Assembly (NCBI GenBank): GCA_013140495.1 | Contig: JABFSR010000014.1 | Location: 3,880 to 67,879 of the forward strand | Reading direction: 5' to 3' | DNA length: 64,000 nt | Source: Verrucomicrobiota bacterium | Lineage (GTDB): Bacteria; Verrucomicrobiota; Verrucomicrobiia; Limisphaerales; JADLHS01 | Part shown: in pieces, positions 1 through 64,000 of the stretch | Position numbering within the stretch: position 1 is the first letter of the stretch | Layout of the letters: the number at the start of each line of letters is the position of its first letter | Position numbers and translations under genes: made by a program | The notes under the pieces: model-generated | Seen by the model: the letters and a program-made list of their open reading frames with translations, nothing else | Databases searched by the model: none | Told to the model about the DNA's origin: nothing

Positions 1-2906
1 AAACGGTAATCGCCCGGCGGCACGTAATTGTAAAACGCCGCGCGCCGCGGGCCGGCCTCGACCCATTCCGCGTCCAAGCCTTCGAGTTGATAGCGGAAGC
101 GCAGGCGTTCAGGCACATCGAAGTTGATGCTCGTGTAGTGCAGTTCGATGCGATGCTTCCCCGCACCGATGCGCAACGGCGCGAGATTGGTCATCGGGAA
201 ACCACCACGCGCGATGGCGCTCCGGAAGCTGCCGACAGAAACGCCGTCCACAAGGATGTTTTCCAGGATGACGGCTGGCGCGGTGGTGTTGGTCGGCAAC
301 AACTCCGGGTTCACGGCGGCCACGCCCTTGAGCGTCGCGAACCACAACATGCCCGATTTTGTTTTCAGGCCGGACGGGAAGAACCCGGCTGAACATTCCT
401 CCGACGGCATTCCGTCGGCGCTGCCGTAGAGGTGCGGGAAGACGGAGTTGGGTTTGCCCGCCGCATCTGCGTTGAAGTCGCCTTTGCTCACGCACGCGAT
501 GCCGCGATGACCGCCGAGCCACAGTCGCCCGGCGTTGTCTTCCTGGATCTGCACGACCGTATTTTCCAACAACCCTTGCTGCGTGGTGAACGTGGTGATC
601 TGACCGTTGCGCCAGCGCGCCAGTCCGCCGCCTGCCGTGCCGATCCAGAGCGTGCCATCGGCATCGCGATGCAAGGTGCGGATGCTGTCGCTGGCGAGTC
701 CGTTGGTCCGGCTGAAATGCGCGCGCCCCGATTTGTTCCAACGAAACAAGCCACTGCCGTCCGTGCCGACCCACAGCGAACCGTCCTGCTCCGCAACGAG
801 CGCTGTGATGCCGTTGCTCGAAGGAAATTGTGCCGCGCGCGTCCATTGGCCGCGGGCCAGTTGCCACAGATCGCTCTCGCGGCTGCCCGCCCAGATGGAA
901 TGATCGTTACCCTCGGCCAACGCGGTGAGGCTGACGCCGTTCAGTTCCAGCAAACGACTTTCGTCCGCCACCGCCTGCGGATCGCGAAAGAGCAGCAGCC
1001 CGTTCGTGCTCGCGACCCAGCAACTACCATCGCGCGTCACGAGCATGGCGCCGAGCTTGGGATCGCGCGGGGACAACCCCGCTGCAGTCAGGCGACTGAA
1101 CGTCCGACCGTCCCAGCGATAGAGGCCGTCGTTCGCTTTGACCGCCCACACCACGCCGGGCGTCACTTCGGCCAGGCCTTGCACCGCGCCGAAGCCGAGA
1201 CCTTCGTTCTGGCCAATGGCGAAAAGCTGGTCACGGCGCAACCGGCTCAGTCCCGAATCGCGTCCGATCCACAAGTAGCCGTCGCGATCGGTGAACAGGG
1301 CGGTGACGCGATTGTCGAGCAGTCCGGCACTGGCGTTGATGGCGCTGAGTTTGCCTTGCTTGAACTGGAACAAACCTTCGCTCGTCGAGCCGGCCCAGAC
1401 CGAGCCGTCGGGTTGCTCGGCCAGGGAACTCACGAAAGGCATCGCTGAATGACGCGGAATCCGGAAGCGCCGCCACTGCCCGCTTTCCCAGCACAAAACA
1501 AAATCCTCACCCGCACCGACCCAGATGCGTTCGCTGCGGTCCAGCAGCAAGCAGTGTGGCTGGCGCAACAATACCTCCATTTCCGGATCGGTGACCGCAG
1601 TCAGCGCCCCGCCGCGAAAGCGGAAGATGCCCACGCCACCCACGCCGATCCACATCGCGCCCGAAGTGTCGCGACACAGCGCCGTGATGTGGGCATCGCG
1701 CAAGGTTTCATCGCCGCCCAGCGCGAAGATTTTTCCATCCTGCCAGAGCCGCAGGCCGAGTTCGGTGCCGATCCAGACGCGACCGTTGTTATCCTCGGCC
1801 AGCGCGGTGATGCTGTTCGTCGGCAAACCGTCGCCAGCGTTGAGGGAAACAAACGCATCCTTCACCCAACGCAGCAAGCCGCCGCCGCTCGTGCCGATCC
1901 AGAGCGCGCCGTAGGAATCACCGAGCAACGTGCGCACGCCATTGCCGCCGGCGACCGCGCCGAGGTCCAGGTTGACGAAGCGGACGCCGTCGAAGCGCGC
2001 CAGCCCGTCGTCGCCACCGAGCCAGAGGTAGCCGTCGCGCGTCTGGGCCAGCGCGCGGATGGCGCTGCGGGGCATGCCGGTCTCGCGTTGCCACGATTGG
2101 AAGCTCTGGCGTTGGGCGCTGAAATTGTTGTCGGAGGCGGGCGCCGCCGGTTTGGCGCTGCTCGTGTCTACGAAATCGGCGAACGACGTCGCGATGGCCA
2201 GCCCGCTGAAGATCCAGCCCGTGCCGTTGCCGCCGTGGCGCAAACGGAGTTCGTCAAAGGACGCATTCGCACTGAACCGCGTGGTGAGCGCGTCGGCTTG
2301 ATAGACTTCATTCGCGCCAGGACTGAGATCGGGATTCAGCCACACCGTCACGAGGTCATCGCCGCCGGGGACGTATTGCACCTTGAAAACGATCGTCCGC
2401 TCCACCCCGCGCCGCGGAAACTCGTAGCTGGAGGTCGCGCCAGAAGCGGATTGATCCAGCACGGACGAATGCAGGTCGAGGTAATCCGGGGCCGGGCCGG
2501 ACTCGGGTTGCCGGGCTTGCTCGAAGAACGCGCTGTAGGCCCAGGCCTTGAGCGCGTTGCCGATGCCGAGGCGTTCCACTTCGCCTTCGTACAGTTCAAA
2601 AGCGGCGAAGTATTCCTCGGTGGTGGAATCGGACTGCGGATCAACATGGAACTTGAAATACAACGTGTCGTTCGCGGCATCGTCGCGCTTCACCGCGCCT
2701 TCGAGGATGTCGCGCCCGGCGCTGTTCTCGAAGATCAACATGGAGCTGGGATCGCTCCACAGAATCACCGCCAGCGACTGGTTTGACCACGCGAGCAGCA
2801 GGAGCAGCGTGAGTTGGAGATAAAAGCCGCGCGTTCGCCAGCGTGGTTGACACCTGGTTGAGTCAGGCAGCAATCCCGACTGGCGAGCGGCGAGTTCGGA
2901 AAGCAT
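1..2906 (-). CDS. Sensor protein with two-component-regulator beta-propeller repeats and a Y_Y_Y domain; 3' end cut by the window edge (probably a hybrid sensor kinase/regulator)
   Basis: Absent from the ORF track because no stop codon lies inside the window. Manual reverse-complement translation from the ATG (cat at 2904-2906) stays open to position 1. N-terminus is MLSELAARQSGLLPDSTRCQPRWRTRGFYLQLTLLLLLAWSNQSLA (signal/TM). Repeated propeller blades follow, e.g. DGLPTNSITALAEDNNGRVWIGTELGLRLW (about 1770-1859). The window-edge end reads DVPERLRFRYQLEGLDAEWVEAGPRRAAFYNYVPPGDYRF (Y_Y_Y type). Frame checked at 1859 and 119 relative to 2906. The + strand ORFs 432..1448 and 1449..2786 are R/A/G-rich shadows. 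Confidence 0.8.
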   Translation of the reverse strand, partial: MLSELAARQSGLLPDSTRCQPRWRTRGFYLQLTLLLLLAWSNQSLAVILWSDPSSMLIFENSAGRDILEGAVKRDDAANDTLYFKFHVDPQSDSTTEEYFAAFELYEGEVERLGIGNALKAWAYSAFFEQARQPESGPAPDYLDLHSSVLDQSASGATSSYEFPRRGVERTIVFKVQYVPGGDDLVTVWLNPDLSPGANEVYQADALTTRFSANASFDELRLRHGGNGTGWIFSGLAIATSFADFVDTSSAKPAAPASDNNFSAQRQSFQSWQRETGMPRSAIRALAQTRDGYLWLGGDDGLARFDGVRFVNLDLGAVAGGNGVRTLLGDSYGALWIGTSGGGLLRWVKDAFVSLNAGDGLPTNSITALAEDNNGRVWIGTELGLRLWQDGKIFALGGDETLRDAHITALCRDTSGAMWIGVGGVGIFRFRGGALTAVTDPEMEVLLRQPHCLLLDRSERIWVGAGEDFVLCWESGQWRRFRIPRHSAMPFVSSLAEQPDGSVWAGSTSEGLFQFKQGKLSAINASAGLLDNRVTALFTDRDGYLWIGRDSGLSRLRRDQLFAIGQNEGLGFGAVQGLAEVTPGVVWAVKANDGLYRWDGRTFSRLTAAGLSPRDPKLGAMLVTRDGSCWVASTNGLLLFRDPQAVADESRLLELNGVSLTALAEGNDHSIWAGSRESDLWQLARGQWTRAAQFPSSNGITALVAEQDGSLWVGTDGSGLFRWNKSGRAHFSRTNGLASDSIRTLHRDADGTLWIGTAGGGLARWRNGQITTFTTQQGLLENTVVQIQEDNAGRLWLGGHRGIACVSKGDFNADAAGKPNSVFPHLYGSADGMPSEECSAGFFPSGLKTKSGMLWFATLKGVAAVNPELLPTNTTAPAVILENILVDGVSVGSFRSAIARGGFPMTNLAPLRIGAGKHRIELHYTSINFDVPERLRFRYQLEGLDAEWVEAGPRRAAFYNYVPPGDYR

Positions 2907-3003
2907 GGCGTGCGACCGGATTTTATGTCGTTGTCGTCCCCGGATACAAGCCGACATTCCGTTCCGGTCCATTCGCACGCCGAAATGTTTCACCCATCAG
3001 CGT

Positions 3004-4479
3004 TCATGGTTGCGTCGTGCGGACCTTGAAGAACGCCGGCGGGCCTTGCGGCGGAATGGGGGTCGTAAAGTTCATCGTGTTCGTGCCGCTTGGCAGCACG
3101 CTGGCGGTCTGCCAGGCGGCGGCGAGATTTGACGTGGTCTGGATCTCCGCGCCATTGGGCGACACAAAACCGCCCACGGTGAAGCCGAGGTTGTTGTTGT
3201 TCATCGCGAGGTTGTAGATAACCGGTTGCTTCGATTCAAGCCCGGTCAACTGCAGGTTCGCCACGCTGAGATTGCCGGCCACGATGTTGATGAACGTGCG
3301 GTTCAGCTCCGCGTTGACGATGGCGTTGCCGGTGTATTGGCGACGTAGGTTATAGAGGCGCAAGGGCAGGGCGAGGTCGTTGGTGGTGTTGGCAAAGTTC
3401 GAGTCGAAATATTGCCGCCGGTAATCCTGCACGACCGCGAGATCGCGAAAGCCGAATTCCACAGTCGGTTCGATGACCGTGCCTTCGCCGTAATCGTTCC
3501 ACGTGACGAGCTGGATCATGGCGGCATTATTCGTGATGGCTCGTTTCAACAGCGAACGGAAGGTCTGTCCGCTGGCATCGTCCAAAGCTCCGTAGGTGAA
3601 ACCAAGTCCTGCCTGCTGATAAATATCTTTGAAGCGAGGGAATGCGCTGCTGATGAACGCCGGCCACGATGCGGCGTTGTTCTGGAAGGTCGTCAGGTAA
3701 TTGTAGAGCGAGTTCGAGCTGAGCACGCCGCCGCTGGACAGATACATGGGTGGCCAGTTGTAAGCACCCGTCGCGACCGGGAAGCGCTGATCCTCACTGA
3801 AGAAGGCGGGTTGATTGCTCAGCGCCGAAAAGATGCTGACCCACTGGGAATTGTTCTGGAAGTAAACCGCGCCGAAATTCAGCAGCACCGGTTTGTTGCT
3901 GAGCTGCAGATAATTCGCGGAGTTGAAATAGTTCGTCTGCGCGTAACGCATCGTCTGCTGTGCGTTGGCGATGGCGTTGGCCGCGGTGATGTAGCCGCCG
4001 TTGATTTTTTCCTGCACGGTGCGGTCTTCGTAGCAGAGGACGAATTTCAATCCGGCGCGGCGCGTGGAATCGAGCAGCGCCAGCGTGCGTTGATTGATCA
4101 ATCCATAATCAGCGTAGTTGTCCTGCCCATACCAGTCCGCCACCACGCCATCAATGCCCGCCAGCTTCATCAGCAGGACGTGATATTCCAGCACGACCGG
4201 GTCAGCGGAATCATACGGGCCGATCTGCGGATAATACCACGAAGCGATGTTGCGCTGGCCGAGTGCGTTTGTGGTGTCGGGGTTGTAATGGTTCATCGTC
4301 CAATGCCAGCCCCACACGCCGCTGTACGGCTTGGTGAGATACCACGGCATGTAGTGGACGAGAATGGGCTTGGATTGAGCCGGTGCTGCGACTGTGGAAA
4401 GGAAACAGCCCGCGAGCAAAGCAACGAACCAGCCGCAAACTTTCCGCCGCCGGCTAAATAATTGGATACAACGTTTCAT
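3004..4479 (-). CDS. Secreted glycoside hydrolase, GH99/GH71-like TIM-barrel, with a C-terminal beta-sandwich tail
   Basis: ORF 3004..4629 trimmed to the internal ATG at 4479, which gives the signal peptide MKRCIQLFSRRRKVCGWFVALLAGCFLSTVAAPAQS. Motifs ILVHYMPWY, WGWHW, IASWYYPQIGPYDSADP and AGIDGVVADWYG resemble GH99-type enzymes (family call from memory). The start shares 1 nt with the TGA of the upstream GH97 gene (TGATG on the coding strand, 4477-4481). C-terminus ends PPAFFKVRTTQP. Confidence 0.6.
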   Translation of the reverse strand: MKRCIQLFSRRRKVCGWFVALLAGCFLSTVAAPAQSKPILVHYMPWYLTKPYSGVWGWHWTMNHYNPDTTNALGQRNIASWYYPQIGPYDSADPVVLEYHVLLMKLAGIDGVVADWYGQDNYADYGLINQRTLALLDSTRRAGLKFVLCYEDRTVQEKINGGYITAANAIANAQQTMRYAQTNYFNSANYLQLSNKPVLLNFGAVYFQNNSQWVSIFSALSNQPAFFSEDQRFPVATGAYNWPPMYLSSGGVLSSNSLYNYLTTFQNNAASWPAFISSAFPRFKDIYQQAGLGFTYGALDDASGQTFRSLLKRAITNNAAMIQLVTWNDYGEGTVIEPTVEFGFRDLAVVQDYRRQYFDSNFANTTNDLALPLRLYNLRRQYTGNAIVNAELNRTFINIVAGNLSVANLQLTGLESKQPVIYNLAMNNNNLGFTVGGFVSPNGAEIQTTSNLAAAWQTASVLPSGTNTMNFTTPIPPQGPPAFFKVRTTQP

Positions 4480-6674
4480 CAGCGAGCATTGGTGGCGAGT
4501 TCGTCTTGTTTGGTGGCCTGGCGCAAACGGATGGCTGCGCCGCCGCCGGGTGCGAGCGCCACGGTGAGTTGCGAATCGCTGGTCACGGCCCGTTTCTCGA
4601 TGGCGTGCGCATACGGATTGGATTTCCAATCGGCGTCATCCGCGTCGCGATAAATCTCCGCGATGTATTTTTGTTTCTTCGGCAGAAAGTTCAGCGCGAG
4701 ATCGAAGCTGCGTTTCTTTTCGTCGGTGATGCTGCCGATGAACCAGTCCTCGCTGCCGCGCTGCTTGCGGGCGATGGTGACAAACTCACCGAGCGCGCCG
4801 TTCAGCATGCGCGTCTCCTCCCAATCCGTCGGCACGTCCTTGATGAACTGGAGCAGGTCGGGATGCTTCTCGTAGTTCTCGATCAGGTCGGCGGCCATCT
4901 GCAACGGGCTGTAAAAGGTCACGTACATCGCGAGCTGTTTGGCGACGGTGGTGTTGACGCGATTCTTTTTTCGGAACTCGGGAAATGTCACCTGTAACAC
5001 GCCGGGCGTGAAATCCATCGGACCGCTGAGGAAGCGCGTGAAGACGAGGTTCACGTCGTGCGCGGGAGGATTGCCGCCGTCCGGTGCCCACGCATTGTAT
5101 TCCTGACCGCGCGAACCTTCCCGAGTCATCATGTTCGGCCACGTACGCCGTTCGCCGGTGTCTTTGATGGGTTCATGCACATCAATCATGACGTGATGCT
5201 TGGCGGCCAGCGCCGTGATCTTGCGGTAATGGCGGACCATGTATTGTCCATCGAGATATTCCGCGCCGATCAACTTGCCGTTCGCATCGTAACGATTCAC
5301 GCGTGGTTCCATGCCGACGTAACCGGTCTTGAGATGGCGGATGCCGAGTTTTTCCATTTGAGCAAAGGCGGCCTCGGCTTGAGCTTCGTAGTTTGTGATG
5401 ATCGAACCGGTTTCGTGATGCGAAATGAGGTCCACCCCTTTGTCGTGCGCGTAAGCGGCGAGGCTGGCCAGATCAAACTCCGCGTTTGGTTCGGTGAAAC
5501 TGAATTCGGCAGCGTGCGCGACCCAATCTGCGGCCCACCCTTTGTTCCAACCTTCGACCAGCACGCCGTCGAATCCGTTCTTGGCCGCGAAATCAATGTA
5601 AGCCCAGGTGTTTTTCGTGGTCGCGCCGAGCCCATCGGTGCTGCTTTCGCCGGGCTTGCTCGGATTCCAAGTGTGTTTGCCGAGGTGCATGCCCCACCAA
5701 ATGCCGACGTATTTGCCGGGCTTGATCCACGAGGTGTCCGCGATGCGCGAGGGCGGATTCAGATTCAACGCGGTCAACGTTGTGCGCTCGCCGATGTCGG
5801 ACAATTTGTCGCTGATCATCACGAAGCGCCACGGCGATACAGTCGGCGCACTGGCTCTGATGCGAACCCCATCCGACCACGGGGTTAGAAAGCTTTTCAG
5901 CGTGTGGTTGTCGCGCGGTTGAAGTTGCATCGCCGCGAAGTCCGTCAGATCGGCTTCGTGGATGACGAGATAAACGCCGTCGTCAGTCTGCATCGTGAGC
6001 GGAGTGGTGGCGGCTTTGACGGGTTCTTTCTTCGGATTGTCGCCAAAGGATTCATCGCCTTGAGGCAGCCGGGTCTGGCGCAGCAATTCACTCAAGCGCG
6101 TCCGGGCGTAAAGCTGTTCCGTCTGCTGGGGACGAAGAGCCGGTTGCCAAAGCGTCATGGGATCAGAGGCGAGACGAAACTCCGTGCGTTCATCCATGAT
6201 CTCGAAGTCTTTCAGCCCGGCTTGCTCGGGCCATTCATAACGAAAGGCGATGGCGTGGTCGAACACGCGGAAGACCACGCGCAATTTTCGTTTCGGCTCG
6301 GTGGTCTGCTGCAAGGTGACAGTCAGTTCGTTGTAATGATTGCGGACCAGTCGTTGCTCGCCCCAGGGTTGCGTCCAGGTTTCGTCGAATGCCGAAGTCT
6401 TGGCGTCGAGCAGGGTGAACTCACTCTTCAGCGCGCCATCCTTCAAATCAAAGCCGAGCGCCGAAGGCAAGATCAGTGGGCGGCCCCTGAAGTTGACCAG
6501 ATAGGAAGGCTTGCCTTCGTTCAGGTTAAAGATCGCCGTGATGCGCTGGTCCGGCGAGGCAATGGATTTTAGATTGCGAGACTCTTGTTCCGCTCCTGAA
6601 AGGGATGCGGCCGGGCCGACCGCCAGCAAACCGGCGATGGCCACGGCGTTCAAGAGCGAGTAGCGAATTCTCAT
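4479..6674 (-). CDS. Glycoside hydrolase family 97 (alpha-glucosidase/alpha-galactosidase type), secreted
   Basis: ORF 4479..6749 trimmed to the ATG at 6674, giving MRIRYSLLNAVAIAGLLAVGPAASLSGA (signal). The N-terminal domain SPDQRITAIFNLNEGKPSYLVNFRGRPLILPSALGF and the segment SWIKPGKYVGIWW are typical of SusB-like GH97. Length is about 730 aa. Confidence 0.75.
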   Translation of the reverse strand: MRIRYSLLNAVAIAGLLAVGPAASLSGAEQESRNLKSIASPDQRITAIFNLNEGKPSYLVNFRGRPLILPSALGFDLKDGALKSEFTLLDAKTSAFDETWTQPWGEQRLVRNHYNELTVTLQQTTEPKRKLRVVFRVFDHAIAFRYEWPEQAGLKDFEIMDERTEFRLASDPMTLWQPALRPQQTEQLYARTRLSELLRQTRLPQGDESFGDNPKKEPVKAATTPLTMQTDDGVYLVIHEADLTDFAAMQLQPRDNHTLKSFLTPWSDGVRIRASAPTVSPWRFVMISDKLSDIGERTTLTALNLNPPSRIADTSWIKPGKYVGIWWGMHLGKHTWNPSKPGESSTDGLGATTKNTWAYIDFAAKNGFDGVLVEGWNKGWAADWVAHAAEFSFTEPNAEFDLASLAAYAHDKGVDLISHHETGSIITNYEAQAEAAFAQMEKLGIRHLKTGYVGMEPRVNRYDANGKLIGAEYLDGQYMVRHYRKITALAAKHHVMIDVHEPIKDTGERRTWPNMMTREGSRGQEYNAWAPDGGNPPAHDVNLVFTRFLSGPMDFTPGVLQVTFPEFRKKNRVNTTVAKQLAMYVTFYSPLQMAADLIENYEKHPDLLQFIKDVPTDWEETRMLNGALGEFVTIARKQRGSEDWFIGSITDEKKRSFDLALNFLPKKQKYIAEIYRDADDADWKSNPYAHAIEKRAVTSDSQLTVALAPGGGAAIRLRQATKQDELATNAR

Positions 6675-6717
6675 AAACTGGACCACTGAACCCCTTGTTG
6701 TGCGCGGGCTGGCGTGG

Positions 6718-7638
6718 TTAAAACCCGCCCGACCATTGTTGGGCATCAAGCGTCTTGCTGCTGATGGACGCGTCGGACATCACGCTGCCCACCGGCGTGG
6801 ACGGCGAGGTCTTGAGCGCCACGCCGGGAGTGAACACGCCATAGAATTGTCCCCACGTCAGGCTGCTGGGAGCGGACGGGGCCGCGTGACCATCCACGTA
6901 AACGACGTTCACCCTGTTGTTGTGCTTGGCATAAGCGGTCTGGAGGCGGGCATTCTCCGAATTGACACCTTGCGTCGGACCGGACGAACCGGCCCAGAAT
7001 GAATCGAGCCACGCGGCGGCGGGAGTGTTGTTCGGATCGTTCGAGCCGCTGGTGTCAGAGACGGCGACCATTTCCGAGGGGTGGGCCGAGTTGACCGACT
7101 TGAAGGGTTTAGCGTTGATCATGTTTCCATCGTTTGGGTTCACCGAGCCGAACACGCCACACGAATTGAAGCCATAGGACAGGAAGCCGGTGACGCTTGG
7201 ATCCCATTCGCCCGGCGCGGTCGTGTAAGTCAGACCACGTTTGCGTTTGGGGCAAACCCAGATGCGATTGTTCGACATGTATCCCGCCAGCATGGGGGCG
7301 GGCGTATTGGGCGTGATCTTGTCGCGCAACAACCATTCGCCACCGCAGATGAGGTTCTGCGCATTTTTATACGGTCCCGGCACCCACCAGTTCGGTGGCG
7401 AGGGGAAGAAGTCGTTGTTGTCCCCGGCATACATGAAAACCCCGAGACTAATCTGTTTGGTGTTGCTGAGGCAGGCGGTGGCGAGTGCTTTGTCCTTCGC
7501 TTTGCTCAACGCCGGCAGCAACATCGCAGCAAGGATGGCGATGATTGCGATGACCACCAACAGCTCAATCAAAGTGAACGCAGCGTTGGGAGAGGTCGGC
7601 TTCGAGGCGGATTTCATGATGCGGAACAATGGATTCAA
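6718..7638 (-). CDS. Prepilin-type N-terminal cleavage/methylation domain protein (DUF1559 / H-X9-DG family pseudopilin-like)
   Basis: N-terminus [33 protein letters not shown]-terminal region [13 protein letters not shown] matches H-X9-DG. An alternative start MKSASKP lies at 7617. Confidence 0.8.
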
Positions 7639-7656
7639 AGTGATGACAAGTGGTGA

Positions 7657-9054
7657 TTATGGTTTCACCAAGCGATAGAAGACCGCCGGATTGGCCGGAT
7701 TGATCGTCGTGATGTACGGGCTGACGGTGCCACTGCCGGTCGGCGACCAAGTCGCGCCAATGCCGCTGCTGTTGGTCTGGGCAATGACGCGGTAGCCCGT
7801 GTAGGTGCCGCTGTCCCAAGAGAGCGTCAGCGTCTGGCCGTTCACAGTATAGGTGAGTGTGGGTGAGCCGCTGGGGCCACCGACAACAGCAATCGAGCCG
7901 CCGGCGATCAGATTGTCCGCCCAACTCAAACCACCTGCCAATGTCGGAAAACTGGTCGTGACGAATGAACCATCATAGTTCGTCGCGTTGAAAAATTTGT
8001 AGCTGTTGCCAGCGATAGGAGCCGCGCCGGTGTTGATGACGTTCAATGCGCCGTCGTAGTAGAGCGTCAACGGATTGGTCGGATACGATTGCAACGTGAG
8101 TTGATTTGTTCGCGCCAGATCGAAGATCAACGTGCCGGTCAGCGTGGGCGTGTTGGTGGTGAGCGTGATGCTCGCGCGGACTTCATACGTGCCGCTCACG
8201 GTGATGGTCGGGAGCTTGAGCGCGTTGCCAGTAATGATGCCGTTGCCCTTGAAATCAATGCTGCCGTAGCCTTTGCCAGCGATGAGGCCCAAGTTCGTCA
8301 GGCTGCCACCGAGCGCCCATTGCGTGACGTCGGAGACATTCCAAGCCAGGGCGCTCGATCCGACAGTCATGCTGCCGGTGAAGTAATTCGAGCCGAGCGC
8401 GCCATCAAGGTCCACGAGCAACGCGCGCAAACCAGTGATGGTGGTATTGCCTCCAACCGTCAGGTAGAACGATGAGGTGTCCCACTTGTTCGTCGCGCCG
8501 AGGATGGACAGGTTACCACCAATTGTGATATCCGCGCCTTGTTGCACGGCGACATTCGTGCCGCTGATAAGCAGATTGCCGGCAATGTTCATCGGCACTG
8601 CTCCAGAACCGGGAATGGCTCCGTTGTAGAAGTCGCCCGCGCCGCTGAAGGTCAGGTGGTAGTAGTCCGTGCGCTTGGCCCAGAAAGAATTGCCGTGATA
8701 ATTCACGGTGCAACCGGTGGCCGTGGCATTGAGTGTCGCCAGTTGTTGCGCGCCTTGGGCTCCCACGGTGTCGCCAAGGATGTCGAGCGTCACATTGGGC
8801 GCGAGCGTCACCGTGCCGCTGCCGTAGAGGTAGGCACAGGTGGTGTCGGCGTCCACGGTGATCACGAAGGGGGCTTCCACGTCCACGCTGTCGTTTGTGC
8901 CGGGCACGATGCCGCCGGGCCACGGGGCGTCAGGAACTGTGGAAGACCAGTTGCCGCTACCAGTGGCGGTGATGTCGGCAGCGCGACTCGGTGAGAGGAA
9001 CAGCAAGGTGGCCAAGACGGCGAGGGTAATCCCGATGGGGTGGTTGATTTTCAT
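7657..9054 (-). CDS. Secreted Gly/Thr-rich beta-helix-like repeat protein of unknown function with a C-terminal FYRL tail domain
   Basis: Signal peptide MKINHPIGITLAVLATLLFLSPSRAADI. Low-complexity G/T/N/S-rich repeats. C-terminus LTLSWDSGTYTGYRVIAQTNSSGIGATW...PAVFYRLVKP. Confidence 0.6.
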   Translation of the reverse strand: MKINHPIGITLAVLATLLFLSPSRAADITATGSGNWSSTVPDAPWPGGIVPGTNDSVDVEAPFVITVDADTTCAYLYGSGTVTLAPNVTLDILGDTVGAQGAQQLATLNATATGCTVNYHGNSFWAKRTDYYHLTFSGAGDFYNGAIPGSGAVPMNIAGNLLISGTNVAVQQGADITIGGNLSILGATNKWDTSSFYLTVGGNTTITGLRALLVDLDGALGSNYFTGSMTVGSSALAWNVSDVTQWALGGSLTNLGLIAGKGYGSIDFKGNGIITGNALKLPTITVSGTYEVRASITLTTNTPTLTGTLIFDLARTNQLTLQSYPTNPLTLYYDGALNVINTGAAPIAGNSYKFFNATNYDGSFVTTSFPTLAGGLSWADNLIAGGSIAVVGGPSGSPTLTYTVNGQTLTLSWDSGTYTGYRVIAQTNSSGIGATWSPTGSGTVSPYITTINPANPAVFYRLVKP

Positions 9055-9096
9055 GAGGTGGCAGGAAACGAAGGGTTGGTCGGTTGGGTGGTGAAA

Positions 9097-9126
9097 CTGC
9101 TCCGCGATGGTTGATTCGCGGAGCAG
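9097..9126 (-). terminator. Hairpin between the PEP-CTERM gene and the next operon (weak terminator candidate)
   Basis: ctgctccgcga (9097-9107) pairs perfectly with tcgcggagcag (9116-9126). On the minus strand only a short T-run (tttcacc) follows. Confidence 0.35.
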
Positions 9127-9154
9127 CGGTGATGCGAATCGGGGGCGTCGTCGC

Positions 9155-9853
9155 TTAATTGTTCTTCATCCGGCGACGCAAGGCAGCCAAGCCAATCGAA
9201 CCGAGGCTTATTAGCGCCAGCGCGGACGGTTCGGGCACGGGTGTGAGCAGCGCGAGGCTGTGATAAGTGATGTCATAAGGTGCCCCGCCGCCGAATTCAG
9301 CCGGGTCGAGTTCGAGGTTGAATGCCGTGATCATCGTTGTGTCCAGCGGCAGACCGCCGAATTGATCATTGAGAGAGCCGGTCAACGTATAAGTTCCCGG
9401 TCCGACGTACGGGCCATAACTCAGAAAGCCCGCGCCGGCGTTGTCAGCGGTCAAATGCACCATGTGTGAGCCGTCGGAGATGTCGAGGTTCGGCCCGAAC
9501 CAGAATCCGGAGGAGTCGCCATGAACCATGGTGTGGTTAATGGTGAACGTGAACAGAAACTTGGTCGCGCCGGGCAGGTTGAGCGGCGTGGTGAAATCAT
9601 ACGCACCGCTGCCATAGCCCTGAGCTTGCACGCGATAGCTGGTTGGGCCGGAGGTGATGATGGGCGCAAAGCCGCTGCCGCCATTCAAAATATCCGCGCC
9701 GTCCGGATTCCAATTCGCATACGTGGCGGTGAGGTTGAAGTTGTGAAAATCGCTGAGGACGTTCGTCGTGAATTGCGCCTGGGCGACGCCAGCGACCAGC
9801 AAGCTGGCGGCGAAGGCCAGCGTATGTTTGAACCATGATTTGGGTTTTTTCAT
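9155..9853 (-). CDS. PEP-CTERM sorting-domain protein
   Basis: ORF trimmed to the ATG at 9853, giving MKKPKSWFKHTLAFAASLLVAGVAQAQ (signal). C-terminus TPVPEPSALALISLGSIGLAALRRRMKNN is VPEP + TM + basic tail. Confidence 0.75.
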   Translation of the reverse strand: MKKPKSWFKHTLAFAASLLVAGVAQAQFTTNVLSDFHNFNLTATYANWNPDGADILNGGSGFAPIITSGPTSYRVQAQGYGSGAYDFTTPLNLPGATKFLFTFTINHTMVHGDSSGFWFGPNLDISDGSHMVHLTADNAGAGFLSYGPYVGPGTYTLTGSLNDQFGGLPLDTTMITAFNLELDPAEFGGGAPYDITYHSLALLTPVPEPSALALISLGSIGLAALRRRMKNN

Positions 9854-9932
9854 AAGTATGTGCTCCGAATTGAACACGACTGACGGCTTTAATGTTGGTT
9901 TGGTTGCGTCAGGCATGTGCATGAAGATGAGC

Positions 9933-11090
9933 TTAGATGCGAAGCCATTTTTCGGTAGTCGCATGAAGTGGGGACATGCTGGCAACATCTTCAAAACCCC
10001 GTAGAACCGGGGCGGAAACTGAAGTCGAAGCGGTCACCCGGCAGTTCGGACTATGGAGATAGTGTTCTTCGGTCAAATCGCGGAGTCGCGCGGCCGCCTG
10101 TTCCGGCGTAATATCACGCTGGGCCTCGGCCAGCATCTCGTAACCGACCATGAACTTTTTCACCGTTGCCGAACGTAAAAGCGGCGGGTAAATATGCGCG
10201 TGGAGTTGCCACCCTGAGTAATCGCCCTCGTCGTTCGGCGCGCCATGCCAGCCCAACGAATATGGGAATGATGTCTGGAAAAGATTGTCGTAGCGCGCCA
10301 ACAGGCGACGCAACAAATCCGCCAGTCCGTCGCGCTCTGCGCTGTTCAAATCTGGCAGCCGCAAAACCTGACGCCGCGGTTGAATAAGGGTTTCAAACGG
10401 CCACACTGCCCACCATGGCACGATGGCCAACCAATGCGCGTTCTGCGCCACGATGCGTTCGCCTTGAGTTATTTCCGCCTGCGCATAGTCGAGTAGTAAC
10501 GGTGAGCCGTTTTCCTTGAACCATTTTTGCTGCTGGATGTGCTCTTTTGCGGGTTCGTTCGGCACGAAGTCACTGGCCCAGATTTGTCCGTGAGGATGCG
10601 GGTTCGAGCAGCCCATCACATCACCCTTGTTCTCGAAAACTTGTACCCACTTCCATTTCCGCCCAAGGTCTGCGACTTGATCGGCCCATACATCCACCAC
10701 GGGACGTATCTGCACCGCGCTCATCAGCGCCAACGTGAAATCATGACGCGGTGAGAAACAGATTACACGGCATGTGCCTGCCTGCGTTTGCGCGCGCAGC
10801 AGCGGATGACGACTGACATCGGCACTCGGTGTGTCGTCGAGGAACGCGGAGAAGTCGTTGGTGAAGACGAAGGTTGCATCGTAATTCGGATTGAGTTCCT
10901 TGTTGGCGCGGACGTTTCCGGGACAAAGGTAACATTGTGGGTCGTGTTGTGGACGTGAGGTTGGAGCATTTGGCTCTACGCGCCCCTGCCACGGACGTTT
11001 GGTGCGGTGGGGCGATACAAACACGTATTCGCCAGTCAAGGCATTGAGTCGCCGATGCGGTTGGTCAAATGGATTGGGTATCATTATCAT
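9933..11090 (-). CDS. galT: Galactose-1-phosphate uridylyltransferase
   Basis: [34 protein letters not shown] (zinc site) and HPHGQIWA (His-Pro-His active site) all closely match E. coli GalT motifs. Confidence 0.9.
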
Positions 11091-11104
11091 GCCTACGGGT
11101 AAAA

Positions 11105-12271
11105 CTAGGATAGAAGAACGGCAGTTCCCTCGCCTGGCCGTGAGGCAAACAACATGGGCAAAATTTTAGTGGCACATTCGTAATCGTCTAAAATACGGCG
11201 TGAAATCGAAGCGGTGTTCGATTCTCTTATCAGCGCGACGGCGCAGCCGCCGAAACCGCCGCCGGTCATGCGACAACCAAAGACCCCGCCCTCGACGCCA
11301 ATGTTGTGGGCGATGTCCACCACCGTGTCGAGTTCGCGACAACTGACTTCATAATCATCTCGTAGCGAATCATGGCTCTGATACATGAGTTCTCCGACAT
11401 TTTCCCACTGGCTGGCGGAAAATAATTCGGCGGCCAGAACCGTACGACTGTTCTCACTGATGACATGGCGGGCACGACGAAAAATCTGCGGACTTAGCTT
11501 GTCGGCGTGAGTCTGGAGTAATTTCGGCGTGGCATCTCGAAGGGCTTTTACTTTGAGTTGATGCGCGGCCTCCTCGCATTCGGCATGACGCTTGGCATAC
11601 TCGCCGTCTGCAAGTTTGTGGCGGACGTTGGTATTGATGATGAGGACGGCGAGCGACGGATCACTCACAGGAATGAACCTCGTCTCTTGCGAGCGACAGT
11701 CGAGCAATAGCAGATGATCCTTCCTGGCCATGACAGAGGTAAACTGATCCATGATCCCGCAAGGCACACCGGCGAATTCATGTTCGGCTTTCTGGCAGAG
11801 AAGTGCTTTTTGAACTGGATCAAGCTTATGACCGGTGAGACTTTCCAAAAACGTGGCTGTGGCAACTTCCAAAGCTGCGCTGCTCGACAACCCACCGCCG
11901 AGCGGCACGTCGGAATCAATCAAAACATTGAAGCCGGGGACGGGAATGCCAAGTCGCCGAAAGCCTGCGACGACACCAAGAACATAGTTGGCCCAGCCCG
12001 GTTCGCCGCGCCGCAACTCATCGCGCAGACTGAACTCAGCGGATTCGCCGGTGGTCAGGCTGTGCAGGACGACCTGCTTGTCCTCGGCCTTGCTCCCCAC
12101 GAGAAGGGTGCGTCGCTCAAGTGCCATGGGTAGCACGAAGCCGTCATTGTAGTCCGTGTGCTCGCCTATGAGGTTAACCCGACCAGGCGCAGCGACAATG
12201 ATTCCTGGAGACTTGCCGAAGCGCGTGGCAAATAGCCGGACCACTCTTGCGATAGATGGATTTATGCTCAT
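11105..12271 (-). CDS. galK: Galactokinase
   Basis: [22 protein letters not shown] (galactokinase signature) and [15 protein letters not shown] (GHMP ATP motif). Start trimmed to [10 protein letters not shown] at 12271. Confidence 0.9.
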
Positions 12272-12302
12272 AGGACGCCGCTTCGGAAAACCAATAATGA
12301 CC

Positions 12303-12503
12303 TCAAGTCTTCTTCCGCCCTCGCCATGCAAGCAACAACATGAACACGCCGAAAACCAGCATCACCGTGCCCCACACGAGGTTGATGTTGATGCCGAGGG
12401 AGCGTTCGTAGATGGCATTGTCGCTGATCAGCCCGTAGATCACCAGCATCGCACCATACAGGCTGAACATGATTCCAATCGGAAGTCGCAGGTCAAAGTT
12501 CAT
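12303..12503 (-). CDS. Small two-TM membrane protein (66 aa) between the symporter and galK
   Basis: MNFDLRLPIGIMFSLYGAMLVIYGLISDNAIYERSLGININLVWGTVMLVFGVFMLLLAWRGRKKT. Two hydrophobic helices, high GC3, 20 nt downstream of the symporter stop. The N-terminal part of ORF 12303..12722 overlaps the symporter and was rejected. Confidence 0.55.
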   Translation of the reverse strand: MNFDLRLPIGIMFSLYGAMLVIYGLISDNAIYERSLGININLVWGTVMLVFGVFMLLLAWRGRKKT

Positions 12504-12523
12504 AGTTAAAACGAGTTGAGGGA

Positions 12524-14227
12524 TTACCAGAAAAGAATGTTCAGCACGAGGGTGGCGGCCAGGATGATGACGCCCAGCGTGACCGGACGTTGATACCATG
12601 GTTCGTCCTCGGACTTCGGCTTCGGCGTCAACGAATACACGAGACCGGTCAATTCCGCATCCGTCTTGGTACGCTTGGTCGCCAATGAAATCAGAATCGT
12701 CAGAGCGAAGCAGGCACTCCACGCCACGATGGCCATGTAAAAGTTCTGCGCCATTTCGCTATGGAAGTGAAATTGTTGGGTAATCCACCCGCCTTTGATG
12801 CCGGCTACCGCACCTTTGGCGAGCGACATGCCGTGGAAAATCATCGCGGCGACCGTGCCACCCAGCAGACCAAAGAAGGCGCCATGGCCCGTGGATCGTC
12901 GCCAGAACATGCCAAGTAGGAAGGTTGCAAATAACGGCGCGTTCACAAAGCCGAACACCAGTTGTAACATGTCCATGATGTTGTTGAACTGCGAAGCCAG
13001 GTACGCACATCCCACGCTGATGATGATGCCCACCACTGTGGCCAAGCGTCCCATCCAGAGGTAATGGGAGTCAGACTTGTTCTTGCCAATGTAGCTTTGA
13101 TAGATGTCGTAGGTCCACACGGTGTTGAACGCCGTTACATTGCCTGCCATGCCGGACATGAAAGACGCCATCAGTGCGGTGAAGCCAATGCCCAGCAAAC
13201 CGGTGGGTAGATATTTCGCTAGCAACGCCGGGATGGTCATATTGTAATCTGGCGTGCCGTCCGCTCCCAAAGGAATGACATTCCCGCCCTTGTTGTGTAA
13301 CGCAATCGCAATCATACCGGGAAGAATCACCAACGCCGGGAACAACATTTTTGGTACGGCGGCGATCAAAGGCGTGCGCCGCGCCGCAGACATTGAGTTG
13401 GCAGCCATCGCGCGTTGCACGACAAGGAAGTCAGTACACCAATAACCGAAGGACAAAACAAAGCCTAATCCCATCACCATGCCGAACCACTCCACGCCCA
13501 TGGGATTGGCAATCGTCGTTCCCATGTGCGACCAAGAATTCGTCCAAGTACCCGCTTCGTAGCCTTGACTGGTGGCCACAGGAATGAGTTTTTCCTTCAA
13601 TGCGCTCCAACCGCCTACATCCTTCAATGCGAGAAATACCAGTGGCGCGAATCCGAGGACGATCATGAAGAACTGCAACACCTCGTTGTAGATGGCCGAA
13701 GTCAAACCGCCGAGAAAGATATACACCAGCACGATGATGGCCGATATGACGATGCTCATGTGGTAGTTCCATCCGAGTAGCAATTCCAGCAATCGCGCCA
13801 GTGCGTGCAAAGAAATTCCGGACGAGAACACTGTCATCACGGCGAAAGTAATGGCGTTAAACCCGCGTGTCTTTTCATCGAAGCGCAGCTTGAGGTATTC
13901 CGGCACGGACCTGGCTTTTGAGCCGTAATAGAACGGCATCATAAATATGGCAAGGAACACCATCGCTGGTATCGCCCCCACCCAATAAAAGTGGGCGGTC
14001 ATGATGCCGTACTTCGCGCCGGACGCCGCCATGCCGATAACTTCCTGCGCACCAAGATTCGCGGAGAGGAACGCCAATCCCGTCACCCAGGCGGGAATCG
14101 AGCGGCCTGACATGAAAAAATCCGCGCTCCCTTTCATGTAGCGTTTAAGAGCCCAGCCGATGCCGATGACAAAGGCGAAGTAGATGATCAGGATGGCATA
14201 ATCAAGCAAGCCTAGCTGGATGTGCAT
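12524..14227 (-). CDS. Sodium:solute symporter family sugar transporter (SGLT-like; probably galactose/galactoside)
   Basis: 567 aa and multi-TM. N-terminus DYAILIIYFAFVIGIGWALKRYMKGSADFFMSGRSIPAWVTGLAFLSANLGAQEVIG is typical of the SSS family. Lies in an operon with galK-galT. Confidence 0.85.
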   Translation of the reverse strand: MHIQLGLLDYAILIIYFAFVIGIGWALKRYMKGSADFFMSGRSIPAWVTGLAFLSANLGAQEVIGMAASGAKYGIMTAHFYWVGAIPAMVFLAIFMMPFYYGSKARSVPEYLKLRFDEKTRGFNAITFAVMTVFSSGISLHALARLLELLLGWNYHMSIVISAIIVLVYIFLGGLTSAIYNEVLQFFMIVLGFAPLVFLALKDVGGWSALKEKLIPVATSQGYEAGTWTNSWSHMGTTIANPMGVEWFGMVMGLGFVLSFGYWCTDFLVVQRAMAANSMSAARRTPLIAAVPKMLFPALVILPGMIAIALHNKGGNVIPLGADGTPDYNMTIPALLAKYLPTGLLGIGFTALMASFMSGMAGNVTAFNTVWTYDIYQSYIGKNKSDSHYLWMGRLATVVGIIISVGCAYLASQFNNIMDMLQLVFGFVNAPLFATFLLGMFWRRSTGHGAFFGLLGGTVAAMIFHGMSLAKGAVAGIKGGWITQQFHFHSEMAQNFYMAIVAWSACFALTILISLATKRTKTDAELTGLVYSLTPKPKSEDEPWYQRPVTLGVIILAATLVLNILFW

Positions 14228-14513
14228 ATAATTCTTGGGTCAAATTGGTGGGCGCGTTGAATCAAATGATGGTTTCTGGAATAGCAGATCTGATTTCCGC
14301 CAATTGCATTGGCAGGCTGAACCAAAATGCACCCATGGGTGCGATCAGTATCCGTCGATTTATCAACAATGATTTCAAAGCAGTGAAGTTGTCAGACAGT
14401 CCGCAGACAATCTTGCGATATTCTTCGGCGAAGAATTTTGAACAGAGGTAAGCCAACACTCTCTCGAGATAAACACGGACAGATTTGAAACTGCCTGCAT
14501 TCGAGCGGAAAGT

Positions 14514-16931
14514 TCACAAAGCTTCGAGGTTTGCGCCCACGCTCAAGCGCTTTCCCTTCGGAAGCTTTAACTCCACGATTTTCCCTTGGTAGCGAATGCG
14601 GAACGACTCACCCCTTTCACAGCGAAATCCGGCGAAGACAAGTCGGCCATGTTTCCAGGTCAAATCCACCTCGACTCCACCCCGGGCGCGCAGTCCGGTG
14701 ACTGAGCCTTCCGCCCAAGCCGCCGGAAGCGCGGGCAGCAACTCGATTTCACCCGCGTGACTTTGCAACAGCATCTCGGCAATTGACGCCGCGACACCGA
14801 AATTGCCATCAATCTGAAAAGGCGGGCAGGCATCGAACAAATTCGGGTAAACACCGCCACCACCGTCGTAGCGGATGCTCTGATCCGTTACGGGATTCAG
14901 CGCTTTGCGGATCAACGAATAGGCGCGCTCACCGTCCTGAAGCCGGGCCCACAGCGCCACTTTATTGGCCAGCGACCAGCCCACGCCTTCATCGCCGCGA
15001 ACTTCCAAAGTTTTGCGGGAAGCCTTCGCCAAATCTGGCGTCTGCCCCGGCGTGATTTCATCGCCAGGATACAGCCCCCACAAATGCGAGATGTGCCGAT
15101 GCTGCGGCTCAGCTTCTTTGTATTCTTCCGGCCATTCCATGACCCGGCCATCGGAACCAATTCGGGTCGGCGCGAGCCGGGCCCTTTTGGCCACCAGTTC
15201 ATTCCGAAAGTCTCCATCAATGCCCAGAATGCGTGATGCTTCAATGCAGGCGTCGAACAGATAGCGCAACATCTGGTCGTGAACAGTATTTCCGGCCGTA
15301 ATCGCGGACTGCTGCCCGTCGGGCTTGAGGAAATGATTTTCCGGCGAGTTGGCCGGAGCAATGACGAGGTAATGATGCTTCGGTTCTTCGATCAGCAGGT
15401 CCGCGTAGAAGCGCGCCGAGCCCTTCATGATCGGATAGGCCCACGCGAGGAATTTCCGGTCGCGCGTGAACCGCCAGTGATCCCACAGATGCTGGCAGAG
15501 CCACGCCGAACCGCCGGTCGTCGCACCCCAAGACGCGGATTCCCCGGGCGAAGTGAAGCCCCACGGATTTGTGATGACGTGCGCCACCCAGCCGCGCGCC
15601 GCATAATATTCGCGCGCCGTCTTCGCCCCCGGCTTCTGCAACGAATCAATCAGAGCAAACAACGGCTGGTGCAGTTCCGACAAATTGCAGACTTCCGCCG
15701 GCCAGTAATTCATCTGCACATTCATGTCGAGGTGCCAGTCGCCTGTCCACGGCGTGCTGAGTTCCTCGGCCCAAATTCCTTGAAGGTTTGCCGGCAAGCC
15801 CCCCGGGCGCGATGAGGAAATCAACAAGTAACGACCGAAGTTGAAATACAAGGCTGCCAACGCCGGATCGGTCGCGCCCGCCTTGAACGCCTGAATGCGC
15901 TCTGGAGTTGGCTTGCTGGAAACTTCCGGCTTGGTCACGCCCAGTTGCAGTGACACGCGCTGAAAGTATTTCGCGTAGTCCGCCACATGCGCCGTTTGCA
16001 TCTTCGCAAAAGATTTCTTTGCCGCCTTGTTGATCTCCTTCAGCGTCACGGCCAATGGATCTTTGCTCTGCCGCCCGGCGAAACCTTGGTAGTCCGTCGC
16101 CGCCGTGATGAGCAATAACACTTCATCCGCATTGCTCACTTGGAGTAAAGTTCCTTCAACCGTCACCGCGCCGCCACGATTCACCACGCGCACCCGTGTC
16201 ACATGCCGCAGGCCTTTTCCGTCCACACCGTTTTCCATCTGGCCGGTCATCAGCAGCCCATTCTTCCCGTCGGCCACCGTCGCGAAGCGCTCCGGCCGAT
16301 CCAGCTTCGTCACAAAAGAAAGTTGTCCTGGCTTGGTCGCCGTGAGTCGCAACACCATCACCTCATCCGGCGCGCTCACGAACATCTCGCGTTTGAACGT
16401 CACGCCGCCGCGCTGGAACTCCATTCGCGTCACCGCGTCGTTCAGATTCAATTCCCGCCGATAGTTCGTCACTGGCGCATTCGTGTCACCCGGAAAGGTG
16501 AGATGCAGGTTACCCAGCACCTGATAACAACCGTATTGGCCGTTACCCGAGCCGCCGCTCGAGCCCGGTCCTTTGCAGGTGAAGTTCGCATTCACCAACG
16601 CCTCGGCCTCGGTGTTTTTGCCCGCGAGCAACAGCCGCTGGATTTCCGGCAACACCTTGTGCGCGCCTTCGCGGTCGGCGTCCTGGCGTGAGCCAGACCA
16701 GACGGAACTTTCGTTCAACACGATGCGCTCTTCATCCACGCCGCCGAACATCATCGCACCGAGCCGCCCATTCCCCATCGGCGATGATTCGGTGAAATTC
16801 TTCGCGGGCGCATCCATCCAGATGACCGTTTCCGGGGTCACGCTGGAGAAGGGGGCGGCGGCAAAAGAACAAGATGCTGCGCTCGCGGCGAAGATGAAAA
16901 CCAAGGCGCGCACAGGAAATAGGAATTGCAT
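14514..16931 (-). CDS. Glycoside hydrolase family 95 (alpha-L-fucosidase / alpha-L-galactosidase type), secreted
   Basis: Trimmed to [27 protein letters not shown] (ATG 16931). N-terminal domain [43 protein letters not shown] is typical of GH95 (GH65N-like). Length is about 800 aa. Confidence 0.8.
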
Positions 16932-17085
16932 AGGCTCAAAGTGACAGAACAGGATTCGGGTTGCTTTCAAAATTTGTTGCTGAAGGATATTGAACAAAAT
17001 TCGCGGACGGCTTGCGGAGCGGGAAACAACTCTAAATCAGATTTGGAAATCATGGAACGCATCGTTGCACCAGAACAACCTTGCA

Positions 17086-17124
17086 GGAATGGACAACCCG
17101 CCGAACCACATGGATATTTGACGG
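17086..17124 (-). promoter_or_regulatory. Copy A of a conserved 39-bp bipartite direct-repeat element (candidate AraC-type operator), upstream of the GH95-symporter-galKT operon
   Basis: ggaatggacaacccgccgaaccacatggatatttgacgg. Half-sites atggacaac (17089) and atggatatt (17110) are exactly 21 bp apart. Near-identical to copies at 41091 and 38264. Lies 155-193 bp upstream of the ATG at 16931. Confidence 0.45.
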
Positions 17125-17422
17125 TTGGATTTAGAGTGCGGTTTAACATTACTGAATGGGTTCGATTTTAATCAAATGTCGCACGGGCGTCACCGCGTTC
17201 CGGCTGGTTTGACTTAGCGTCTTGGCTTTACGGACCAAACTCGCTTTGAGTTGATCCACCTAGTTTTTCTCCTCCGGGAGCAACGTGCTCCAAGTTGGCA
17301 AGTGGTGTAGCCTGGCTGCAATCCGCCGGCTCTGGCGACTGGCGACAATGGCACGACACTCCATAGCGCACAGATCCAGAGGAAGGATCGATGTAGCGGC
17401 AATTTGACATAGTATTTCATAG

Positions 17423-19486
17423 TTATTTATCCAGACGCAGGATGAATCCTCCACGACTGGGAATTGTGTGTTGCCATTCATTGGCGGGCTTCAGCGGTGA
17501 CGCAATGACTTCCATCTGCGCCTCTTTCCCTTCGGCAATCAGCACGCCCTTTCCAAACTTACGATAGCGTTTCAGGTCGAGCGTGACCGGCTGTGATTGA
17601 TTTGAACCGTTGATGCCAGCGATAAACCAGCTCGAACCCGTGCGTCGCGCAAACACCGCCAGGCGTCCCGGTTCGCCCAAAAGACAGTGCGTTTCATCCC
17701 AGCGCGCCGGGGCATCATGGAAAATCTTCAGCGCTTCCGGTGGTAATGATTCAAACATCTTCGCCTGGTCAGCGTAGTGTATGATGCCCGACGTGAAGAT
17801 GAGCGCCGTCGCCAGTTCATGCGCGGCAGTGGTGGTGCGCTGATATTTCTTCGGAGAGATCGCCAGCGGCGTGTAATCCATCGGCCCGACGACGTTGCGC
17901 GTGAACGGCAGCACCGTGTTCAGCTCCGCCGCCTTTTCCGAGTAACGCGGTTCGTAGAAATAACTCTCCGTGCCGAGCACCGCCTCCGCCGTCATGAAGT
18001 TCGGCCAGGTCCGATGCCAGCCACGCGGAATCGTGCAACCGTGTAGATTCACCAACAGCTTGCGCTCCGCCGCATCCGCAAACAACGCGTGCATCGCCAC
18101 GATGCTCTCCTGCCGGTCCGAGCACCAAAAATCCACCTTCACGCCGCAGATACCGGCGGCAACCATCTCGTCCAGTTTGCGGGCACGCTTCTTCGCATCG
18201 TAAAAATCCTGGGCGTGCAGCCACGCCAGCGGCGCGACGCCTTTCTCCTTCGCATGTGCCGCAAGTTGCTTCAACCCGGGCGACCACCAGCCCGCATCGA
18301 ACAGCGTGTATTCCCAACCCATCTTTGCAGCAAAGTCGGTGAATTGATTGAAGTGCTCGGCATTGAACGGTCCGTCGGGATACGACCACCATGCCCACGA
18401 CGCGCGCCCCGGCTTTATCCAAGACGTGTCTTTGATTTGCGCCGGCAGGGCGAGATCAGTGACCAAGGTTGAAGTCGCAATTTCTCCCGCGTTCGCTCCC
18501 AGCACGATCACGCGCCACGGCATTATCCATGGCAACGTGGAGCGCGGATTTGTCGTGAGATTGGTGGATTGCCCCTTGGTGTGCTCATCTGGCAGTGGAA
18601 ACGCGACGCGATACAACCCGCCAGTCGAATCCGACCCGAGATGACAAGCAGTGTAAGAACCATCCGTCCCCGACTCCGTCAGCAAAACCCAACTGTCCGC
18701 CCCCGGAACATTGAACAACGCGGGAAAACACCAGCCGAGGGGTTCACCCCGCGAACGCGGTGGCGCGTCACCCGGCGCGACGTGGAAATAGAAGTCTTCG
18801 TAAGCTGGCGTGTATGGTCCAGCCGCATGATACGGCTGCAACCAGCCACGCGCCTCCATTGGAAGCTGAAAGCCCGCCAACTCTGCCTGCACCATCTGGG
18901 CTTCTTTGGAGTCCCCCGTCAGCCGATACCGGAACGCCACGCCTTCATCGCTCGCAGCCAGATCTATCGTCAGCGTAGCGCTGTTCGTGTTGCTGAACTC
19001 CAGCGTGCGTTGGTGAAGCTGGCGATCCACGTGCGGCATCACACCCGCGAACAACTCGTATTTCTCCCGAAGCTGCTTAAGCTTGCCCGCCCGAGCACAC
19101 CTCAATCCGCTCTCAAAATTTTGCCCTTCGAGCGCCAACCCGAGCGGAGCGGACGGCAACACAACTTTGCCCGCGCGCGACACCTGATAGCTCAAGCGTC
19201 CTTCACTGCTCAACTGAACTGTGATTTCACATCTGCCGTTTGGCGAAGTCAGTGACCAACGATCAGCTTCCGCCTGAACCAGCGTGGGGAGCAAATAAAG
19301 CAGCGCAACAAATCCGCGCCAGCGTCTTGGACTGCGGCAGCCCTCTGCCGCTTTGGTGTCGCAGTGCTGGCGATGAAGAGCGGTAGAGGGCTGCCGCAGT
19401 CCAAAACCTGTCAGGGCGAATGAAAACCAAAGTCCTTTTTTCACGGGGCGAGTTCGACGACACAAGCTTCGAGTCCCTTCACGCAA
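17423..19486 (-). CDS. Glycoside hydrolase family 97 (second copy); start codon uncertain
   Basis: SPNGRCEITVQLSSEGRLSYQVSRAGKVVLPSAPLGLAL and IKDTSWIKPGRASWAWW parallel the first GH97. The signal-like segment RRWRGFVALLYLLPTLVQAEA has no nearby ATG/GTG/TTG. The only in-frame ATG (19486) lies upstream of a 25-bp inverted repeat and overlaps the preceding gene by 46 nt. Confidence 0.7.
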   Translation of the reverse strand: MREGTRSLCRRTRPVKKGLWFSFALTGFGLRQPSTALHRQHCDTKAAEGCRSPRRWRGFVALLYLLPTLVQAEADRWSLTSPNGRCEITVQLSSEGRLSYQVSRAGKVVLPSAPLGLALEGQNFESGLRCARAGKLKQLREKYELFAGVMPHVDRQLHQRTLEFSNTNSATLTIDLAASDEGVAFRYRLTGDSKEAQMVQAELAGFQLPMEARGWLQPYHAAGPYTPAYEDFYFHVAPGDAPPRSRGEPLGWCFPALFNVPGADSWVLLTESGTDGSYTACHLGSDSTGGLYRVAFPLPDEHTKGQSTNLTTNPRSTLPWIMPWRVIVLGANAGEIATSTLVTDLALPAQIKDTSWIKPGRASWAWWSYPDGPFNAEHFNQFTDFAAKMGWEYTLFDAGWWSPGLKQLAAHAKEKGVAPLAWLHAQDFYDAKKRARKLDEMVAAGICGVKVDFWCSDRQESIVAMHALFADAAERKLLVNLHGCTIPRGWHRTWPNFMTAEAVLGTESYFYEPRYSEKAAELNTVLPFTRNVVGPMDYTPLAISPKKYQRTTTAAHELATALIFTSGIIHYADQAKMFESLPPEALKIFHDAPARWDETHCLLGEPGRLAVFARRTGSSWFIAGINGSNQSQPVTLDLKRYRKFGKGVLIAEGKEAQMEVIASPLKPANEWQHTIPSRGGFILRLDK
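19327..19404. repeat. REP-like inverted repeat (25-bp arms, 28-nt loop)
   Basis: Left arm ttggactgcggcagccctctgccgc (19327-19351). The right arm gcggtagagggctgccgcagtccaa (19380-19404) is its reverse complement with 1 mismatch. Confidence 0.85.
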
Positions 19487-22023
19487 TTGGGAATGATTCC
19501 CTCGCGCATCAGTTCCTCACCTGTGAACGATTTGCCTTCTTGCGTCAATGCCGCGCGCCCCGGTGCGGGATTCAGTTCGCGCACGGTGTAGCGCTTCGTT
19601 ACATCAAGGCCCTGCGGGCGCACGGATTGCGCTGCGCCATCTTTCAATTGGAACATAAACAACGCCGCCTTACACTGGTCCGGGGAAACGTAGTTCAGCG
19701 CGCCGCGTTTGGCGTCGTGTGGTCGCTCTAAGCGATACAAATCACCGAGATGCACCACATCGCGGATGCGTTTGTAAGCGGCGATGGCCCCGGCACAGAT
19801 AGCTTTGTCTTCCGCCGACAGCTTCACGAGATCGAGGTCAATGCCGTAACGCGCGCTCATCGCCACACTGCACGCGAAGTGCATCGGGCGATGTCCCCAA
19901 TGTGTCACGTGACTCGCCATGCTGATGGCGGGGAAAAAGTAGGAGTAATCCCATTGCATCGGGATGCGCACGGCTGGGTCGGTGTTATCGCTTGGCCAGA
20001 ATTCATGGAAGTATTTCAGCGCGCCATAATCCACGCGCCCGCCGCCGCCCGAGCACAGCATCAATTCGATGTGCGGAAATTTCTTCGCTGTCTGGTCCAT
20101 TAAGTTGTACAGCGCATGTGTGTAATCAATCCACAGGTGCGACTGGCGCTCCGGTTTCAACCACGACGAACCCGGCTGCGTGAGGTAGCGATTGCAATCC
20201 CACTTCGCATACGCGATGCCCGGCACGCCAAGCACATTTTGAATAACCTGCCACTCGAACTTCTGCACCTCGGGACGCGTGAGATCGAGCACGAGTTGAT
20301 TGCGCTGCAATTCCAGCTCCCGTTTCGGCTGGCGGATGACCCAGTCGGGATGTTTCTCGAACAACTCGCTCTTGGGATTTACCATCTCCGGCTCGATCCA
20401 GATGCCGAATTGCAGACCGCGCCTGCTGGCTTCGGTGGCCAGCGGCGCGAGACCTTTCGGCAAACGCTTCCAGTTCGGCGACCAATCGCCGAGGCCAGCA
20501 TTGTCACTGAGGCGCGGATACTTGTTTGCGAACCAACCATCGTCCAACAGGAACAACTCTGTGCCGATCTCCTTCGCCGGATCGTAGAGGCTGACAATAC
20601 GATTGAAATCAAAGTCAAAGCCTGTTGCCTCCCAGTTGTTCAGCAACACCGTCCGCGGCTGAATGCCATCACGCAGCGCATACTGCCGCGCCCAGCGATG
20701 TAACTTGCGGCTCATGTCGCCGAGACCGTGATCACTCCACGCCCATATCATTGTTGGGGTGGAGAACTTCTCGCCGGACTTCAAGTGATACGCAGAAGCG
20801 AAAGGATTGATGCCGCACACCGCGCGCAATCCGGTGGCGAAATTGTCGAATGCAAACCGGAAACTCCCTGACCACGCGAGCGACCCCGCCAGCACGCGAC
20901 CGCTGTTTTCCTGTGGTGCACCATCGAGCGACAGCACGAACGAAGGATTGCGGAACTGATGCGCCCGCACGCCGATTTTGGAATCGAGAACTTTTGTCCC
21001 GGGATTCAGCGGCTCGACGAATGGTTGCATCTCCTTCGCCCAGTCGCCGAAGAAGTGCAGCAGACTCACATTGGTTGGCGCGAACAGCAGCGAACTCGAC
21101 GCCATCTGCTCCAACGTCGCCTCACCACGTTCGCGATGTTGAATCTCCGTCCATTGCTCGATGACATCCTGCTCGCGATACGTGCGGAAGCAGAGCGCGA
21201 CTTCAAACGGATAAGCCGCGTCGCGTAACTGGATACGGACCACTTCGCGGCCTTCCCCGTCCGGCGTGCGCGTCAGGCGGTCGAAAAGCAATGCGGTGGA
21301 CGTGTTGCCATCAGCGTGAACGACCTGCAACGCTGGTTCCCAGATGTAGCCATCGCCTGCTTGCGGATAGCCCTCATCGTTCCGCGTCAATTTGCCCGAG
21401 TCGCCGCCGATGGCGTGTTGCTGCAACCGTCCGTCATCACCCACCAGGAAACTCAGGGCAAAAGTCTTCGTTTGCAGGGCGATGGTTTCGTAAGGAGAAA
21501 GGGCAGCCGGTTTGGCCGCGCCATCCACCATGACAATCTGCGCGTCCGCCCAGTCCGCGTGGTCGTTGCTCCCGCCATCACCCGCTTCCGTCGCCCGCAA
21601 GGTCAGGACTTTCACGCCCGCCAGCGCGACGTCCACTTGCTTTGCCGGTTGCCCGGCTTTCATCACGCCGCTGCGCCAGAGTTCCTTGCTGTCGCCGCTG
21701 ACAATGAATTCCACACTGCCCGGCGCGCTGGCGCTGTCGTTTACGCCGACTTGGGCGGTGAACCGCTTCGCGTTCCCCCCAAGCTCAACGCGCAGCTTGC
21801 TGTTCGCGTGCGTACCGAGGCCGGTGGCAAACTTCCGGCCGGCGATGACCAATGGCCCGCCCCCGATGGCGTGGTCCGCCTTCGGCTCACTCCAGCCGCA
21901 GGTCATCAGTTTCAAATCCAACGAGCTGAGCGGGACGGATTCTGCCCACAGCGAACCCGCACTGCTCAACAACGCGAGCAGCACGCCACCTTTCAAACCG
22001 GAGAGTCTCATGGAGTCAAACAT
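19441..22023 (-). CDS. Alpha-galactosidase, GH36, with an N-terminal NPCBM carbohydrate-binding module
   Basis: NPCBM-like segment: LSSLDLKLMTCGWSEPKADHAIGGGPLVIAGRKFATGLGTHANSKLRVELGGNAKRFTAQVGVNDSA..GSVEFIV. GH36 core: LLNNWEATGFDFDFNRIV, FLLDDGWF, YAKWDCNR. Signal peptide MFDSMRLSGLKGGVLLALLSSAGSLWA. Confidence 0.85.
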   Translation of the reverse strand: MFDSMRLSGLKGGVLLALLSSAGSLWAESVPLSSLDLKLMTCGWSEPKADHAIGGGPLVIAGRKFATGLGTHANSKLRVELGGNAKRFTAQVGVNDSASAPGSVEFIVSGDSKELWRSGVMKAGQPAKQVDVALAGVKVLTLRATEAGDGGSNDHADWADAQIVMVDGAAKPAALSPYETIALQTKTFALSFLVGDDGRLQQHAIGGDSGKLTRNDEGYPQAGDGYIWEPALQVVHADGNTSTALLFDRLTRTPDGEGREVVRIQLRDAAYPFEVALCFRTYREQDVIEQWTEIQHRERGEATLEQMASSSLLFAPTNVSLLHFFGDWAKEMQPFVEPLNPGTKVLDSKIGVRAHQFRNPSFVLSLDGAPQENSGRVLAGSLAWSGSFRFAFDNFATGLRAVCGINPFASAYHLKSGEKFSTPTMIWAWSDHGLGDMSRKLHRWARQYALRDGIQPRTVLLNNWEATGFDFDFNRIVSLYDPAKEIGTELFLLDDGWFANKYPRLSDNAGLGDWSPNWKRLPKGLAPLATEASRRGLQFGIWIEPEMVNPKSELFEKHPDWVIRQPKRELELQRNQLVLDLTRPEVQKFEWQVIQNVLGVPGIAYAKWDCNRYLTQPGSSWLKPERQSHLWIDYTHALYNLMDQTAKKFPHIELMLCSGGGGRVDYGALKYFHEFWPSDNTDPAVRIPMQWDYSYFFPAISMASHVTHWGHRPMHFACSVAMSARYGIDLDLVKLSAEDKAICAGAIAAYKRIRDVVHLGDLYRLERPHDAKRGALNYVSPDQCKAALFMFQLKDGAAQSVRPQGLDVTKRYTVRELNPAPGRAALTQEGKSFTGEELMREGIIPNCVKGLEACVVELAP

Positions 22024-22107
22024 GCCAAAAAGAAAACGAATCTGTCGTGCAAAATTATTCAGCGAATAAATCTTAACAGCAAAAGCGCAGCTCTTGTGTC
22101 GTTCCCC

Positions 22108-22986
22108 TTATGCGCCAACCCGCAGACAAATCTGCCAGGTGACGGAATCCAACGCGGCCACCGTGCCGCAACACTGACGGGCGGCGGCCAGGGTCAGCGT
22201 ATCCGCAGCGCTGTTCGTCGGCTCCAGGGCGAAGTGTTCATGCCCGTGCCAGCCACCCCGCGTCAGCCACACGCCCAGCGTGTTGTTCTCGGCTGGCGTC
22301 CACTCGAAATCCAGGCGCTCGCCGGTGTTGACGTTGCGGAGGGTGGCGCATCCCTCCGTTACAGGCGTGGCGAAAATCTTGGCGCAATCGCCCTCGGGCG
22401 TTGCCGCGGCCAGATCATCCACCCACGTGTCGCCGTTCAGCAGGCTGCGGGTGGAGGGCGGCAGTTCCAGTTGATCGCCGGGGTGCAGGCGTAACAGCGG
22501 ATGCATGGCCCAGAGGAAATGCTCGTTGCTGGAACCATGGTTGCGCAGCCGATAGCCGAGATGGATTTCGTGCTCGCGCAATTCAATCGTGCGTTCGAGC
22601 GCGAAGGGCGAAGTTTTTAATACCGCGAAGGTTTTCAGTATCCCGTGTTCTTTGGCCGCGTCATCCACCTGCCACGGAATGCTCCAGACCTCGCCATGAT
22701 CCGGAAGCTGCCGGCCCTGCCAGACGCACGGGGCAATCGTGGGAAAACATTCATCCATGCCCACCAGCGGGCTGTCGGCAAAATCATCCCCCGGACGATT
22801 GCGAAACAACTTTAATCCCCCCGGGGGATGCCACATCCATTCGCGCCCGGTGCGCAGGTTTTTCAGCGAGATGATCTTGGCGCCGAGTTCCGGAACGATC
22901 ACGACCTCGACTTCTTGATTACCGAGCGCATACAGGTCGAATCCCTGTTCGTGCCGCACTTCGATGCTGTTGCTGATGGTGTTCAT
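22108..22986 (-). CDS. Aldose-1-epimerase (galactose mutarotase)-like fold protein
   Basis: Trimmed to MNTISNSIEVRHEQGFDLYALGN (ATG 22986, 1 nt after the upstream stop). LGAKIISLKNLRTGREWMW...MDECFPTIAPC...LPDHGEVWSIPW resembles mutarotase-like proteins. Call is from memory plus context. Confidence 0.5.
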   Translation of the reverse strand: MNTISNSIEVRHEQGFDLYALGNQEVEVVIVPELGAKIISLKNLRTGREWMWHPPGGLKLFRNRPGDDFADSPLVGMDECFPTIAPCVWQGRQLPDHGEVWSIPWQVDDAAKEHGILKTFAVLKTSPFALERTIELREHEIHLGYRLRNHGSSNEHFLWAMHPLLRLHPGDQLELPPSTRSLLNGDTWVDDLAAATPEGDCAKIFATPVTEGCATLRNVNTGERLDFEWTPAENNTLGVWLTRGGWHGHEHFALEPTNSAADTLTLAAARQCCGTVAALDSVTWQICLRVGA

Positions 22987-22987
22987 T

Positions 22988-26425
<3,438 letters not shown>

Positions 26426-27847
26426 TTAATCCACCAACTCGCGTTCAATTTGCTCCAGCGATTTGCCCTTGGTTTCGGGCAGCTTGAAAAACACAAACAC
26501 AAATCCCGCGACACAAATCACCGCGTAGAGCCAGAATGTTCCCGCCGAGCCGAGCTTGGCGTTCAAAATTGGAAACGTGTAGGTTAGCAGGAAACATGCG
26601 ATCCAGAGCGCGGACACCGCCACGGACATTGCCGCGCCACGAATGCGATTCGGGAAAATTTCCGAGATGACGACCCACGCGACCGGCGCGAGAGACATCG
26701 CGTAACAAGCGATTGCCGCCAGCACCAACAGCAGCATCGGCAGTCCTTGGACGCCGCCTGCGTAGCAACAACCCATCGCAATATAGATGACGGCCAGCGC
26801 CGCCGAGCCGAACAACATCAGCGGTCGCCGCCCACCGCGATCCACCACGCCGAGTGCGACAAAGGTGAATGCGAGATTCACCGAGCCAGTCCACGCGATG
26901 TTTTTCAGCACGGAAGAAATGTCGTAGCCAGCGGCGCGGAAAATTTCCTCGGAGTAGTTGAAGATGACATTGATGCCGCACCATTGCTGGAACACGGCGA
27001 GAACGATTCCGAGGATGAGAACTTTCCGCAACTTAGGATCAAACAAGTCAGTGAAGCTCCCGCGCTGAGTTTGTTCGCTGGCCAAGGTGGATTCAATGTC
27101 AGCGACGGCGGCGTTCGCGTAACTTGCGCCGCCGATTTTCGTCAAGATGGCGCGGGCGCGATCAGGTTTGCCGTTCTTCGCGAGCCAGCGCGGGCTTTCC
27201 GGCACGAGAAACATGCCGATGAAAAACAGAAACGCTGGCGCGGCGGTGAGACCGAACATCCAGCGCCAGCCTTGCTGACCGAACCAAGAAGTGCGGATGA
27301 ATTCGTCGGTCGCGCCTTGTGGCAGATTGCGGACGAGATACCAGTTGATGTATTGCGCGAGCAAGATGCCGACGACGATGGTGAGTTGATTGATCGAAAC
27401 CAGCTTCCCGCGAATCTGCGCCGGGGCAACCTCGGCGATATACATCGGCGACAAATTGGACGCGAGGCCGATGGCGACGCCGCCGAAAATGCGCCACGCG
27501 ATGAAGATGGTGAAGTTGTTCGCCAACGCGTTCCCGATGGAAGTCACCGCGAAGATCAAAGCGGCGACGATGAGCAGTCGCTTACGACCAAACTTGTCGC
27601 TGAGCGCGCCTGCGATCAGTGCGCCGACGAGACACCCGATGAGCGCGCAACTATTCGCCCAGCCGATTTGCGCTTCAGTGGTCAGTTCAAAATATCTTTG
27701 GAAGAACGGCTTCGCACCACCGATGACGACCCAGTCCCACCCAAACAAGAGGCCGCCCATCGCCGCGACGCTGGAGATGAGCCAGACGTAGCCGAGGTTG
27801 TAGTTGGCTTTGAGATTCGATGTTTCAGTTTGCGTGGCAGTAATCAT
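26426..27847 (-). CDS. MFS sugar porter (sugar:H+ symporter family)
   Basis: GGLLFGWDWVVIGGAKPFF, GRKRLLI and VPESPRWLAKNGK are sugar-porter signatures. 12 predicted TMs, 473 aa. Confidence 0.85.
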   Translation of the reverse strand: MITATQTETSNLKANYNLGYVWLISSVAAMGGLLFGWDWVVIGGAKPFFQRYFELTTEAQIGWANSCALIGCLVGALIAGALSDKFGRKRLLIVAALIFAVTSIGNALANNFTIFIAWRIFGGVAIGLASNLSPMYIAEVAPAQIRGKLVSINQLTIVVGILLAQYINWYLVRNLPQGATDEFIRTSWFGQQGWRWMFGLTAAPAFLFFIGMFLVPESPRWLAKNGKPDRARAILTKIGGASYANAAVADIESTLASEQTQRGSFTDLFDPKLRKVLILGIVLAVFQQWCGINVIFNYSEEIFRAAGYDISSVLKNIAWTGSVNLAFTFVALGVVDRGGRRPLMLFGSAALAVIYIAMGCCYAGGVQGLPMLLLVLAAIACYAMSLAPVAWVVISEIFPNRIRGAAMSVAVSALWIACFLLTYTFPILNAKLGSAGTFWLYAVICVAGFVFVFFKLPETKGKSLEQIERELVD

Positions 27848-27869
27848 GTCGTGCGATGAAATGTTTTGG

Positions 27870-30800
27870 TCACGGAAAAATCAACCGGAAGAACACGCTT
27901 TGATTGATTGTGTTGACGGGAACGCTCCAGCGATTGGTTGCTTCCGCGCCAGCCACATTCCACCAGTTCGTGCCAAGTCCGGTGTTGAGATTGTTTGTTT
28001 GCGATTGAAGCCGCCAACCCGTGTGATCTGCTGGCCAGTTCAAAGTCAGGCTTGTGCTGTTCCATTCCAGATCAATGTTCGTCGGGGTCAGATTCACGGT
28101 TTGCATCACGGCGATGCTTCCATCTGTCGCCAGCTTGTTTGTCCACGCCAGCCCAGCACCGAGCGCGGGTAAAGTCACCGTGCTAAATGTTCCCGTACCC
28201 GGTTTGCTGAACAACTTGAAGCTATTTCCTGCCACCAATGCCGGCCCCGTATTTGAAACCGTCAAAGTGCTGCCGAAAGCCAGTGCGTTGACGACGACGA
28301 TCACATCATTTGAAGGCGAATTCGCCCGGTTCAATTGCATCGCAGTTGTCCCGGCCAGAGTGAGGTTTCCATTGACCGTCAGCGTGCCGAGATTCAAGCC
28401 GCCCGCCCCAGGTTCAAGAAATCCACCCGATTGCACGCTGACATTGCGATTGATTGTGCCAGTGCCGCCAAAGTGCCCGCCGGATTGCACCGTCACTGGA
28501 AAACCCGAAGCCCCAATCGAACCGGGACTGTTGAGCAACAGTGTCCCCCCGCTGATAATCGCCTCGCCTTGAAAGAGGTTGGCGGCGGTCAGAAGCATTG
28601 TTCCGTTTCCAGTTTTAACCAGTGTGCCCCAGTTCCCGTATTCCCAATATGAATGCGTCAAAACCGCTGGCACTAACAAATCAATTCCATTGGTCGCACC
28701 CTGAGTCACATTGAACACGGTTGAATCCCTTAGCTCGATCTGTGAGAACTCGTTGACCATGCTGTTGTTGGTAATCACAGAAGTCTGCGCGTTGCTCAAC
28801 ACTGTCACTCCACCCGACAAAACCCAACTTTGATAACTGGCGCTGTTGCCGCCCGATGACGACAAAATGCCGCCTTCGAGCGTCACCGCCCCTACCGGAT
28901 TGTATGAAGTGGTTTCCGCCGTAGAACCCGGACCGACATAAAGTCCTTGGTTAGGATTGCTGACCCAGATCCCAAAGACATACTGATCGGCGAATACAAG
29001 TTTGCCAGACCCAATCTGCTTGAGCGTGCCCGGACCGCCTCGAAGTGCCGGATACCCACCCAAAAAGCTTGGTGGCGCGTAGGTGTCGCTACGGTTAAAT
29101 ACCAACGTCGCGTTATTTGTTACAGAACCGCCTCCGATTCTTCCGCTCGTCCCGCCATCGCCGATTTGCAAGCTTCCTGCGTTGATGGTCGTTGATCCCG
29201 TATAGTCATTATCCGTTGCGAGTATCAATTTACCGGCTCCAGTTTTGGTGAGTGCCGTTGCACCTCCCGATATTCCGCCACTGCCTACGATCTTGTAGTC
29301 CTTGGATACATTGCTTGCCGTGAGACTGGCTGGGGACATCCATTGGCTGGCCGTTACGACAATTGGCGAAACTCCGCTGGCGGTGTCGTCCAAAACGACC
29401 GCCGTTCCGTCGTAATAAACCGCGTTCGACCCGGAAAAATCTTTCCATGCACCCGGACTGAGCCAATCCGCGTTTCCGACCGCCCATTTCACTGGCGAAA
29501 GGTTAGTTGATAGAACCGCGCTGTTCGTCACGCTCCCGCTGCCTCCCGTTACGACCACTGAATAAACTCCCGCGTCGCTCAGATTTGCCGGATTAAACGA
29601 AATCGTATTCGCGTTTTGCCCAGCGACCGTTGTCCCGTTTTTCTTCCACACATAGCTGAAGGGCGGAGTCCCTGATGCGACGGTGGTGAAAGTTGCCGGG
29701 CTGCCGACGACGAGTGTCTGATTGGTTGGGCCGGTTGCGCTGGTGCTGCCCGAACCTAATCGAAATAACTTGGCCTGCTTTGCGCCCAAACTCACACTCC
29801 ACGCCGTGCCGCTGACGGTGGACACCGCACCGCTCCACAAATCCACGGCGGTGTAAGTTCCCGAAATCCCCAACCGAGCCAGATTGAGGTTCTTGGTCGC
29901 GCTGAATATCGTGTTGTAATTAAATACTGCCACATACCAAGTACCGCCATCCTGCCGGACGAAAACATCGCTGGCGTTCGCGCCAGTGTTGCCCTCCACC
30001 GGGCGGAATGAAATACCAGCGCGGGCGACTTCATTTATGCTGGCGCGCGTCAGACAATTCTGCGCCAACGCCTGTCCGGCAGATGAAGCGAGGTCGTCAC
30101 TGTTGAGAAAAACCGTGCCGCTGATGGCGCAATTGATCAGGCGACTTTGGTTTTCGTTCGCAGTTGCACCGGCGAATTTCATCATGTCGGGATCGTTAAA
30201 TTGATACAGCCGTCCGTGCAGCCACCAGCCGTAATTCACGGCTTGCATCGTGTCGTGGGTGTCGTTGATGGAGCTAGCGGCGTCGCAATAGATGCGGCGT
30301 GAATGCGCGTAGCGATACGGAAACAGCGGGGCGATGGACGCGCTAAGGAACATGCGACCGTTGTTCTGCGTGACGAGGTATTGCATTCCTTGGTTGAACG
30401 CTTGGATGCCCGTGGTGACATTAGTGTCGTAATGCACACCTTCGATCGCGCCATGCGAAAGGAAATCCATCTTCAGATAATCAAAGCCGCGCGTGCGGAA
30501 ATAGTTCATCAGATACGCGGTCATCTGTTTGACGCCCGGATGCGTGGGGTCGAGTGCGATGGCACCGTTGTGGGACAGGATGTCGCCGTTCGGTGCGCGT
30601 AGATACGCGTGGCTCCAGCGGTAGGTGCCGCTGCCGGTCATGAAGGTATTCGAGCCTTGTGGGGCCGTGCCCCAATAAACAAAGGGCGAATGATAGATAC
30701 CGGCGCGCTGGCCGTTGCTGTGGCACAGGCTGGTGAACTGCACCAATTGTGCGTCACTGAAATTGTCCCAGTACGAATCCAGATTGATGTACGCCACGCC

Positions 30801-31787
30801 TTGGTTATGAAAGTGGTTCGACTGGAGATTGGTTTTGATGAACCACGAAGCCGCCGAGGCGTTGGAGAGATTCACGCCCGACGTGTAGGCATACCAACTA
30901 TTCCAGCCAAAGGGCACGCTGCCATTCCATGTGAGCTTGGGCGCGATGGCGGCGTTCGTGTCGCCGTAAGCTTCCATCACAGTGCGCCAATCACTGCCGA
31001 ATCCGACGAAAACTGTCGGCGAAGAAATCGTGTTGCCCTTCACCAAACCATGTGGCTCGACATCGCGCGTGTCGCTTGAAGTGACGCCGCCATAAACATT
31101 GAGTACGTTCAACTTGTTGTTTGCGCCTTGGAAATAAACGCCCGTCTTCCAAGTGTCGTGCGTCACCGAACCGACCACGAGGCCGTTACGCGACGTGTTG
31201 TCGTAAAACGCGCCGACCTCGTAGCTCGTGCTCGTGTTGTTGATCGGCATGGCGTTGTAGCTGAAGGTGAATGAGTCGTTATCGAACGGCACGGTGAGGG
31301 CACGGTTGTCATTGGCACTGCCGAGGTCCACACCGCCAACCTGATCCATGACCACCGGCCCCATCCATCGCGATTGCAGCCCGTTCCCCACCACCTCCAA
31401 GCGCGTCAGAAAACTGTCGTCATTCGCGAGGATGAAAACCTGTTTCATCGTCGGCAGTCCGCCGGACGTCGAAATCACTTCCACCGTGTTGCTCGTCACC
31501 GTCCACGAACGATTGGTGTAAACCGGGCCGGTGACGTAGTTCGTCAGCACGCCGCTGTCATACAGACCGAACCCGGCGTAGAAGCCTGCGATTTTGCGGC
31601 TGTTCTGCCACAGGAAATCCGCGCGCCCCGTGCTCAAATCGTATTCGAGCCGGACGTTGCCATTGGTCATCTTGAGAAAATTCCCCACTTGCACAGGCGG
31701 TAACAGCGGCCCGGCATCTCCCGGCGAAACAGACCAGACACTCACGAGTATCCATAAAGGGCCTCTGAAAATTCTCATGGGTGCCAT
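27870..31787 (-). CDS. Giant secreted fusion protein: clan GH-D alpha-galactosidase-like catalytic region + Ig-like domain + autotransporter-associated beta-strand repeats + C-terminal FFRL tail
   Basis: Catalytic region: VPFGWNSWYAYTS, INLDSYWD, GFDYLKMDFLSHG (GH27/36-like). Ig I-set-like: TNQTLVVGSPATFTTVASGTPPFSYVWKKNGTTVAG...SDAGVYSVVV. PATR repeats: LTKTGAGKLILATDNDYTGSTTINAGSLQIG. C-terminus: LTLNWPADHTGWRLQSQTNNL...SVFFRLIFP. Confidence 0.75.
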   Translation of the reverse strand: MAPMRIFRGPLWILVSVWSVSPGDAGPLLPPVQVGNFLKMTNGNVRLEYDLSTGRADFLWQNSRKIAGFYAGFGLYDSGVLTNYVTGPVYTNRSWTVTSNTVEVISTSGGLPTMKQVFILANDDSFLTRLEVVGNGLQSRWMGPVVMDQVGGVDLGSANDNRALTVPFDNDSFTFSYNAMPINNTSTSYEVGAFYDNTSRNGLVVGSVTHDTWKTGVYFQGANNKLNVLNVYGGVTSSDTRDVEPHGLVKGNTISSPTVFVGFGSDWRTVMEAYGDTNAAIAPKLTWNGSVPFGWNSWYAYTSGVNLSNASAASWFIKTNLQSNHFHNQGVAYINLDSYWDNFSDAQLVQFTSLCHSNGQRAGIYHSPFVYWGTAPQGSNTFMTGSGTYRWSHAYLRAPNGDILSHNGAIALDPTHPGVKQMTAYLMNYFRTRGFDYLKMDFLSHGAIEGVHYDTNVTTGIQAFNQGMQYLVTQNNGRMFLSASIAPLFPYRYAHSRRIYCDAASSINDTHDTMQAVNYGWWLHGRLYQFNDPDMMKFAGATANENQSRLINCAISGTVFLNSDDLASSAGQALAQNCLTRASINEVARAGISFRPVEGNTGANASDVFVRQDGGTWYVAVFNYNTIFSATKNLNLARLGISGTYTAVDLWSGAVSTVSGTAWSVSLGAKQAKLFRLGSGSTSATGPTNQTLVVGSPATFTTVASGTPPFSYVWKKNGTTVAGQNANTISFNPANLSDAGVYSVVVTGGSGSVTNSAVLSTNLSPVKWAVGNADWLSPGAWKDFSGSNAVYYDGTAVVLDDTASGVSPIVVTASQWMSPASLTASNVSKDYKIVGSGGISGGATALTKTGAGKLILATDNDYTGSTTINAGSLQIGDGGTSGRIGGGSVTNNATLVFNRSDTYAPPSFLGGYPALRGGPGTLKQIGSGKLVFADQYVFGIWVSNPNQGLYVGPGSTAETTSYNPVGAVTLEGGILSSSGGNSASYQSWVLSGGVTVLSNAQTSVITNNSMVNEFSQIELRDSTVFNVTQGATNGIDLLVPAVLTHSYWEYGNWGTLVKTGNGTMLLTAANLFQGEAIISGGTLLLNSPGSIGASGFPVTVQSGGHFGGTGTINRNVSVQSGGFLEPGAGGLNLGTLTVNGNLTLAGTTAMQLNRANSPSNDVIVVVNALAFGSTLTVSNTGPALVAGNSFKLFSKPGTGTFSTVTLPALGAGLAWTNKLATDGSIAVMQTVNLTPTNIDLEWNSTSLTLNWPADHTGWRLQSQTNNLNTGLGTNWWNVAGAEATNRWSVPVNTINQSVFFRLIFP

Positions 31788-31847
31788 GCATGAACGGGAT
31801 TTGAATCGCGCAAGAAACTGATCGTGAATTTCAGCATGAAATCGGAA

Positions 31848-32675
31848 TCATGGCGGACGAACCGTGGGAGTCTTCCAGTTCTGATGCCAATAAAGACTCC
31901 ACAATGATTCTAGTTTGGTTACCTCTACATGGCCATCAGTAAATCCAATAACAATCGAGCCAGGCAATGGTTGTCCCAGCGGAACAGAACGCGGTGCGAC
32001 ACCTGCAGCTTTTGATCCATGCCGGGCAATGGTTATGCGTTGCATGCCCTCCTTTGAAGGATCTCCGGTGTAAAGGTTGTGCGGATTTCCGCCCGGCGGG
32101 TCGGTTTCAAGCGGGTCTAGATTGATCCAGGTGCTGTCCATAAAAACCGGTGTCAGCGTTGGATTTTGAAGAACATTCGCGTTCTTTATCAGCCAATCGG
32201 GATGAGCGGCCCCGTTGCCGAGAACCAGATTGGAGTCTGAAGATAACCACTTGTTGAACCCGTAGCTCGAAGAATAAACAGGAGTGGAAAGCGTCCAGTG
32301 CCACGCCTGATCGGCAGTTCCAGCCGGGTTTACCGCTCCGCCCGGATTTCCCTTGTTAGGCGCAACAGGACAAATCAATACGTTGGTGGCTTTTCCGTAA
32401 TAGGCGAGCATAGCCCCCATCCAATCCCCTTGGCTCGACATAGGATTCGGGTCGAGCGGCCCGACCCAAACATGCATCTCATCAACATACATTTGACTGG
32501 CCAGACTGATCTGCTTGAGGTTGTTCACGCAGCTGATTTGTTGCGCCTTTATTTTGGCCCTGGACAAGGCCGGCAGCAGCATTGCTGCGAGAATGGCGAT
32601 GATCGCGATGACCACCAACAACTCAATGAGGGTGAATGCCCGTGTGCCAATACCTGACTGCCGCTTCAATTTCAT
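31848..32675 (-). CDS. Prepilin-type N-terminal cleavage/methylation domain protein (DUF1559-like)
   Basis: [49 protein letters not shown]-terminal region IGFTDGHVE. Confidence 0.8.
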
Positions 32676-32755
32676 CTGATCCTTTTATATTCATCAACTC
32701 GAACCACCCTGCCGCCAGCATTACCGCCGGCGGCAGGCAAACCACCGTCGTAACG

Positions 32756-35700
32756 TCACGGCACCCGCAGGAGATAAAATCTCCGTGGGTCTGCGGCGTT
32801 GATTGCGTTGGTGAAACCAAAGGCTCCGGACGGGCTGAACTGGTTCGTTGCAAGCGCGGTCCAGTTGATCACCGACAATGCGACGTTTGTGCTTGTCAGG
32901 ACGTGGTAAGTTCCATTTGGCGGCCCACCTGCGCCTTGGAGAACGATGTTGCCGGAGACAAGCGTGATGCTGGAAATGGTCGGTTGAGCAGAGCTGGCGA
33001 CCACAGCGATGGTGCCGTTTGCCAAGAGGCTGCTCGTGTCCCATTGCAATCCCGCACCAGGAGTCGCTGGCGTGATGCTGCTGAACGTGCCGCTATAACT
33101 CGACGCGTTGAACAACTTGAAGCTGTTGCCCGCCGCCAGGGTGCCCGCAAGATTGGCCAGGCTCAACGTGCCGCCATAAGTAATGCTGGCACAGGTGATC
33201 TGGTCACGCGTTCCAGCAGTCTGGTTCAAATCCATCAGGGTTGTGCCAGACAAAACCACGCTGTTGGTCACCGTCAATGTTCCAATCGTTCCAGCACCGC
33301 CGGGCACAACGGCTGCGCCGGAGCCAACCGACAAGTTTCCGTTGACGATGCCGCTGCCTTGCAAGGTCTGACCGGCTCCCAGCGTCAGCGTCTGATCGGT
33401 GCGGCCGCTCACATTCAGGATTGCGCTCGCCGCCAGGCTGATGTTGGTGCTGCCCGAAATCGAGCCATTGCCGATCAACGCGAGCACCATGCCGGAACGG
33501 ATGTCCGTGACGCCCTGGTAGGTATTGGCCGCAGTGAAGACCAGCGGGTTGCCGCCGTATTGGTTCAAGTAGAAACCGCCCGCGCCACTGATGACATTAC
33601 TGAAGGTAACCGGGGCGTTACCAATTTGGAAATTGGCCAACCCGTTCAGAATGACCGTTCCGGAGATGGCGACGCCGCTACCGCTGCCGCCGTCCACACC
33701 GTATAAATACAGTCCTGAATTGTCTTCCAGCACAAACGAGGTTTTCAGCCGGTAATCGCCCGCGCCGCCGCTGGGTTGGTATTGCAAAGCGGCAGTGGGC
33801 AGGATATGGACGACTTTCGCGTATCCGTTGTCGCCGGCAGTCGTGTCGCCGTGCTGGATGCTAAAAAGAATATTGGAGTGCAGCGTGAGGACATTGGTGG
33901 GATTGCCCAGGCTGACGCCCAAAGCCTGGATGCGCATGGTCTGCTGGCTGCCAGCACTTGTGTAAAGGTCAATATTTCCAAGGTTCGTATCAATGCCGAT
34001 GCTTTTCCATTCGGAATAACCTCCGACACTGACGGTCAGGTTATAATTGCTGCCACCGCTGCTCAATGTGGTGCCAACACCCGGATAGCCCCAATCGAAC
34101 CGGCCGGATCCACTGATCGTCGTGTTGCCGGTCAACTTGATGTTTTGGCCGAGACCGAGCGTGGCGCTGTCGCTGTAAAGCGGGTTGCCGGTGAATTGTA
34201 TGGCCCCCTGGCCGTTGGCACCGGTGCCGGACACGACAATCGGCTTGTTGCCGAAGCCGGCGTCGCCAGCCGGGTACCCCCCCGACAAATTCACCGCCAG
34301 CGTGGCACCGTTGCTGATGGTCAATGTGCCATTGGGTGCTCCCGCCGCCGAGGTGAGGCCATTGAGTTTCACCGTGCCGGAGGCGATCGTGAAGTTGCCG
34401 GTGAAATCATTGACGTTGCTTATGGTCAGGGTGCTGCTGCCGAGTTTGACGATGCTCGCGGTGCCGCTGATTTTGCCCGCGCCGCTGATGGAGTAGTTCG
34501 CGCTTGAATTATTTGTCACCACGCTCGGTGCAACCACCTGCCCGGTGCCAATCACCAGGTTCGTCGCCGGATTCGGTGCGGTGAGGATTCTGTCGTCCAA
34601 CAGCACGATATCCGCAGTGTAGAACTGGTCTTCAACATGCGTGGTCAAGTTGGTCCAATTGAAGGAACTTTGAACATCCCATTGACCGTTGTTGGCACCG
34701 TTGTTCCAAGCCAGAGTATTGGCCACGCCCGTAACGATCAGCTTCACCTGGTTAGCCGTGCTGGTGTCAATGGTGAAACCGTAGCGGGACTGTGATACTG
34801 TCGAAGCCGTGCCAAATGATCCGTTGAGATTGCCGGTATAGGTAAACAAGGTGTAGGTCCCTGTCGCCAGCGTCCCGGTGAGCGGGTTGATGGTGATGTT
34901 GTTGCCATTCACGTTGAGGTCACCGGTGACGGCCACGAGGTCGTTGGTCCCACCGCCAATGCCAAGAGTGGGCGCCAGATCCATCGTCACAGCGGCGCCG
35001 CCTTGCAACGTCAAACCGCCTTGCGCATGGAAAGTTCCAGCCGCACTGGCTGCTCCGGGAAGAAGCGCTCCGCCGACGTCAACCAACCCATTGACCGTGC
35101 CGCCGCCGGCGACCGTGCTTCCTGATTGACTGGTGACTGTGCCGCCGATGGTGCCATTCACTACGACCGAACCCGTGAAGAGCGACACATTGCCAGAGTA
35201 GGATGGGCTGTTACCCGCAAGCACCAGTGTGCCGCTGCCGCCATTCACATAGGCCGTGCCACTCCCGCTCAAAACATTGCTGACCGTCAAGGAGGTGCCG
35301 CCGTTAATGTTGAAAGAACAAAAGCCGGTTCCCAATGTCATTGCCCCGTTCATGATATGGTCTCCGCCACCAACGCTAATTGTCGCGCCGGCCTGAAAAT
35401 CCACCGCCTTGTTCATATTAACATTCGGGTTCCAAAAAACCAGTTGCGCACCCGGACTCAAGGTCAAGGTAGAACTTGGATTGCCGAAGGTGGTTGATCC
35501 CTTCACACCCCAGGTGCCGGACAACAAATTAATGTTTGCAAGCGCAGGATCCACGGTGACGCTGCTCCACTCGAAATACGTCGCACTATTCAAAGTCAAA
35601 TTGTAGGCATTGCCTCCCGTCCCAAGGGTGGCGTTAATCAAATCCCAGCGATTGGGGACGCCAAAGGTGGTATTGCCTGCCAGCGTCACGCTGGACGCGT

Positions 35701-38074
35701 AACCATAAACAGCGCCGCCGTTGTCGGTGATCGCCCCGTTGCCGTCTACGCCAGCCCCGGAAACCACGACAGCTTTCGATCCATAATTGCCATTGATATC
35801 CAGCGTGGATCCATTGGCCACGATGACGCTGCCACTGCCGCCACCCAATGCGGATGAGCTGCCCACTATCAACGTGCTGCTGTTCGTGACAACCGCGTTT
35901 CCTGTGAAGGTATTTGCGCCGCTCAGAGTAAGCGTGCTGCCACCCTTATGTATTACAGAACCGGTTCCCGAAATGTTGTTGTTCACCGTCAAGGCGTCTG
36001 AACGAGCATAAACCAGATTCGCATTGTCGGTGATGGAACCGGACGGCAGGTTGCCTGCAGCATCGTTATTGCCGACCTGCAAGGTGCCGCCACTGATGGT
36101 CACGCCACCGGAAAAATTATTATTTCCAGCGTTATCCAGGATCAGCGTTCCGATGCCTTGTTTTATCAGACCGCTGGAACCACTGATGGAACCGCTGCCG
36201 TTAAACGTGTAGGCCGGCGAGGTGTTGCTGACGGTGATACCGGCTGGCGAGAGTGTGGTTGTGAGGTTGACGGTATTATTGTTCGCCCCGTTTAAGAATT
36301 GCACAAAAGCCCCATCGGAATAAATAGCCGGGCCGCCGGAGGTCCAGTTCGCCGTGCTGGTATCCCAGTTGCCGCTGCTTGAACCTGTCCAGGTCAAAGT
36401 GCTGGAGCCGGCGGTCAGCACCAAATCAATGGTGGCGTTGGCGGAATTATTAACGAGGTGCCCTGCATAAAGCGGCGGCAGCGTGCCAAGCCCGAAATTG
36501 TAGCCGGCACCACTAATGCCGCCGGAGTACTTGACCAGCGGAATCTGCACCGGATAACTGGGAAACGCAGGCGCGGAGGTGAGGTTGATGATGTTGGTTG
36601 TGCCGCCCGTTGTGAGGCTTGTGACCACAATATTGTTGGATGATGAAGTGGAAGCCAACGCAAGGCTGAACGCCGAATTGGTGGCGGTGATCGTGCTGAG
36701 GGGAGCCGCGACTGTTCCGGCTTTGCCCGAAACCGTCAGCGCACCGTCTTTGAGTTTGATCGCACTCGACCCGCCTCCAGCAACAACGGTATTGGCCACC
36801 ACTGCGCCTCCATTGACGTTGATGATGCCAGCGCTTCCCGGCGTCAGTGTGCCGGTAACGGCGGCCAAGGTCAGCGTGTTGTTGACGGTCAACGTCGCGT
36901 TGGTGTCGATATTAACAATTCCCACGCCCATGCCGCCGCTGCTGACTTGCTGATTGCCGATGGTAGCGTTGTTCGCATTGACGCTGCCGTCGTTAAAGTT
37001 CAGGGTGCCCTGCGAATTGGCCCCGGCGCTGCCGCCCTGGCCCAGTTGCATTGTGCCCGCCATTACCGTGATGTTGCCGCCGGTAAAATCGCAAAGGGCG
37101 GTGCCGGCAACTTGCGAATTGCCGTTGGCGTTGCCGATATAAAAATTAACAATGCGCCCATCCCCGCCATTGCCGCCCAAATAGGCCACCAGCGCATCAG
37201 GTCCGCCCACGAAGGCCGGGTTAAAGGCTATCATGGCCCCGGCTGACCCGGTGCCCGGGCCGCCCACAACCAGGTTGCCGGTGCCGGTCAGGATATAGTT
37301 GTAGATTCCCAGATAGACCCCGCACGTCATTGAATTGCTGCCGAGCGTGTTGCAGATTTGAAAATCATTCCCCAAGGAAATCACGTTGGTTTTGGCCAGA
37401 TACAAGGTGCCATTTTGGTTTGGCATGGTGCTGTTTTCGTCCTGGTTTCCGCTAGCCACGCGGATGAAATTGCCGCTGCCCGCGCCGCTGCTGGCGTTGA
37501 AGGTATCCAGACCCGAAAGGTCCAGCGTGACATTATGGTTGTCGCCCGGCGTTGGCGATCCTTGGCCCACCCAAAGGTTGGCGCTCGTTCCGGGCATGTT
37601 TAGCGTTCCGCCGCTGCCCGTGATGGTGATCGTTTCCACTGCGTTGGCCGGAGCGGGGCTGCTTCCGCTCAACTGGTCGGCCCCCACGGTCAGGTAGCCG
37701 TGATTGCCCACCCCGACCGTCAAGGTAACCCCCGGATTAATCAGCGTCGTGTAATTGCCATTGGTCGGGACAAAGTCCAGTTCCCAAATCGGCATCTGGG
37801 CGACTCCGGTAGTGCTGTCCAGCACATTGTTCACGGAAAAATTCGCGCTGTTGTTGGCACCAATTCCCCTGAATTGAACCTGGTTGTAATAAGTTTGCTG
37901 CGGAGCCGTCCAGTTGGCGGCATCGGTCCAGTTAGTGGTCGCACTTACTCCCGGCACGCCCTGCCATTGCTCAGTATCTGCATAGCTGGACCACGCGGCA
38001 AACGTCGCCACGCTCAAGGCGATGCCGAATTTTTGTATTTCACTCAGTTTTGTAATTTTGAATTTTATTTTCAT
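32756..38074 (-). CDS. Giant (1772 aa) autotransporter-associated beta-strand repeat protein, secreted
   Basis: Signal-like N-terminus KFGIALSVATFAAWSSYA. Many PATR-type units (LIKQGIGTLILDNAGNNNFSGGVTISGGTLQVGNN; VIHKGGSTLTLSGANTFTGNAVVTNSSTLIVG). C-terminus GTYHVLTSTNVALSVINW...PRRFYLLRVP. Confidence 0.8.
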   Translation of the reverse strand: MKIKFKITKLSEIQKFGIALSVATFAAWSSYADTEQWQGVPGVSATTNWTDAANWTAPQQTYYNQVQFRGIGANNSANFSVNNVLDSTTGVAQMPIWELDFVPTNGNYTTLINPGVTLTVGVGNHGYLTVGADQLSGSSPAPANAVETITITGSGGTLNMPGTSANLWVGQGSPTPGDNHNVTLDLSGLDTFNASSGAGSGNFIRVASGNQDENSTMPNQNGTLYLAKTNVISLGNDFQICNTLGSNSMTCGVYLGIYNYILTGTGNLVVGGPGTGSAGAMIAFNPAFVGGPDALVAYLGGNGGDGRIVNFYIGNANGNSQVAGTALCDFTGGNITVMAGTMQLGQGGSAGANSQGTLNFNDGSVNANNATIGNQQVSSGGMGVGIVNIDTNATLTVNNTLTLAAVTGTLTPGSAGIINVNGGAVVANTVVAGGGSSAIKLKDGALTVSGKAGTVAAPLSTITATNSAFSLALASTSSSNNIVVTSLTTGGTTNIINLTSAPAFPSYPVQIPLVKYSGGISGAGYNFGLGTLPPLYAGHLVNNSANATIDLVLTAGSSTLTWTGSSSGNWDTSTANWTSGGPAIYSDGAFVQFLNGANNNTVNLTTTLSPAGITVSNTSPAYTFNGSGSISGSSGLIKQGIGTLILDNAGNNNFSGGVTISGGTLQVGNNDAAGNLPSGSITDNANLVYARSDALTVNNNISGTGSVIHKGGSTLTLSGANTFTGNAVVTNSSTLIVGSSSALGGGSGSVIVANGSTLDINGNYGSKAVVVSGAGVDGNGAITDNGGAVYGYASSVTLAGNTTFGVPNRWDLINATLGTGGNAYNLTLNSATYFEWSSVTVDPALANINLLSGTWGVKGSTTFGNPSSTLTLSPGAQLVFWNPNVNMNKAVDFQAGATISVGGGDHIMNGAMTLGTGFCSFNINGGTSLTVSNVLSGSGTAYVNGGSGTLVLAGNSPSYSGNVSLFTGSVVVNGTIGGTVTSQSGSTVAGGGTVNGLVDVGGALLPGAASAAGTFHAQGGLTLQGGAAVTMDLAPTLGIGGGTNDLVAVTGDLNVNGNNITINPLTGTLATGTYTLFTYTGNLNGSFGTASTVSQSRYGFTIDTSTANQVKLIVTGVANTLAWNNGANNGQWDVQSSFNWTNLTTHVEDQFYTADIVLLDDRILTAPNPATNLVIGTGQVVAPSVVTNNSSANYSISGAGKISGTASIVKLGSSTLTISNVNDFTGNFTIASGTVKLNGLTSAAGAPNGTLTISNGATLAVNLSGGYPAGDAGFGNKPIVVSGTGANGQGAIQFTGNPLYSDSATLGLGQNIKLTGNTTISGSGRFDWGYPGVGTTLSSGGSNYNLTVSVGGYSEWKSIGIDTNLGNIDLYTSAGSQQTMRIQALGVSLGNPTNVLTLHSNILFSIQHGDTTAGDNGYAKVVHILPTAALQYQPSGGAGDYRLKTSFVLEDNSGLYLYGVDGGSGSGVAISGTVILNGLANFQIGNAPVTFSNVISGAGGFYLNQYGGNPLVFTAANTYQGVTDIRSGMVLALIGNGSISGSTNISLAASAILNVSGRTDQTLTLGAGQTLQGSGIVNGNLSVGSGAAVVPGGAGTIGTLTVTNSVVLSGTTLMDLNQTAGTRDQITCASITYGGTLSLANLAGTLAAGNSFKLFNASSYSGTFSSITPATPGAGLQWDTSSLLANGTIAVVASSAQPTISSITLVSGNIVLQGAGGPPNGTYHVLTSTNVALSVINWTALATNQFSPSGAFGFTNAINAADPRRFYLLRVP

Positions 38075-38263
38075 GCTTTACTGGGGGTTGGGGGCTGGTT
38101 CATCCACAAATCATGCGGCGACCCCCGCGATACGGGGGTCAGTCGGGGTCAGTCATTGTCGAAAGCGGTAACGCTTTTGCGCCAGGACATCATCAGACGG
38201 CAGTTCATAATCCGTTGGCTGTGTTGGCTCATGCAACCATCGTTGCATATAAGCGGGAGGCGC

Positions 38264-38302
38264 GGAATGGATTACTAAACGAAGAGCATGGACAATTGGC
38301 TG
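38264..38302 (-). promoter_or_regulatory. Copy C of the 39-bp bipartite direct-repeat element, upstream of the giant-protein operon
   Basis: ggaatggattactaaacgaagagcatggacaattggctg. Half-sites at 38267 and 38288 (21-bp phasing). Lies 190-228 bp upstream of the ATG at 38074. Confidence 0.45.
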
Positions 38303-38344
38303 GTCGCTGCCAGGGAAGATTGGGTGACGCCTGTGCGACTTAGC

Positions 38345-38512
38345 TCACTGGCTGTAGCGCCGCCGGTGCTCCGAAGGCGAATGGTTGTGCATCTTTCGGA
38401 AGGCGCGCGAAAAGTAAAACTGGTCGGAAAAGCCCAGTTGATCGCTGATCTGTTTGATGGACAATTCAGTGGCGTTGAGCAACTGCACCGCGCGTTGCAT
38501 CCGCAGATGGTT
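38345..38512 (-). pseudogene. AraC-family HTH C-terminal remnant (55 codons + stop, no N-terminal part)
   Basis: Manual translation gives NHLRMQRAVQLLNATELSIKQISDQLGFSDQFYFSRAFRKMHNHSPSEHRRRYSQ*. By hand count about 88% nucleotide identity to 39247-39411, the 3' end of the intact AraC gene. Homology stops at 38512, 18 nt from the GH2-fragment stop. Confidence 0.7.
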
Positions 38513-38530
38513 CTGACCGAACGCGAAACA

Positions 38531-39226
38531 TCATGCTGGTGAATACGTATCGAAAAGACTGCGAACTTGCAGTTCACCGAGGAAAACTTCCCGGCTTATC
38601 GGTTCTTTAGGCTGAACCAGAACCGTTTGCGGCACATCCGGCATGAGGTGGATAAAGTTGTCGGCATATTTTGCATCCGCATTCTTCAGCCCCAGCCAAA
38701 CCCACAGCGCGGGCGTCGCAGACTGAATGGTGACCAGAAACCCGTCGCCCAATTCTTTGACTGAAGACGCCAGTTTGGGATCGCTCAATTTCAATTCTTT
38801 CGGCAAGGCCAGCAACACTAGGTTTTCGGAAACGGTTTTGCCGTCCACTTCCAGCTTCAGCCACGTCAACAGGCCGTTCGCACCCTGGTTCTTGACTTCC
38901 GTTTGCAGATCCAGCGTTTTCACCTTCTCGCTTTTGCGGGCCGGAAGCGGCACAGACATGGAATCGTGGCGCAAAGTTCTGCCGGCCAGATCTGTCACGT
39001 TCCAACTCAGTTTGCCGCGATGCAATTCCAGTTCGTCACTGGTGACAAAAAGGTCAATCGTTCCGTCCTTGATGTTTTCCAGCCCGGAAACGAGAAGTGG
39101 TGAGTAGAATGTTCGCGCCATATAATGCAGCGCTTTCCAACGGCCAAAGTAATCCACCGACGACCAGTTCATGCCCGGCCAGATGTCATTGTATTGCCAG
39201 TAAACACAACCCATGGATTTGGGCAT
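38531..39226 (-). pseudogene. GH2 beta-mannosidase C-terminal fragment (catalytic N-terminal roughly 600 aa missing)
   Basis: MGCVYWQYNDIWPGMNWSSVDYFGRWKALHYMARTFYSP matches the conserved GALYWQLNDCWP..WSSIDYYGRWKALHY block near the end of the beta-mannosidase TIM barrel. The C-terminal Ig-like domains follow. Homology begins right at the AraC stop (39244). Confidence 0.7.
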
Positions 39227-39243
39227 GGTCTGTGCCGAAAATT

Positions 39244-40131
39244 CTATGCCCCGTAACGCCGCCGGTGTTCCGACGGTGAATGGTTGTGCATCTTACTGAA
39301 GGCGCGGGAGAAATAAAACTGATCGGAGAAACCCAGTTGATCGCTGATCTGCTTGATGGACAATTCGGTGGTGTTAAGCAATTGCACCGCGCGCTGCATC
39401 CGCAGGTGATTCAGATAACTCAGCGGCGCGTAACCCGTCACGCGGCGGAACGAGGTCGTGTAGTGCGAGCGAGAGAGATTCGCAAGCGCAGCCAGCGTTG
39501 CCACCGCCAGGGGTTCGCGCAGATGGCCTTTCATAAACTCGATACTCTTTGCCATCCGCTCGCGCACACTGGTTTCACCATAACCGAATTCTTCCTTGTG
39601 CCGCAGGATCAATCCCATCAAGTGCGTCAAGGAGTGCGCTGCATAGGTTAGATGGGTCGAAGTAAAACCGTGTTCCAATCCTTCCAAAACTTCCTCGAAC
39701 AGGGAGAACAACTGCACGTCGCCGCCGAGCGGCACGACTGGTTTCTCCGGCGAAACTTCAAGCTTTTCCAGATAGACGGGCACATTTGATCCGATGGCGT
39801 GAAACCAATGAATCGTCCAAGGTGAATTCTGGGCCGCGCCATAGACGTGCGGGGTGCCGGCATTGATGACCAGCAGTTGGTTTTTGGTGATCTCTTGTTT
39901 GCGGCCCGCGATCTCGCACCAGCCGTTTCCCTCGGCGCAATAGATGAAAATGACTTCCGGGCACCCTCGCTCGCGGACGCAGGTGTGTCCTTTGGCTTTC
40001 GGATAATATCCCGCATCGGTCGGCAGCAAATGTTGAAGCAATGGAGATTTGAGCGCAGTCGTCAGGATGGGCCGGGGCACCACAACCAGGCGTTGCCCAA
40101 CAAATCCTTCATGCTTCTCGCGCCACTTCAT
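39244..40131 (-). CDS. AraC-family transcriptional regulator (cupin-like sensor + HTH)
   Basis: C-terminus LSRSHYTTSFRRVTGYAPLSYLNHLRMQRAVQLLNTTELSIKQISDQLGFSDQFYFSRAFSKMHNHSPSEHRRRY. N-terminal cupin-like region VINAGTPHVYGA. Confidence 0.85.
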   Translation of the reverse strand: MKWREKHEGFVGQRLVVVPRPILTTALKSPLLQHLLPTDAGYYPKAKGHTCVRERGCPEVIFIYCAEGNGWCEIAGRKQEITKNQLLVINAGTPHVYGAAQNSPWTIHWFHAIGSNVPVYLEKLEVSPEKPVVPLGGDVQLFSLFEEVLEGLEHGFTSTHLTYAAHSLTHLMGLILRHKEEFGYGETSVRERMAKSIEFMKGHLREPLAVATLAALANLSRSHYTTSFRRVTGYAPLSYLNHLRMQRAVQLLNTTELSIKQISDQLGFSDQFYFSRAFSKMHNHSPSEHRRRYGA

Positions 40132-40229
40132 AAACGGTGAATGTTTTCAAAAGCCACCTTACTCAATTGCTGCAGCATCGCAATCATTTCATCGAAGGCA
40201 AGTGTCTGGCTGATCCGGTTACGGGTGGA

Positions 40230-40260
40230 TAAAAAAAAGCCGCCACCTGAGGTGGCGGCT
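40230..40260 (-). terminator. Rho-independent terminator downstream of the PEP-CTERM gene
   Basis: A 10-bp perfect stem agccgccacc (40238-40247) / ggtggcggct (40251-40260) with a 3-nt loop. On the minus strand a run of T follows (A-run 40231-40238 on the + strand). Confidence 0.8.
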
Positions 40261-40280
40261 TTTCCTGTTAAATCAAACCC

Positions 40281-40985
40281 TTAACTTTTCCGATTCCGTG
40301 CAATTCCAAGCACCATGGACATTCCAATCCCCAACAGAGCCAAAGTTGATGGTTCGGGGACCACATTATAACCCATGTTAGCAGCCGGATAGATCGCGTC
40401 TGATCCTCCTGCTTGGTTCGGTGGAGCTCCATCTCCAATATTTCCATATCGGCCTGCGCGGGAAAATTCGTATCCGCTGTCCAAATTTGCATACTGCCCA
40501 CTGAATGAGACTTGCGCACCGCCAGTAATCAAATCCCCCCACGTATCCACATTATCCGTTTGCGCACCGATAACATACCAGTTGTTGTAAGTCATGCCCA
40601 CGGTTGAAGGTAATTGCACCCACCGGAAACCATTCACCAAGGGCGCGGACGTTCCGGCCGGCACCGTCACCGAGGCAAGCAGTGTGTTACCGGCAGAATT
40701 ATCCCAAAGCGACACCACATGGCTGTTTGCCAGACCATCTCCACCGTTGTCATAATAACCCAGATAATTTACCTGCGGGTAGTAATTATAGGAGGTAAGA
40801 AAAACGCCTCCCACAACCCCCACATGACCATTTTGCGACAGTGTGGAGAGATCAACATTGGGGTTGAACAGCATGCTGCCATCAACCGTTTGTGCATGAG
40901 TGGCGGGCAATGCTGCAAGACAGACTGCAACTGCAGCGACAACTGATTTGGATTTCGTTTTCATTTTTTTATTGGTTGTTACCAT
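40281..40985 (-). CDS. PEP-CTERM sorting-domain protein
   Basis: Signal KSKSVVAAVAVCLAALPATHAQ. C-terminus VVPEPSTLALLGIGMSMVLGIARNRKS. Confidence 0.75.
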   Translation of the reverse strand: MVTTNKKMKTKSKSVVAAVAVCLAALPATHAQTVDGSMLFNPNVDLSTLSQNGHVGVVGGVFLTSYNYYPQVNYLGYYDNGGDGLANSHVVSLWDNSAGNTLLASVTVPAGTSAPLVNGFRWVQLPSTVGMTYNNWYVIGAQTDNVDTWGDLITGGAQVSFSGQYANLDSGYEFSRAGRYGNIGDGAPPNQAGGSDAIYPAANMGYNVVPEPSTLALLGIGMSMVLGIARNRKS

Positions 40986-41090
40986 TCTCTGAGTTTTTTA
41001 TCTCGTGACGCAATAAGGTGCAGATGCCTTGCGCAATCTTAACTTTAACTTGTTGGTCATGGTGAAACCTTAACACAGCACCTGTTTATT

Positions 41091-41129
41091 GGAATGGACA
41101 ACTCACCGAACCCTATGGACAATTGGCCG
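41091..41129 (-). promoter_or_regulatory. Copy B of the 39-bp bipartite direct-repeat element, upstream of the PEP-CTERM gene
   Basis: ggaatggacaactcaccgaaccctatggacaattggccg. Half-sites at 41094 and 41115 (21-bp phasing). Lies 106-144 bp upstream of the ATG at 40985. Followed by tgtgcgactt (41143-41152), which also occurs after copy C (38332-38341). Confidence 0.45.
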
Positions 41130-41230
41130 GCCTCAAGACAATTGTGCGACTTTGACATCACCAGATTTGGCGTTGCGTCCTCAGCGCCGTGGGTGAAAAG
41201 GGCAGACCTGTTGAAGCGGTTTCAAAATTG

Positions 41231-41302
41231 GTAGCCGCCGAGGTGACGAGGCGGACGTCCCCGGTTTTTCGCAGGATTCCGCCTCCTCACGTCGGCGGCT
41301 AC
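41231..41302. repeat. Second type of REP-like inverted repeat (25-bp arms, 22-nt loop)
   Basis: gtagccgccgaggtgacgaggcgga (41231-41255) against tccgcctcctcacgtcggcggctac (41278-41302). The arms are reverse complements with 2 mismatches. Confidence 0.8.
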
Positions 41303-41357
41303 AGCGCAAACCGGTAGGTTTGCCCCACCTTTTCGGAAATTGCTTTTGAGAAACAGT

Positions 41358-41894
41358 CTATGGCATCGGAGCGGGTTGTTTCTCCGTCGTATCGAATGGG
41401 GTAACTTTGAGGCAATCCACGTTTACACTGCCGTGACCACCCAACAATCGGACGACGTTGGTTTTGCCCGGGCCGAGCGGAACTGTGAGGCCGGAATAAC
41501 CTGTAAAATTGCTCCACCCACCGGTGGCTGAGGTGTTCACAAAGGAATAATCCGCGCCGTTTACGATCAACCGCAGCTTTCCGCTTTTCTCGGCGGCATA
41601 GTGAATGCCGATTGTCGCGCGACCGCCTGCGCCACCGTCAATGTTGCGCAGTTCCAGATATGCTCCTTCGAGATGGAGATTTTGCACGCAGTGATCCGTG
41701 GTTGCACTGGGATCGTTTGCCAGGGTCGCACCATTGAACCGTATGAGAACGGACGAGGATTCTCGCTGCGCGTATTGCGAGCCGGAGCACCGCGTAAACT
41801 TCCGACTCCGCCGTGACCAACGCGCGGTTTGCTTCGCTTCACGGGTTGGCCGTCGCCCCGTACCCCTCTCGCCGCCGCCCGTTCCACTTCTCAA
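41358..41894 (-). pseudogene. Orphan CBM6/CBM35-like carbohydrate-binding module; probable 3' remnant of a glycosidase gene
   Basis: The C-terminal roughly 130 aa fit the CBM6/35 pattern: YLELRNIDGGAGGRATIGIHYAAEKSGKLRLIVNGADYSFVNTSATGGWSNFTGYSGLTVPLGPGKTNVVRLLGGHGSVNVDCLKVTP. The N-terminal roughly 40 aa of the ORF (MRSGTGGGERGTGRRPTREAK...) are Arg/Gly junk with no signal peptide or catalytic domain. Confidence 0.45.
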
Positions 41895-42054
41895 ACCGCG
41901 CGCTCGTCACGAGCTTGCATGGTGCAGGGCCGCAAGAGCGGCGGGCTTCCGTCTGCGGCTCGGCAGCGGGCGTTGCGCTCCGGCTACGATTCGCTAGACG
42001 CTTCTCTCCGCTCTTCGCTCCACTTTCCCCGCTCGCCGACCGCCGACCGAAGCC

Positions 42055-43362
42055 TCAATTGGATTTTCCACGCGCCATTCGGCGCAGTTCGACTTGCCGT
42101 TCCAGCAATTCCCGTGTGTGCGCGACTTCCGCAGCCAGCACGGATTCTTTCGGCAGCGCCGTGAGATACTCACGGACGAGCAATTTACTTCCCAAACCTT
42201 CCATCGCGTAGCGGGCGAGCGCATCATCCTTGTCGGTACAAAGAATCAGACCCACGGGTGGATGTTCGTCGGGCTGCATCCAATGTTCGCGGGCATAGTT
42301 GCAGTAAAGATTCATCTGGCCCACATCGGCGTGGACGAGTCCGCCCAGCTTGAGGTCAATAATGACCAGACAACGCAGCCGCCGGTGGAAAAACAGCAAG
42401 TCCACGCGAAACCATTCGTTGCCGATTCGCAACCGCTTCTGCCGTCCAACGAAGGCAAACTCGTTGCCGAGTTCGAGCAGGAAGGTTTCAAGATGGCGAA
42501 TGAGCGCTTCTTCCAAATCACTTTCGGAGTATTCGTCTTTCAGATTGAGAAATTCGAGCACCAGCGGATCACGAATCTCCTCGTCAGCGGAGACGGCATC
42601 ACCCGGCTTGGGCTTCTCACCTTTTATCAGCATCGCGGTCTTGTTTTTCGACAACGCCGTGCGTTCGTAAAACTGCGAGTTGATTTGGCGGTTAAGCTGC
42701 CGCACCACCCATCCGCCCGCCAACGCTTCGCGCGCATAAAATTCGCGCGCATGCGCGTTCCGAACGCGCAACAGACGCACGTAATGTGTCCATGGCAAAG
42801 GGAAAGCGCGGGCGATCTGGCCGAGACGATCTAGTGCGCGTGAAAACCTAACCGAGGAACGCTCGCTGAATTGGCCGATCACTGATCGGCCAATTGGTGC
42901 GAGAGCGGAATCCGGGTTTTCAGATTGGCCAATCACTGATCGGCCAATTCCTGATTTTTCATCCGATGATTCAAGAATCAATGGCTTCGCAGTGTGAGCA
43001 TCTGGGAAAGTCTGATAAAACTGGCGCATCATCTTGACCTGGGAAAAACCAAATCCGCGCCCAAATCGTTCGGTGAGGTCCAGAGCGAATCGCCGCACCA
43101 GTTCTTCTCCATATTCCGCCCGCTTCTCCCCCGCCTGCTCGTGTTCCACAATCCGCCGCCCAACTTCCCAATATGTCGCCGTCATCAGTGAGTTGACGAC
43201 TCGCGCTGACGCACGCCGCGCTGCGTTCAAAAGTTCGACCACACCGGACAGCACATTGTCGTAGTCGGCGGGCTTGTGCTGAATCGTTTTGCCCGTCTTT
43301 GCTTTGTGGCTCGGTTTGCTCATAAGAATTTTCGGCGCTCGCTGATTCTTATCGGATTGCAA
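42055..43362 (-). CDS. YhcG-family (DUF1016) PDDEXK nuclease domain protein
   Basis: N-terminal domain LLNAARRASARVVNSLMTATYWEVGRRIVEHEQAGEKRAEYGEELVRRFALDLTERFGRGFGFSQVKMMRQFYQTF. C-terminal nuclease core LLELGNEFAFVGRQKRLRIGNEWFRVDLLFFHRRLRCLVIIDLKLG (D...D/E-x-K). Confidence 0.75.
   Translation of the reverse strand: MQSDKNQRAPKILMSKPSHKAKTGKTIQHKPADYDNVLSGVVELLNAARRASARVVNSLMTATYWEVGRRIVEHEQAGEKRAEYGEELVRRFALDLTERFGRGFGFSQVKMMRQFYQTFPDAHTAKPLILESSDEKSGIGRSVIGQSENPDSALAPIGRSVIGQFSERSSVRFSRALDRLGQIARAFPLPWTHYVRLLRVRNAHAREFYAREALAGGWVVRQLNRQINSQFYERTALSKNKTAMLIKGEKPKPGDAVSADEEIRDPLVLEFLNLKDEYSESDLEEALIRHLETFLLELGNEFAFVGRQKRLRIGNEWFRVDLLFFHRRLRCLVIIDLKLGGLVHADVGQMNLYCNYAREHWMQPDEHPPVGLILCTDKDDALARYAMEGLGSKLLVREYLTALPKESVLAAEVAHTRELLERQVELRRMARGKSN
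42869..42948. repeat. Two copies of a 26-27-bp near-palindrome inside the YhcG linker
   Basis: aattggccgatcactgatcggccaatt (42869-42895) and attggccaatcactgatcggccaatt (42923-42948). Each encodes IGRSVIGQ on the coding strand. Confidence 0.7.
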
Positions 43363-43424
43363 CCCACATGGCGAGCCATTCGGCTGGTCGCCGGGACAGC
43401 GATGAAAACCACTGTGGATTGTAT

Positions 43425-43505
43425 GGCGGCGGTGGAAAGTTCAAGGATACTACGGGTCGTGGCTTCCGTTCCTCCTTGAGCTTTCCGCCGCCGCCGGGTT
43501 TTTGC
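43425..43505 (+). other. Long imperfect hairpin followed by GGGTTTTTG in a 520-bp non-coding gap (terminator-like or structured RNA)
   Basis: ggcggcggtggaaagttcaagga (43425-43447) pairs with tccttgagctttccgccgccgcc (43473-43495). That is about 23 bp with 1 mismatch and 1 G-U. gggtttttg follows at 43496-43504. Confidence 0.4.
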
Positions 43506-43883
43506 CTCTAGGTTTTCATCGCGGGAAATTGTCGCTTGGCGACGGGATGTTTGCCGACCTTCGCAGAGGGGTTGCAGCCGCCGCTGAAACTTGTTAAAAA
43601 TGACCTCTGCAAACAAATGTGCAGCAAACGATGACATAACGACAAATCCATGACTTTTGCGTCGCAACGGCCTAGTCCCACGAGAAAACTGCGAATTTTT
43701 AGAGGACGAGAGAGACGCCGAAGCACGCGCCCAATCGGGCGCAGCTTGGCGTGTTTCTCCCATAGGCGCTTCGCAGTGCCTCTCGTGGGGGCGCGTTGAC
43801 TTCGCGCCCCTTCTGTTAATTGCCAGCGGTGAACAACTCTGGATTGGCTTTTCAGATCGGCAAGTGTTGAATGGCGACGGAAA

Positions 43884-44765
43884 GTGCGGATCGTAGTAGA
43901 AACGGATGTGCGAGACGTGAGCGCCACCATCCAAAAAACATTTTTTCGAAACGGACAGATCCGCGAGCGAGTGCCCGTGCGGGACGGTCGCAGGCATGGG
44001 ATTGTCCGCGTCTGGCACAAGAACGGCAAACGCGCCTCGGAAGAACCCTTTCGCAACGGCCTCTTGCACGGTAATTGCCGTCAGTGGAATGAATCGGGTC
44101 GCTTGCTCGGCAAATACAAAATGGTTCACGGCACGGGCATCCAGCGCGAGTGGCACGACAACGGACAACTTCAACTCGAAGTCTCGACCGTGCGCGGTGA
44201 GTTCACCGGACGAAACCGTATGTGGTTGAGCGATGGGGCGCTTCTCTCGGAACGATTCTACCTTCGCGGCCAGATTGTCAGCGCGGACGCATATCGGGAG
44301 GCGACGGCGAAGGATGAATCGTTGCCGAAAGTTCGAGGCAAGTCGGCCAAGCTGCCGGCCAAGAATGGAACGATGGAAAAACACATTCTGAATGTCTTTG
44401 TGCGTTCGCTCCTGGAGAAACCAAATCGCAGCGAGGTGCGAAAATGGCTCGCGAAGAAAGCCAACGACAAAACTTCGCGTTCGTTGGGACGATTCCGGCC
44501 CGCGCGCAATGCTGTAAAATGTCAGACTGGAAAGTTTGTTGAGGCACTTTACGAAGCAGGCGCGGTCGAAGTGATTGTGCCTGACATCTACTGGAGCAAA
44601 GCACGCGACCAGTTCGCCGATTGCTTGCTCGTTCAACTTCCCAAGAGCGCGGCAAGACGAAAGGCCGTTCGCAAAGTCTGCGTGCAACTGCGAAAGCGGA
44701 AGCTCGGCGCGGTGCAACCAGACAAGGACATGGGCGAAAGTCATTTGTTTCTGTCCCTTGCCTGA
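43884..44765 (+). CDS. MORN-variant / YwqK-family repeat protein with an uncharacterised C-terminal domain
   Basis: Repeats FRNGQIRERVPVRDGRRHGIVRVWHKNGKRASEEPFRNGLLHGNCRQWNESGRLLGKYKMVHGTGIQREWHDNGQL. GTG start at 43884 (upstream frame opens at 43833; start uncertain). The larger opposite-strand ORF 43320..44798 has no domain-like sequence. Confidence 0.6.
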   Translation: MRIVVETDVRDVSATIQKTFFRNGQIRERVPVRDGRRHGIVRVWHKNGKRASEEPFRNGLLHGNCRQWNESGRLLGKYKMVHGTGIQREWHDNGQLQLEVSTVRGEFTGRNRMWLSDGALLSERFYLRGQIVSADAYREATAKDESLPKVRGKSAKLPAKNGTMEKHILNVFVRSLLEKPNRSEVRKWLAKKANDKTSRSLGRFRPARNAVKCQTGKFVEALYEAGAVEVIVPDIYWSKARDQFADCLLVQLPKSAARRKAVRKVCVQLRKRKLGAVQPDKDMGESHLFLSLA

Positions 44766-44766
44766 T

Positions 44767-45720
44767 TCAGAAGACGGCGAGGCGATCGCGCGTCTCATCC
44801 ACCGCGAGAGCGCCGCAAGCCACCCGCGCTTCCAGCAGACACTCGCTCACCGCGTCACCGACCAGTCTTTCAACGGCATCGCGCATCGGGCGCGCGCCGA
44901 GCTTCGGATGAAATCCCTTTCGCACGAGAAACGGCAGCGCCGTCTTGTCCAGTTCGAGCTTGTGGCCGCGCGCGGCGAGAAACTCGATCTCGCGGGACAG
45001 AAACTTCTCCGCAATCTCCAACTGGTGTTCGTAGCTCAACCGATGGAACACGAGCTTTTCGTTGACGCGCGCGAAGATTTCCGGGCGCAAGGTCTGTTGC
45101 GCCCGCGTGAGGACATGGCGTTCCAGCGTGGCATCGTTCGAGTGCTGGAGGCTCATCAATTCGGCAGAGCCGATGTTTGACGTGAGCCAGATGTAGAAGC
45201 CGCTGAAGTCCAGCGTTTGTCCCGTCGCCACGGTGATCCGCGCCGCGTCCAGCAGTTGCAGCAGAATGTCCAGTACGCGCGGGTGTGCTTTTTCTGCTTC
45301 GTCAAAAAGCAGCGACCCTTGTGACGCACGTTCACGCACGCCGCCCAAGTAGCCGACTTCTCCGAGCCGCGCACCGAGCAACAAGCCAAGCGCCTCTTGA
45401 TTCTGGAATTCTGACATGTCGAAGCGAAACAGTTGTCCCGCACCGAAAATCTGTGTCGTCAGCACCACGACCGTTTCTGTTTTTCCGACGCCGGTTGGTC
45501 CGAGCAGCAGAAAACTCCCGCGCGGACGACCGGGCTTCGTTAGGCCGAGTTCGCCACGTTTTACCGAGGAGATGATTCGCGGCAGCGCGTGGGACTGGCC
45601 GCGGATTTCGCGCGGCAGCAGGGAGGTCAGTTCGTGGAGTTTGGTGAGCTTCGCCGGGTCTGTTGTTTTGTTCATTCCTGATTTGTAGCCCGGACTGAGC
45701 GTGAATGTTGTGTAGGACAT
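44767..45720 (-). CDS. Stand-alone AAA+ ATPase resembling the ClpA/ClpB D2 module
   Basis: Walker A LLGPTGVGKT. Walker B/sensor block LLFDEAEKAHPRVLDILLQLLDAARITVATGQTLDFSGFYIWLTSNIG. D2-small domain GFHPKLGARPMRDAVERLV. No N-domain, D1 or middle domain. A likelier start is MNKTTDP at 45675. Confidence 0.8.
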   Translation of the reverse strand: MSYTTFTLSPGYKSGMNKTTDPAKLTKLHELTSLLPREIRGQSHALPRIISSVKRGELGLTKPGRPRGSFLLLGPTGVGKTETVVVLTTQIFGAGQLFRFDMSEFQNQEALGLLLGARLGEVGYLGGVRERASQGSLLFDEAEKAHPRVLDILLQLLDAARITVATGQTLDFSGFYIWLTSNIGSAELMSLQHSNDATLERHVLTRAQQTLRPEIFARVNEKLVFHRLSYEHQLEIAEKFLSREIEFLAARGHKLELDKTALPFLVRKGFHPKLGARPMRDAVERLVGDAVSECLLEARVACGALAVDETRDRLAVF

Positions 45721-45804
45721 ACACCACCACTTTGCGCGCTTGTGGGATTGTCATCGCGTGTTCGGCGGAAAAGCCGCTGACGAAAGAAAGAAAAACAAAC
45801 GCGT

Positions 45805-46158
45805 ATGAAGTTCATCAAGCACATCAAACCCAAAGTTCGTTCGCGGCTGCCTTCGCTCCTCGTGGCCGCTGCTTTCCTCACCCTCAACGTTATGCCGGCC
45901 TTCGCGCAGGCATTCAACTCCACCGAGCTCAAGACCGGCATCAGCAACAGCCTCGCCGTAATCATGATGTTCGGGTTCGTGCTCGGCATTTCTTGTGTCA
46001 TCTACGGCGGTTTCGCCATCCGGCGCGGCGACGTGGACCAGGGCAAGATGTCCATCATCGGCGGCGCGATTATAGCCGCTGCTCCGGCGGTCATCTTTGC
46101 GTTTTACAAAATCTTTGGCCTCGACGCGAACAGCAGCGTCGGCGTCGGCAATTTCTGA
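45805..46158 (+). CDS. T4SS pilin-like protein (TrbC/VirB2 type)
   Basis: 117 aa. Signal peptide ...LVAAAFLTLNVMPAFAQA, then two hydrophobic helices (NSLAVIMMFGFVLGISCVIYGGFAI; IIGGAIIAAAPAVIFAFYKIF). First gene of the operon. Confidence 0.6.
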   Translation: MKFIKHIKPKVRSRLPSLLVAAAFLTLNVMPAFAQAFNSTELKTGISNSLAVIMMFGFVLGISCVIYGGFAIRRGDVDQGKMSIIGGAIIAAAPAVIFAFYKIFGLDANSSVGVGNF

Positions 46159-46197
46159 TCTCGCCACACAACCCGCCACCAGCCGCCCTGAGCCGCC

Positions 46198-46545
46198 ATG
46201 AAAACAGACCTCCGCCTCACCGACACCAACGCCGCCTCCGACTCCAAAGGCCGGACGTGGGGATTGGAGGGAGGTTTGTTCTGGTGGCTCGTGGGCGGCA
46301 TCGGCGCGGGCATCACGGTGTTCTTCGTGCTCCTCGTCATGTTGAAGTCCTCTTTCCTGACTTCCTGCATTGTCGCCCTGCTGCCCGTGGCCCTCTGTCT
46401 CGCCTACATCTTCGGCCTGCGGCAGGGGAAGCCGCCTGGATACGACTGCGATTGTTTCGAGCATTGGATTTCCGGCAGCGGGTTCGCTCCAGAAGTCCAG
46501 AACACGCGAACTTTCCGTCACCCGCTCTCGGAGGAAATGCCATGA
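46198..46545 (+). CDS. VirB3/TrbD-like small membrane protein
   Basis: 115 aa with two TMs (LFWWLVGGIGAGITVFFVLLVML; LTSCIVALLPVALCLAYIFGL). Position between the pilin and VirB4. Confidence 0.5.
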   Translation: MKTDLRLTDTNAASDSKGRTWGLEGGLFWWLVGGIGAGITVFFVLLVMLKSSFLTSCIVALLPVALCLAYIFGLRQGKPPGYDCDCFEHWISGSGFAPEVQNTRTFRHPLSEEMP

Positions 46546-46844
46546 CTGCTGGCGAATCCAATGCCGTTGACTTGAACCGTCACGCGCTCCGTGCCCGGCT
46601 GCAAACCGCCGACACCGCCTTGTGCACCGGCCTGAATCAACCGTGTGGTGAACCGATTGTTCGCGCGCACATCGAACGCGCGCTGGCGCACATCCGCGAG
46701 GCCGAGACTGCGCTACAGAACCTTGCCCGCGCCCGCACCGTTGAGGAACTCGCCGACCAACTTGCCCACGTTGACGAGATGCGCGAGGAACTCCGCTCGC
46801 AAGAGGTTGCCATCACCAACGCCCTTTCATCCATTCGCATCTGA
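46542..46844 (+). CDS. Hypothetical 100-aa helical protein inserted between the VirB3-like and VirB4-like genes
   Basis: The 3' part of track ORF 45705..46844. ATG 46542 overlaps the upstream TGA (ATGA). MTAGESNAVDLNRHALRARLQTADTALC...ELADQLAHVDEMREELRSQEVAITNALSSIRI. No TM. Ends 3 nt before the VirB4 ATG. Confidence 0.5.
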   Translation: MTAGESNAVDLNRHALRARLQTADTALCTGLNQPCGEPIVRAHIERALAHIREAETALQNLARARTVEELADQLAHVDEMREELRSQEVAITNALSSIRI

Positions 46845-46847
46845 CCT

Positions 46848-49589
46848 ATGCTTGAGCGCGCTCCCAACGGTTTTTTTGTTCGCGGCATGATGGTGTTCAA
46901 CCATCTCCGGCGCGGCGGTTACGTGTCCAAGGGTTTCATTTTTGAAGCGCCCGACCTCACGAACAGCCCCGCCGCCGACCTGAATGACTTCCAAGACCAA
47001 CTCTGTCTCCTGCTCGCCTCGCTCCACGAGCATCAGCGCCTGCAAGTGCAATACTTCTGCGATTCCGATTACAAGGGGGAGTTGCTGCGCTATCAGCAGG
47101 AGACAGAAAAGTTTCCCAACGTCTGGACAAAACGCGCCCGCAACGAGCGGTTCTCGCGCTACTGGCAGGCGATGTCGGAACGCAAACTCCGCCGTCAGCG
47201 CGTGATCTTCTACATTTCGCGTTCGTTGGAGAACTTTCCCAAAGCGTTCCAGACCGCCGCCGCCCGGCGCGAATACTACAACACACTGCTCGACCAACTC
47301 GAAACCGAGTTCGAGCATATTCATCGGTTGTTGTTGGAGATTTTCGGTTCGGGCGGGGCGCGTATTCTGCCGATGTCCGACCTCGACCACTTCCGGCACT
47401 ACAAGCGGTTTCTCAACCCGTCACTCAACGACCGCTTTGATTTCGACCCGGCAGACGGCTTCGCGCCTGAACTTTCGATCCAAGAGAATTGCTGGCACAG
47501 CGAGGGCAACGGGCAGAGCGATTCGGGGTTCTTTCTCGACGGGCACTACCACTCGCTGATTGTGCTCACCCGCTGGCCGCGCACGACCTATCCAGGAATT
47601 ATTCAGCGGCTCACCAACTTGCGCCTGCTGGACTACACCATCACGGTGAATGTTGATCCGCTGCCAATTTCGCAAGAGATCAGCAAGGAGGAGAAGGAAC
47701 ACGACCGCGTGGCCGGCGACTACGCCAGCGAAAAGAAAATATCCCTGCTCACCGTGATGGAGAAGAAGCAGAAGAAAATCCACGCGCTGATGCAGGGCCA
47801 GACCATCCCGTTTCACGCGATGCTCACCATCCGTGTTTGGGACAAGACCCGCGACGGCCTCAACGCGAAGTCTGGCGCAATCAAGAACGCCATCAACTCG
47901 ATGAATGCGGCGCAGTATTTCGAGAGCAACCTGCCCAGCACGTCAAAGAACATTTTCTATCAGACCTGGCCGGGCTGGACGTGGGGACGCTACGAACATC
48001 GGAAACTCTATTCGGAGCATCGTTTCCTCGCAGACATGCTGCCGGTCACAAGCACTTTCACCGGACATCTTGCCGGTGCAGAAGCAATTTACGACGGCCC
48101 GCAAAACAACCTTGTGGGCATCGAGACATTCTCCGGATCGGTGGACAACAAATCGCCGCAGCACGCCGTGTTGCTCGGCATGTCCGGCGCGGGAAAATCT
48201 GTGACCGTCTGCGACCTCCTCACACAGACCGAAGGATATTTCGGTTACACCGTCATCATCGAGGAAGGTTTGAGCTACGGGATTTACACCGCAACCGTCG
48301 AGGAAGGCGCGCGGCCAATCATCATCCACCCGGATGGCGACCTGACCATCAATTACCTCGACACAAAGGGACTGCCGCTGACGCCCGACCATCTCTCCGC
48401 CGCGACCGCGCTGGTCGCGCGGATGATTGGAACTTCGTCGCAGGAGGACAAGCAGATGCTCCGGCAGGCGCAAATCGCCAAATACCTGAACCTGCTTTAC
48501 GAGGATGCGTTCCAAGATTGGCAGAAAAAACGCCACGACCAGTTACTCGACATCGCTCGGCACGCACTCGCGCTCCAGCAATTCCGCGCCGAACGGATGC
48601 CGCCGGGCGCGACCACACTCGAAACCTTTGCGGACTTCCGCGACTGGAAGGCGAGCCACCCCGACGAGGCGGAGAGCTATCAGCGCCAGTTCGACGAAGC
48701 CGCCACGCTGAAGTTTCTCAAAGAACCAAAGACCAGCAAGGAGGTCCGCAACCTCGCCTTTGCTCACTTCACGCCGGACGAGTTCCCGACGCATCGGATG
48801 TTGCAGGAGTTGATGATGCTTGATCCGATGGGCGGGGAGCGTGACCAAATCATGGAGATCGCGACACTCATCCTGCCGTGGTGTCGCGATGGAAACCACG
48901 GTTGCCTGTTCGACGGCACGAGCAACCTCTCGCTCACCGGCAAAATTGCCCACTTCGAGTTGGGCTACATCCCGGAGTCAGCCAAAGAGTTGAAAGCAGC
49001 GGCAGGCTTTCTCATCACCAACCACGCGCGCAAGCACATCATGACGTTGCCGCGCGCGATTCGGAAGCGGAACGTGTATGAGGAAGTCGCGCGTTTCCTC
49101 GACATCCCAGGCGGACAGGAAATTGTTCAGGAAAGCTACGCCCAACTTCGGAAGTTTAATTGCTGGAACATCTCAATCGTTCAGCAATACGCGCGCTTCA
49201 AACAGTCGCGCATTCGCTCGGCCGTGTTTGGCAACTCACGCCAGTTTTTCATCATGCGGCAGAACGACCGCGCCGACCTCGACGACATGGGCAAAGACAT
49301 CGCGCTGCCCGAAGTGACGCAGCACGCGATCATGAACTACCCATTGCCCGACCATCAAACTGGCCAGAAGTATTCACCGTTCACCTACCTGCACACCGAC
49401 GCCACGCGGAATATGTGCGGCACGGTCCACAACGTCTCATCGCCGGAGATGCTTTATTGCTCCAGTTCGAGCGGGGAACATTTTGACCGCCGCGCTCGCG
49501 AGCTTCGCCAGAGCAAGAGCATCGTCGAGGGCATCATTCACCACGCCAATCGCCGGGAGGACGAACAACACGAATTCACCAAGAAATAA
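46848..49589 (+). CDS. virB4: VirB4/TrbE-family T4SS ATPase
   Basis: 913 aa. Walker A VLLGMSGAGKSVTV. Walker-B-like RNVYEEVARFLD. The overall size and N-terminal region are typical of CagE/TrbE/VirB4. Confidence 0.85.
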   Translation: MLERAPNGFFVRGMMVFNHLRRGGYVSKGFIFEAPDLTNSPAADLNDFQDQLCLLLASLHEHQRLQVQYFCDSDYKGELLRYQQETEKFPNVWTKRARNERFSRYWQAMSERKLRRQRVIFYISRSLENFPKAFQTAAARREYYNTLLDQLETEFEHIHRLLLEIFGSGGARILPMSDLDHFRHYKRFLNPSLNDRFDFDPADGFAPELSIQENCWHSEGNGQSDSGFFLDGHYHSLIVLTRWPRTTYPGIIQRLTNLRLLDYTITVNVDPLPISQEISKEEKEHDRVAGDYASEKKISLLTVMEKKQKKIHALMQGQTIPFHAMLTIRVWDKTRDGLNAKSGAIKNAINSMNAAQYFESNLPSTSKNIFYQTWPGWTWGRYEHRKLYSEHRFLADMLPVTSTFTGHLAGAEAIYDGPQNNLVGIETFSGSVDNKSPQHAVLLGMSGAGKSVTVCDLLTQTEGYFGYTVIIEEGLSYGIYTATVEEGARPIIIHPDGDLTINYLDTKGLPLTPDHLSAATALVARMIGTSSQEDKQMLRQAQIAKYLNLLYEDAFQDWQKKRHDQLLDIARHALALQQFRAERMPPGATTLETFADFRDWKASHPDEAESYQRQFDEAATLKFLKEPKTSKEVRNLAFAHFTPDEFPTHRMLQELMMLDPMGGERDQIMEIATLILPWCRDGNHGCLFDGTSNLSLTGKIAHFELGYIPESAKELKAAAGFLITNHARKHIMTLPRAIRKRNVYEEVARFLDIPGGQEIVQESYAQLRKFNCWNISIVQQYARFKQSRIRSAVFGNSRQFFIMRQNDRADLDDMGKDIALPEVTQHAIMNYPLPDHQTGQKYSPFTYLHTDATRNMCGTVHNVSSPEMLYCSSSSGEHFDRRARELRQSKSIVEGIIHHANRREDEQHEFTKK

Positions 49590-49594
49590 CAGTT

Positions 49595-50020
49595 ATGAAA
49601 AACACCATCGCCTCACTCACATTCAAAACGCTCTTTTGCGTTCTCGTCGTCGGCTTGTTTGCGGGTTGCGCCGCGACGCGCCCAATCGCCGACACCGCGC
49701 TCGGCGCGGGCGGCGCGTATCTCGGCCACGAACTTTCCGGCGGCGATCCGCTCGCCACCGCCGCTGGCGCGGCGGGTGGAGTTATCCTAAGTGAGGGACT
49801 CCACTTCGCCGCGAAGAAGCAATCCGAGAAGGCTTACGCCGCCGGTTACGACAAGGGAAAGAGCGACGGCGTGAAGCAGCAGTATTGGCTCTACGTGTCC
49901 ATGCAGAAGCAACGCAACCAGGTCGCCAACGTTCGTCTTTACCCCGTGAAATTGCCCGAACAGCGAATTGACGGGGTAACGTTCAAACCATCAACAAAAT
50001 TCCTCCGCATTGAGGAATAG
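49595..50020 (+). CDS. Lipoprotein with a glycine-zipper segment (TrbK/VirB7-position protein)
   Basis: Lipobox VVGLFAGC. Glycine zipper GAGGAYLGHELSGGDPLATAAGAAGGVIL. Confidence 0.55.
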   Translation: MKNTIASLTFKTLFCVLVVGLFAGCAATRPIADTALGAGGAYLGHELSGGDPLATAAGAAGGVILSEGLHFAAKKQSEKAYAAGYDKGKSDGVKQQYWLYVSMQKQRNQVANVRLYPVKLPEQRIDGVTFKPSTKFLRIEE

Positions 50021-50045
50021 CAGCCACGAAGAAAGGAAACACACC

Positions 50046-50846
50046 ATGAAAAAGTTAATCGCACTCGCACTCGTTGCCGTCGGAATCAGTCTGCCGGCTC
50101 GCGCCCAATGGGTCGTCTATGACCCGGTAAACAACGCACAGCAGATTCTCGCTGCCGCCCAAGACATCGCCAAGTTCATCGAGATGATCAACAACCAGGT
50201 GCAGCAAATCCAGACGCTCACCGACCAGCTCAACGAGTTCAAACACTACGAAAGTCTGTTCGGCGATCCTAAAGCGGTTCTGCTCTCGACGGTCCAACCG
50301 CTCGTCAACGACCTTCGCAAAACGGAAGTCGGCCAGACCCTCACGGCCCTCGAAAGCACGGTCAACGCCGGCCAAGCCATGCTCTACGACGCGAATGGCT
50401 TGTTTCACAGCATCGGCACGACTTTCGACACACCCAACGGCGTGACGGTGACGCGACGGCAACCGACCTACCTACCCGTCGCCGCCGTGCAAAAGACGAC
50501 GGACAACTATTTGTCCGTCTCCACTGATGCGACCTCGCGTCGCATCGCGCTGAAAGCACAAATCGCCACGACCACTGATGCGCTCAAAGCGGCGCAGACC
50601 GACGCGGAGGTTCAAAAGTTGACGGGCGTTCTCATCGGCCTGTCGTCTGCGCTCAACAATACGGACTACGAAATCAATCAGGCCACGACTGCCGCCGTCG
50701 TGCAGGACATCGCCAATCGCAACGACGCGCAGCGGCAGATTGAAGCGAAGAAGGAACAGCAGCACGCCGAGTTCACCGAGGCGATGGAGAAGTATGGGCA
50801 GAAGTTCCGCCTGATGAACGCGCCCACGGCGTTCCCCACTCCTTAG
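50046..50846 (+). CDS. TrbJ/VirB5-like T4SS protein
   Basis: Trimmed to MKKLIALALVAVGISLPARAQ. The mature N-terminus WVVYDPVNNAQQILAAAQDIAKFIEMINNQVQQIQTLTDQLNEFK matches the TrbJ pattern (VFDPSN..QN..Q...Q..Q). Confidence 0.7.
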   Translation: MKKLIALALVAVGISLPARAQWVVYDPVNNAQQILAAAQDIAKFIEMINNQVQQIQTLTDQLNEFKHYESLFGDPKAVLLSTVQPLVNDLRKTEVGQTLTALESTVNAGQAMLYDANGLFHSIGTTFDTPNGVTVTRRQPTYLPVAAVQKTTDNYLSVSTDATSRRIALKAQIATTTDALKAAQTDAEVQKLTGVLIGLSSALNNTDYEINQATTAAVVQDIANRNDAQRQIEAKKEQQHAEFTEAMEKYGQKFRLMNAPTAFPTP

Positions 50847-50881
50847 CTAACACGCGACGCACCCTCAAATCGTCCCGACGT

Positions 50882-51949
50882 ATGGCCTCCTTTGAAAGTC
50901 TCTTTCCGACGTTCCTGCAAAAGTGTGTGGAGTTGCACGAGTTGCTGCGCATCGTCGCTTTCATGTTGTTCATCGTCGGGACGATCATGCTCGTCGTCCA
51001 CGGATTCACCGGCAAGACGCTCATGCTCCACATGGTCCGGCTCTTTGTGCTGACGGCGTTGCTTGTGATGCTGCCGCAGTGGGGCAACCAAGTTCAGCAG
51101 CTTGTGCAAACCTCGATTCTCGACGGCCTCGGCATTGATCCAAGCAACGTGCAAGACCAATACAACAACCTCCTCGTCGTCAAGCGCGACTCCGGCAGCG
51201 ACCACTCATGGTGGGACATCCTGGGAGATTTAAGCGGCTTCACCGTCGAGGTTCTCATCTCCAGCGTGCTCTGGCTGGTTGGCGAGTTCGCGTCGTTGCT
51301 GGTGTTCTGGGCCTACATCATCCAGAAGTTCATTTTGTTTTCGAGCTACGCGCTCTCGCCGCTCCTCATCGGATTCATGGCGATTCGTCCCCTCCGATCC
51401 GTGGGCAGTCGTTACCTGATGAACATCGTCGGCGTGCTTGTCTGGCCGCTCGGTTGGGCCGTCGCCGCGCTCATCACCCAAGGCATCCTCGATTTCATGA
51501 CCGACCCCGCGTTCAAATACATTGACCCCACCGCGACGATTTATTCCCTGCAAGCCACGGTTGGTGTTGTCGTGGTCGCGTTCTGGATTGTGTTCAGCAC
51601 CATCGCCGCTCCACTCGTCATTCAGAAAGTTCTGAACCACGGCACACTCGCGGGCAGCCAGCTTTTGGCCGGAGCAGCCAGCAGCTTTTTCCAAACCGCC
51701 GCCACCACCGCAGGCGCTGCCGCCGTCGCGTCCACCACTGGCGTTCCATTCGCCACGGTGGGCGCGGCGGGAATGGCTGCGGTCTTAAGCACGCTCTCGA
51801 CCGCAGGCGGACATGGCAGCGCCGGCGCAATCATCATCGCTGGCTCTGGTTTGCCGCCGCGCTCCGCTCGCGGTCGTCCGGGCGACGACATCACCGGCGA
51901 CAAATCCGTCCGCGAACTTATCTCCAAAGGCAAAGGCAACTACTACTGA
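50882..51949 (+). CDS. TrbL/VirB6-like polytopic membrane protein
   Basis: 355 aa. At least 5 hydrophobic helices followed by an Ala/Gly-rich C-terminal tail. Position after TrbJ matches the trb operon order. Confidence 0.55.
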   Translation: MASFESLFPTFLQKCVELHELLRIVAFMLFIVGTIMLVVHGFTGKTLMLHMVRLFVLTALLVMLPQWGNQVQQLVQTSILDGLGIDPSNVQDQYNNLLVVKRDSGSDHSWWDILGDLSGFTVEVLISSVLWLVGEFASLLVFWAYIIQKFILFSSYALSPLLIGFMAIRPLRSVGSRYLMNIVGVLVWPLGWAVAALITQGILDFMTDPAFKYIDPTATIYSLQATVGVVVVAFWIVFSTIAAPLVIQKVLNHGTLAGSQLLAGAASSFFQTAATTAGAAAVASTTGVPFATVGAAGMAAVLSTLSTAGGHGSAGAIIIAGSGLPPRSARGRPGDDITGDKSVRELISKGKGNYY

Positions 51950-51954
51950 CATTT

Positions 51955-52623
51955 ATGGAAACGACCGAACTCAATCCCCGCCAAACGCCGACTGGCAACG
52001 GCTCGACTCCTCGCGTCGCCCGCAAGCGCTTCGACCCGACGCAACTTTTCGCGCAGCGCGACCGTCTGCCGTGGTTCTGGTTCTTCGTAGCCGTCGTTGT
52101 CACGGTGTTGGCGGCGCTGGACCGCTACCACATCATCGGCCAGTTCAAGCAGCGCGAGCGCGTTGTCATCATTGACCCAGCGCAGACTTACTACATCAGT
52201 CCCTTGCTTCAATTTCAGGAGGCGAAAGATTTGCACGTCCAACAGGCGGAACTCGCGGCGCTCACGTTTCTTGCACGCAACTCCAAGGATTTCGACCACC
52301 CGGATTTATTGCGGCAGATGTTCCTGAAATCGGCGCTGCAAAAAGCGCAGGATCATCGCACGCGCGAGGCGGTTGAGTTTCGCGCGAAGCAACTTCACCA
52401 GAAGCCGGAGATTGCGAAGATAGACATTCTCGCGACCCGAGATAATGAGGTGCTCGCCACCGTGTCTGGCCAGGTCATTCGCACCGGCATTTTTCAGGAG
52501 AAGGCTTTCAACGAGGCGTTCAATTTCAAATTGAGTCTGCGCCTGATCCGCAACCCCAACATGGCTGCCAACGGTCGTTTCCCCACCGCTGTCGGCGACT
52601 TCAAATATGAAATCACCAATTAG
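51955..52623 (+). CDS. VirB8/TrbF-like bitopic protein
   Basis: Cytoplasmic N-terminus, a single TM (LPWFWFFVAVVVTVLAAL), and a periplasmic domain of about 160 aa. Call rests on topology and position. Confidence 0.5.
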   Translation: METTELNPRQTPTGNGSTPRVARKRFDPTQLFAQRDRLPWFWFFVAVVVTVLAALDRYHIIGQFKQRERVVIIDPAQTYYISPLLQFQEAKDLHVQQAELAALTFLARNSKDFDHPDLLRQMFLKSALQKAQDHRTREAVEFRAKQLHQKPEIAKIDILATRDNEVLATVSGQVIRTGIFQEKAFNEAFNFKLSLRLIRNPNMAANGRFPTAVGDFKYEITN

Positions 52624-53512
52624 TCTCCTCATCCTGCTGGCGGCAACCGTCGCGTTCGCTGGTTCACCAGAAGCCATTCAGCGTGTCACGCTCGACGAGC
52701 GCGTTGTCGTGACCGTGCCCGTCGCCACAAACCACGTCACGACTATCAGCTTCCCCGGCCCGATTGCTGCGATTGATGCCGTGGGCGTGACCGCTGACGG
52801 AAAGACGCCGGGGCAATTCCAACTCGCACACACGAAGGGTTCGTCATTCGTGTCCGTCCGCGCCCTGGCACGCAAGGCGGCAACGAACTTGAACATCCGA
52901 TGGAACAAGCGCACCTACGTTTTTGAAGTGGTCGAAAGCGACACGCCCGTTCTGGCGCTCAATCTCGAAGATCGAGCAGCGGCGGAAACGGTTCAACCCG
53001 CGCCGCTCGTCACGCCAACGCGATTGCTCGCATTGCTGGACAAGGCCAAATCGTTTCAACTCCTAAAGCAACAGCACTCGGAAGCCGTCGCCGATGCCGA
53101 AGCGAGGACGTTCGGGGATGAGCCTCAAGTGACCAACCTCAATGACTACGAAATCCGCATCGAAGAAGTGTTTCGTTTCAATGCCGAGGACACGATGGTT
53201 TTCCACGTCACGCTGCGGAACAAATCCGATAACGAGATTCGCTATCTGCCGGAGAGTTTCTGTCTGCGCGTCGGCAACCGGCTCTACTACCAGTCCATCA
53301 GTGACGCTCCCGGAGTGCTACCGCCGTGCGCCGCCAGCACGGTTTATTTCGGCATCACCGGCACGCCGGACGGAGGGCGGAATGAGTTGTCGTTGAAAAA
53401 TGAATTCACGGTGCTCGTCACGCGAACTTCCCCGCCTCCTCCCGTTGCCGTCAATACCAACGCCCCCGTTGTTCCGGTGAAACCAATCCGTCCTCCAAAA
53501 GGCCAGCCATGA
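52607..53512 (+). CDS. VirB9/TrbG-like secretin-core protein
   Basis: Signal MKSPISLLILLAATVAFAGS. Segment NHVTTISFPGPIAAIDAVG...NLNIRWNKRTYVFEVVES resembles the VirB9/TraK-like beta domain. Pro-rich C-terminus. 17-nt overlap with the upstream gene. Confidence 0.55.
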   Translation: MKSPISLLILLAATVAFAGSPEAIQRVTLDERVVVTVPVATNHVTTISFPGPIAAIDAVGVTADGKTPGQFQLAHTKGSSFVSVRALARKAATNLNIRWNKRTYVFEVVESDTPVLALNLEDRAAAETVQPAPLVTPTRLLALLDKAKSFQLLKQQHSEAVADAEARTFGDEPQVTNLNDYEIRIEEVFRFNAEDTMVFHVTLRNKSDNEIRYLPESFCLRVGNRLYYQSISDAPGVLPPCAASTVYFGITGTPDGGRNELSLKNEFTVLVTRTSPPPPVAVNTNAPVVPVKPIRPPKGQP

Positions 53513-54594
53513 AACCGCGCGATTTCCTCAATTTCTTCAAGACCAAGAGCGGCAAGTTGGTTTTGTTCGTGGCGATTTTCGGCGGCGGTCTGTTGGTGTT
53601 TAGTGTGCTCCGTGGCAAGTCCGGCAGCGACGATGACATGGATGTGCGCGTCTCTGGCTCGCAGACAAACATGACGGACAAACCGCAGGTTGTGCAAACT
53701 GTCGTGCGACCGATGCAGCCGTTTTACCCGCCGACACCGAAGCCAGAGCAATTGCCGATTTCACAAACGAACGCCGCTCCAAGAGTTCTCCCTGAACACC
53801 GCCCGCAAGACACCGCGCCCGCGCCGCTCCCGCCCATCAGTCTGTTTGCCGACAGCACCGCTGGGGTTGCCGAGCCAAAGAGCGTGAGTTCCATCTATGC
53901 GCCGTTCGGTCGCCTCATCTCGTGCGAAACCGTCGTCACGGTTGATTCGGCATCCATTCAGACGCCCATCGTCGGCCTCGTCACCGAGAATGTGTATCAC
54001 GCCGGTAAGTTGGTGATTCCCGCTGGCACGGAGGTTCACGGCACGGCGCAGAAAGACCGCCTCCGTGAACGCATTTCCAGCGGCAACAGTTGGACGCTCG
54101 TTTGGCAGACCGGCGAGGAACTCCATTTGAAGGCGCTCGCACTTGACCGCGAGTTTTCCGGCGACCAGGAAGGCTGGGGTATAACGGACGGCAGCGCCGG
54201 ACTGCGCGGGCGCATCATAAAGTCCGACAACCTGGCGGACATAAAACTTTTCGCCGCAACCTTCCTTTCCGGCGCAGCGGAGGCGCTGACCGAAAAGCAG
54301 CAAACTGTCTTTGGCCCGATCACTAGCCCTTCGCTGGCCAATGCGCCGTTTGAAGGCGCGCAAAAGGTTCTCTCGATTTACGCACAGCGGATTTACGAGG
54401 CAATTCAGAAAGACGGTTTTTACGTCCGTGTGCCGAGCGGAAAACAGTTTTACCTCTACGTCGTTCAAACAATTGACCGTGCCGATGCTGGCATCGGCGG
54501 TTCGGCGAAGGTATTCGCGGAAGAAGACAAGTCCGCGCCGGCACTCCCGCCAAGCTTTACCACGACACCATCAACACCCCCGTTCCAGCCATGA
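53509..54594 (+). CDS. VirB10/TrbI-like protein
   Basis: N-terminal TM (LVLFVAIFGGGLLVF), a Pro-rich linker (PMQPFYPPTPKPEQLP...PAPLPP), and a C-terminal TrbI-like barrel (IYAPFGRLISCETVVTVDSASIQTPIVGLVTENVYHAGKLVIPAGTEVHG). ATGA overlap at 53509. Confidence 0.7.
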   Translation: MKPRDFLNFFKTKSGKLVLFVAIFGGGLLVFSVLRGKSGSDDDMDVRVSGSQTNMTDKPQVVQTVVRPMQPFYPPTPKPEQLPISQTNAAPRVLPEHRPQDTAPAPLPPISLFADSTAGVAEPKSVSSIYAPFGRLISCETVVTVDSASIQTPIVGLVTENVYHAGKLVIPAGTEVHGTAQKDRLRERISSGNSWTLVWQTGEELHLKALALDREFSGDQEGWGITDGSAGLRGRIIKSDNLADIKLFAATFLSGAAEALTEKQQTVFGPITSPSLANAPFEGAQKVLSIYAQRIYEAIQKDGFYVRVPSGKQFYLYVVQTIDRADAGIGGSAKVFAEEDKSAPALPPSFTTTPSTPPFQP

Positions 54595-55178
54595 AATACC
54601 TCGCACTCATCCCGCTCCTGTTCGTCGCTTCGTGCGCTTCGCGCCCGCAACTCGCCGTTCGTCCCGCGCCGCCCTCTGCCGTCGAGCCGGTCGAGGCCGT
54701 GCGGTATTCGGAAGTGGTCCGCGCCTACTATATCGGGCGCTTCGTTGATCCGAACCATCCCGAAACGATGCACGAGCAGCACCCGGTTTATCGCATCGAA
54801 TCTACCGCGCGATGGAACTTGCACCCAGGTTCAGCGCGCACGGCCAATCTGTTGAACCCACCGCCCGACGCCGCGTTCGCACCACCGCCATCGAGTGATG
54901 CCGTGATTGCCGAGATGAATCGGCAGCGCGAAGCGACGGCGCGCGTGATGTCGGAAGCCGTGCGGCTTTCTCGTTCTTACGAGGAGTTGCAGAACATTTT
55001 CTCTCAAATGAAAAGCGTTGCCCGGAACAGCGCGCTTCTCGGCGCACGGGTCGCCACCACCGAGCAGCGAGTCACGGAATTTGGGAAGGAGCTTGAAAAG
55101 CTTTCAACCACGCCGGCGGGGCAAACGAACGACGTGCCCGCGTTCGTTCCTGATCCGCCGGACGCGCCAAAACCATGA
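54591..55178 (+). CDS. Lipoprotein of unknown function, coupled to the VirB10-like gene
   Basis: Lipobox LLFVASC. The C-terminal half looks like a coiled coil. ATGA overlap at 54591. Confidence 0.55.
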   Translation: MKYLALIPLLFVASCASRPQLAVRPAPPSAVEPVEAVRYSEVVRAYYIGRFVDPNHPETMHEQHPVYRIESTARWNLHPGSARTANLLNPPPDAAFAPPPSSDAVIAEMNRQREATARVMSEAVRLSRSYEELQNIFSQMKSVARNSALLGARVATTEQRVTEFGKELEKLSTTPAGQTNDVPAFVPDPPDAPKP

Positions 55179-55268
55179 ACACACTTTGCCGGGACGGGGC
55201 GGTTTTACCGCCTCGCTTTGGCGAACACGGCAAATGCCGCGCAACAAGAAACAACAAAATGAACCGTT

Positions 55269-55676
55269 ATGAGTAAAATAAAGCCATCCGCGCCACCGAG
55301 CGCCAGCGGCAGTGCCGCTCCCGCAGACGCGCCCACTTTTCGGAGCAACCCGGAAGTGGATGCCAAGATTGATGCCTATATCAAAGAGAACCCGAAATAT
55401 TGGAACTACGTCCAAGCCATGCCCCGCGAGCGTCTCGAACGCTCCGTCGTCCTGAACGAAGTGCGCGAACTTGACCGCCAGCAACGCATCCGCGAAGGCG
55501 TCCTGAAGCAGATCAACCGCAACCCAGAGTTGAAACGGGCGTACGAACTTTTGGTTAAGGACCTGCCCGAAGATCAGAAAGAAACCGTCATTGCGCAGAT
55601 CGGACGGGTCGCCAGACGGGCCGTTACCCGCGTGCAAGGTCAGCAGCAACAAAAGCAGGAAGGTGTCGGTGTTTGA
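55269..55676 (+). CDS. Hypothetical protein (135 aa), last gene of the T4SS operon
   Basis: MSKIKPSAPPSASGSAAPADAPTFRSNPEVDAKIDAYIKENPKYWNYVQAMPRERLERS... No TM. A terminator follows. Confidence 0.5.
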   Translation: MSKIKPSAPPSASGSAAPADAPTFRSNPEVDAKIDAYIKENPKYWNYVQAMPRERLERSVVLNEVRELDRQQRIREGVLKQINRNPELKRAYELLVKDLPEDQKETVIAQIGRVARRAVTRVQGQQQQKQEGVGV

Positions 55677-55708
55677 AGACTGCTTTTTAGATACACTTGA
55701 ATCGGACC

Positions 55709-55746
55709 CGGAAGCTTGCCGCGATAGCAGGCTTCCGTGTTTTTCT
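55709..55746 (+). terminator. Rho-independent terminator closing the T4SS operon
   Basis: cggaagcttgc (55709-55719) pairs with gcaggcttccg (55727-55737) with 1 mismatch. tgtttttct follows. Confidence 0.7.
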
Positions 55747-55817
55747 ACTAATTCTCGCGCATCACATGCTGGTTCAGGAACATACTTCCGCCAAGGCCAC
55801 CGCGTAAGAACCAAGGA

Positions 55818-56591
55818 TTAAAGTTTTTGCCGGATTATTGCGCGCACCCGGTCGTAATCAGGGCGGTCTGCGGTTGTGACCGGCATGGGATTACTTTGGG
55901 CTATCTTCGGCACCACCCAGCGCCAGTGCTCCGCATGGCTGTCGGCAAACGATAAAATGGCTCCTTGGACATGCCGGTTCGAGGGCATGTCCCACCATTG
56001 ATTAGTGTTGCCGTAATTCACCGTCGGCATTCCAAAATGGGTGTCCAGCATCGTATCTTCGTTCTCGTCAATGAATACCAAACATTTTGACGGGTTTGGT
56101 TCATTGATCTGGGACATTTTACTAAAATTCGGAATATGGGTCGCCAGCCAGGCGGTGGGATCGCCGTTGACCGACTGGCTCAAGTTGTAACTTCGGTTGC
56201 GCGGTTGTGAAAGCTGGATGCCGCTTAAGCTGACCACCGTCGAGACGTCGGCGGGACAATGATACAAGGCCGTCGAACGGTTGTAGCCGAAGAGTAGGCC
56301 GGATTCAATGACCGCCGTGTTCGTCTCCAAAATGCCTGTGCCCTGGCACCAAGAAGGCCCGGGTGTGCCGCCGGCGATGTTATCGTTAGGCACCAGCAGA
56401 TCGTTGTAATCGCCGGCATAAAGATGCCAGCAGATGGAAAGTTGGCGGAGGTTGTTCAAGCAGGCGATGGTCTGGGTGCGGCTTTTCGACTTGGACAGTG
56501 CGGGCAGCAGCAGCGCCGCTAAAATTGCGATGACGGCGATCACCACCAGCAATTCCACCAAGGTGAACCCGTATTTTTTCCCATGGTTCAT
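55818..56591 (-). CDS. Prepilin-type N-terminal cleavage/methylation domain protein (DUF1559-like)
   Basis: KKYGFTLVELLVVIAVIAILAALLLPALSKSKSRTQTIACLNNLRQLS. C-terminal region HVQGAILSFADSH (H-X9-DS variant). Confidence 0.8.
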   Translation of the reverse strand: MNHGKKYGFTLVELLVVIAVIAILAALLLPALSKSKSRTQTIACLNNLRQLSICWHLYAGDYNDLLVPNDNIAGGTPGPSWCQGTGILETNTAVIESGLLFGYNRSTALYHCPADVSTVVSLSGIQLSQPRNRSYNLSQSVNGDPTAWLATHIPNFSKMSQINEPNPSKCLVFIDENEDTMLDTHFGMPTVNYGNTNQWWDMPSNRHVQGAILSFADSHAEHWRWVVPKIAQSNPMPVTTADRPDYDRVRAIIRQKL

Positions 56592-56880
56592 GACTCCTGA
56601 TTGTCTGCTTGAAAATGCGCTGGAACCAGCCCGCCAGCCGCAGGCTCAAAACTCCGAGACTTCAGTAAAGATTAGCCCGGTTTTTCACATCATTCAATCA
56701 TGCGGAATCCAGCCAAAAATTGGATCATCAAAAAAAAGTCTGCGCCGTTGATACACATTCAACTTGAATCTCGCATTATCAGATGATATGAAAAGAATTA
56801 TAGGAGGAAAAATTGGGCCAAAGCGGAGATTCAGTTTATTTCAAGGAGTTTTCGGTCCTAAAAGTGCCAGGGGTTGCCTT

Positions 56881-59448
56881 ATGCAAAGCCATGCTTTCCA
56901 AGCTCTAAAGCTCACGGCATTCATCACGCTGGCGGGTTCGCTTTTCAGCTTGCCCGCGCTCGCCGCGCCCAACATTTATACGAACACCTCCTCCGGCAGA
57001 TGGGAAGTTTCGACAAATTGGTCGCTCGGTGCGCCGGGTGCCACCGATTTCAGTTACATCACCAATTCCGCCCCGACCGCCCCGATAACGGTCACCATAG
57101 ATGCCACCACTTCGTCGAGTTTCACAAACACCATGACCGTTGCAGATCTCACCATCAGTTCGCCGGCTAATTCCTACACAAATACGCTGGTCTTGGACAG
57201 CGCCGGAAACAGCACACCTTTGCATGTGATTTCCAACCTCACGGTCCTCCCGGGCGGCGCGCTGACCATCTTCAACTCCGCGCTCAAGGTGGACAATGGA
57301 ACAACACCCACCACCACAAATTTGGGCAGCGAAGTGCAGTTTGATGGCAGCGAAGTGCTGGCGGTCAACTCAACCATCGACACGTCGCATTCGATGTATA
57401 CCACGGTCGGCGGCTCTATTTTTGGTGGCGGGGGAACGGGCAATTTGAGCATGTCCAATTGCACTTTTACGCCGCACAACTTTTATGTCGGCAATCTTTT
57501 CGACGGCACGGCCACTTTTGAGAACTGTTCCAACGTGTTTGGTTACGGGCTCACGATGGGGGGAGCTGCGCTTGCCGTTGGAACCATGTCTATCAATGGC
57601 GGGACCTGGATCGCCACCAATACTTATTCCGGCCCGGATAGTCCCTTGATCAACCTGGGTGTAAACGGAACCGGCAACCTGACCATCTCCAATGCCGACG
57701 TCCAACTCGGAGCCACCGCCATCGGCGTCTCTGGAGCAGGTTCTTTAATCGTGCAGTCCAACGTGGTAATAACCCTCGGAAAAACCTTCCTCGGTCTCGA
57801 CGACCCGCTTTCAAGCGGGACTTTTTCCATTGATGGAGCACAAGTCTCAATGCCTGAACTCCACGTTGTCCAAGGAGCGGGCATGGTGAACGTGGCCAAC
57901 GGCACGCTCACTGTGCCGGTTGTTTCAATTGGGGAAACCAACACCGCAGCCGGTTCGCTCAACATCACCGGCGGCACCACTTTGATCTCCACGTCGCTGA
58001 CGGTCCGCAGTAATTCCCTCGCGAGTGCCGGCGTCTCCGTTTTCGGTGGCGCTCTCTACATCACCAACGCCACGCACACCGCCACCACCATCATGAACGG
58101 CGGTTCGCTGCTCCTGGGTGCAGGTGTCTTCGACACCGACAACCTCATCCTCGCCAACGGCGGTGGCGTCACCGCCATCAACGATTTTCTCGTTGGCACG
58201 ACAGCCGGAGCCACCAACACCCTCGCTCTTTCAAGTGGCAGCACGCTCTTCCTCACCAACGCCACCCTCGGCCTCGGCAACAACGGCACAACCAATGGCG
58301 CAGGCACAGGCATCGCCACCATGACCGACGCCACGATCAACGTCACCACACTCAATCTCGGCAGCACCGCTGGCGGCCTCGGTCTCCTGACGCTGCACAG
58401 CAACGCCCTGCTCACCGTCGAGTCCAACCTGACCGTGGTCAGCAGTTCGCTCGTGGCCACAAGTTCGATCACGTTGAACGGGGGCGCCTGCACCGCCGCG
58501 AACGGCCTGACGCAAATCGGTTCATCCGGCAACGGCTTGCTTACCATTTCCAGCGGGAATCACACCTTTCGACAAATCATGCTCGGCTCGACCAACGGTC
58601 TGGGTTCGGGAGGTTTTCATTTCCTCGGGGGCCACGTCACCCTGCTGGGCATCGGCACCGGTCCGGGACAAGGACTCGATTCCAATTGGATTCTCTGGGA
58701 AGGCGGCGATCTGGACGGCAGCGGCACCAGCCTCACCATCGCCAATGGCAATGACTCGAACGTATCGATTCCGGACTATGCCTTCAATGTCCGGGGTCAG
58801 TTGAACTCGATGTATGTCGGTTACAGCGCCGGCCATACTGGAACCTTCACGCAGGCGGCCAGCAGCAGCGTGGTGGCGATCACTGACCAGATGATTCTGG
58901 GGAATGGGGATTGCGTCGATGGCGCGCAGGGCAATGTCCACTTGAGCGGCGGCACGCTCTATGTGACCAATGCGACGCATACGGCCACTCTGGACGTGCG
59001 CAACGGCACGTTCATCCTCGGCGCGGGCGCAATGCTGGTGGTGGATAATCTGATTCTCAATAGCGCCTGCGGCCATTTTATCAAGCAACCCGGTGGCATA
59101 CTCATCACGAACCATGCAGCTCAACTCCGTCCCGATTTTGACGCTGACGGCGATGGCCGGAGCAATGCCGCCGAAGCCCTCGCCGGAACCGACCCGCTGA
59201 ATCCCCTGTCCACGTTTCAAACGAAGGGCGTGGTGAAAACCAACGGCAACAGCATCCGCGTGGAGTGGACGACCGTAGGCGGCCACAGCTATGTCGTGCA
59301 GACCAATGGCAATTTTGGCAGCGGCACCTTTCACGACTTGAGCCTGCCGATTGTCGTCCCCGGCTCGGCCGAGGGCACCACGAACTATGTCCACATCAAC
59401 GGCGCGACGAACAGCGCAACATTCTATCGCGTGAGATTGGGGCCGTGA
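56881..59448 (+). CDS. Secreted beta-helix-like repeat protein with a DxDxDG / TDPLNP linker and a C-terminal FYRV tail domain
   Basis: Trimmed to MQSHAFQALKLTAFITLAGSLFSLPALAAP. G/T/N/S-rich repeats (GGALYITNATHTAT.., GGTLYVTNATHTATL..). DFDADGDGRSNAAEALAGTDPLNPLSTFQ. C-terminus IRVEWTTVGGHSYVVQTNGNF...ATFYRVRLGP. Confidence 0.7.
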   Translation: MQSHAFQALKLTAFITLAGSLFSLPALAAPNIYTNTSSGRWEVSTNWSLGAPGATDFSYITNSAPTAPITVTIDATTSSSFTNTMTVADLTISSPANSYTNTLVLDSAGNSTPLHVISNLTVLPGGALTIFNSALKVDNGTTPTTTNLGSEVQFDGSEVLAVNSTIDTSHSMYTTVGGSIFGGGGTGNLSMSNCTFTPHNFYVGNLFDGTATFENCSNVFGYGLTMGGAALAVGTMSINGGTWIATNTYSGPDSPLINLGVNGTGNLTISNADVQLGATAIGVSGAGSLIVQSNVVITLGKTFLGLDDPLSSGTFSIDGAQVSMPELHVVQGAGMVNVANGTLTVPVVSIGETNTAAGSLNITGGTTLISTSLTVRSNSLASAGVSVFGGALYITNATHTATTIMNGGSLLLGAGVFDTDNLILANGGGVTAINDFLVGTTAGATNTLALSSGSTLFLTNATLGLGNNGTTNGAGTGIATMTDATINVTTLNLGSTAGGLGLLTLHSNALLTVESNLTVVSSSLVATSSITLNGGACTAANGLTQIGSSGNGLLTISSGNHTFRQIMLGSTNGLGSGGFHFLGGHVTLLGIGTGPGQGLDSNWILWEGGDLDGSGTSLTIANGNDSNVSIPDYAFNVRGQLNSMYVGYSAGHTGTFTQAASSSVVAITDQMILGNGDCVDGAQGNVHLSGGTLYVTNATHTATLDVRNGTFILGAGAMLVVDNLILNSACGHFIKQPGGILITNHAAQLRPDFDADGDGRSNAAEALAGTDPLNPLSTFQTKGVVKTNGNSIRVEWTTVGGHSYVVQTNGNFGSGTFHDLSLPIVVPGSAEGTTNYVHINGATNSATFYRVRLGP

Positions 59449-59491
59449 AAATTCGCGGAACGTTTTTAGAAAAACGCGATCTGAACGTTTT

Positions 59492-62191
59492 ATGAATGAA
59501 AAGCATCCACGCGAAGATGCGATCTTCGAGGGTGCGCTGCAACTGTCGCCGGAGCAGCGGGAGGCTTATCTACAAGCCGCGTGTGGCGGCGACGTCACGC
59601 TGAGGGAGCGGATTCGCGACCTGATTCGCTTCCACGAAAAGAGTGACGGCCCGCTCGAAACACCCGCCGTCGCCTCACCACCGAATGCGCCCATCGTCCC
59701 CAGCTTGCCAGCGGGTGAAAAGCCGGGTGATAAAATCGGAAATTACAAAATCCTCCAGCTCATCGGCGAGGGCGGCTGCGGCTCCGTTTTCATGGCCGAG
59801 CAGGAACAACCCGTCCGCCGCCGCGTCGCGCTCAAGGTCATCAAACTGGGCATGGACACCAAGAACGTCATCGCGCGCTTCGAAGCCGAGCGGCAGGCGC
59901 TGGCGCTCATGGATCACCCGAACATTGCGAAAGTTATTGACGCAGGCGCGACGGAAACCGGTCGTCCCTTTTTTGTGATGGAACAGGTGAGAGGCATCAA
60001 GATCACCGAATATTGCGACCAGAACAATTTGTCCACCAACGAACGCCTGAAGCTCTTCAAGGAGGTGTGCCAAGCCATTCAACACGCTCATCAAAAAGGC
60101 ATCATCCACCGGGACATCAAACCGTCGAACATCCTTGTTACGCAGCACGACGGCGTGCCGGTGCCGAAAGTGATTGATTTCGGCATCGCCAAGGCGACGG
60201 GCCAGCGGCTGACGGACAAGACGGTGTTCACGGAGTTCGATCAATTCATCGGCACGCCCGCTTACATGAGTCCCGAACAAGCGGAGATAAGCGGGCAGGA
60301 CATCGACACACGCAGCGACGTCTATTCACTCGGGGTGCTGCTCTACGAACTGCTGACTAGCCGGACGCCCTTTGATGCCAGGGAACTCATGAAGGTCGGG
60401 CTGGATGCGATGCGCCGGGCAATCCGCGAAATTGAACCGCAGCGACCCTCGACCCGCCTGAGCACGATGCAGGACGCAGACCTCACCACCATCGCGCGCC
60501 AGCGCCACGCGGCGACGCAAAAACTCATCCAACTCATCCGGGGCGATCTGGATTGGATCGTGATGAAGTCGCTCGAAAAAAACCGCACCCGTCGCTACGA
60601 AACCGCGAGCAGTTTTGCCGGGGATATCGAACACTTTTTGAACAATGAGCCGGTCGTCGCCCGACCACCCACCGCACTCTATCGATTTCAAAAACTCGTC
60701 CGACGCAACCAGGTGGTTTTCATCGCTGCCACCGCCGTGGCCATCGCAATTATCGCCGGCCTGGTGGTTTCCACGTCGCTGTATTACCGCGAACAAGCCG
60801 CGCGACGCGACGCCGACCGGGAAGCGCAGCGCAGCCGGCAGGTTGCCCTCTTCCTGGAGGACATGCTCAAAGGCGTCGGACCGGGCGTCGCGCTGGGACG
60901 CGACACAACGCTGTTGCGTGAAATTCTCGACAAAACCCTGGCGCGCGTGACGAACGACCTGAAGGATCAGCCGGAAGTGCAGGCCGAAATCTGCAACACG
61001 CTCGGTGAGGTCTATCGCGCCCTCGGCCAGTCCGGCAAGGCGGAACAACTGCATCGCAACGCGCGATCGTTGCTGGATCTCACGCGCGGTGCAAAACACC
61101 GCGACGTGGCCGTTTCCCTCAACGATCTGGCGCTGGTGCTGCGCGATCAGGGCAAGTTCCCCGAAGCCGAGGCGTTGCAACGCGAAGCGCTCGAACTGCG
61201 TCGCAAACATTATGGCAACGAACACGCCAAAGTCGCCGAATCACTTAATAATCTGGCACTGGTGCTGCGCAGCGAAGGCAGGTTGGCCGAAGCCGAAAGG
61301 CTTCATCGCGACGCGCTGGTGATGGAACTGAAGTTGTTCAGTCATGACCACCTGGCCGTCGCCACTTCGCTGAACAATCTTGCCCTCGCACTGGATGCCG
61401 AAGGCAAACCCACCGACGCCGAGCGATGCCTCCGCGAATCACTCGACATTCAGAAAAAACTGCTGGGCGACGATCAGCCCGGCCTCGCCATCACGCTCGA
61501 CAACCTGGCCTTCGTGTTGCGGGAGGAGGGCAAGCTGGACGAAGCGGAAACCTTGGAGCGCCAGTCACTCGCGATGCAGCGGAAAATCTTCGGCCCGGAG
61601 TATCCATCCGTCGCCACCGCCATCAACAATCTTGGATTGATCCTGGCCGCTCAAGGCAAAACCGTCGAAGCGGAAAAACTGCTCCGCGAAGCTCTGGCGC
61701 AACGCCGTAAACTGCTCGGCCCGGAGCATCCCGAACTGGCCGCCTCCCTCCACCATGTGGCGGCACTGATACGCGTCGAAAAAAAACTGGACGAAGCCGG
61801 GCGACTGGAGCGCGAGGCGCTGGCCATGCGCAAAATGTTATTTGGCGAAGAACATCCCGCCGTCGCAGATTCGCTCAACAACCTCGCGCTCATCCGACAG
61901 GATGAACACAAGCTGACCGAGGCCGAGAGTTTGTTCCAGGAAGCGGCGGCGATGCAGAAAAAGTTTTTGGGCAACGACCATCCCAGCCTGGCGGCAACCC
62001 TCAACAACTTGGCGCTCGTGCTGCTTGAGGAAGGGAAATTTAGCGAATCCGAAGCCAGCCTCCGGCGGATGCTGGATATCCGGCGGAAACATTTTGGTGA
62101 CGACCATCCTTCCGTGACCGCTGCATGGCTCGAACTGACCAATGTGCTCGCGCTGGAGCGGAAATCGGGCAAGGGCGGAGGCAATCCGTGA
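59492..62191 (+). CDS. Ser/Thr protein kinase with a TM segment and C-terminal TPR repeats
   Basis: IGEGGCGSVFMA, VALKVIK, HRDIKPSNILV, DFGIAK, GTPAYMSPEQ. TM VVFIAATAVAIAIIAGLVV. At least 9 TPR_12-like units (SLNNLALVLRSEGRLAEAERLHRDAL...). Confidence 0.9.
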   Translation: MNEKHPREDAIFEGALQLSPEQREAYLQAACGGDVTLRERIRDLIRFHEKSDGPLETPAVASPPNAPIVPSLPAGEKPGDKIGNYKILQLIGEGGCGSVFMAEQEQPVRRRVALKVIKLGMDTKNVIARFEAERQALALMDHPNIAKVIDAGATETGRPFFVMEQVRGIKITEYCDQNNLSTNERLKLFKEVCQAIQHAHQKGIIHRDIKPSNILVTQHDGVPVPKVIDFGIAKATGQRLTDKTVFTEFDQFIGTPAYMSPEQAEISGQDIDTRSDVYSLGVLLYELLTSRTPFDARELMKVGLDAMRRAIREIEPQRPSTRLSTMQDADLTTIARQRHAATQKLIQLIRGDLDWIVMKSLEKNRTRRYETASSFAGDIEHFLNNEPVVARPPTALYRFQKLVRRNQVVFIAATAVAIAIIAGLVVSTSLYYREQAARRDADREAQRSRQVALFLEDMLKGVGPGVALGRDTTLLREILDKTLARVTNDLKDQPEVQAEICNTLGEVYRALGQSGKAEQLHRNARSLLDLTRGAKHRDVAVSLNDLALVLRDQGKFPEAEALQREALELRRKHYGNEHAKVAESLNNLALVLRSEGRLAEAERLHRDALVMELKLFSHDHLAVATSLNNLALALDAEGKPTDAERCLRESLDIQKKLLGDDQPGLAITLDNLAFVLREEGKLDEAETLERQSLAMQRKIFGPEYPSVATAINNLGLILAAQGKTVEAEKLLREALAQRRKLLGPEHPELAASLHHVAALIRVEKKLDEAGRLEREALAMRKMLFGEEHPAVADSLNNLALIRQDEHKLTEAESLFQEAAAMQKKFLGNDHPSLAATLNNLALVLLEEGKFSESEASLRRMLDIRRKHFGDDHPSVTAAWLELTNVLALERKSGKGGGNP

Positions 62192-62778
62192 ATGATTCCG
62201 AAGCCAACGCCGGCGAAGTCACGCGAATTCTTTCCGCCATTCAGAACGGAAATGCCCAGGCTGCCAAAGAATTGCTTCCGCTGGTTTACGACGAGTTGCG
62301 CCGGCTGGCGGCGTTTAAGATGGCGCACGAACCTCCCGGCCAGACTTTGCAACCCACCGCGCTGGTTCATGAAGCCTGGCTGCGACTCGGCGGCCACGAA
62401 AATCAGGCATGGAACGGACGCCCGCATTTTTTCGGGGCGGCGGCCGAGGCGATGCGCCGCATCCTCATCGACAACGCCCGGCGCAAACGCGCACTGCGCC
62501 ACGGCGGCGGACAGCAGCGGATCGATGTTCAGGAAATTGAGATCGCGGTGGACGTGAGGGACGATGACCTGCTGGAGGTGAACGCGGCGCTGGAGCGGTT
62601 CGCCGCGCAAGACAGACAAAAGGCGGAACTGGTCAAGTTGCGTTACTTCACCGGACTCACCGTTGACGAGGCGGCCGAAATTCTGAGTATTTCAGCGCCG
62701 ACGGCCAAACGCTGGTGGGCTTATGCCCGCGCCTGGCTGCACAAGGAAATCGAGGACCAAAAAAGCGGTCGCGGTTGA
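62188..62778 (+). CDS. ECF-type sigma-70 family factor (kinase-associated TIGR02999-like group)
   Basis: GTG start overlaps the kinase TGA (GTGA at 62188-62191). VTRILSAIQNGNAQAAKELLPLVYDELRRLAAFKM, TALVHEAWLRL, VKLRYFTGLTVDEAAEILSISAPTAKRWWAYARAWL. Confidence 0.85.
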   Translation: MNDSEANAGEVTRILSAIQNGNAQAAKELLPLVYDELRRLAAFKMAHEPPGQTLQPTALVHEAWLRLGGHENQAWNGRPHFFGAAAEAMRRILIDNARRKRALRHGGGQQRIDVQEIEIAVDVRDDDLLEVNAALERFAAQDRQKAELVKLRYFTGLTVDEAAEILSISAPTAKRWWAYARAWLHKEIEDQKSGRG

Positions 62779-63062
62779 GCTGACTTGGTAGCGAGCATTC
62801 AGATGGTCGCTATGATGGCCTCGGTGGGCGGCTCTTTTCCGATTCTTGATCCGTTTCATTGGGGAATTTCGCATTGCCAGATGAAACGATTCGTTCATAA
62901 ACCGCCACTTAAAAAGTCATGCCCGGCTTCATCCAACCATCAAACGCCCACCAGTCACGGCGGAAAACTCACTGAATACTTGACCATCATAAATGAAAAT
63001 CAGTTCGTGTAGGAGCTACGCATCACCCGGCATAAAAAAATGTATCAAAGACACCAGGAATC

Positions 63063-63287
63063 ATGCAGCACGATGCCAATCTTGTCGGAAGGAAGATCGC
63101 CAGGTTGCGATACCAGAAGGGCTGGTCGCAAGACATGCTGGTGGCAAAACTTCAGGTTCTGCAATGCAACATCACGCGGGACATTCTCGCGAACATTGAG
63201 CTGCGCCGCAGCGTGGCCACGGACAAACACTGTTGCTTCATTGCCACAGTGTTCAATGTAAATATCGACGAACTATTCCGGCCATGA
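63063..63287 (+). CDS. XRE-family helix-turn-helix regulator (74 aa)
   Basis: GRKIARLRYQKGWSQDMLVAKLQ...ILANIELRRS..D..CFIATVFNVNIDELF fits the Cro/CI-type HTH pattern. Confidence 0.65.
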   Translation: MQHDANLVGRKIARLRYQKGWSQDMLVAKLQVLQCNITRDILANIELRRSVATDKHCCFIATVFNVNIDELFRP

Positions 63288-63387
63288 GGTTGTCCGTAAA
63301 AACTTTCAAAAAAAATCATGGCCCTCCGCCGTAACCAGCTACCATCAGATCAGCAGCTAGACCTGTTCTCAACCCGAAGGCCAAACA

Positions 63388-63639
63388 ATGAAACCACTGA
63401 CACAATACGGCCGGATGGCCGAGAAACACTGGCGCGAACACCGCCCGAAGATGGTGCGCGAACTGGAACAAACGGGACGCCTGCACCAGATGCTTCTGGA
63501 GGCGGAGGAAAAGACGAAGGACGAAATGGCCACGCTGCGAACGGATTTGATGCAGCGGGGATCAACGGCGCAACAGGCGCAGGATCAGGCTTGGGAAATG
63601 GTGAGGGAGAAATACGTCCTGCTCCCGCCCGAAGAATAG
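63388..63639 (+). CDS. Small helical protein (83 aa) typical of conjugative-element accessory regions
   Basis: MKPLTQYGRMAEKHWREHRPKMVRELEQTGRLHQMLLEAEEKTKDEMATLRTDLMQRGSTAQQAQDQAWEMVREKYVLLPPEE. By hand count, GC3 in this frame is clearly higher than in the overlapping frame. Confidence 0.65.
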   Translation: MKPLTQYGRMAEKHWREHRPKMVRELEQTGRLHQMLLEAEEKTKDEMATLRTDLMQRGSTAQQAQDQAWEMVREKYVLLPPEE

Positions 63640-63641
63640 CC

Positions 63642-64000
63642 AAACGGCATCAGGAAGAACCGCCGAAGAATCTCAACAACTACCGCATCACCGAAGCCGA
63701 CCGGCTTGGCGATGGCGGACCAAAGCAAAAGTTTCAGCAGAACCTTGCCGCCATCCGAACGCTGCGAAAGCTTGAATCGGAAGCACGACCCGCGACTGAG
63801 GAAGAAAAAGCGAAGCTCGTCAAATACGTCGGCTGGGGTGCGTTGCCCCAGGTCTTCGATGAATTCAATGTCCTGTGGTTGGAACAGCGCGAGGCGCTTC
63901 GCAAAGAACTGACGAAAGAGGAATACGAGTTCGCCCGTTCAACGACGCTCAACGCGCACTACACCGCGCCCGTCGTCATCGGCTCGATGTATCAGGCATT
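63642..64000 (+). CDS. 5' part of a large conjugative-element methylase/helicase-like (polyvalent) protein. The start codon is unresolved and the ORF runs off the window
   Basis: Not in the ORF track (no stop in the window). Frame-0 translation: AKRHQEEPPKNLNNYRITEADRLGDGGPKQKFQQNLAAIRTLRKLESEARPATEEEKAKLVKYVGWGALPQVFDEF...TLNAHYTAPVVIGSMYQA. The N(Y/F)RIT...LG.GG.K.KF..N..AI..L...R.AT.EE...L..YVGWG pattern recalls the N-termini of plasmid/ICE N6-methylase-SNF2 helicase proteins (from memory). Confidence 0.55.

Follow-up and report, generated by a model that had tools for sequence, protein, structure and literature searches.

Gene organisation of the locus

The window analysed here, the whole stretch of 64,000 nucleotides, carries three copies of a 39-bp element, sites A, B and C, each upstream of genes on the minus strand. 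Site B (41091..41129, minus strand; CGGCCAATTGTCCATAGGGTTCGGTGAGTTGTCCATTCC) lies upstream of a gene assigned by Pfam to a PEP-CTERM/DUF4082 surface protein (40281..40985, minus strand), the first gene past the site. Next comes the gene for an AraC-family regulator of 295 aa (39244..40131, minus strand), which combines an AraC_binding/cupin N-terminal domain with a double helix-turn-helix (HTH) and is the presumed binder of sites A-C. Because a terminator-like hairpin (40242-40259) stands after the PEP-CTERM gene and before the AraC gene, autoregulation of the regulator from site B is uncertain.

Site C (38264..38302, minus strand; CAGCCAATTGTCCATGCTCTTCGTTTAGTAATCCATTCC) is located upstream of a string of tightly spaced genes of about 20 kb, all on one strand (17423..38074, minus strand), which is predicted to form an operon. 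It encodes a giant PATR protein (32756-38074), a pseudopilin-like protein (31848-32675), an alpha-galactosidase-PATR protein (27870-31787), an MFS sugar transporter (26426-27847), a DUF5107-TPR protein (22988-26425), an aldose-epimerase-like protein (22108-23034), a GH36 alpha-galactosidase (19441-22023) and a GH97 protein (17423-19486), each on the minus strand. The stop codon of a duplicated 3' fragment of the AraC gene (38347..38511, minus strand; 55 codons, 93% amino-acid identity to residues 240-294) precedes site C by 45 bp, which keeps the ancestral junction of AraC stop followed by site. The 3' fragment of a GH2 beta-mannosidase gene (38531..39226, minus strand; 231 aa, Ig-fold domains only) was found inserted between the intact AraC gene and this duplicated end.

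Site A (17086..17124, minus strand), with the gene-direction sequence CCGTCAAATATCCATGTGGTTCGGCGGGTTGTCCATTCC, lies upstream of the GH95 gene (14514..16934, minus strand), the first gene past it; its distal half-site spans about 17108-17124 and its proximal half-site about 17086-17103. Genes for an SSS symporter, galK and galT come after GH95 across a 286-bp gap without a site, and because of this gap their co-transcription with GH95, which the original prediction had treated as one operon, is unproven. A sequence at 14404, within the same gap, had been put forward as a related site; the gap contains no TCCAT/ATGGA at all, and the 14404 sequence does not belong to the element. A known structured RNA (a riboswitch or leader) was considered and rejected, as the window gave no Rfam matches at gathering thresholds.

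Sequence of the element and predicted promoters

The sequences and coordinates of the three copies were exactly as predicted. They are identical in 25 of 39 columns, and copies A and B share 31/39. Two ATGGAyAWy half-sites 21 bp apart had been proposed for each copy; the phasing of the ATGGA/TCCAT cores is exact in all three, while the first half-site of copy C, ATGGATTAC, departs from the proposed motif at position 7. Distances to the start codon, given earlier as about 105-230 bp, measured about 106-190 bp and did not reach 230 bp.

The conserved region is wider than these 9-mers, comprising half-sites of about 17 bp together with a downstream -10 element. Read in gene direction, the distal half-site, cGGtCAAttgTCCATGc, is strongly conserved and contains two sub-boxes approximately one helical turn apart, GGtCAA at positions 2-7 and TCCAT at positions 11-15. 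The proximal half-site is a weaker, degenerate copy of the distal one, ending in GTCCATTCC (also given as aatGTCCATTCC), and both keep TCCAT with little or no variation. The 10-mer TGTGCGACTT, previously noted to recur downstream of B and C, occurs 14 times in the genome; with its 7-mer core in just 4/125 orthologous upstream regions, it lies outside the element.

Within the window, the invariant-column pattern GGAATGGANNACNNNNCGAANNNNATGGANANTTGNCNG matched sites A-C only, even with 3 mismatches allowed, and gave no match in 100 shuffles. When a position weight matrix (PWM) built from the three copies was run over the 5.57-Mb assembly, only sites A-C exceeded 12 bits, scoring 57-61 bits; with an 11-site PWM they scored 50-57 bits across the whole genome and the next-best match 9.7 bits. 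The genome-wide scan that had been suggested thus revealed a locus-specific element whose three copies all belong to promoters at a single locus, and with only these three genome-wide it is not a MITE/REP. The caveat that the 10-mer ATGGACAATT also occurs within the AraC coding sequence was correct.

An extended -10 element (TGn-nAnnnT), which played no part in finding the sites, is predicted 19 bp downstream of the element, and this distance is fixed in 128 unique sites. Positions outside the PWM were conserved there (T56 in 83, G57 in 96, A60 in 113 and T64 in 110 of the 128) and their neighbours were not; the same register recurs in distant homologues, for example as TAGAAT or TAGTAT. At promoter A the predicted extended -10 is TGcAACGAT (17061..17069, minus strand), in the register common to the 128 sites, with a predicted start near 17054. 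Promoter C has the same predicted TGcAACGAT (38239..38247, minus strand; predicted start near 38232), and promoter B a predicted TGtTAAGGT (41067..41075, minus strand; predicted start near 41060), which is 1 bp nearer its site than at A and C. Around the -10, A and C share 19/20 aligned nucleotides with one gap. Given the 19-bp distance, the element would occupy about -70 to -32, with the proximal half-site overlapping 4 bp of a predicted -35 that is poor (TTCCnn).

Conservation of the element and co-occurrence with the regulator

The phylogenetic footprinting that had been proposed recovered the element in more than 100 loci, at orthologous promoters and with a spacing that never varied. One or more sites scoring at least 20 bits were present in 42/42 genome loci (orthologue of at least 66% identity) and in 72/80 metagenome loci, and the TCCAT cores were invariably 21 bp apart in orthologous loci; in four metagenome loci with room after the AraC gene no site was found. 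In most loci the orthologous site lies about 25-100 bp past the AraC stop codon. The site B orthologue was found upstream of the PEP-CTERM gene in relatives G011, G016, G017 and G023 and in about 20 more loci. Upstream of GH95, relatives G011 and G017 lack copy A, as nothing above 5 bits was detected in these regions with the three-site PWM, and conservation of the copy A regulon was not supported. Across loci the element points into the same set of genes (giant PATR protein, PEP-CTERM/DUF4082, MFS sugar transporter, alpha-galactosidase and DUF5107), and the first gene after the site recurrently encodes the giant PATR protein (31), the PEP-CTERM protein (23), the MFS transporter (20), the alpha-galactosidase (14), the pseudopilin-like protein (7) or DUF5107 (6); at 51 more sites the first ORF is unlike any protein of the window, and 5 sites have no ORF.

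As the sites were gathered by PWM, their profile of conservation within the 39 bp is to some extent circular; a regular-expression test and the flanking positions are independent of the PWM. In this test 47/48 loci whose homologue had at least 43% identity contained TCCAT-N16-TCCAT. The pattern is kept next to homologues of 43-50% identity, where it is divergent from the regulator gene, and in distant homologues the element precedes the start codon of the regulator itself by about 34 bp. Around Bacteroidota homologues (33-36% identity), TCCAT-N16-TCCAT occurred within 3 kb in 0/9 loci. These homologues retain the recognition helix of the second HTH (HTH2), so that this helix alone does not predict the site.

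This footprinting and the genome-wide scan refuted the notion that the element is a dispersed repeat (MITE/REP) or a functionless relic of local duplication, which we regard as having practically no chance of being correct. Such an origin could explain the resemblance of copies A and B (31/39) and of A and C around the -10 (19/20), and a duplication and insertion scar does adjoin copy C; but there are just three copies in 5.57 Mb, conservation over more than 100 loci is position-specific while flanks and spacer drift, and the intergenic DNA around the sites has no significant similarity.

Co-occurrence was assessed in an order sample of 151 genomes, in which a strict pattern was scored against presence of the AraC orthologue. 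The pattern was present in 12/12 genomes with the orthologue, and the full site in 0/133 without a homologue. Pattern matches in 12 of these 133 scored -14 to 23.5 bits and lay near neither AraC nor any regulon gene; with the pattern reversed as a control, 0/151 genomes matched. Within the same genus, regulator and sites were both present in 5/24 genomes, and the AraC gene has 2-3 sites beside it in four genomes of the genus that carry the orthologue; the remaining 19 have neither the regulator nor clustered sites. The presence of the element tracks the AraC orthologue across the 151 genomes.

That another transcription factor binds the element, the AraC gene being a mere conserved neighbour, might be argued from genome G134, in which two sites and the AraC gene are on separate contigs. 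We consider this very unlikely, since the full site is restricted to genomes with the orthologue and stays beside the AraC gene despite changes in gene order (past its stop codon, before the preceding PEP-CTERM gene, or divergent from its start), and since a 21-bp direct repeat with a TCCAT core is a hallmark of AraC. Still less probable is an opposite-strand sigma-70-type promoter (TGGACA-17-GACAAT) driving antisense or divergent transcription. A consensus scan does call exactly this sequence at sites A and B, with 9/12 matches, and in distant homologues that direction leads into the regulator gene; at most loci, however, it runs antisense into the AraC 3' end and leads to no gene. Such a promoter would have no use for the strongly conserved GGAA upstream of the supposed -35 and TTGRCCG downstream of the supposed -10, and on the side facing the genes an independent extended -10 is conserved.

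The regulator and comparison with known systems

Pfam domains of the regulator were HTH_18 (1.4e-21), HTH_AraC (3.1e-17) and AraC_binding (9.3e-15). Its best NCBIfam match was AraC, over nearly the full length, at 88.4 bits against a cut-off of 208 for the equivalog NF007860, so that identity with AraC proper was rejected and the protein is a relative, not an orthologue. RhaS (52.7 bits) matched in the HTH region only, as did MelR (27 bits), and BgaR was the sole solved structure matched by the N-terminal domain, weakly (E 0.011). The HTH2 helix D-x-x-Y-F-S-R-x-F is kept in all aligned homologues, including E. coli AraC. In the first HTH (HTH1), T takes the place of H212 of the E. coli protein, the residue in contact with the AGC box.

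Adjacency of this AraC_binding/HTH regulator, the 21-bp direct repeats, the TCCAT core and the co-occurrence of regulator and site all favour the AraC/XylS-type operator first suggested, which the predicted -35 overlap would also fit. We conclude that the 39-bp element is very probably the operator for a dimer of the adjacent regulator (39244-40131). From the sequence we infer binding, activation rather than repression, the transcription starts and the inducer. The conserved HTH2 would read the TCCAT box, and the more divergent HTH1 the GGnCAA box about one helical turn upstream. The position of the element suggests class II activator geometry, as for AraC at pBAD, in which the inducer-bound dimer would fill both half-sites and recruit RNA polymerase to three promoters, those of the PEP-CTERM/DUF4082 gene, of the 20-kb string from giant protein to GH97 and, in this genome only, of GH95. 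The inducer is likely D-galactose or an alpha-galactoside, as the putative regulon comprises GH36, GH27-like, GH97 and GH95 enzymes, two sugar transporters, an epimerase-like protein, galK and galT.

The same regulator might instead bind but mainly repress, occluding the -35 region until the sugar releases it. The overlap with the predicted -35 would suit this, as would the element of distant homologues, from which binding would probably repress the divergent regulator gene about 34 bp away; E. coli AraC has a repressing state too (PMC11983282). Yet the promoters have no recognisable -35 (TTCCnn) and an extended -10 instead, typical of activator-dependent promoters, and tandem direct repeats ending at about -32 are an activating geometry in AraC and RhaS. 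Moreover, no isolated distal (araO2-like) half-site of at least 12 bits, such as a second operator for looping, was found near the locus. AATTGTCCAT, which lies 169 bp from site C within the AraC coding sequence, is unconserved (Glu retained in 14% and Ser in 65% of orthologues at that position). Repression thus appears improbable beside activation, and without a distal looping half-site near the locus the full AraC "light switch" cannot be claimed.

Verrucomicrobiota are an abundant, little-cultured phylum of soil and peat for which, to our knowledge, very few transcription-factor binding sites are known. Here the regulator and the operator consensus are defined, as are the target genes and the geometry of the predicted promoters, and more than 100 environmental loci conserve the system, which places giant surface and secreted proteins and a PEP-CTERM protein under one putative sensor together with alpha-galactoside catabolism. 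We tentatively speculate that, in soil Verrucomicrobia (Pedosphaera/Limisphaerales-type), this AraC relative alone senses the sugar and acts as master switch for a PUL-like system, co-inducing surface proteins (PEP-CTERM/DUF4082, giant PATR adhesin-like, pseudopilin) with alpha-galactoside catabolism, and that its TCCAT-reading second helix is an ancient portable module common to E. coli AraC. If that helix is portable, sequence alone could suffice to predict AraC-like regulons across phyla, and the regulator with its operator could be used as an orthogonal expression switch induced by galactosides. The system is a well-supported fresh example of a classic bacterial switch, with textbook control logic.

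XylS at Pm, like RhaS a class II activator of the AraC/XylS family, recognises repeats of TGCA-N6-GGNTA, 21 bp apart, and the sites of MelR are not known to form a single tandem pair. The half-site sequences of XylS and RhaS differ from the element and their similarity to the regulator is confined to the HTH region. RhaS, which acts jointly with CRP, likewise uses tandem half-sites at rhaBAD, the promoter-proximal copy partly overlapping the -35 (PMC11983282). MelR (E. coli melibiose) and BgaR (Clostridium perfringens) are AraC-family proteins controlling genes for a galactoside hydrolase and transporter; MelR matches the regulator in the HTH only.

The likeness is closest to E. coli AraC at araI1-araI2 of pBAD, a protein of the same AraC_binding cupin and double-HTH build with a nearly identical HTH2 recognition helix. 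There, araI1 and araI2 form a direct repeat, the -35 has 4 bp in common with araI2, and araI1 and araO2 both contain TCCATA (PMC11983282). The kinship in sequence with E. coli AraC and with its TCCATA box is established. Differences from E. coli AraC are the upstream box, GGnCAA in place of (T)AGC, which fits the H212-to-T change in HTH1; the lack of an araO2-like distal half-site found at this locus; the regulator gene, which in close orthologues is co-directional with and upstream of its target, not divergent; and a regulon of alpha-galactoside/galactose catabolism and surface proteins, not arabinose. Both systems have direct-repeat half-sites of about 17 bp, set 21 bp apart and with a TCCAT(A) core, of which the distal one is strong and the proximal one weaker; at the predicted promoters here the proximal half-site would likewise reach 4 bp into a poor -35. 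The retention of this core, tandem geometry and predicted overlap in a distant phylum helps in carrying knowledge of AraC over to uncultured organisms.

The three sites and their genomic surroundings

Three repeated 39-bp elements were confirmed in the window, all in the direction of minus-strand genes: site A (17086-17124) upstream of GH95, site B (41091-41129) upstream of a PEP-CTERM/DUF4082 gene, and site C (38264-38302) upstream of a gene string headed by a giant PATR protein. Coordinates and sequences of the three 39-mers agree exactly with the original prediction; the first box of copy C (ATGGATTAC) departs from the ATGGAyAWy pattern attributed to every half-site, and the start codons, placed about 105-230 bp away, were measured at ~106-190 bp from the sites. 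The sites share 25 of 39 columns, and a search with the invariant columns, allowing up to 3 mismatches, returned only these three in the window and nothing in 100 shuffles. Scanning the assembly (5.57 Mb, 284 contigs) with the three-copy PWM gave sites A-C alone above 12 bits (57-61 bits); with an 11-site PWM they scored 50-57 bits and the best other genomic match 9.7 bits. The genome-wide scan suggested with the original prediction thus confines the element to one locus and rules out a dispersed repeat. A structured RNA was likewise rejected (no Rfam match), and no earlier account of the motif turned up in literature searches.

Past site A, on the minus strand, lie GH95, a 286-bp gap, an SSS symporter, galK and galT. 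A related element had been proposed at 14404, upstream of the symporter, but the whole 286-bp gap lacks both TCCAT and ATGGA. Past site C, also on the minus strand, the order is giant PATR protein, pseudopilin-like protein, alpha-galactosidase-PATR, MFS sugar transporter, DUF5107-TPR, aldose-epimerase-like protein, GH36 alpha-galactosidase and GH97. Site B is followed by the PEP-CTERM/DUF4082 gene (40281-40985, minus strand), a terminator-like hairpin (40242-40259) and the AraC-family regulator gene (39244-40131, minus strand). The hairpin is GC-rich with T-runs on both strands, and could from its sequence be a bidirectional intrinsic terminator uncoupling AraC from promoter B; its position 3' of the PEP-CTERM gene makes autoregulation via site B uncertain.

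Between the AraC gene and site C, the 3' part of a GH2 beta-mannosidase gene (38531-39226, minus strand, 231 aa) is wedged against a duplicated 3' fragment of the AraC gene itself (38347-38511, minus strand, 55 codons, 93% amino-acid identity), together spanning 38347-39226. In relatives the site lies directly 3' of the AraC stop codon, which points to insertion and duplication in the lineage of the window. At the duplicated fragment, site C retains the ancestral junction (AraC stop, ~45 bp, site), and its odd placing is explained by the GH2 fragment inserted between that junction and the intact AraC gene.

Predicted operator and promoter architecture

In gene direction, 128 unique sites yield the consensus ac-cGGtCAAttgTCCATGc, continuing with c.cgtt..aatGTCCATTCC. 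A 21-bp shift brings the second half into register with the first, of which it is a degenerate version, and the element therefore comprises two direct-repeat half-sites of ~17 bp, a strong distal and a weaker proximal one. Information within the 39 bp is partly circular, as the sites were gathered with a PWM, while the flanks are independent. There, positions +17/+18, +21 and +25 past the element carry T, G, A and T in 83, 96, 113 and 110 of the 128 sites, respectively, and their neighbours carry no information. This pattern corresponds to a predicted extended -10 (TGn-nAnnnT), including the two most conserved -10 positions, and the same register was seen in distant homologues (e.g. TAGAAT, TAGTAT). 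The predicted -10 hexamers lie at 17061-17066 (A), 38239-38244 (C) and 41067-41072 (B), with predicted starts near 17054, 38232 and 41060 on the minus strand. Assuming a 17-bp spacer, the -35 hexamer would be TTCCnn, a poor match; the element would then span about -70 to -32 and the proximal half-site would share 4 bp with the predicted -35.

Read on the opposite strand, the element resembles a sigma-70-like promoter, TGGACA-17-GACAAT, an improbable alternative. Such a promoter would fire antisense into the end of AraC in most loci and would not account for the conservation of GGAA, TTGRCCG and the gene-side -10. Further components of the operator were also sought. No in-phase third half-site is conserved upstream, where positions -24 to -2 are uninformative. 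The recurrent TGTGCGACTT, put forward as an additional box, occurs 14 times genome-wide, shows no enrichment upstream of orthologous sites (4/125) and stands at differing spacing to sites B and C. A half-site PWM detected no isolated half-site in the contig that might serve as an araO2-like looping partner. The distal-box core AATTGTCCAT does occur in the region coding for AraC HTH2 (ELSIK), at 39356-39365 and 38457-38466, and lies 169 bp from the distal box of site C; it was rejected as a looping half-site since neither residues nor codons are conserved in orthologues.

Around the predicted -10 and start, promoters A and C (17054-17069 and 38232-38247) align with one gap and agree at 19 of 20 nucleotides; the match TGCAACGATG(C)GTTsCATGA scores 28, and shuffles reached at most 23. 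Operator A is nearest to B (31/39). Capture of promoter B upstream of GH95 was rejected, the flanks of A and B having no significant similarity. Site A is apparently lineage-specific: no counterpart was present upstream of GH95 in two relatives, G011 (83-bp GH97-GH95 gap) and G017, and it is thus not conserved there.

Co-occurrence of regulator and sites

Within the genus, a regulator orthologue was found in 5 of 24 genomes. The other four orthologues are 78-91% identical, and each of these genomes has 2-3 adjoining sites, which precede the PEP-CTERM gene and either the giant-protein or the alpha-galactosidase operon; no clustered sites were found in same-genus genomes without the orthologue. 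A further 142 loci were fetched from public genomes and metagenomes. Where the orthologue was full-length and at least 66% identical, phylogenetic footprinting, as advised in the original prediction, found at least one site of at least 20 bits in 42/42 genome and 72/80 metagenome loci; four of the eight exceptions stop within ~120 bp of the gene. The site usually lies 25-100 bp past the AraC stop codon, in the same orientation.

The regular expression TCCAT-N16-TCCAT, a test without the PWM, matched in 47 of 48 loci with a homologue at least 43% identical and in none of nine Bacteroidota loci (33-36% identity). Of 151 genomes sampled evenly across the order, 12 have an orthologue at least 74% identical, and all 12 contain the strict pattern, adjoining regulon genes and, in 11, on the AraC contig; in the twelfth (G134) sites and AraC gene are on separate contigs. 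A reversed control pattern matched in 0/151. Matches in 12 of 133 homologue-free genomes were rejected as true sites on account of full-PWM scores of -14 to 23.5 bits, no AraC or regulon gene within ~4 kb and no -10 register.

The same few genes recur in first place past the sites, encoding the giant PATR protein (31), PEP-CTERM (23), the MFS transporter (20), alpha-galactosidase (14), the pseudopilin-like protein (7) or DUF5107 (6); at 51 further sites the first ORF matched no window protein, and five had no ORF. Where regulators are 43-50% identical, the site faces away from the regulator gene, its distal end preceding the start codon by ~20-150 bp (~34 bp at several loci), and points into a DUF5107-TPR gene in the five loci with an identified downstream ORF. 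DUF5107 is a possible core target for this family of regulators.

Several loci show variations. In L055-L061 (e.g. L058:2929-2967), with regulators 45-50% identical and a neighbouring DUF5107-TPR protein 70-79% identical to that of the window, the two genes diverge, with the operator variant AGGAAAATTnTCCAT-N16-TCCATGnn in between. A weaker third site in G011 (L013:1285-1323, 19.6 bits, GAAATGGAG...ATGGACAATCC) immediately precedes the DUF5107-TPR gene; it has a good -10 (TGcTATCGT), and with a start codon only ~48 nt past the site the leader would be very short. In G023 (L018:4013-5851) and G017 (L009/L019), a ~610-aa protein without a Pfam match replaces the giant PATR protein and pseudopilin past the AraC-proximal site. 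Twelve public MAG records (L026, L028, L031, L039, L043, L044, L050, L052, L053, L060, L067, L073) carry a clearly verrucomicrobial locus under the titles Bifidobacteriaceae, Bifidobacterium, Pseudomonadales, Sulfopaludibacter, Binatia, Acidoferrum, Dongiaceae or Limnocylindrales, probably through mis-binning or mislabelling.

The AraC-type interpretation of these predicted sites is supported. A sugar-bound regulator dimer would fill both half-sites and then recruit RNA polymerase to the -35-deficient, extended -10 promoters. A repressor-only role for the regulator, or binding of the sites by another factor, fits the geometry and co-occurrence less well. The GH36, GH27-like, GH97 and GH95 enzymes, together with the transporters, epimerase-like protein, galK and galT, make D-galactose or an alpha-galactoside the probable inducer. 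The sole structural hint, a weak match of the ligand N-domain to the galactoside regulator BgaR (E 0.011), was too weak for assigning a ligand.

Comparison with E. coli AraC at pBAD

The 295-aa regulator combines an AraC_binding with an HTH_18 domain. Among NCBIfam models E. coli AraC fits it best, over nearly the full length, but at 88 bits against an equivalog cut-off of 208 bits, so that it is no orthologue. The HTH2 helix D-x-x-Y-F-S-R-x-F is kept in all aligned homologues, E. coli AraC included, while in HTH1 the protein alignment retains S208 and replaces H212 with T (E. coli AraC numbering).

In E. coli, araI1 and araI2 are spaced 21 bp apart. In PMC11983282, which examines pBAD at nucleotide level, they are described as direct repeats (TAGCxxxTxxxxCCxxA), with TCCATA as a box common to araI1 and araO2, far stronger binding to araI1 than to araI2, and four base pairs common to araI2 and the -35; HTH1 residues 208 and 212 contact the AGC box and two adjacent bases. 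The present element resembles araI1-araI2 in its direct repeat with a TCCAT core, its strong-distal/weak-proximal asymmetry and its overlap, here predicted, with the -35. It differs in its upstream box, GGnCAA instead of AGC, and in that no araO2-like partner was found in the contig. From the conserved HTH2 helix and the H212 to T change in HTH1, we infer that HTH2 reads TCCAT and HTH1 the differing upstream box. By analogy, these likenesses and departures suggest that the regulator works like AraC at araI, yet belongs to a separate subfamily with a different regulon. Operator and regulator together are a new, well-defined example of an already known kind of bacterial operator system.

Follow-up and report, generated by a model that had tools for sequence, protein, structure and literature searches.

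Positions 45805-55676 of the window, as the whole 64-kb stretch of Verrucomicrobiota DNA analysed here is called, probably form the operon for mating-pair formation (type IV secretion) within an integrated conjugative element. As a conjugative mating-pair-formation module it belongs to an unclassified Verrucomicrobial type, and the region from 41.8 to 64 kb is likely to be part of an integrated conjugative element belonging to a large Verrucomicrobiota-specific family. The relatives of this element constitute a large, previously undescribed family of mobile elements of Verrucomicrobiota, for which no paper was found in the literature and of which no member was found reported to conjugate.

The type IV secretion operon

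An ORF survey gives 12 tightly packed genes, all on the plus strand and followed by a terminator, as follows.

45805-46158 (+): VirB2/TrbC-type pilin, 117 aa; marginal match to Pfam TrbC
46198-46545 (+): small membrane protein in the VirB3/TrbD position, 115 aa; a TM segment, slot ahead of VirB4
46542-46844 (+): 100-aa helical protein, fast-evolving and family-specific; median identity 39%
46848-49589 (+): VirB4-family ATPase of an unclassified clade, 913 aa; Walker A GMSGAGKS at residue 444
49595-50020 (+): glycine-zipper lipoprotein, 141 aa, conserved core component; lipobox at residue 22
50046-50846 (+): TrbJ/VirB5-like protein; likely start ATG 50046, longest ORF from TTG 50010
50882-51949 (+): polytopic membrane protein in the VirB6/TrbL position, 355 aa; six TM segments
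51955-52623 (+): bitopic protein in the VirB8 position, 222 aa; one N-terminal TM segment
52607-53512 (+): VirB9/CagX-like protein, 301 aa; Pfam CagX 30.0 bits, below the cut-off of 34.2
53509-54594 (+): VirB10/TrbI, 361 aa; Pfam TrbI match and an N-terminal TM segment
54591-55178 (+): 195-aa lipoprotein, conserved core component; lipobox at residue 12
55269-55676 (+): 135-aa cytoplasmic helical protein, Limisphaerales-family-specific; in 54 loci, 67% median identity
55709-55746 (+): intrinsic terminator; 11-bp stem (55709-55737) followed by a T-run

An earlier note on this DNA had described a type IV secretion operon with a Trb-like gene order in a Verrucomicrobiota genome, and the gene order, the overlaps, the profile matches and the membrane topologies, which fit type IV secretion parts, all bear this out. 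Its co-directional packing stands, with 12 genes rather than the eleven that it counted, and the start/stop overlaps that it gave (ATGA at 46542, 53509 and 54591, and 17 nt at 52607) are present in the sequence, as is the terminator at the end of the operon. None of the 12 ORFs is interrupted in the window copy, which also retains the overlaps for translational coupling. The identical gene order recurs across the 80 genome loci fetched, which argues against chance.

The components by which a type IV secretion system is recognised include a VirB4-family ATPase and VirB10/TrbI, both of which are present, and a VirB2/TrbC pilin, which is present marginally (28.9 bits against a cut-off of 27.9). 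Among the profile searches proposed in the earlier note, TrbI therefore passes and TrbC does so narrowly, the matches of VirB4, TrbJ and VirB9 are weak, and VirB3, VirB6 and VirB8 give none. The strong motif-level similarity that had been claimed for VirB4, TrbJ and VirB10 holds for VirB10/TrbI (60 bits against a cut-off of 35) and was overrated for the other two, whereas the statement that the remaining parts were assigned by topology and position is true of VirB3, VirB6 and VirB8, whose identities are accordingly putative.

The VirB4 protein gives partial matches to VirB4, TraC and CD1110 models (E = 1e-12 to 6e-25). Its NCBIfam scores, 87 bits to TraC-F (cut-off 567), where the match covers only the C-terminal 240 aa, and 53.7 bits to VirB4_CagE (cut-off 643), are both far below threshold, and in Pfam it has only a 23.6-bit match to P-loop_TraG. 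With the window protein alone as query, no solved VirB4 is retrieved at E <= 1; the profile built from 45 superfamily VirB4 members matches the solved structures 4AG5 (E = 8e-16) and TrwK (E = 2.5e-11). To belong to MPF-T, the protein would fall into the TrbE/VirB4 clade by curated model score and would be accompanied by a TrbB/VirB11 ATPase. It scores 25.7 bits with TrbE PRK13873, for which the cut-off is 1020, and is about 20% identical to plasmid TrbE, and there is no TrbB/VirB11 ATPase in the window. Across the 45 superfamily members no top-listed curated model comes near its cut-off, the best being TraC-F (E = 8e-35, cut-off 567 bits). Judged by these model scores and identities, the protein appears to lie outside MPF-T and every curated VirB4 subfamily, in line with the divergent lineage suggested earlier, and it is very divergent. 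An assignment to MPF-F was also considered and rejected, with TraC-F matched only partially at 87 bits against 567 and none of the F-type Tra families considered (TraE, K, L, V, W, U, N and H) matched by the operon proteins.

The other products vary in how closely they resemble known families. The pilin has a signal-like segment plus two TM segments and a median identity of 80% across loci. No profile passes for the VirB3-position protein, which has homologues at the same position in loci L086, L088 and L173. The TrbJ-like protein carries a signal peptide, evolves fast (53% median identity) and matches DUF4141 (28.3 bits) and the T4SS, TrbJ (PRK13874) and TrbJ_Ti models weakly, all below cut-off, with the TrbJ and DUF4141 matches confined to its N-terminus. 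For the VirB6-position protein no sequence match was found in Pfam or PDB, and hhalign against Mesorhizobium TrbL gives E = 0.0019 over 200 columns at a probability of only 14%. A sequence match of the VirB8-position protein to VirB8/TrbF was sought and none was found; its AlphaFold model (pLDDT 52) shows helices followed by a 4-strand sheet, and Foldseek ranks first the NTF2-like conjugation protein 3ub1, with E = 0.07 from this low-pLDDT model. The VirB9-like protein has a signal peptide and homologues in 4 of 4 distant loci.

The genes that the earlier note had left as unassigned extras are of two kinds. The two lipoproteins are part of the superfamily core: the 141-aa protein, which has a weak Gly-zipper match, recurs at the same position in L086, L088 and L174, and the 195-aa protein, for which no family match was found and whose position suggests a TrbH/VirB7 role, has homologues that come after TrbI in L088, L173 and L174. 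The 100-aa and 135-aa proteins, neither of which matched a family in the profile searches, belong to the Limisphaerales family only and are absent from the distant superfamily members compared.

The element around the operon and its relatives

The operon does not stand alone. The compact, self-contained cluster envisaged earlier gives way to a larger unit in which the genes for MORN, AAA+, HTH and methylase-helicase proteins are parts of the same element, and its further features are these.

41809-42053 (+): 245-nt conserved, sharply bounded, structured non-coding element, marking the left limit of homology to related elements
42055-43362 (-): YhcG/DUF1016 PDDEXK nuclease, a cargo gene; Pfam YhcG_C 184 bits, DUF1016_N 129 bits
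43884-44765 (+): MORN_2-repeat protein, 293 aa, conserved Limisphaerales-family accessory; MORN_2 47.9 bits
44767-45720 (-): single-ring ClpB-NBD2-like AAA+ ATPase, 317 aa; Pfam AAA_2 98 bits, ClpB_D2-small 50 bits
55818-62778 (no strand assigned): four-gene insertion, identified by Pfam matches, between the operon and the HTH/methylase-helicase genes
63063-63287 (+): small XRE-type HTH protein, 74 aa; HTH_19 23.5 bits and HTH_3 18.4 bits, both weak
63318-64000 (+): N-terminus of an N12-class adenine methylase/SNF2-like helicase, running off the window; about 1600-1750 aa in relatives

At least 276 related loci were found in Verrucomicrobiota species genomes, mostly of Limisphaerales, and the 80 that were fetched have the module order MORN, AAA, 12 genes in common. 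In these 80 best loci VirB4 is 79-96% identical. There are often 2-3 loci per genome (12 genomes hold 2-3 copies, and one contig holds two), and relatedness among the copies is mosaic. The operon genes are under purifying selection across copies, with dN/dS of 0.03-0.3 (0.03-0.06 for VirB4); the exception is the 100-aa gene, at 0.27-0.75. The family's context is that of mobile elements and includes integrases, restriction-modification and toxin-antitoxin genes, IS elements, metal resistance, RHS toxins and the methylase-helicase.

The AAA+ gene, which the earlier note had correctly placed as a divergent ClpB-D2-like gene beside the operon, is a conserved hallmark of the whole type IV secretion superfamily. 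Of the 80 loci, 67 have it, with about 80% identity. Every lineage examined has it, even where VirB4 identity has fallen to 29%, and it adjoins the secretion genes in L081, L082, L086, L088, L173 and L174; on the TAV5 plasmid described below it lies elsewhere than these genes. The protein aligns with ClpB NBD2 in 4d2q (ClpB residues 558-853) at E = 3e-49, with the Walker A and B, sensor and Arg motifs conserved and the pore-loop GYVG reading GExG[Y/F].

On the left, homology to other elements ends at 41809, beyond which lie unrelated sugar-utilisation genes, none with a homologue in 168 related loci. A truncated mannosidase fragment is situated at 38531-39226. By blastn the 245-nt element has 58 copies in 42 related loci, in one orientation throughout and nearly all between the T4CP (coupling protein) and MORN/AAA genes. 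Its indels are not multiples of three, it contains a long hairpin with compensatory changes, and no Rfam family matches it. The YhcG nuclease gene occupies an equivalent position in 12 related loci. Antisense to the MORN gene runs a 492-aa ORF that was set aside as a shadow, its medians over 61 loci being 148 bits and 36% against 333 bits and 57% for the MORN frame.

On the right, the insertion comprises an N_methyl/DUF1559 protein (-), a TSP3-repeat protein, a Ser/Thr kinase-TPR protein and an ECF sigma factor. The same four genes are inserted in L003, L012 and L019, and L002 has the kinase and sigma pair upstream of its module. In other loci nothing separates the 135-aa gene from the HTH and methylase-helicase genes that come after it. 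Homologues of the HTH gene are found at the matching position ahead of the methylase-helicase in 33 loci, and the methylase-helicase itself lies downstream of the module in 43. Its start in the window was identified by tblastn (51% identity over residues 7-233, E = 1e-54) and the translation checked, and the element continues past the window's right-hand limit. A search for an integrase, att repeat or tRNA that would define the element ends found none.

Coupling protein, relaxase and the standing of the window copy

What, then, of the components that would make such a module self-transmissible? No VirB11, T4CP, relaxase or VirB1 family is found in any large ORF of the 64-kb window, and tblastn of the window with the family's own T4CP and relaxase returns only noise (E >= 0.66; for the T4CP E >= 0.85). 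The 44 kb upstream of the operon, their site in complete relatives, contains neither, and the window is cut inside the element. The earlier note had reported this absence, correctly for the window, but as a trait of the system it fails, since relatives carry both T4CP and relaxase. In complete relatives the region upstream of the module holds genes for a TrwC relaxase-helicase, a ParA-like protein and a TrwB-type T4CP, separated from it by variable cargo over distances of 0.4 to more than 9.5 kb. The relaxase scores 275 bits with TrwC and also has an AAA_30 helicase; the T4CP matches TrwB_AAD_bind (47.5), T4SS-DNA_transf (28.6) and TraG-D_C (24), all above cut-off. In the 80 fetched metagenome loci they occur as a pair on every contig that extends far enough to show both. 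L089, L090, L144, L151 and L158 have the module after them, and they are also linked to it in L021, L027 and the Opitutae locus L086 and occur on the TAV5 plasmid, with L173 showing the T4CP. The absence of T4CP and relaxase is therefore a feature of the window copy or of the window, not of the family.

VirB11 is a different matter. Neither the ORFs of the window nor the gene tables of L081, L082, L086, L088, L173 and L174 contain a member of the VirB11/T2SE family, so that the reported lack of VirB11/TrbB is sustained for the window and these relatives. The combination that had been named as counting against a distinct lineage, an MPF-T VirB4 with trbB, T4CP and relaxase nearby, is half present: T4CP and relaxase exist in the family, but VirB4 appears, by model score, to lie outside MPF-T and no trbB was seen in the window or in those gene tables.

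Several points tell against the reading of a conjugative element: neither T4CP nor relaxase is encoded upstream in the window, the left-flank genes have no homologues in related loci, no integrase, att repeat or tRNA was found at the ends, most of the secretion loci have no T4CP within about 8 kb upstream, and VirB3, VirB6 and VirB8 are assigned by position and topology. Three other readings have to be weighed against it. An unlikely one is that the module is orphaned and has been exapted, without T4CP or relaxase, for contact-dependent toxin delivery, adhesion or pilus display, or DNA uptake or release, with the AAA+ protein taking over substrate handling. The empty 44 kb upstream is consistent with this, as are the 12 uninterrupted ORFs with low dN/dS across copies, the junction of 135-aa gene and cargo common to L003, L012 and L019, the several copies per genome, and the RHS and Tle1-like toxin genes that in some left arms adjoin the conserved MORN_2 gene, a repeat type that we take to be typical of YwqK-type immunity proteins. 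However, T4CP and relaxase may lie beyond the cut. The distance from T4CP to module is variable and often exceeds 9.5 kb, and T4CP genes of this kind are plentiful, with at least 330 metagenome loci found. Moreover, a low dN/dS between divergent copies is no proof that the window copy is in use, no conserved effector was found, and the RHS genes are not conserved partners.

Less probable again, with only a slim chance, is that an integrated conjugative element is decaying here and that what is left of it has no current function. The left arm breaks off precisely at the 245-nt element, the relative L021 has a T4CP cut short beside a YhcG gene, the mannosidase fragment lies nearby and the right arm bears the four-gene insertion. 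Against such decay, the 12 operon genes and the AAA+ and MORN genes of the window copy are all full length, free of frameshifts or stops and with the coupling overlaps intact, and the VirB4 protein is 95-96% identical to those of L001-L003 despite dS of 0.7-1.0. The least probable reading, that of the earlier note, is a lineage intrinsically devoid of coupling protein, relaxase and VirB11; all three are missing from the window, but the linked T4CP and TrwC relaxase genes of the relatives refute it for those two, and it holds only for VirB11.

Proposed working and comparison with known systems

Family membership, gene content, linkage and selection are shown by the analysis; for the preferred reading, a conjugative element, we infer the following division of labour. 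The VirB2-like pilin, VirB3-like protein and VirB4 ATPase would assemble the pilus and the inner-membrane platform and supply them with energy, the polytopic VirB6-position and bitopic VirB8-position proteins would form the inner-membrane channel, and the VirB9-like protein, VirB10 and the two lipoproteins (141 and 195 aa) would make up the envelope-spanning core, with the fast-evolving TrbJ/VirB5-like protein as a putative exposed pilus or contact component. In complete members the TrwC-type relaxase-helicase and TrwB-type coupling protein would process the DNA and feed it to the channel; a large methylase-helicase is encoded downstream of the module. The AAA+ protein would be an extra cytoplasmic motor that may replace VirB11, or alternatively may unfold or remodel relaxase or pilin ahead of transfer. 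Because the relaxase/T4CP arm is missing at its usual site and the right arm leaves the window, the window copy would either depend on a relaxase and T4CP encoded outside the window or by a sister copy, or be incapable of moving DNA alone.

A wider proposal, advanced tentatively and somewhat short of an even chance, is that these modules form a distinct Verrucomicrobiota-wide mating-pair-formation class in which an obligatory single-ring ClpB-NBD2-type AAA+ protein replaces VirB11 or unfolds the relaxase, and of which many intact chromosomal copies, the window copy among them, persist without a T4CP or relaxase of their own and act in trans or non-conjugatively. If true, the conserved core would consist of VirB2/3/4, two lipoproteins and TrbJ-, VirB6-, VirB8-, VirB9- and VirB10-like parts, and the class would escape current typing schemes.

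The AAA+ protein resembles the NBD2 of ClpB/Hsp100 in its AAA_2 plus D2-small architecture and conserved catalytic motifs. It differs from the two-ring enzyme (NBD1 and NBD2, N-domain, middle domain) in being a single ring of 317 aa with only NBD2 and D2-small, and in having Glu for the pore-loop Tyr of GYVG. That a secretion machine can have a Clp-type ATPase of its own is shown by ClpV of type VI secretion; here the AAA+ gene is linked to a type IV system, for none of which was a Clp-type partner found described in the literature.

The closest parallel in layout is the Trb (MPF-T) system of IncP/Ti-type plasmids, ordered trbB-C-D-E-J-K-L-F-G-H-I (for example on the Mesorhizobium plasmid NZ_CP045495). 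Pilin, small membrane protein, VirB4, TrbJ-like, polytopic (TrbL position), bitopic, VirB9-like and VirB10/TrbI proteins come in equal order, with interspersed small lipoproteins in a tightly coupled operon. Unlike Trb, the window operon is without TrbB/VirB11 and has the ClpB-NBD2-like AAA+ gene added, its counterparts of TrbF, TrbD and TrbL do not show up in sequence comparison, and its lipoproteins occupy other slots. With R388 Trw (MOBF relaxase TrwC, coupling protein TrwB, VirB-type secretion system) the complete family members share a T4CP of the TrwB type and a relaxase in which a TrwC domain is fused to an AAA_30 helicase, and the superfamily VirB4 profile matches TrwK; the window copy differs in having neither TrwC nor TrwB, nor TrwD/VirB11. 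The DNA-uptake system ComB of Helicobacter pylori is a type IV secretion system without a T4CP, and the window copy likewise has equivalents, several of them putative, of VirB2-4 and VirB6-10 without VirB11 or VirD4, but its family possesses T4CP and relaxase and no competence-related context is seen.

The 99.8-kb plasmid CP007054 of Opitutaceae bacterium TAV5 comes from a cultured verrucomicrobium. It has homologues of VirB4 (32% identity), TrbL, B8, B9, B10, the AAA+ protein, the methylase-helicase, the T4CP and the TrwC domain, and differs in being a plasmid rather than an integrated element and in having its secretion genes in two clusters. These genes are all annotated as hypothetical and the PLSDB/MOB-suite type is 'mobilizable', which means that the transfer machinery was not recognised by the typing.

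Anatomy of the operon

ORF calling in the window finds twelve plus-strand ORFs, all of them uninterrupted in this copy, where the earlier note had counted eleven genes despite itself naming twelve. The successive intergenic gaps are 39, -4, 3, 5, an overlap or 25 (depending on the TrbJ start), 35, 5, -17, -4, -4 and 90 nt, and the gene overlaps and terminator which that note had described are all present in the sequence.

Principal features of the window
41809-42053, plus strand: 245-nt non-coding structured element with sharp edges, the left boundary of homology
43884-44765, plus strand: MORN_2-repeat protein of 293 aa, a conserved frame
44767-45720, minus strand: AAA+ protein
45805-55676, plus strand: the twelve-ORF type IV secretion system (T4SS) operon
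46542, 53509 and 54591, plus strand: ATGA overlaps
52607, plus strand: 17-nt overlap
55709-55746: terminator, an 11-bp stem followed by a T-run
63063-63287: XRE-type HTH ORF
63318 to window end: first 227 codons of an N12-class methylase/SNF2-like helicase (E = 1e-54)

The predicted topologies of the operon proteins fit the parts of a T4SS (see the identity table below). With regard to profile support, the strong motif-level similarity claimed for VirB4, TrbJ and VirB10 stands for VirB10, which passes the TrbI Pfam model clearly (60 bits against a cut-off of 35), but not for the other two, which fall under curated cut-offs: VirB4 reaches 23.6 bits with P-loop_TraG and 87 bits with TraC-F against a cut-off of 567, and the TrbJ/DUF4141 matches are likewise below threshold. 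The TrbC pilin passes narrowly in Pfam (28.9 against 27.9) and CagX/VirB9 stays under its cut-off (30.0 against 34.2). The proteins in the VirB3, VirB6 and VirB8 positions have no matches in family profile scans, nor do profiles of the VirB8- and VirB6-position proteins match any solved-structure sequence. An AlphaFold model of the VirB8-position protein has as its best Foldseek match the NTF2-like conjugation protein 3ub1 (E = 0.07), a mere hint that is given little weight because the model derives from a shallow alignment (≥80% identity) and has a pLDDT of 52.

In related loci, insertions are tolerated at three fixed intergenic points of the operon. In L005, L018, L020 and L060 the TrbJ gene is separated from the 141-aa lipoprotein gene by 2-6 kb of inserted sequence; a ~1-kb insert separates the VirB4 and lipoprotein genes in L046-L062, with a 285-aa ORF in five loci and a different insert in the others; and ~19 loci have a ~140-aa ORF between the VirB3-position and 100-aa genes. 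None of these inserts has a Pfam match.

The family and its conjugation genes

Relatives of the window VirB4 at 80-94% identity number in the hundreds and are all annotated as hypothetical or TrbE; a scan with one genome per species finds at least 276 related loci. The 80 that were examined come almost entirely from Verrucomicrobiota, Verrucomicrobiia or Limisphaerales MAGs; two or three copies occur in twelve genomes, a single contig holds two, and the order of MORN gene (plus), AAA+ gene (minus) and twelve-gene operon is the same in 80 of 80. In metagenomes from soil, peat and freshwater the family is widespread, with hundreds of 90%-identity protein clusters.

Median identity of relatives to the window protein, with sequence features
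VirB4: 89%; Walker A GMSGAGKS at residue 444
AAA+: 80%
Pilin: 80%; signal-like segment and two TM segments
VirB8-position: 74%; one N-terminal TM segment
VirB3-position: 73%
141-aa lipoprotein: 69%; lipobox
135-aa protein: 67%
TrbL (VirB6)-position: 66%; six TM segments
VirB10: 65%; one N-terminal TM segment
VirB9: 62%; signal peptide
TrbJ: 53%
195-aa lipoprotein: 44%; lipobox
100-aa protein: 39%

In comparisons with five relatives, dN/dS is 0.03-0.3 for the operon genes other than the 100-aa gene, for which it is 0.27-0.75. Vertical inheritance of simple orthologues at a fixed site is rejected, as dS is higher for the T4SS genes (0.5-1.6) than for shared neighbour and cargo genes (0.17-0.41). 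Since, in addition, the nearest relative differs from stretch to stretch along the operon, the clusters are taken to be mosaic and recombining.

The AAA+ protein aligns end to end with the ClpB NBD2 and D2-small domains (E = 3e-49) and lacks all further Clp domains. The Walker A and B, sensor-1, Arg-finger and sensor-2 motifs are kept among 77 homologues, in which the pore-loop GYVG is replaced by GExG[Y/F]. A 492-aa ORF on the minus strand (43320-44798), considered as a variable partner of this gene, is only a shadow, on the opposite strand, of the MORN gene: six-frame conservation across related loci favours the MORN frame (median 333 bits, 57% identity, 61 loci) over the antisense one (148 bits, 36% identity).

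A search of 50%-identity representatives retrieves 406 relatives at E < 1e-30. The next clade, at 46% identity, comes from Opitutae and is represented by L086, which has a TrwC relaxase-helicase, a coupling protein (T4CP), mercury-resistance cargo and an unchanged T4SS order, with the AAA+ gene as the last gene of the operon. The AAA+ gene also lies beside the operon in the distant lineages L088 (37% VirB4 identity), L174 (33%) and L173 (29%), the last of which has a T4CP and an integrase. Among these four loci blastp finds, in unchanged order, homologues of the AAA+, VirB3-, 141-aa lipoprotein-, TrbJ-, TrbL-, VirB8-, VirB9-, VirB10- and 195-aa lipoprotein-position proteins, and detects no 100-aa, 135-aa or MORN protein.

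Two loci of the Limisphaerales family, L021 (where the T4CP is shortened) and L027, have T4CP and relaxase homologues upstream of the module. A metagenome scan with the T4CP yields at least 330 loci; in the 80 of these that were examined, relaxase (minus), ParA-like gene and T4CP (plus) form a fixed unit, which is followed after 0.4-6 kb by the MORN/AAA+/T4SS module in five, with no module in the available downstream sequence (up to ~9.5 kb) of the rest. At the related locus L089 the relaxase matches TrwC in Pfam (275 bits) together with an AAA_30 helicase, and the T4CP exceeds the cut-off of all three T4CP Pfam families.

The surrounding element and the present copy

The flanks of related loci consist of variable mobile-element cargo, including the methylase-helicase (43 loci), HTH genes, RHS/Tle1-like toxins, large surface proteins, restriction-modification systems, AbiEii, IS66, a P-type metal ATPase with TPMT, and integrases. 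In relatives the HTH and methylase-helicase genes come directly after the 135-aa gene, so the 55818-62778 stretch is interpreted as a four-gene insertion and the element as extending past the window. An isolated island, with the right flank (N_methyl, TSP3, kinase and sigma factor genes) being chromosomal, is ruled out by the HTH ORF and the start of the methylase-helicase at 63.0-64.0 kb.

The element also contains, at 59492-62778, genes for a Ser/Thr kinase-TPR protein and an ECF sigma factor. A similar pair (61% and 49% identity) is found directly upstream of the module in another locus (L002:4468-6409), and L088 has a protein kinase gene ~1.6 kb downstream of its AAA+ gene (21986-22706); the pair may act as a regulatory module for the elements. 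In L082, ~8.5 kb past the methylase-helicase, the stretch 23543-24899 holds an HTH_17 gene together with one that weakly matches canonical TrbL; these may mark a second, different conjugative element adjoining the first.

On the left, homology with related elements stops abruptly at 41809, beyond which nothing matches any of the 168 related loci compared. This limit coincides with the 245-nt element, which recurs in 42 related loci with 58 copies (for instance L003:2607-2851 and 3349-3596; L138:1677-1922 and 8574-8820; L151:1648-1890 and 2309-2552). Every copy is oriented like the T4CP and T4SS genes, and nearly all lie in the variable cargo that separates the T4CP from the MORN/AAA+ genes. 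The element sometimes directly follows the T4CP stop codon, and sometimes two or three copies bracket cargo genes. On its right it adjoins a cargo gene of the minus strand at that gene's 3' end; in the window this gene is YhcG. The element is judged non-coding because its indels are not multiples of three; it has a long hairpin with compensatory changes and no Rfam family match. Candidate roles are those of a site for cargo insertion or recombination, an insulator, a terminator or a non-coding RNA. An oriT is unlikely, given its absence from the relaxase-bearing L027, its several copies and its location, which is behind the T4CP gene and not at the relaxase.

The absence of VirB11, T4CP, relaxase and transglycosylase from the 64 kb, as the earlier note had it, is borne out: Pfam searches of essentially all large ORFs find no VirB11/T2SE, T4CP, relaxase or lytic transglycosylase, and tblastn of the window with the family's own T4CP and relaxase gives only noise (E ≥ 0.66). 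Other window genes identified by Pfam encode glycoside hydrolases, galactose genes, sugar transporters, PATR giant proteins, N_methyl/DUF1559 and PEP-CTERM proteins, an AraC regulator, and the Ser/Thr kinase-TPR and ECF sigma factor proteins. Complete relatives carry the T4CP and relaxase arm on the left side of the module; in the window copy this arm is absent or more than 44 kb away, and the right arm runs out of the window. This copy may have its own T4CP and relaxase past the 64 kb, borrow them from a sister copy, be exapted, or be inert. Neither convincing direct repeats nor a tRNA mark the element ends in the window.

In L021 the T4CP gene ends after ~317 codons (4135-5088); next come 70 nt left over from the 245-nt element and then a YhcG gene (5445-6886), and the YhcG/MORN junction is the same as in the window. 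This arrangement suggests a route by which the T4CP arm can be lost. On the minus strand at 38531-39226, ~2.6 kb left of the element boundary, a 231-aa ORF retains the two C-terminal Ig-like domains of a beta-mannosidase and no other part of it; it looks like a truncated gene fragment and hints at a past rearrangement.

Place among type IV secretion systems

To our knowledge, conjugation in Verrucomicrobiota is essentially unstudied, and the full-text literature gave no account of this family, of T4SSs in the phylum or of any Clp-type ATPase belonging to a T4SS. Among 72,556 plasmids, full-length VirB4 relatives occur only in Opitutaceae TAV5 (32% identity) and Termitidicoccus mucosus (25%); other plasmid VirB4, TrbE and TraC proteins match at 20-29% identity over partial length. 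The TAV5 plasmid has homologues of the AAA+, VirB8-, VirB9-, VirB10- and TrbL-position proteins, VirB4, the methylase-helicase, the T4CP and the TrwC domain, all annotated hypothetical, and is typed 'mobilizable, MOBF'. Because annotation pipelines call the proteins hypothetical and a plasmid typer calls the plasmid of a cultured strain merely 'mobilizable', gene-flow surveys probably overlook a major conjugative system of an abundant phylum. The plasmids of these two cultured organisms offer starting points for conjugation-based genetic tools for Verrucomicrobia, which the family could yield. T4SS substrates need unfolding before transfer, and a ClpB-like AAA+ protein that constantly accompanies a T4SS without VirB11 offers an experimentally testable mechanism; a dedicated unfoldase for T4SS substrates, if true, would be a new solution.

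What, then, is the relation to known classes? The window VirB4 alone matches no solved VirB4 at E ≤ 1, and a 45-member superfamily profile matches Thermoanaerobacter VirB4 (E = 8e-16) and TrwK (E = 2.5e-11). Against the TraC-F, VirB4_CagE and CD1110 models the superfamily members align only partially, with a best E of 8e-35 and far under the TraC-F cut-off of 567 bits. Of the likeness to Trb systems (MPF-T) proposed in the earlier note, the gene order stands, paralleling trbC-D-E-J-(K)-L-F-G-(H)-I, but trbB is missing and similarity to TrbF and TrbD is undetectable. For these reasons the system is filed under neither MPF-T nor MPF-F; placed by profile scores and gene order, it is a predicted conjugative T4SS of an unclassified clade. 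The observation itself is confirmed and its interpretation partly supported. On sequence grounds the module is a putative conjugative mating-pair-formation type, unrecognised and Verrucomicrobial, with a ClpB-NBD2-like ATPase as its hallmark.
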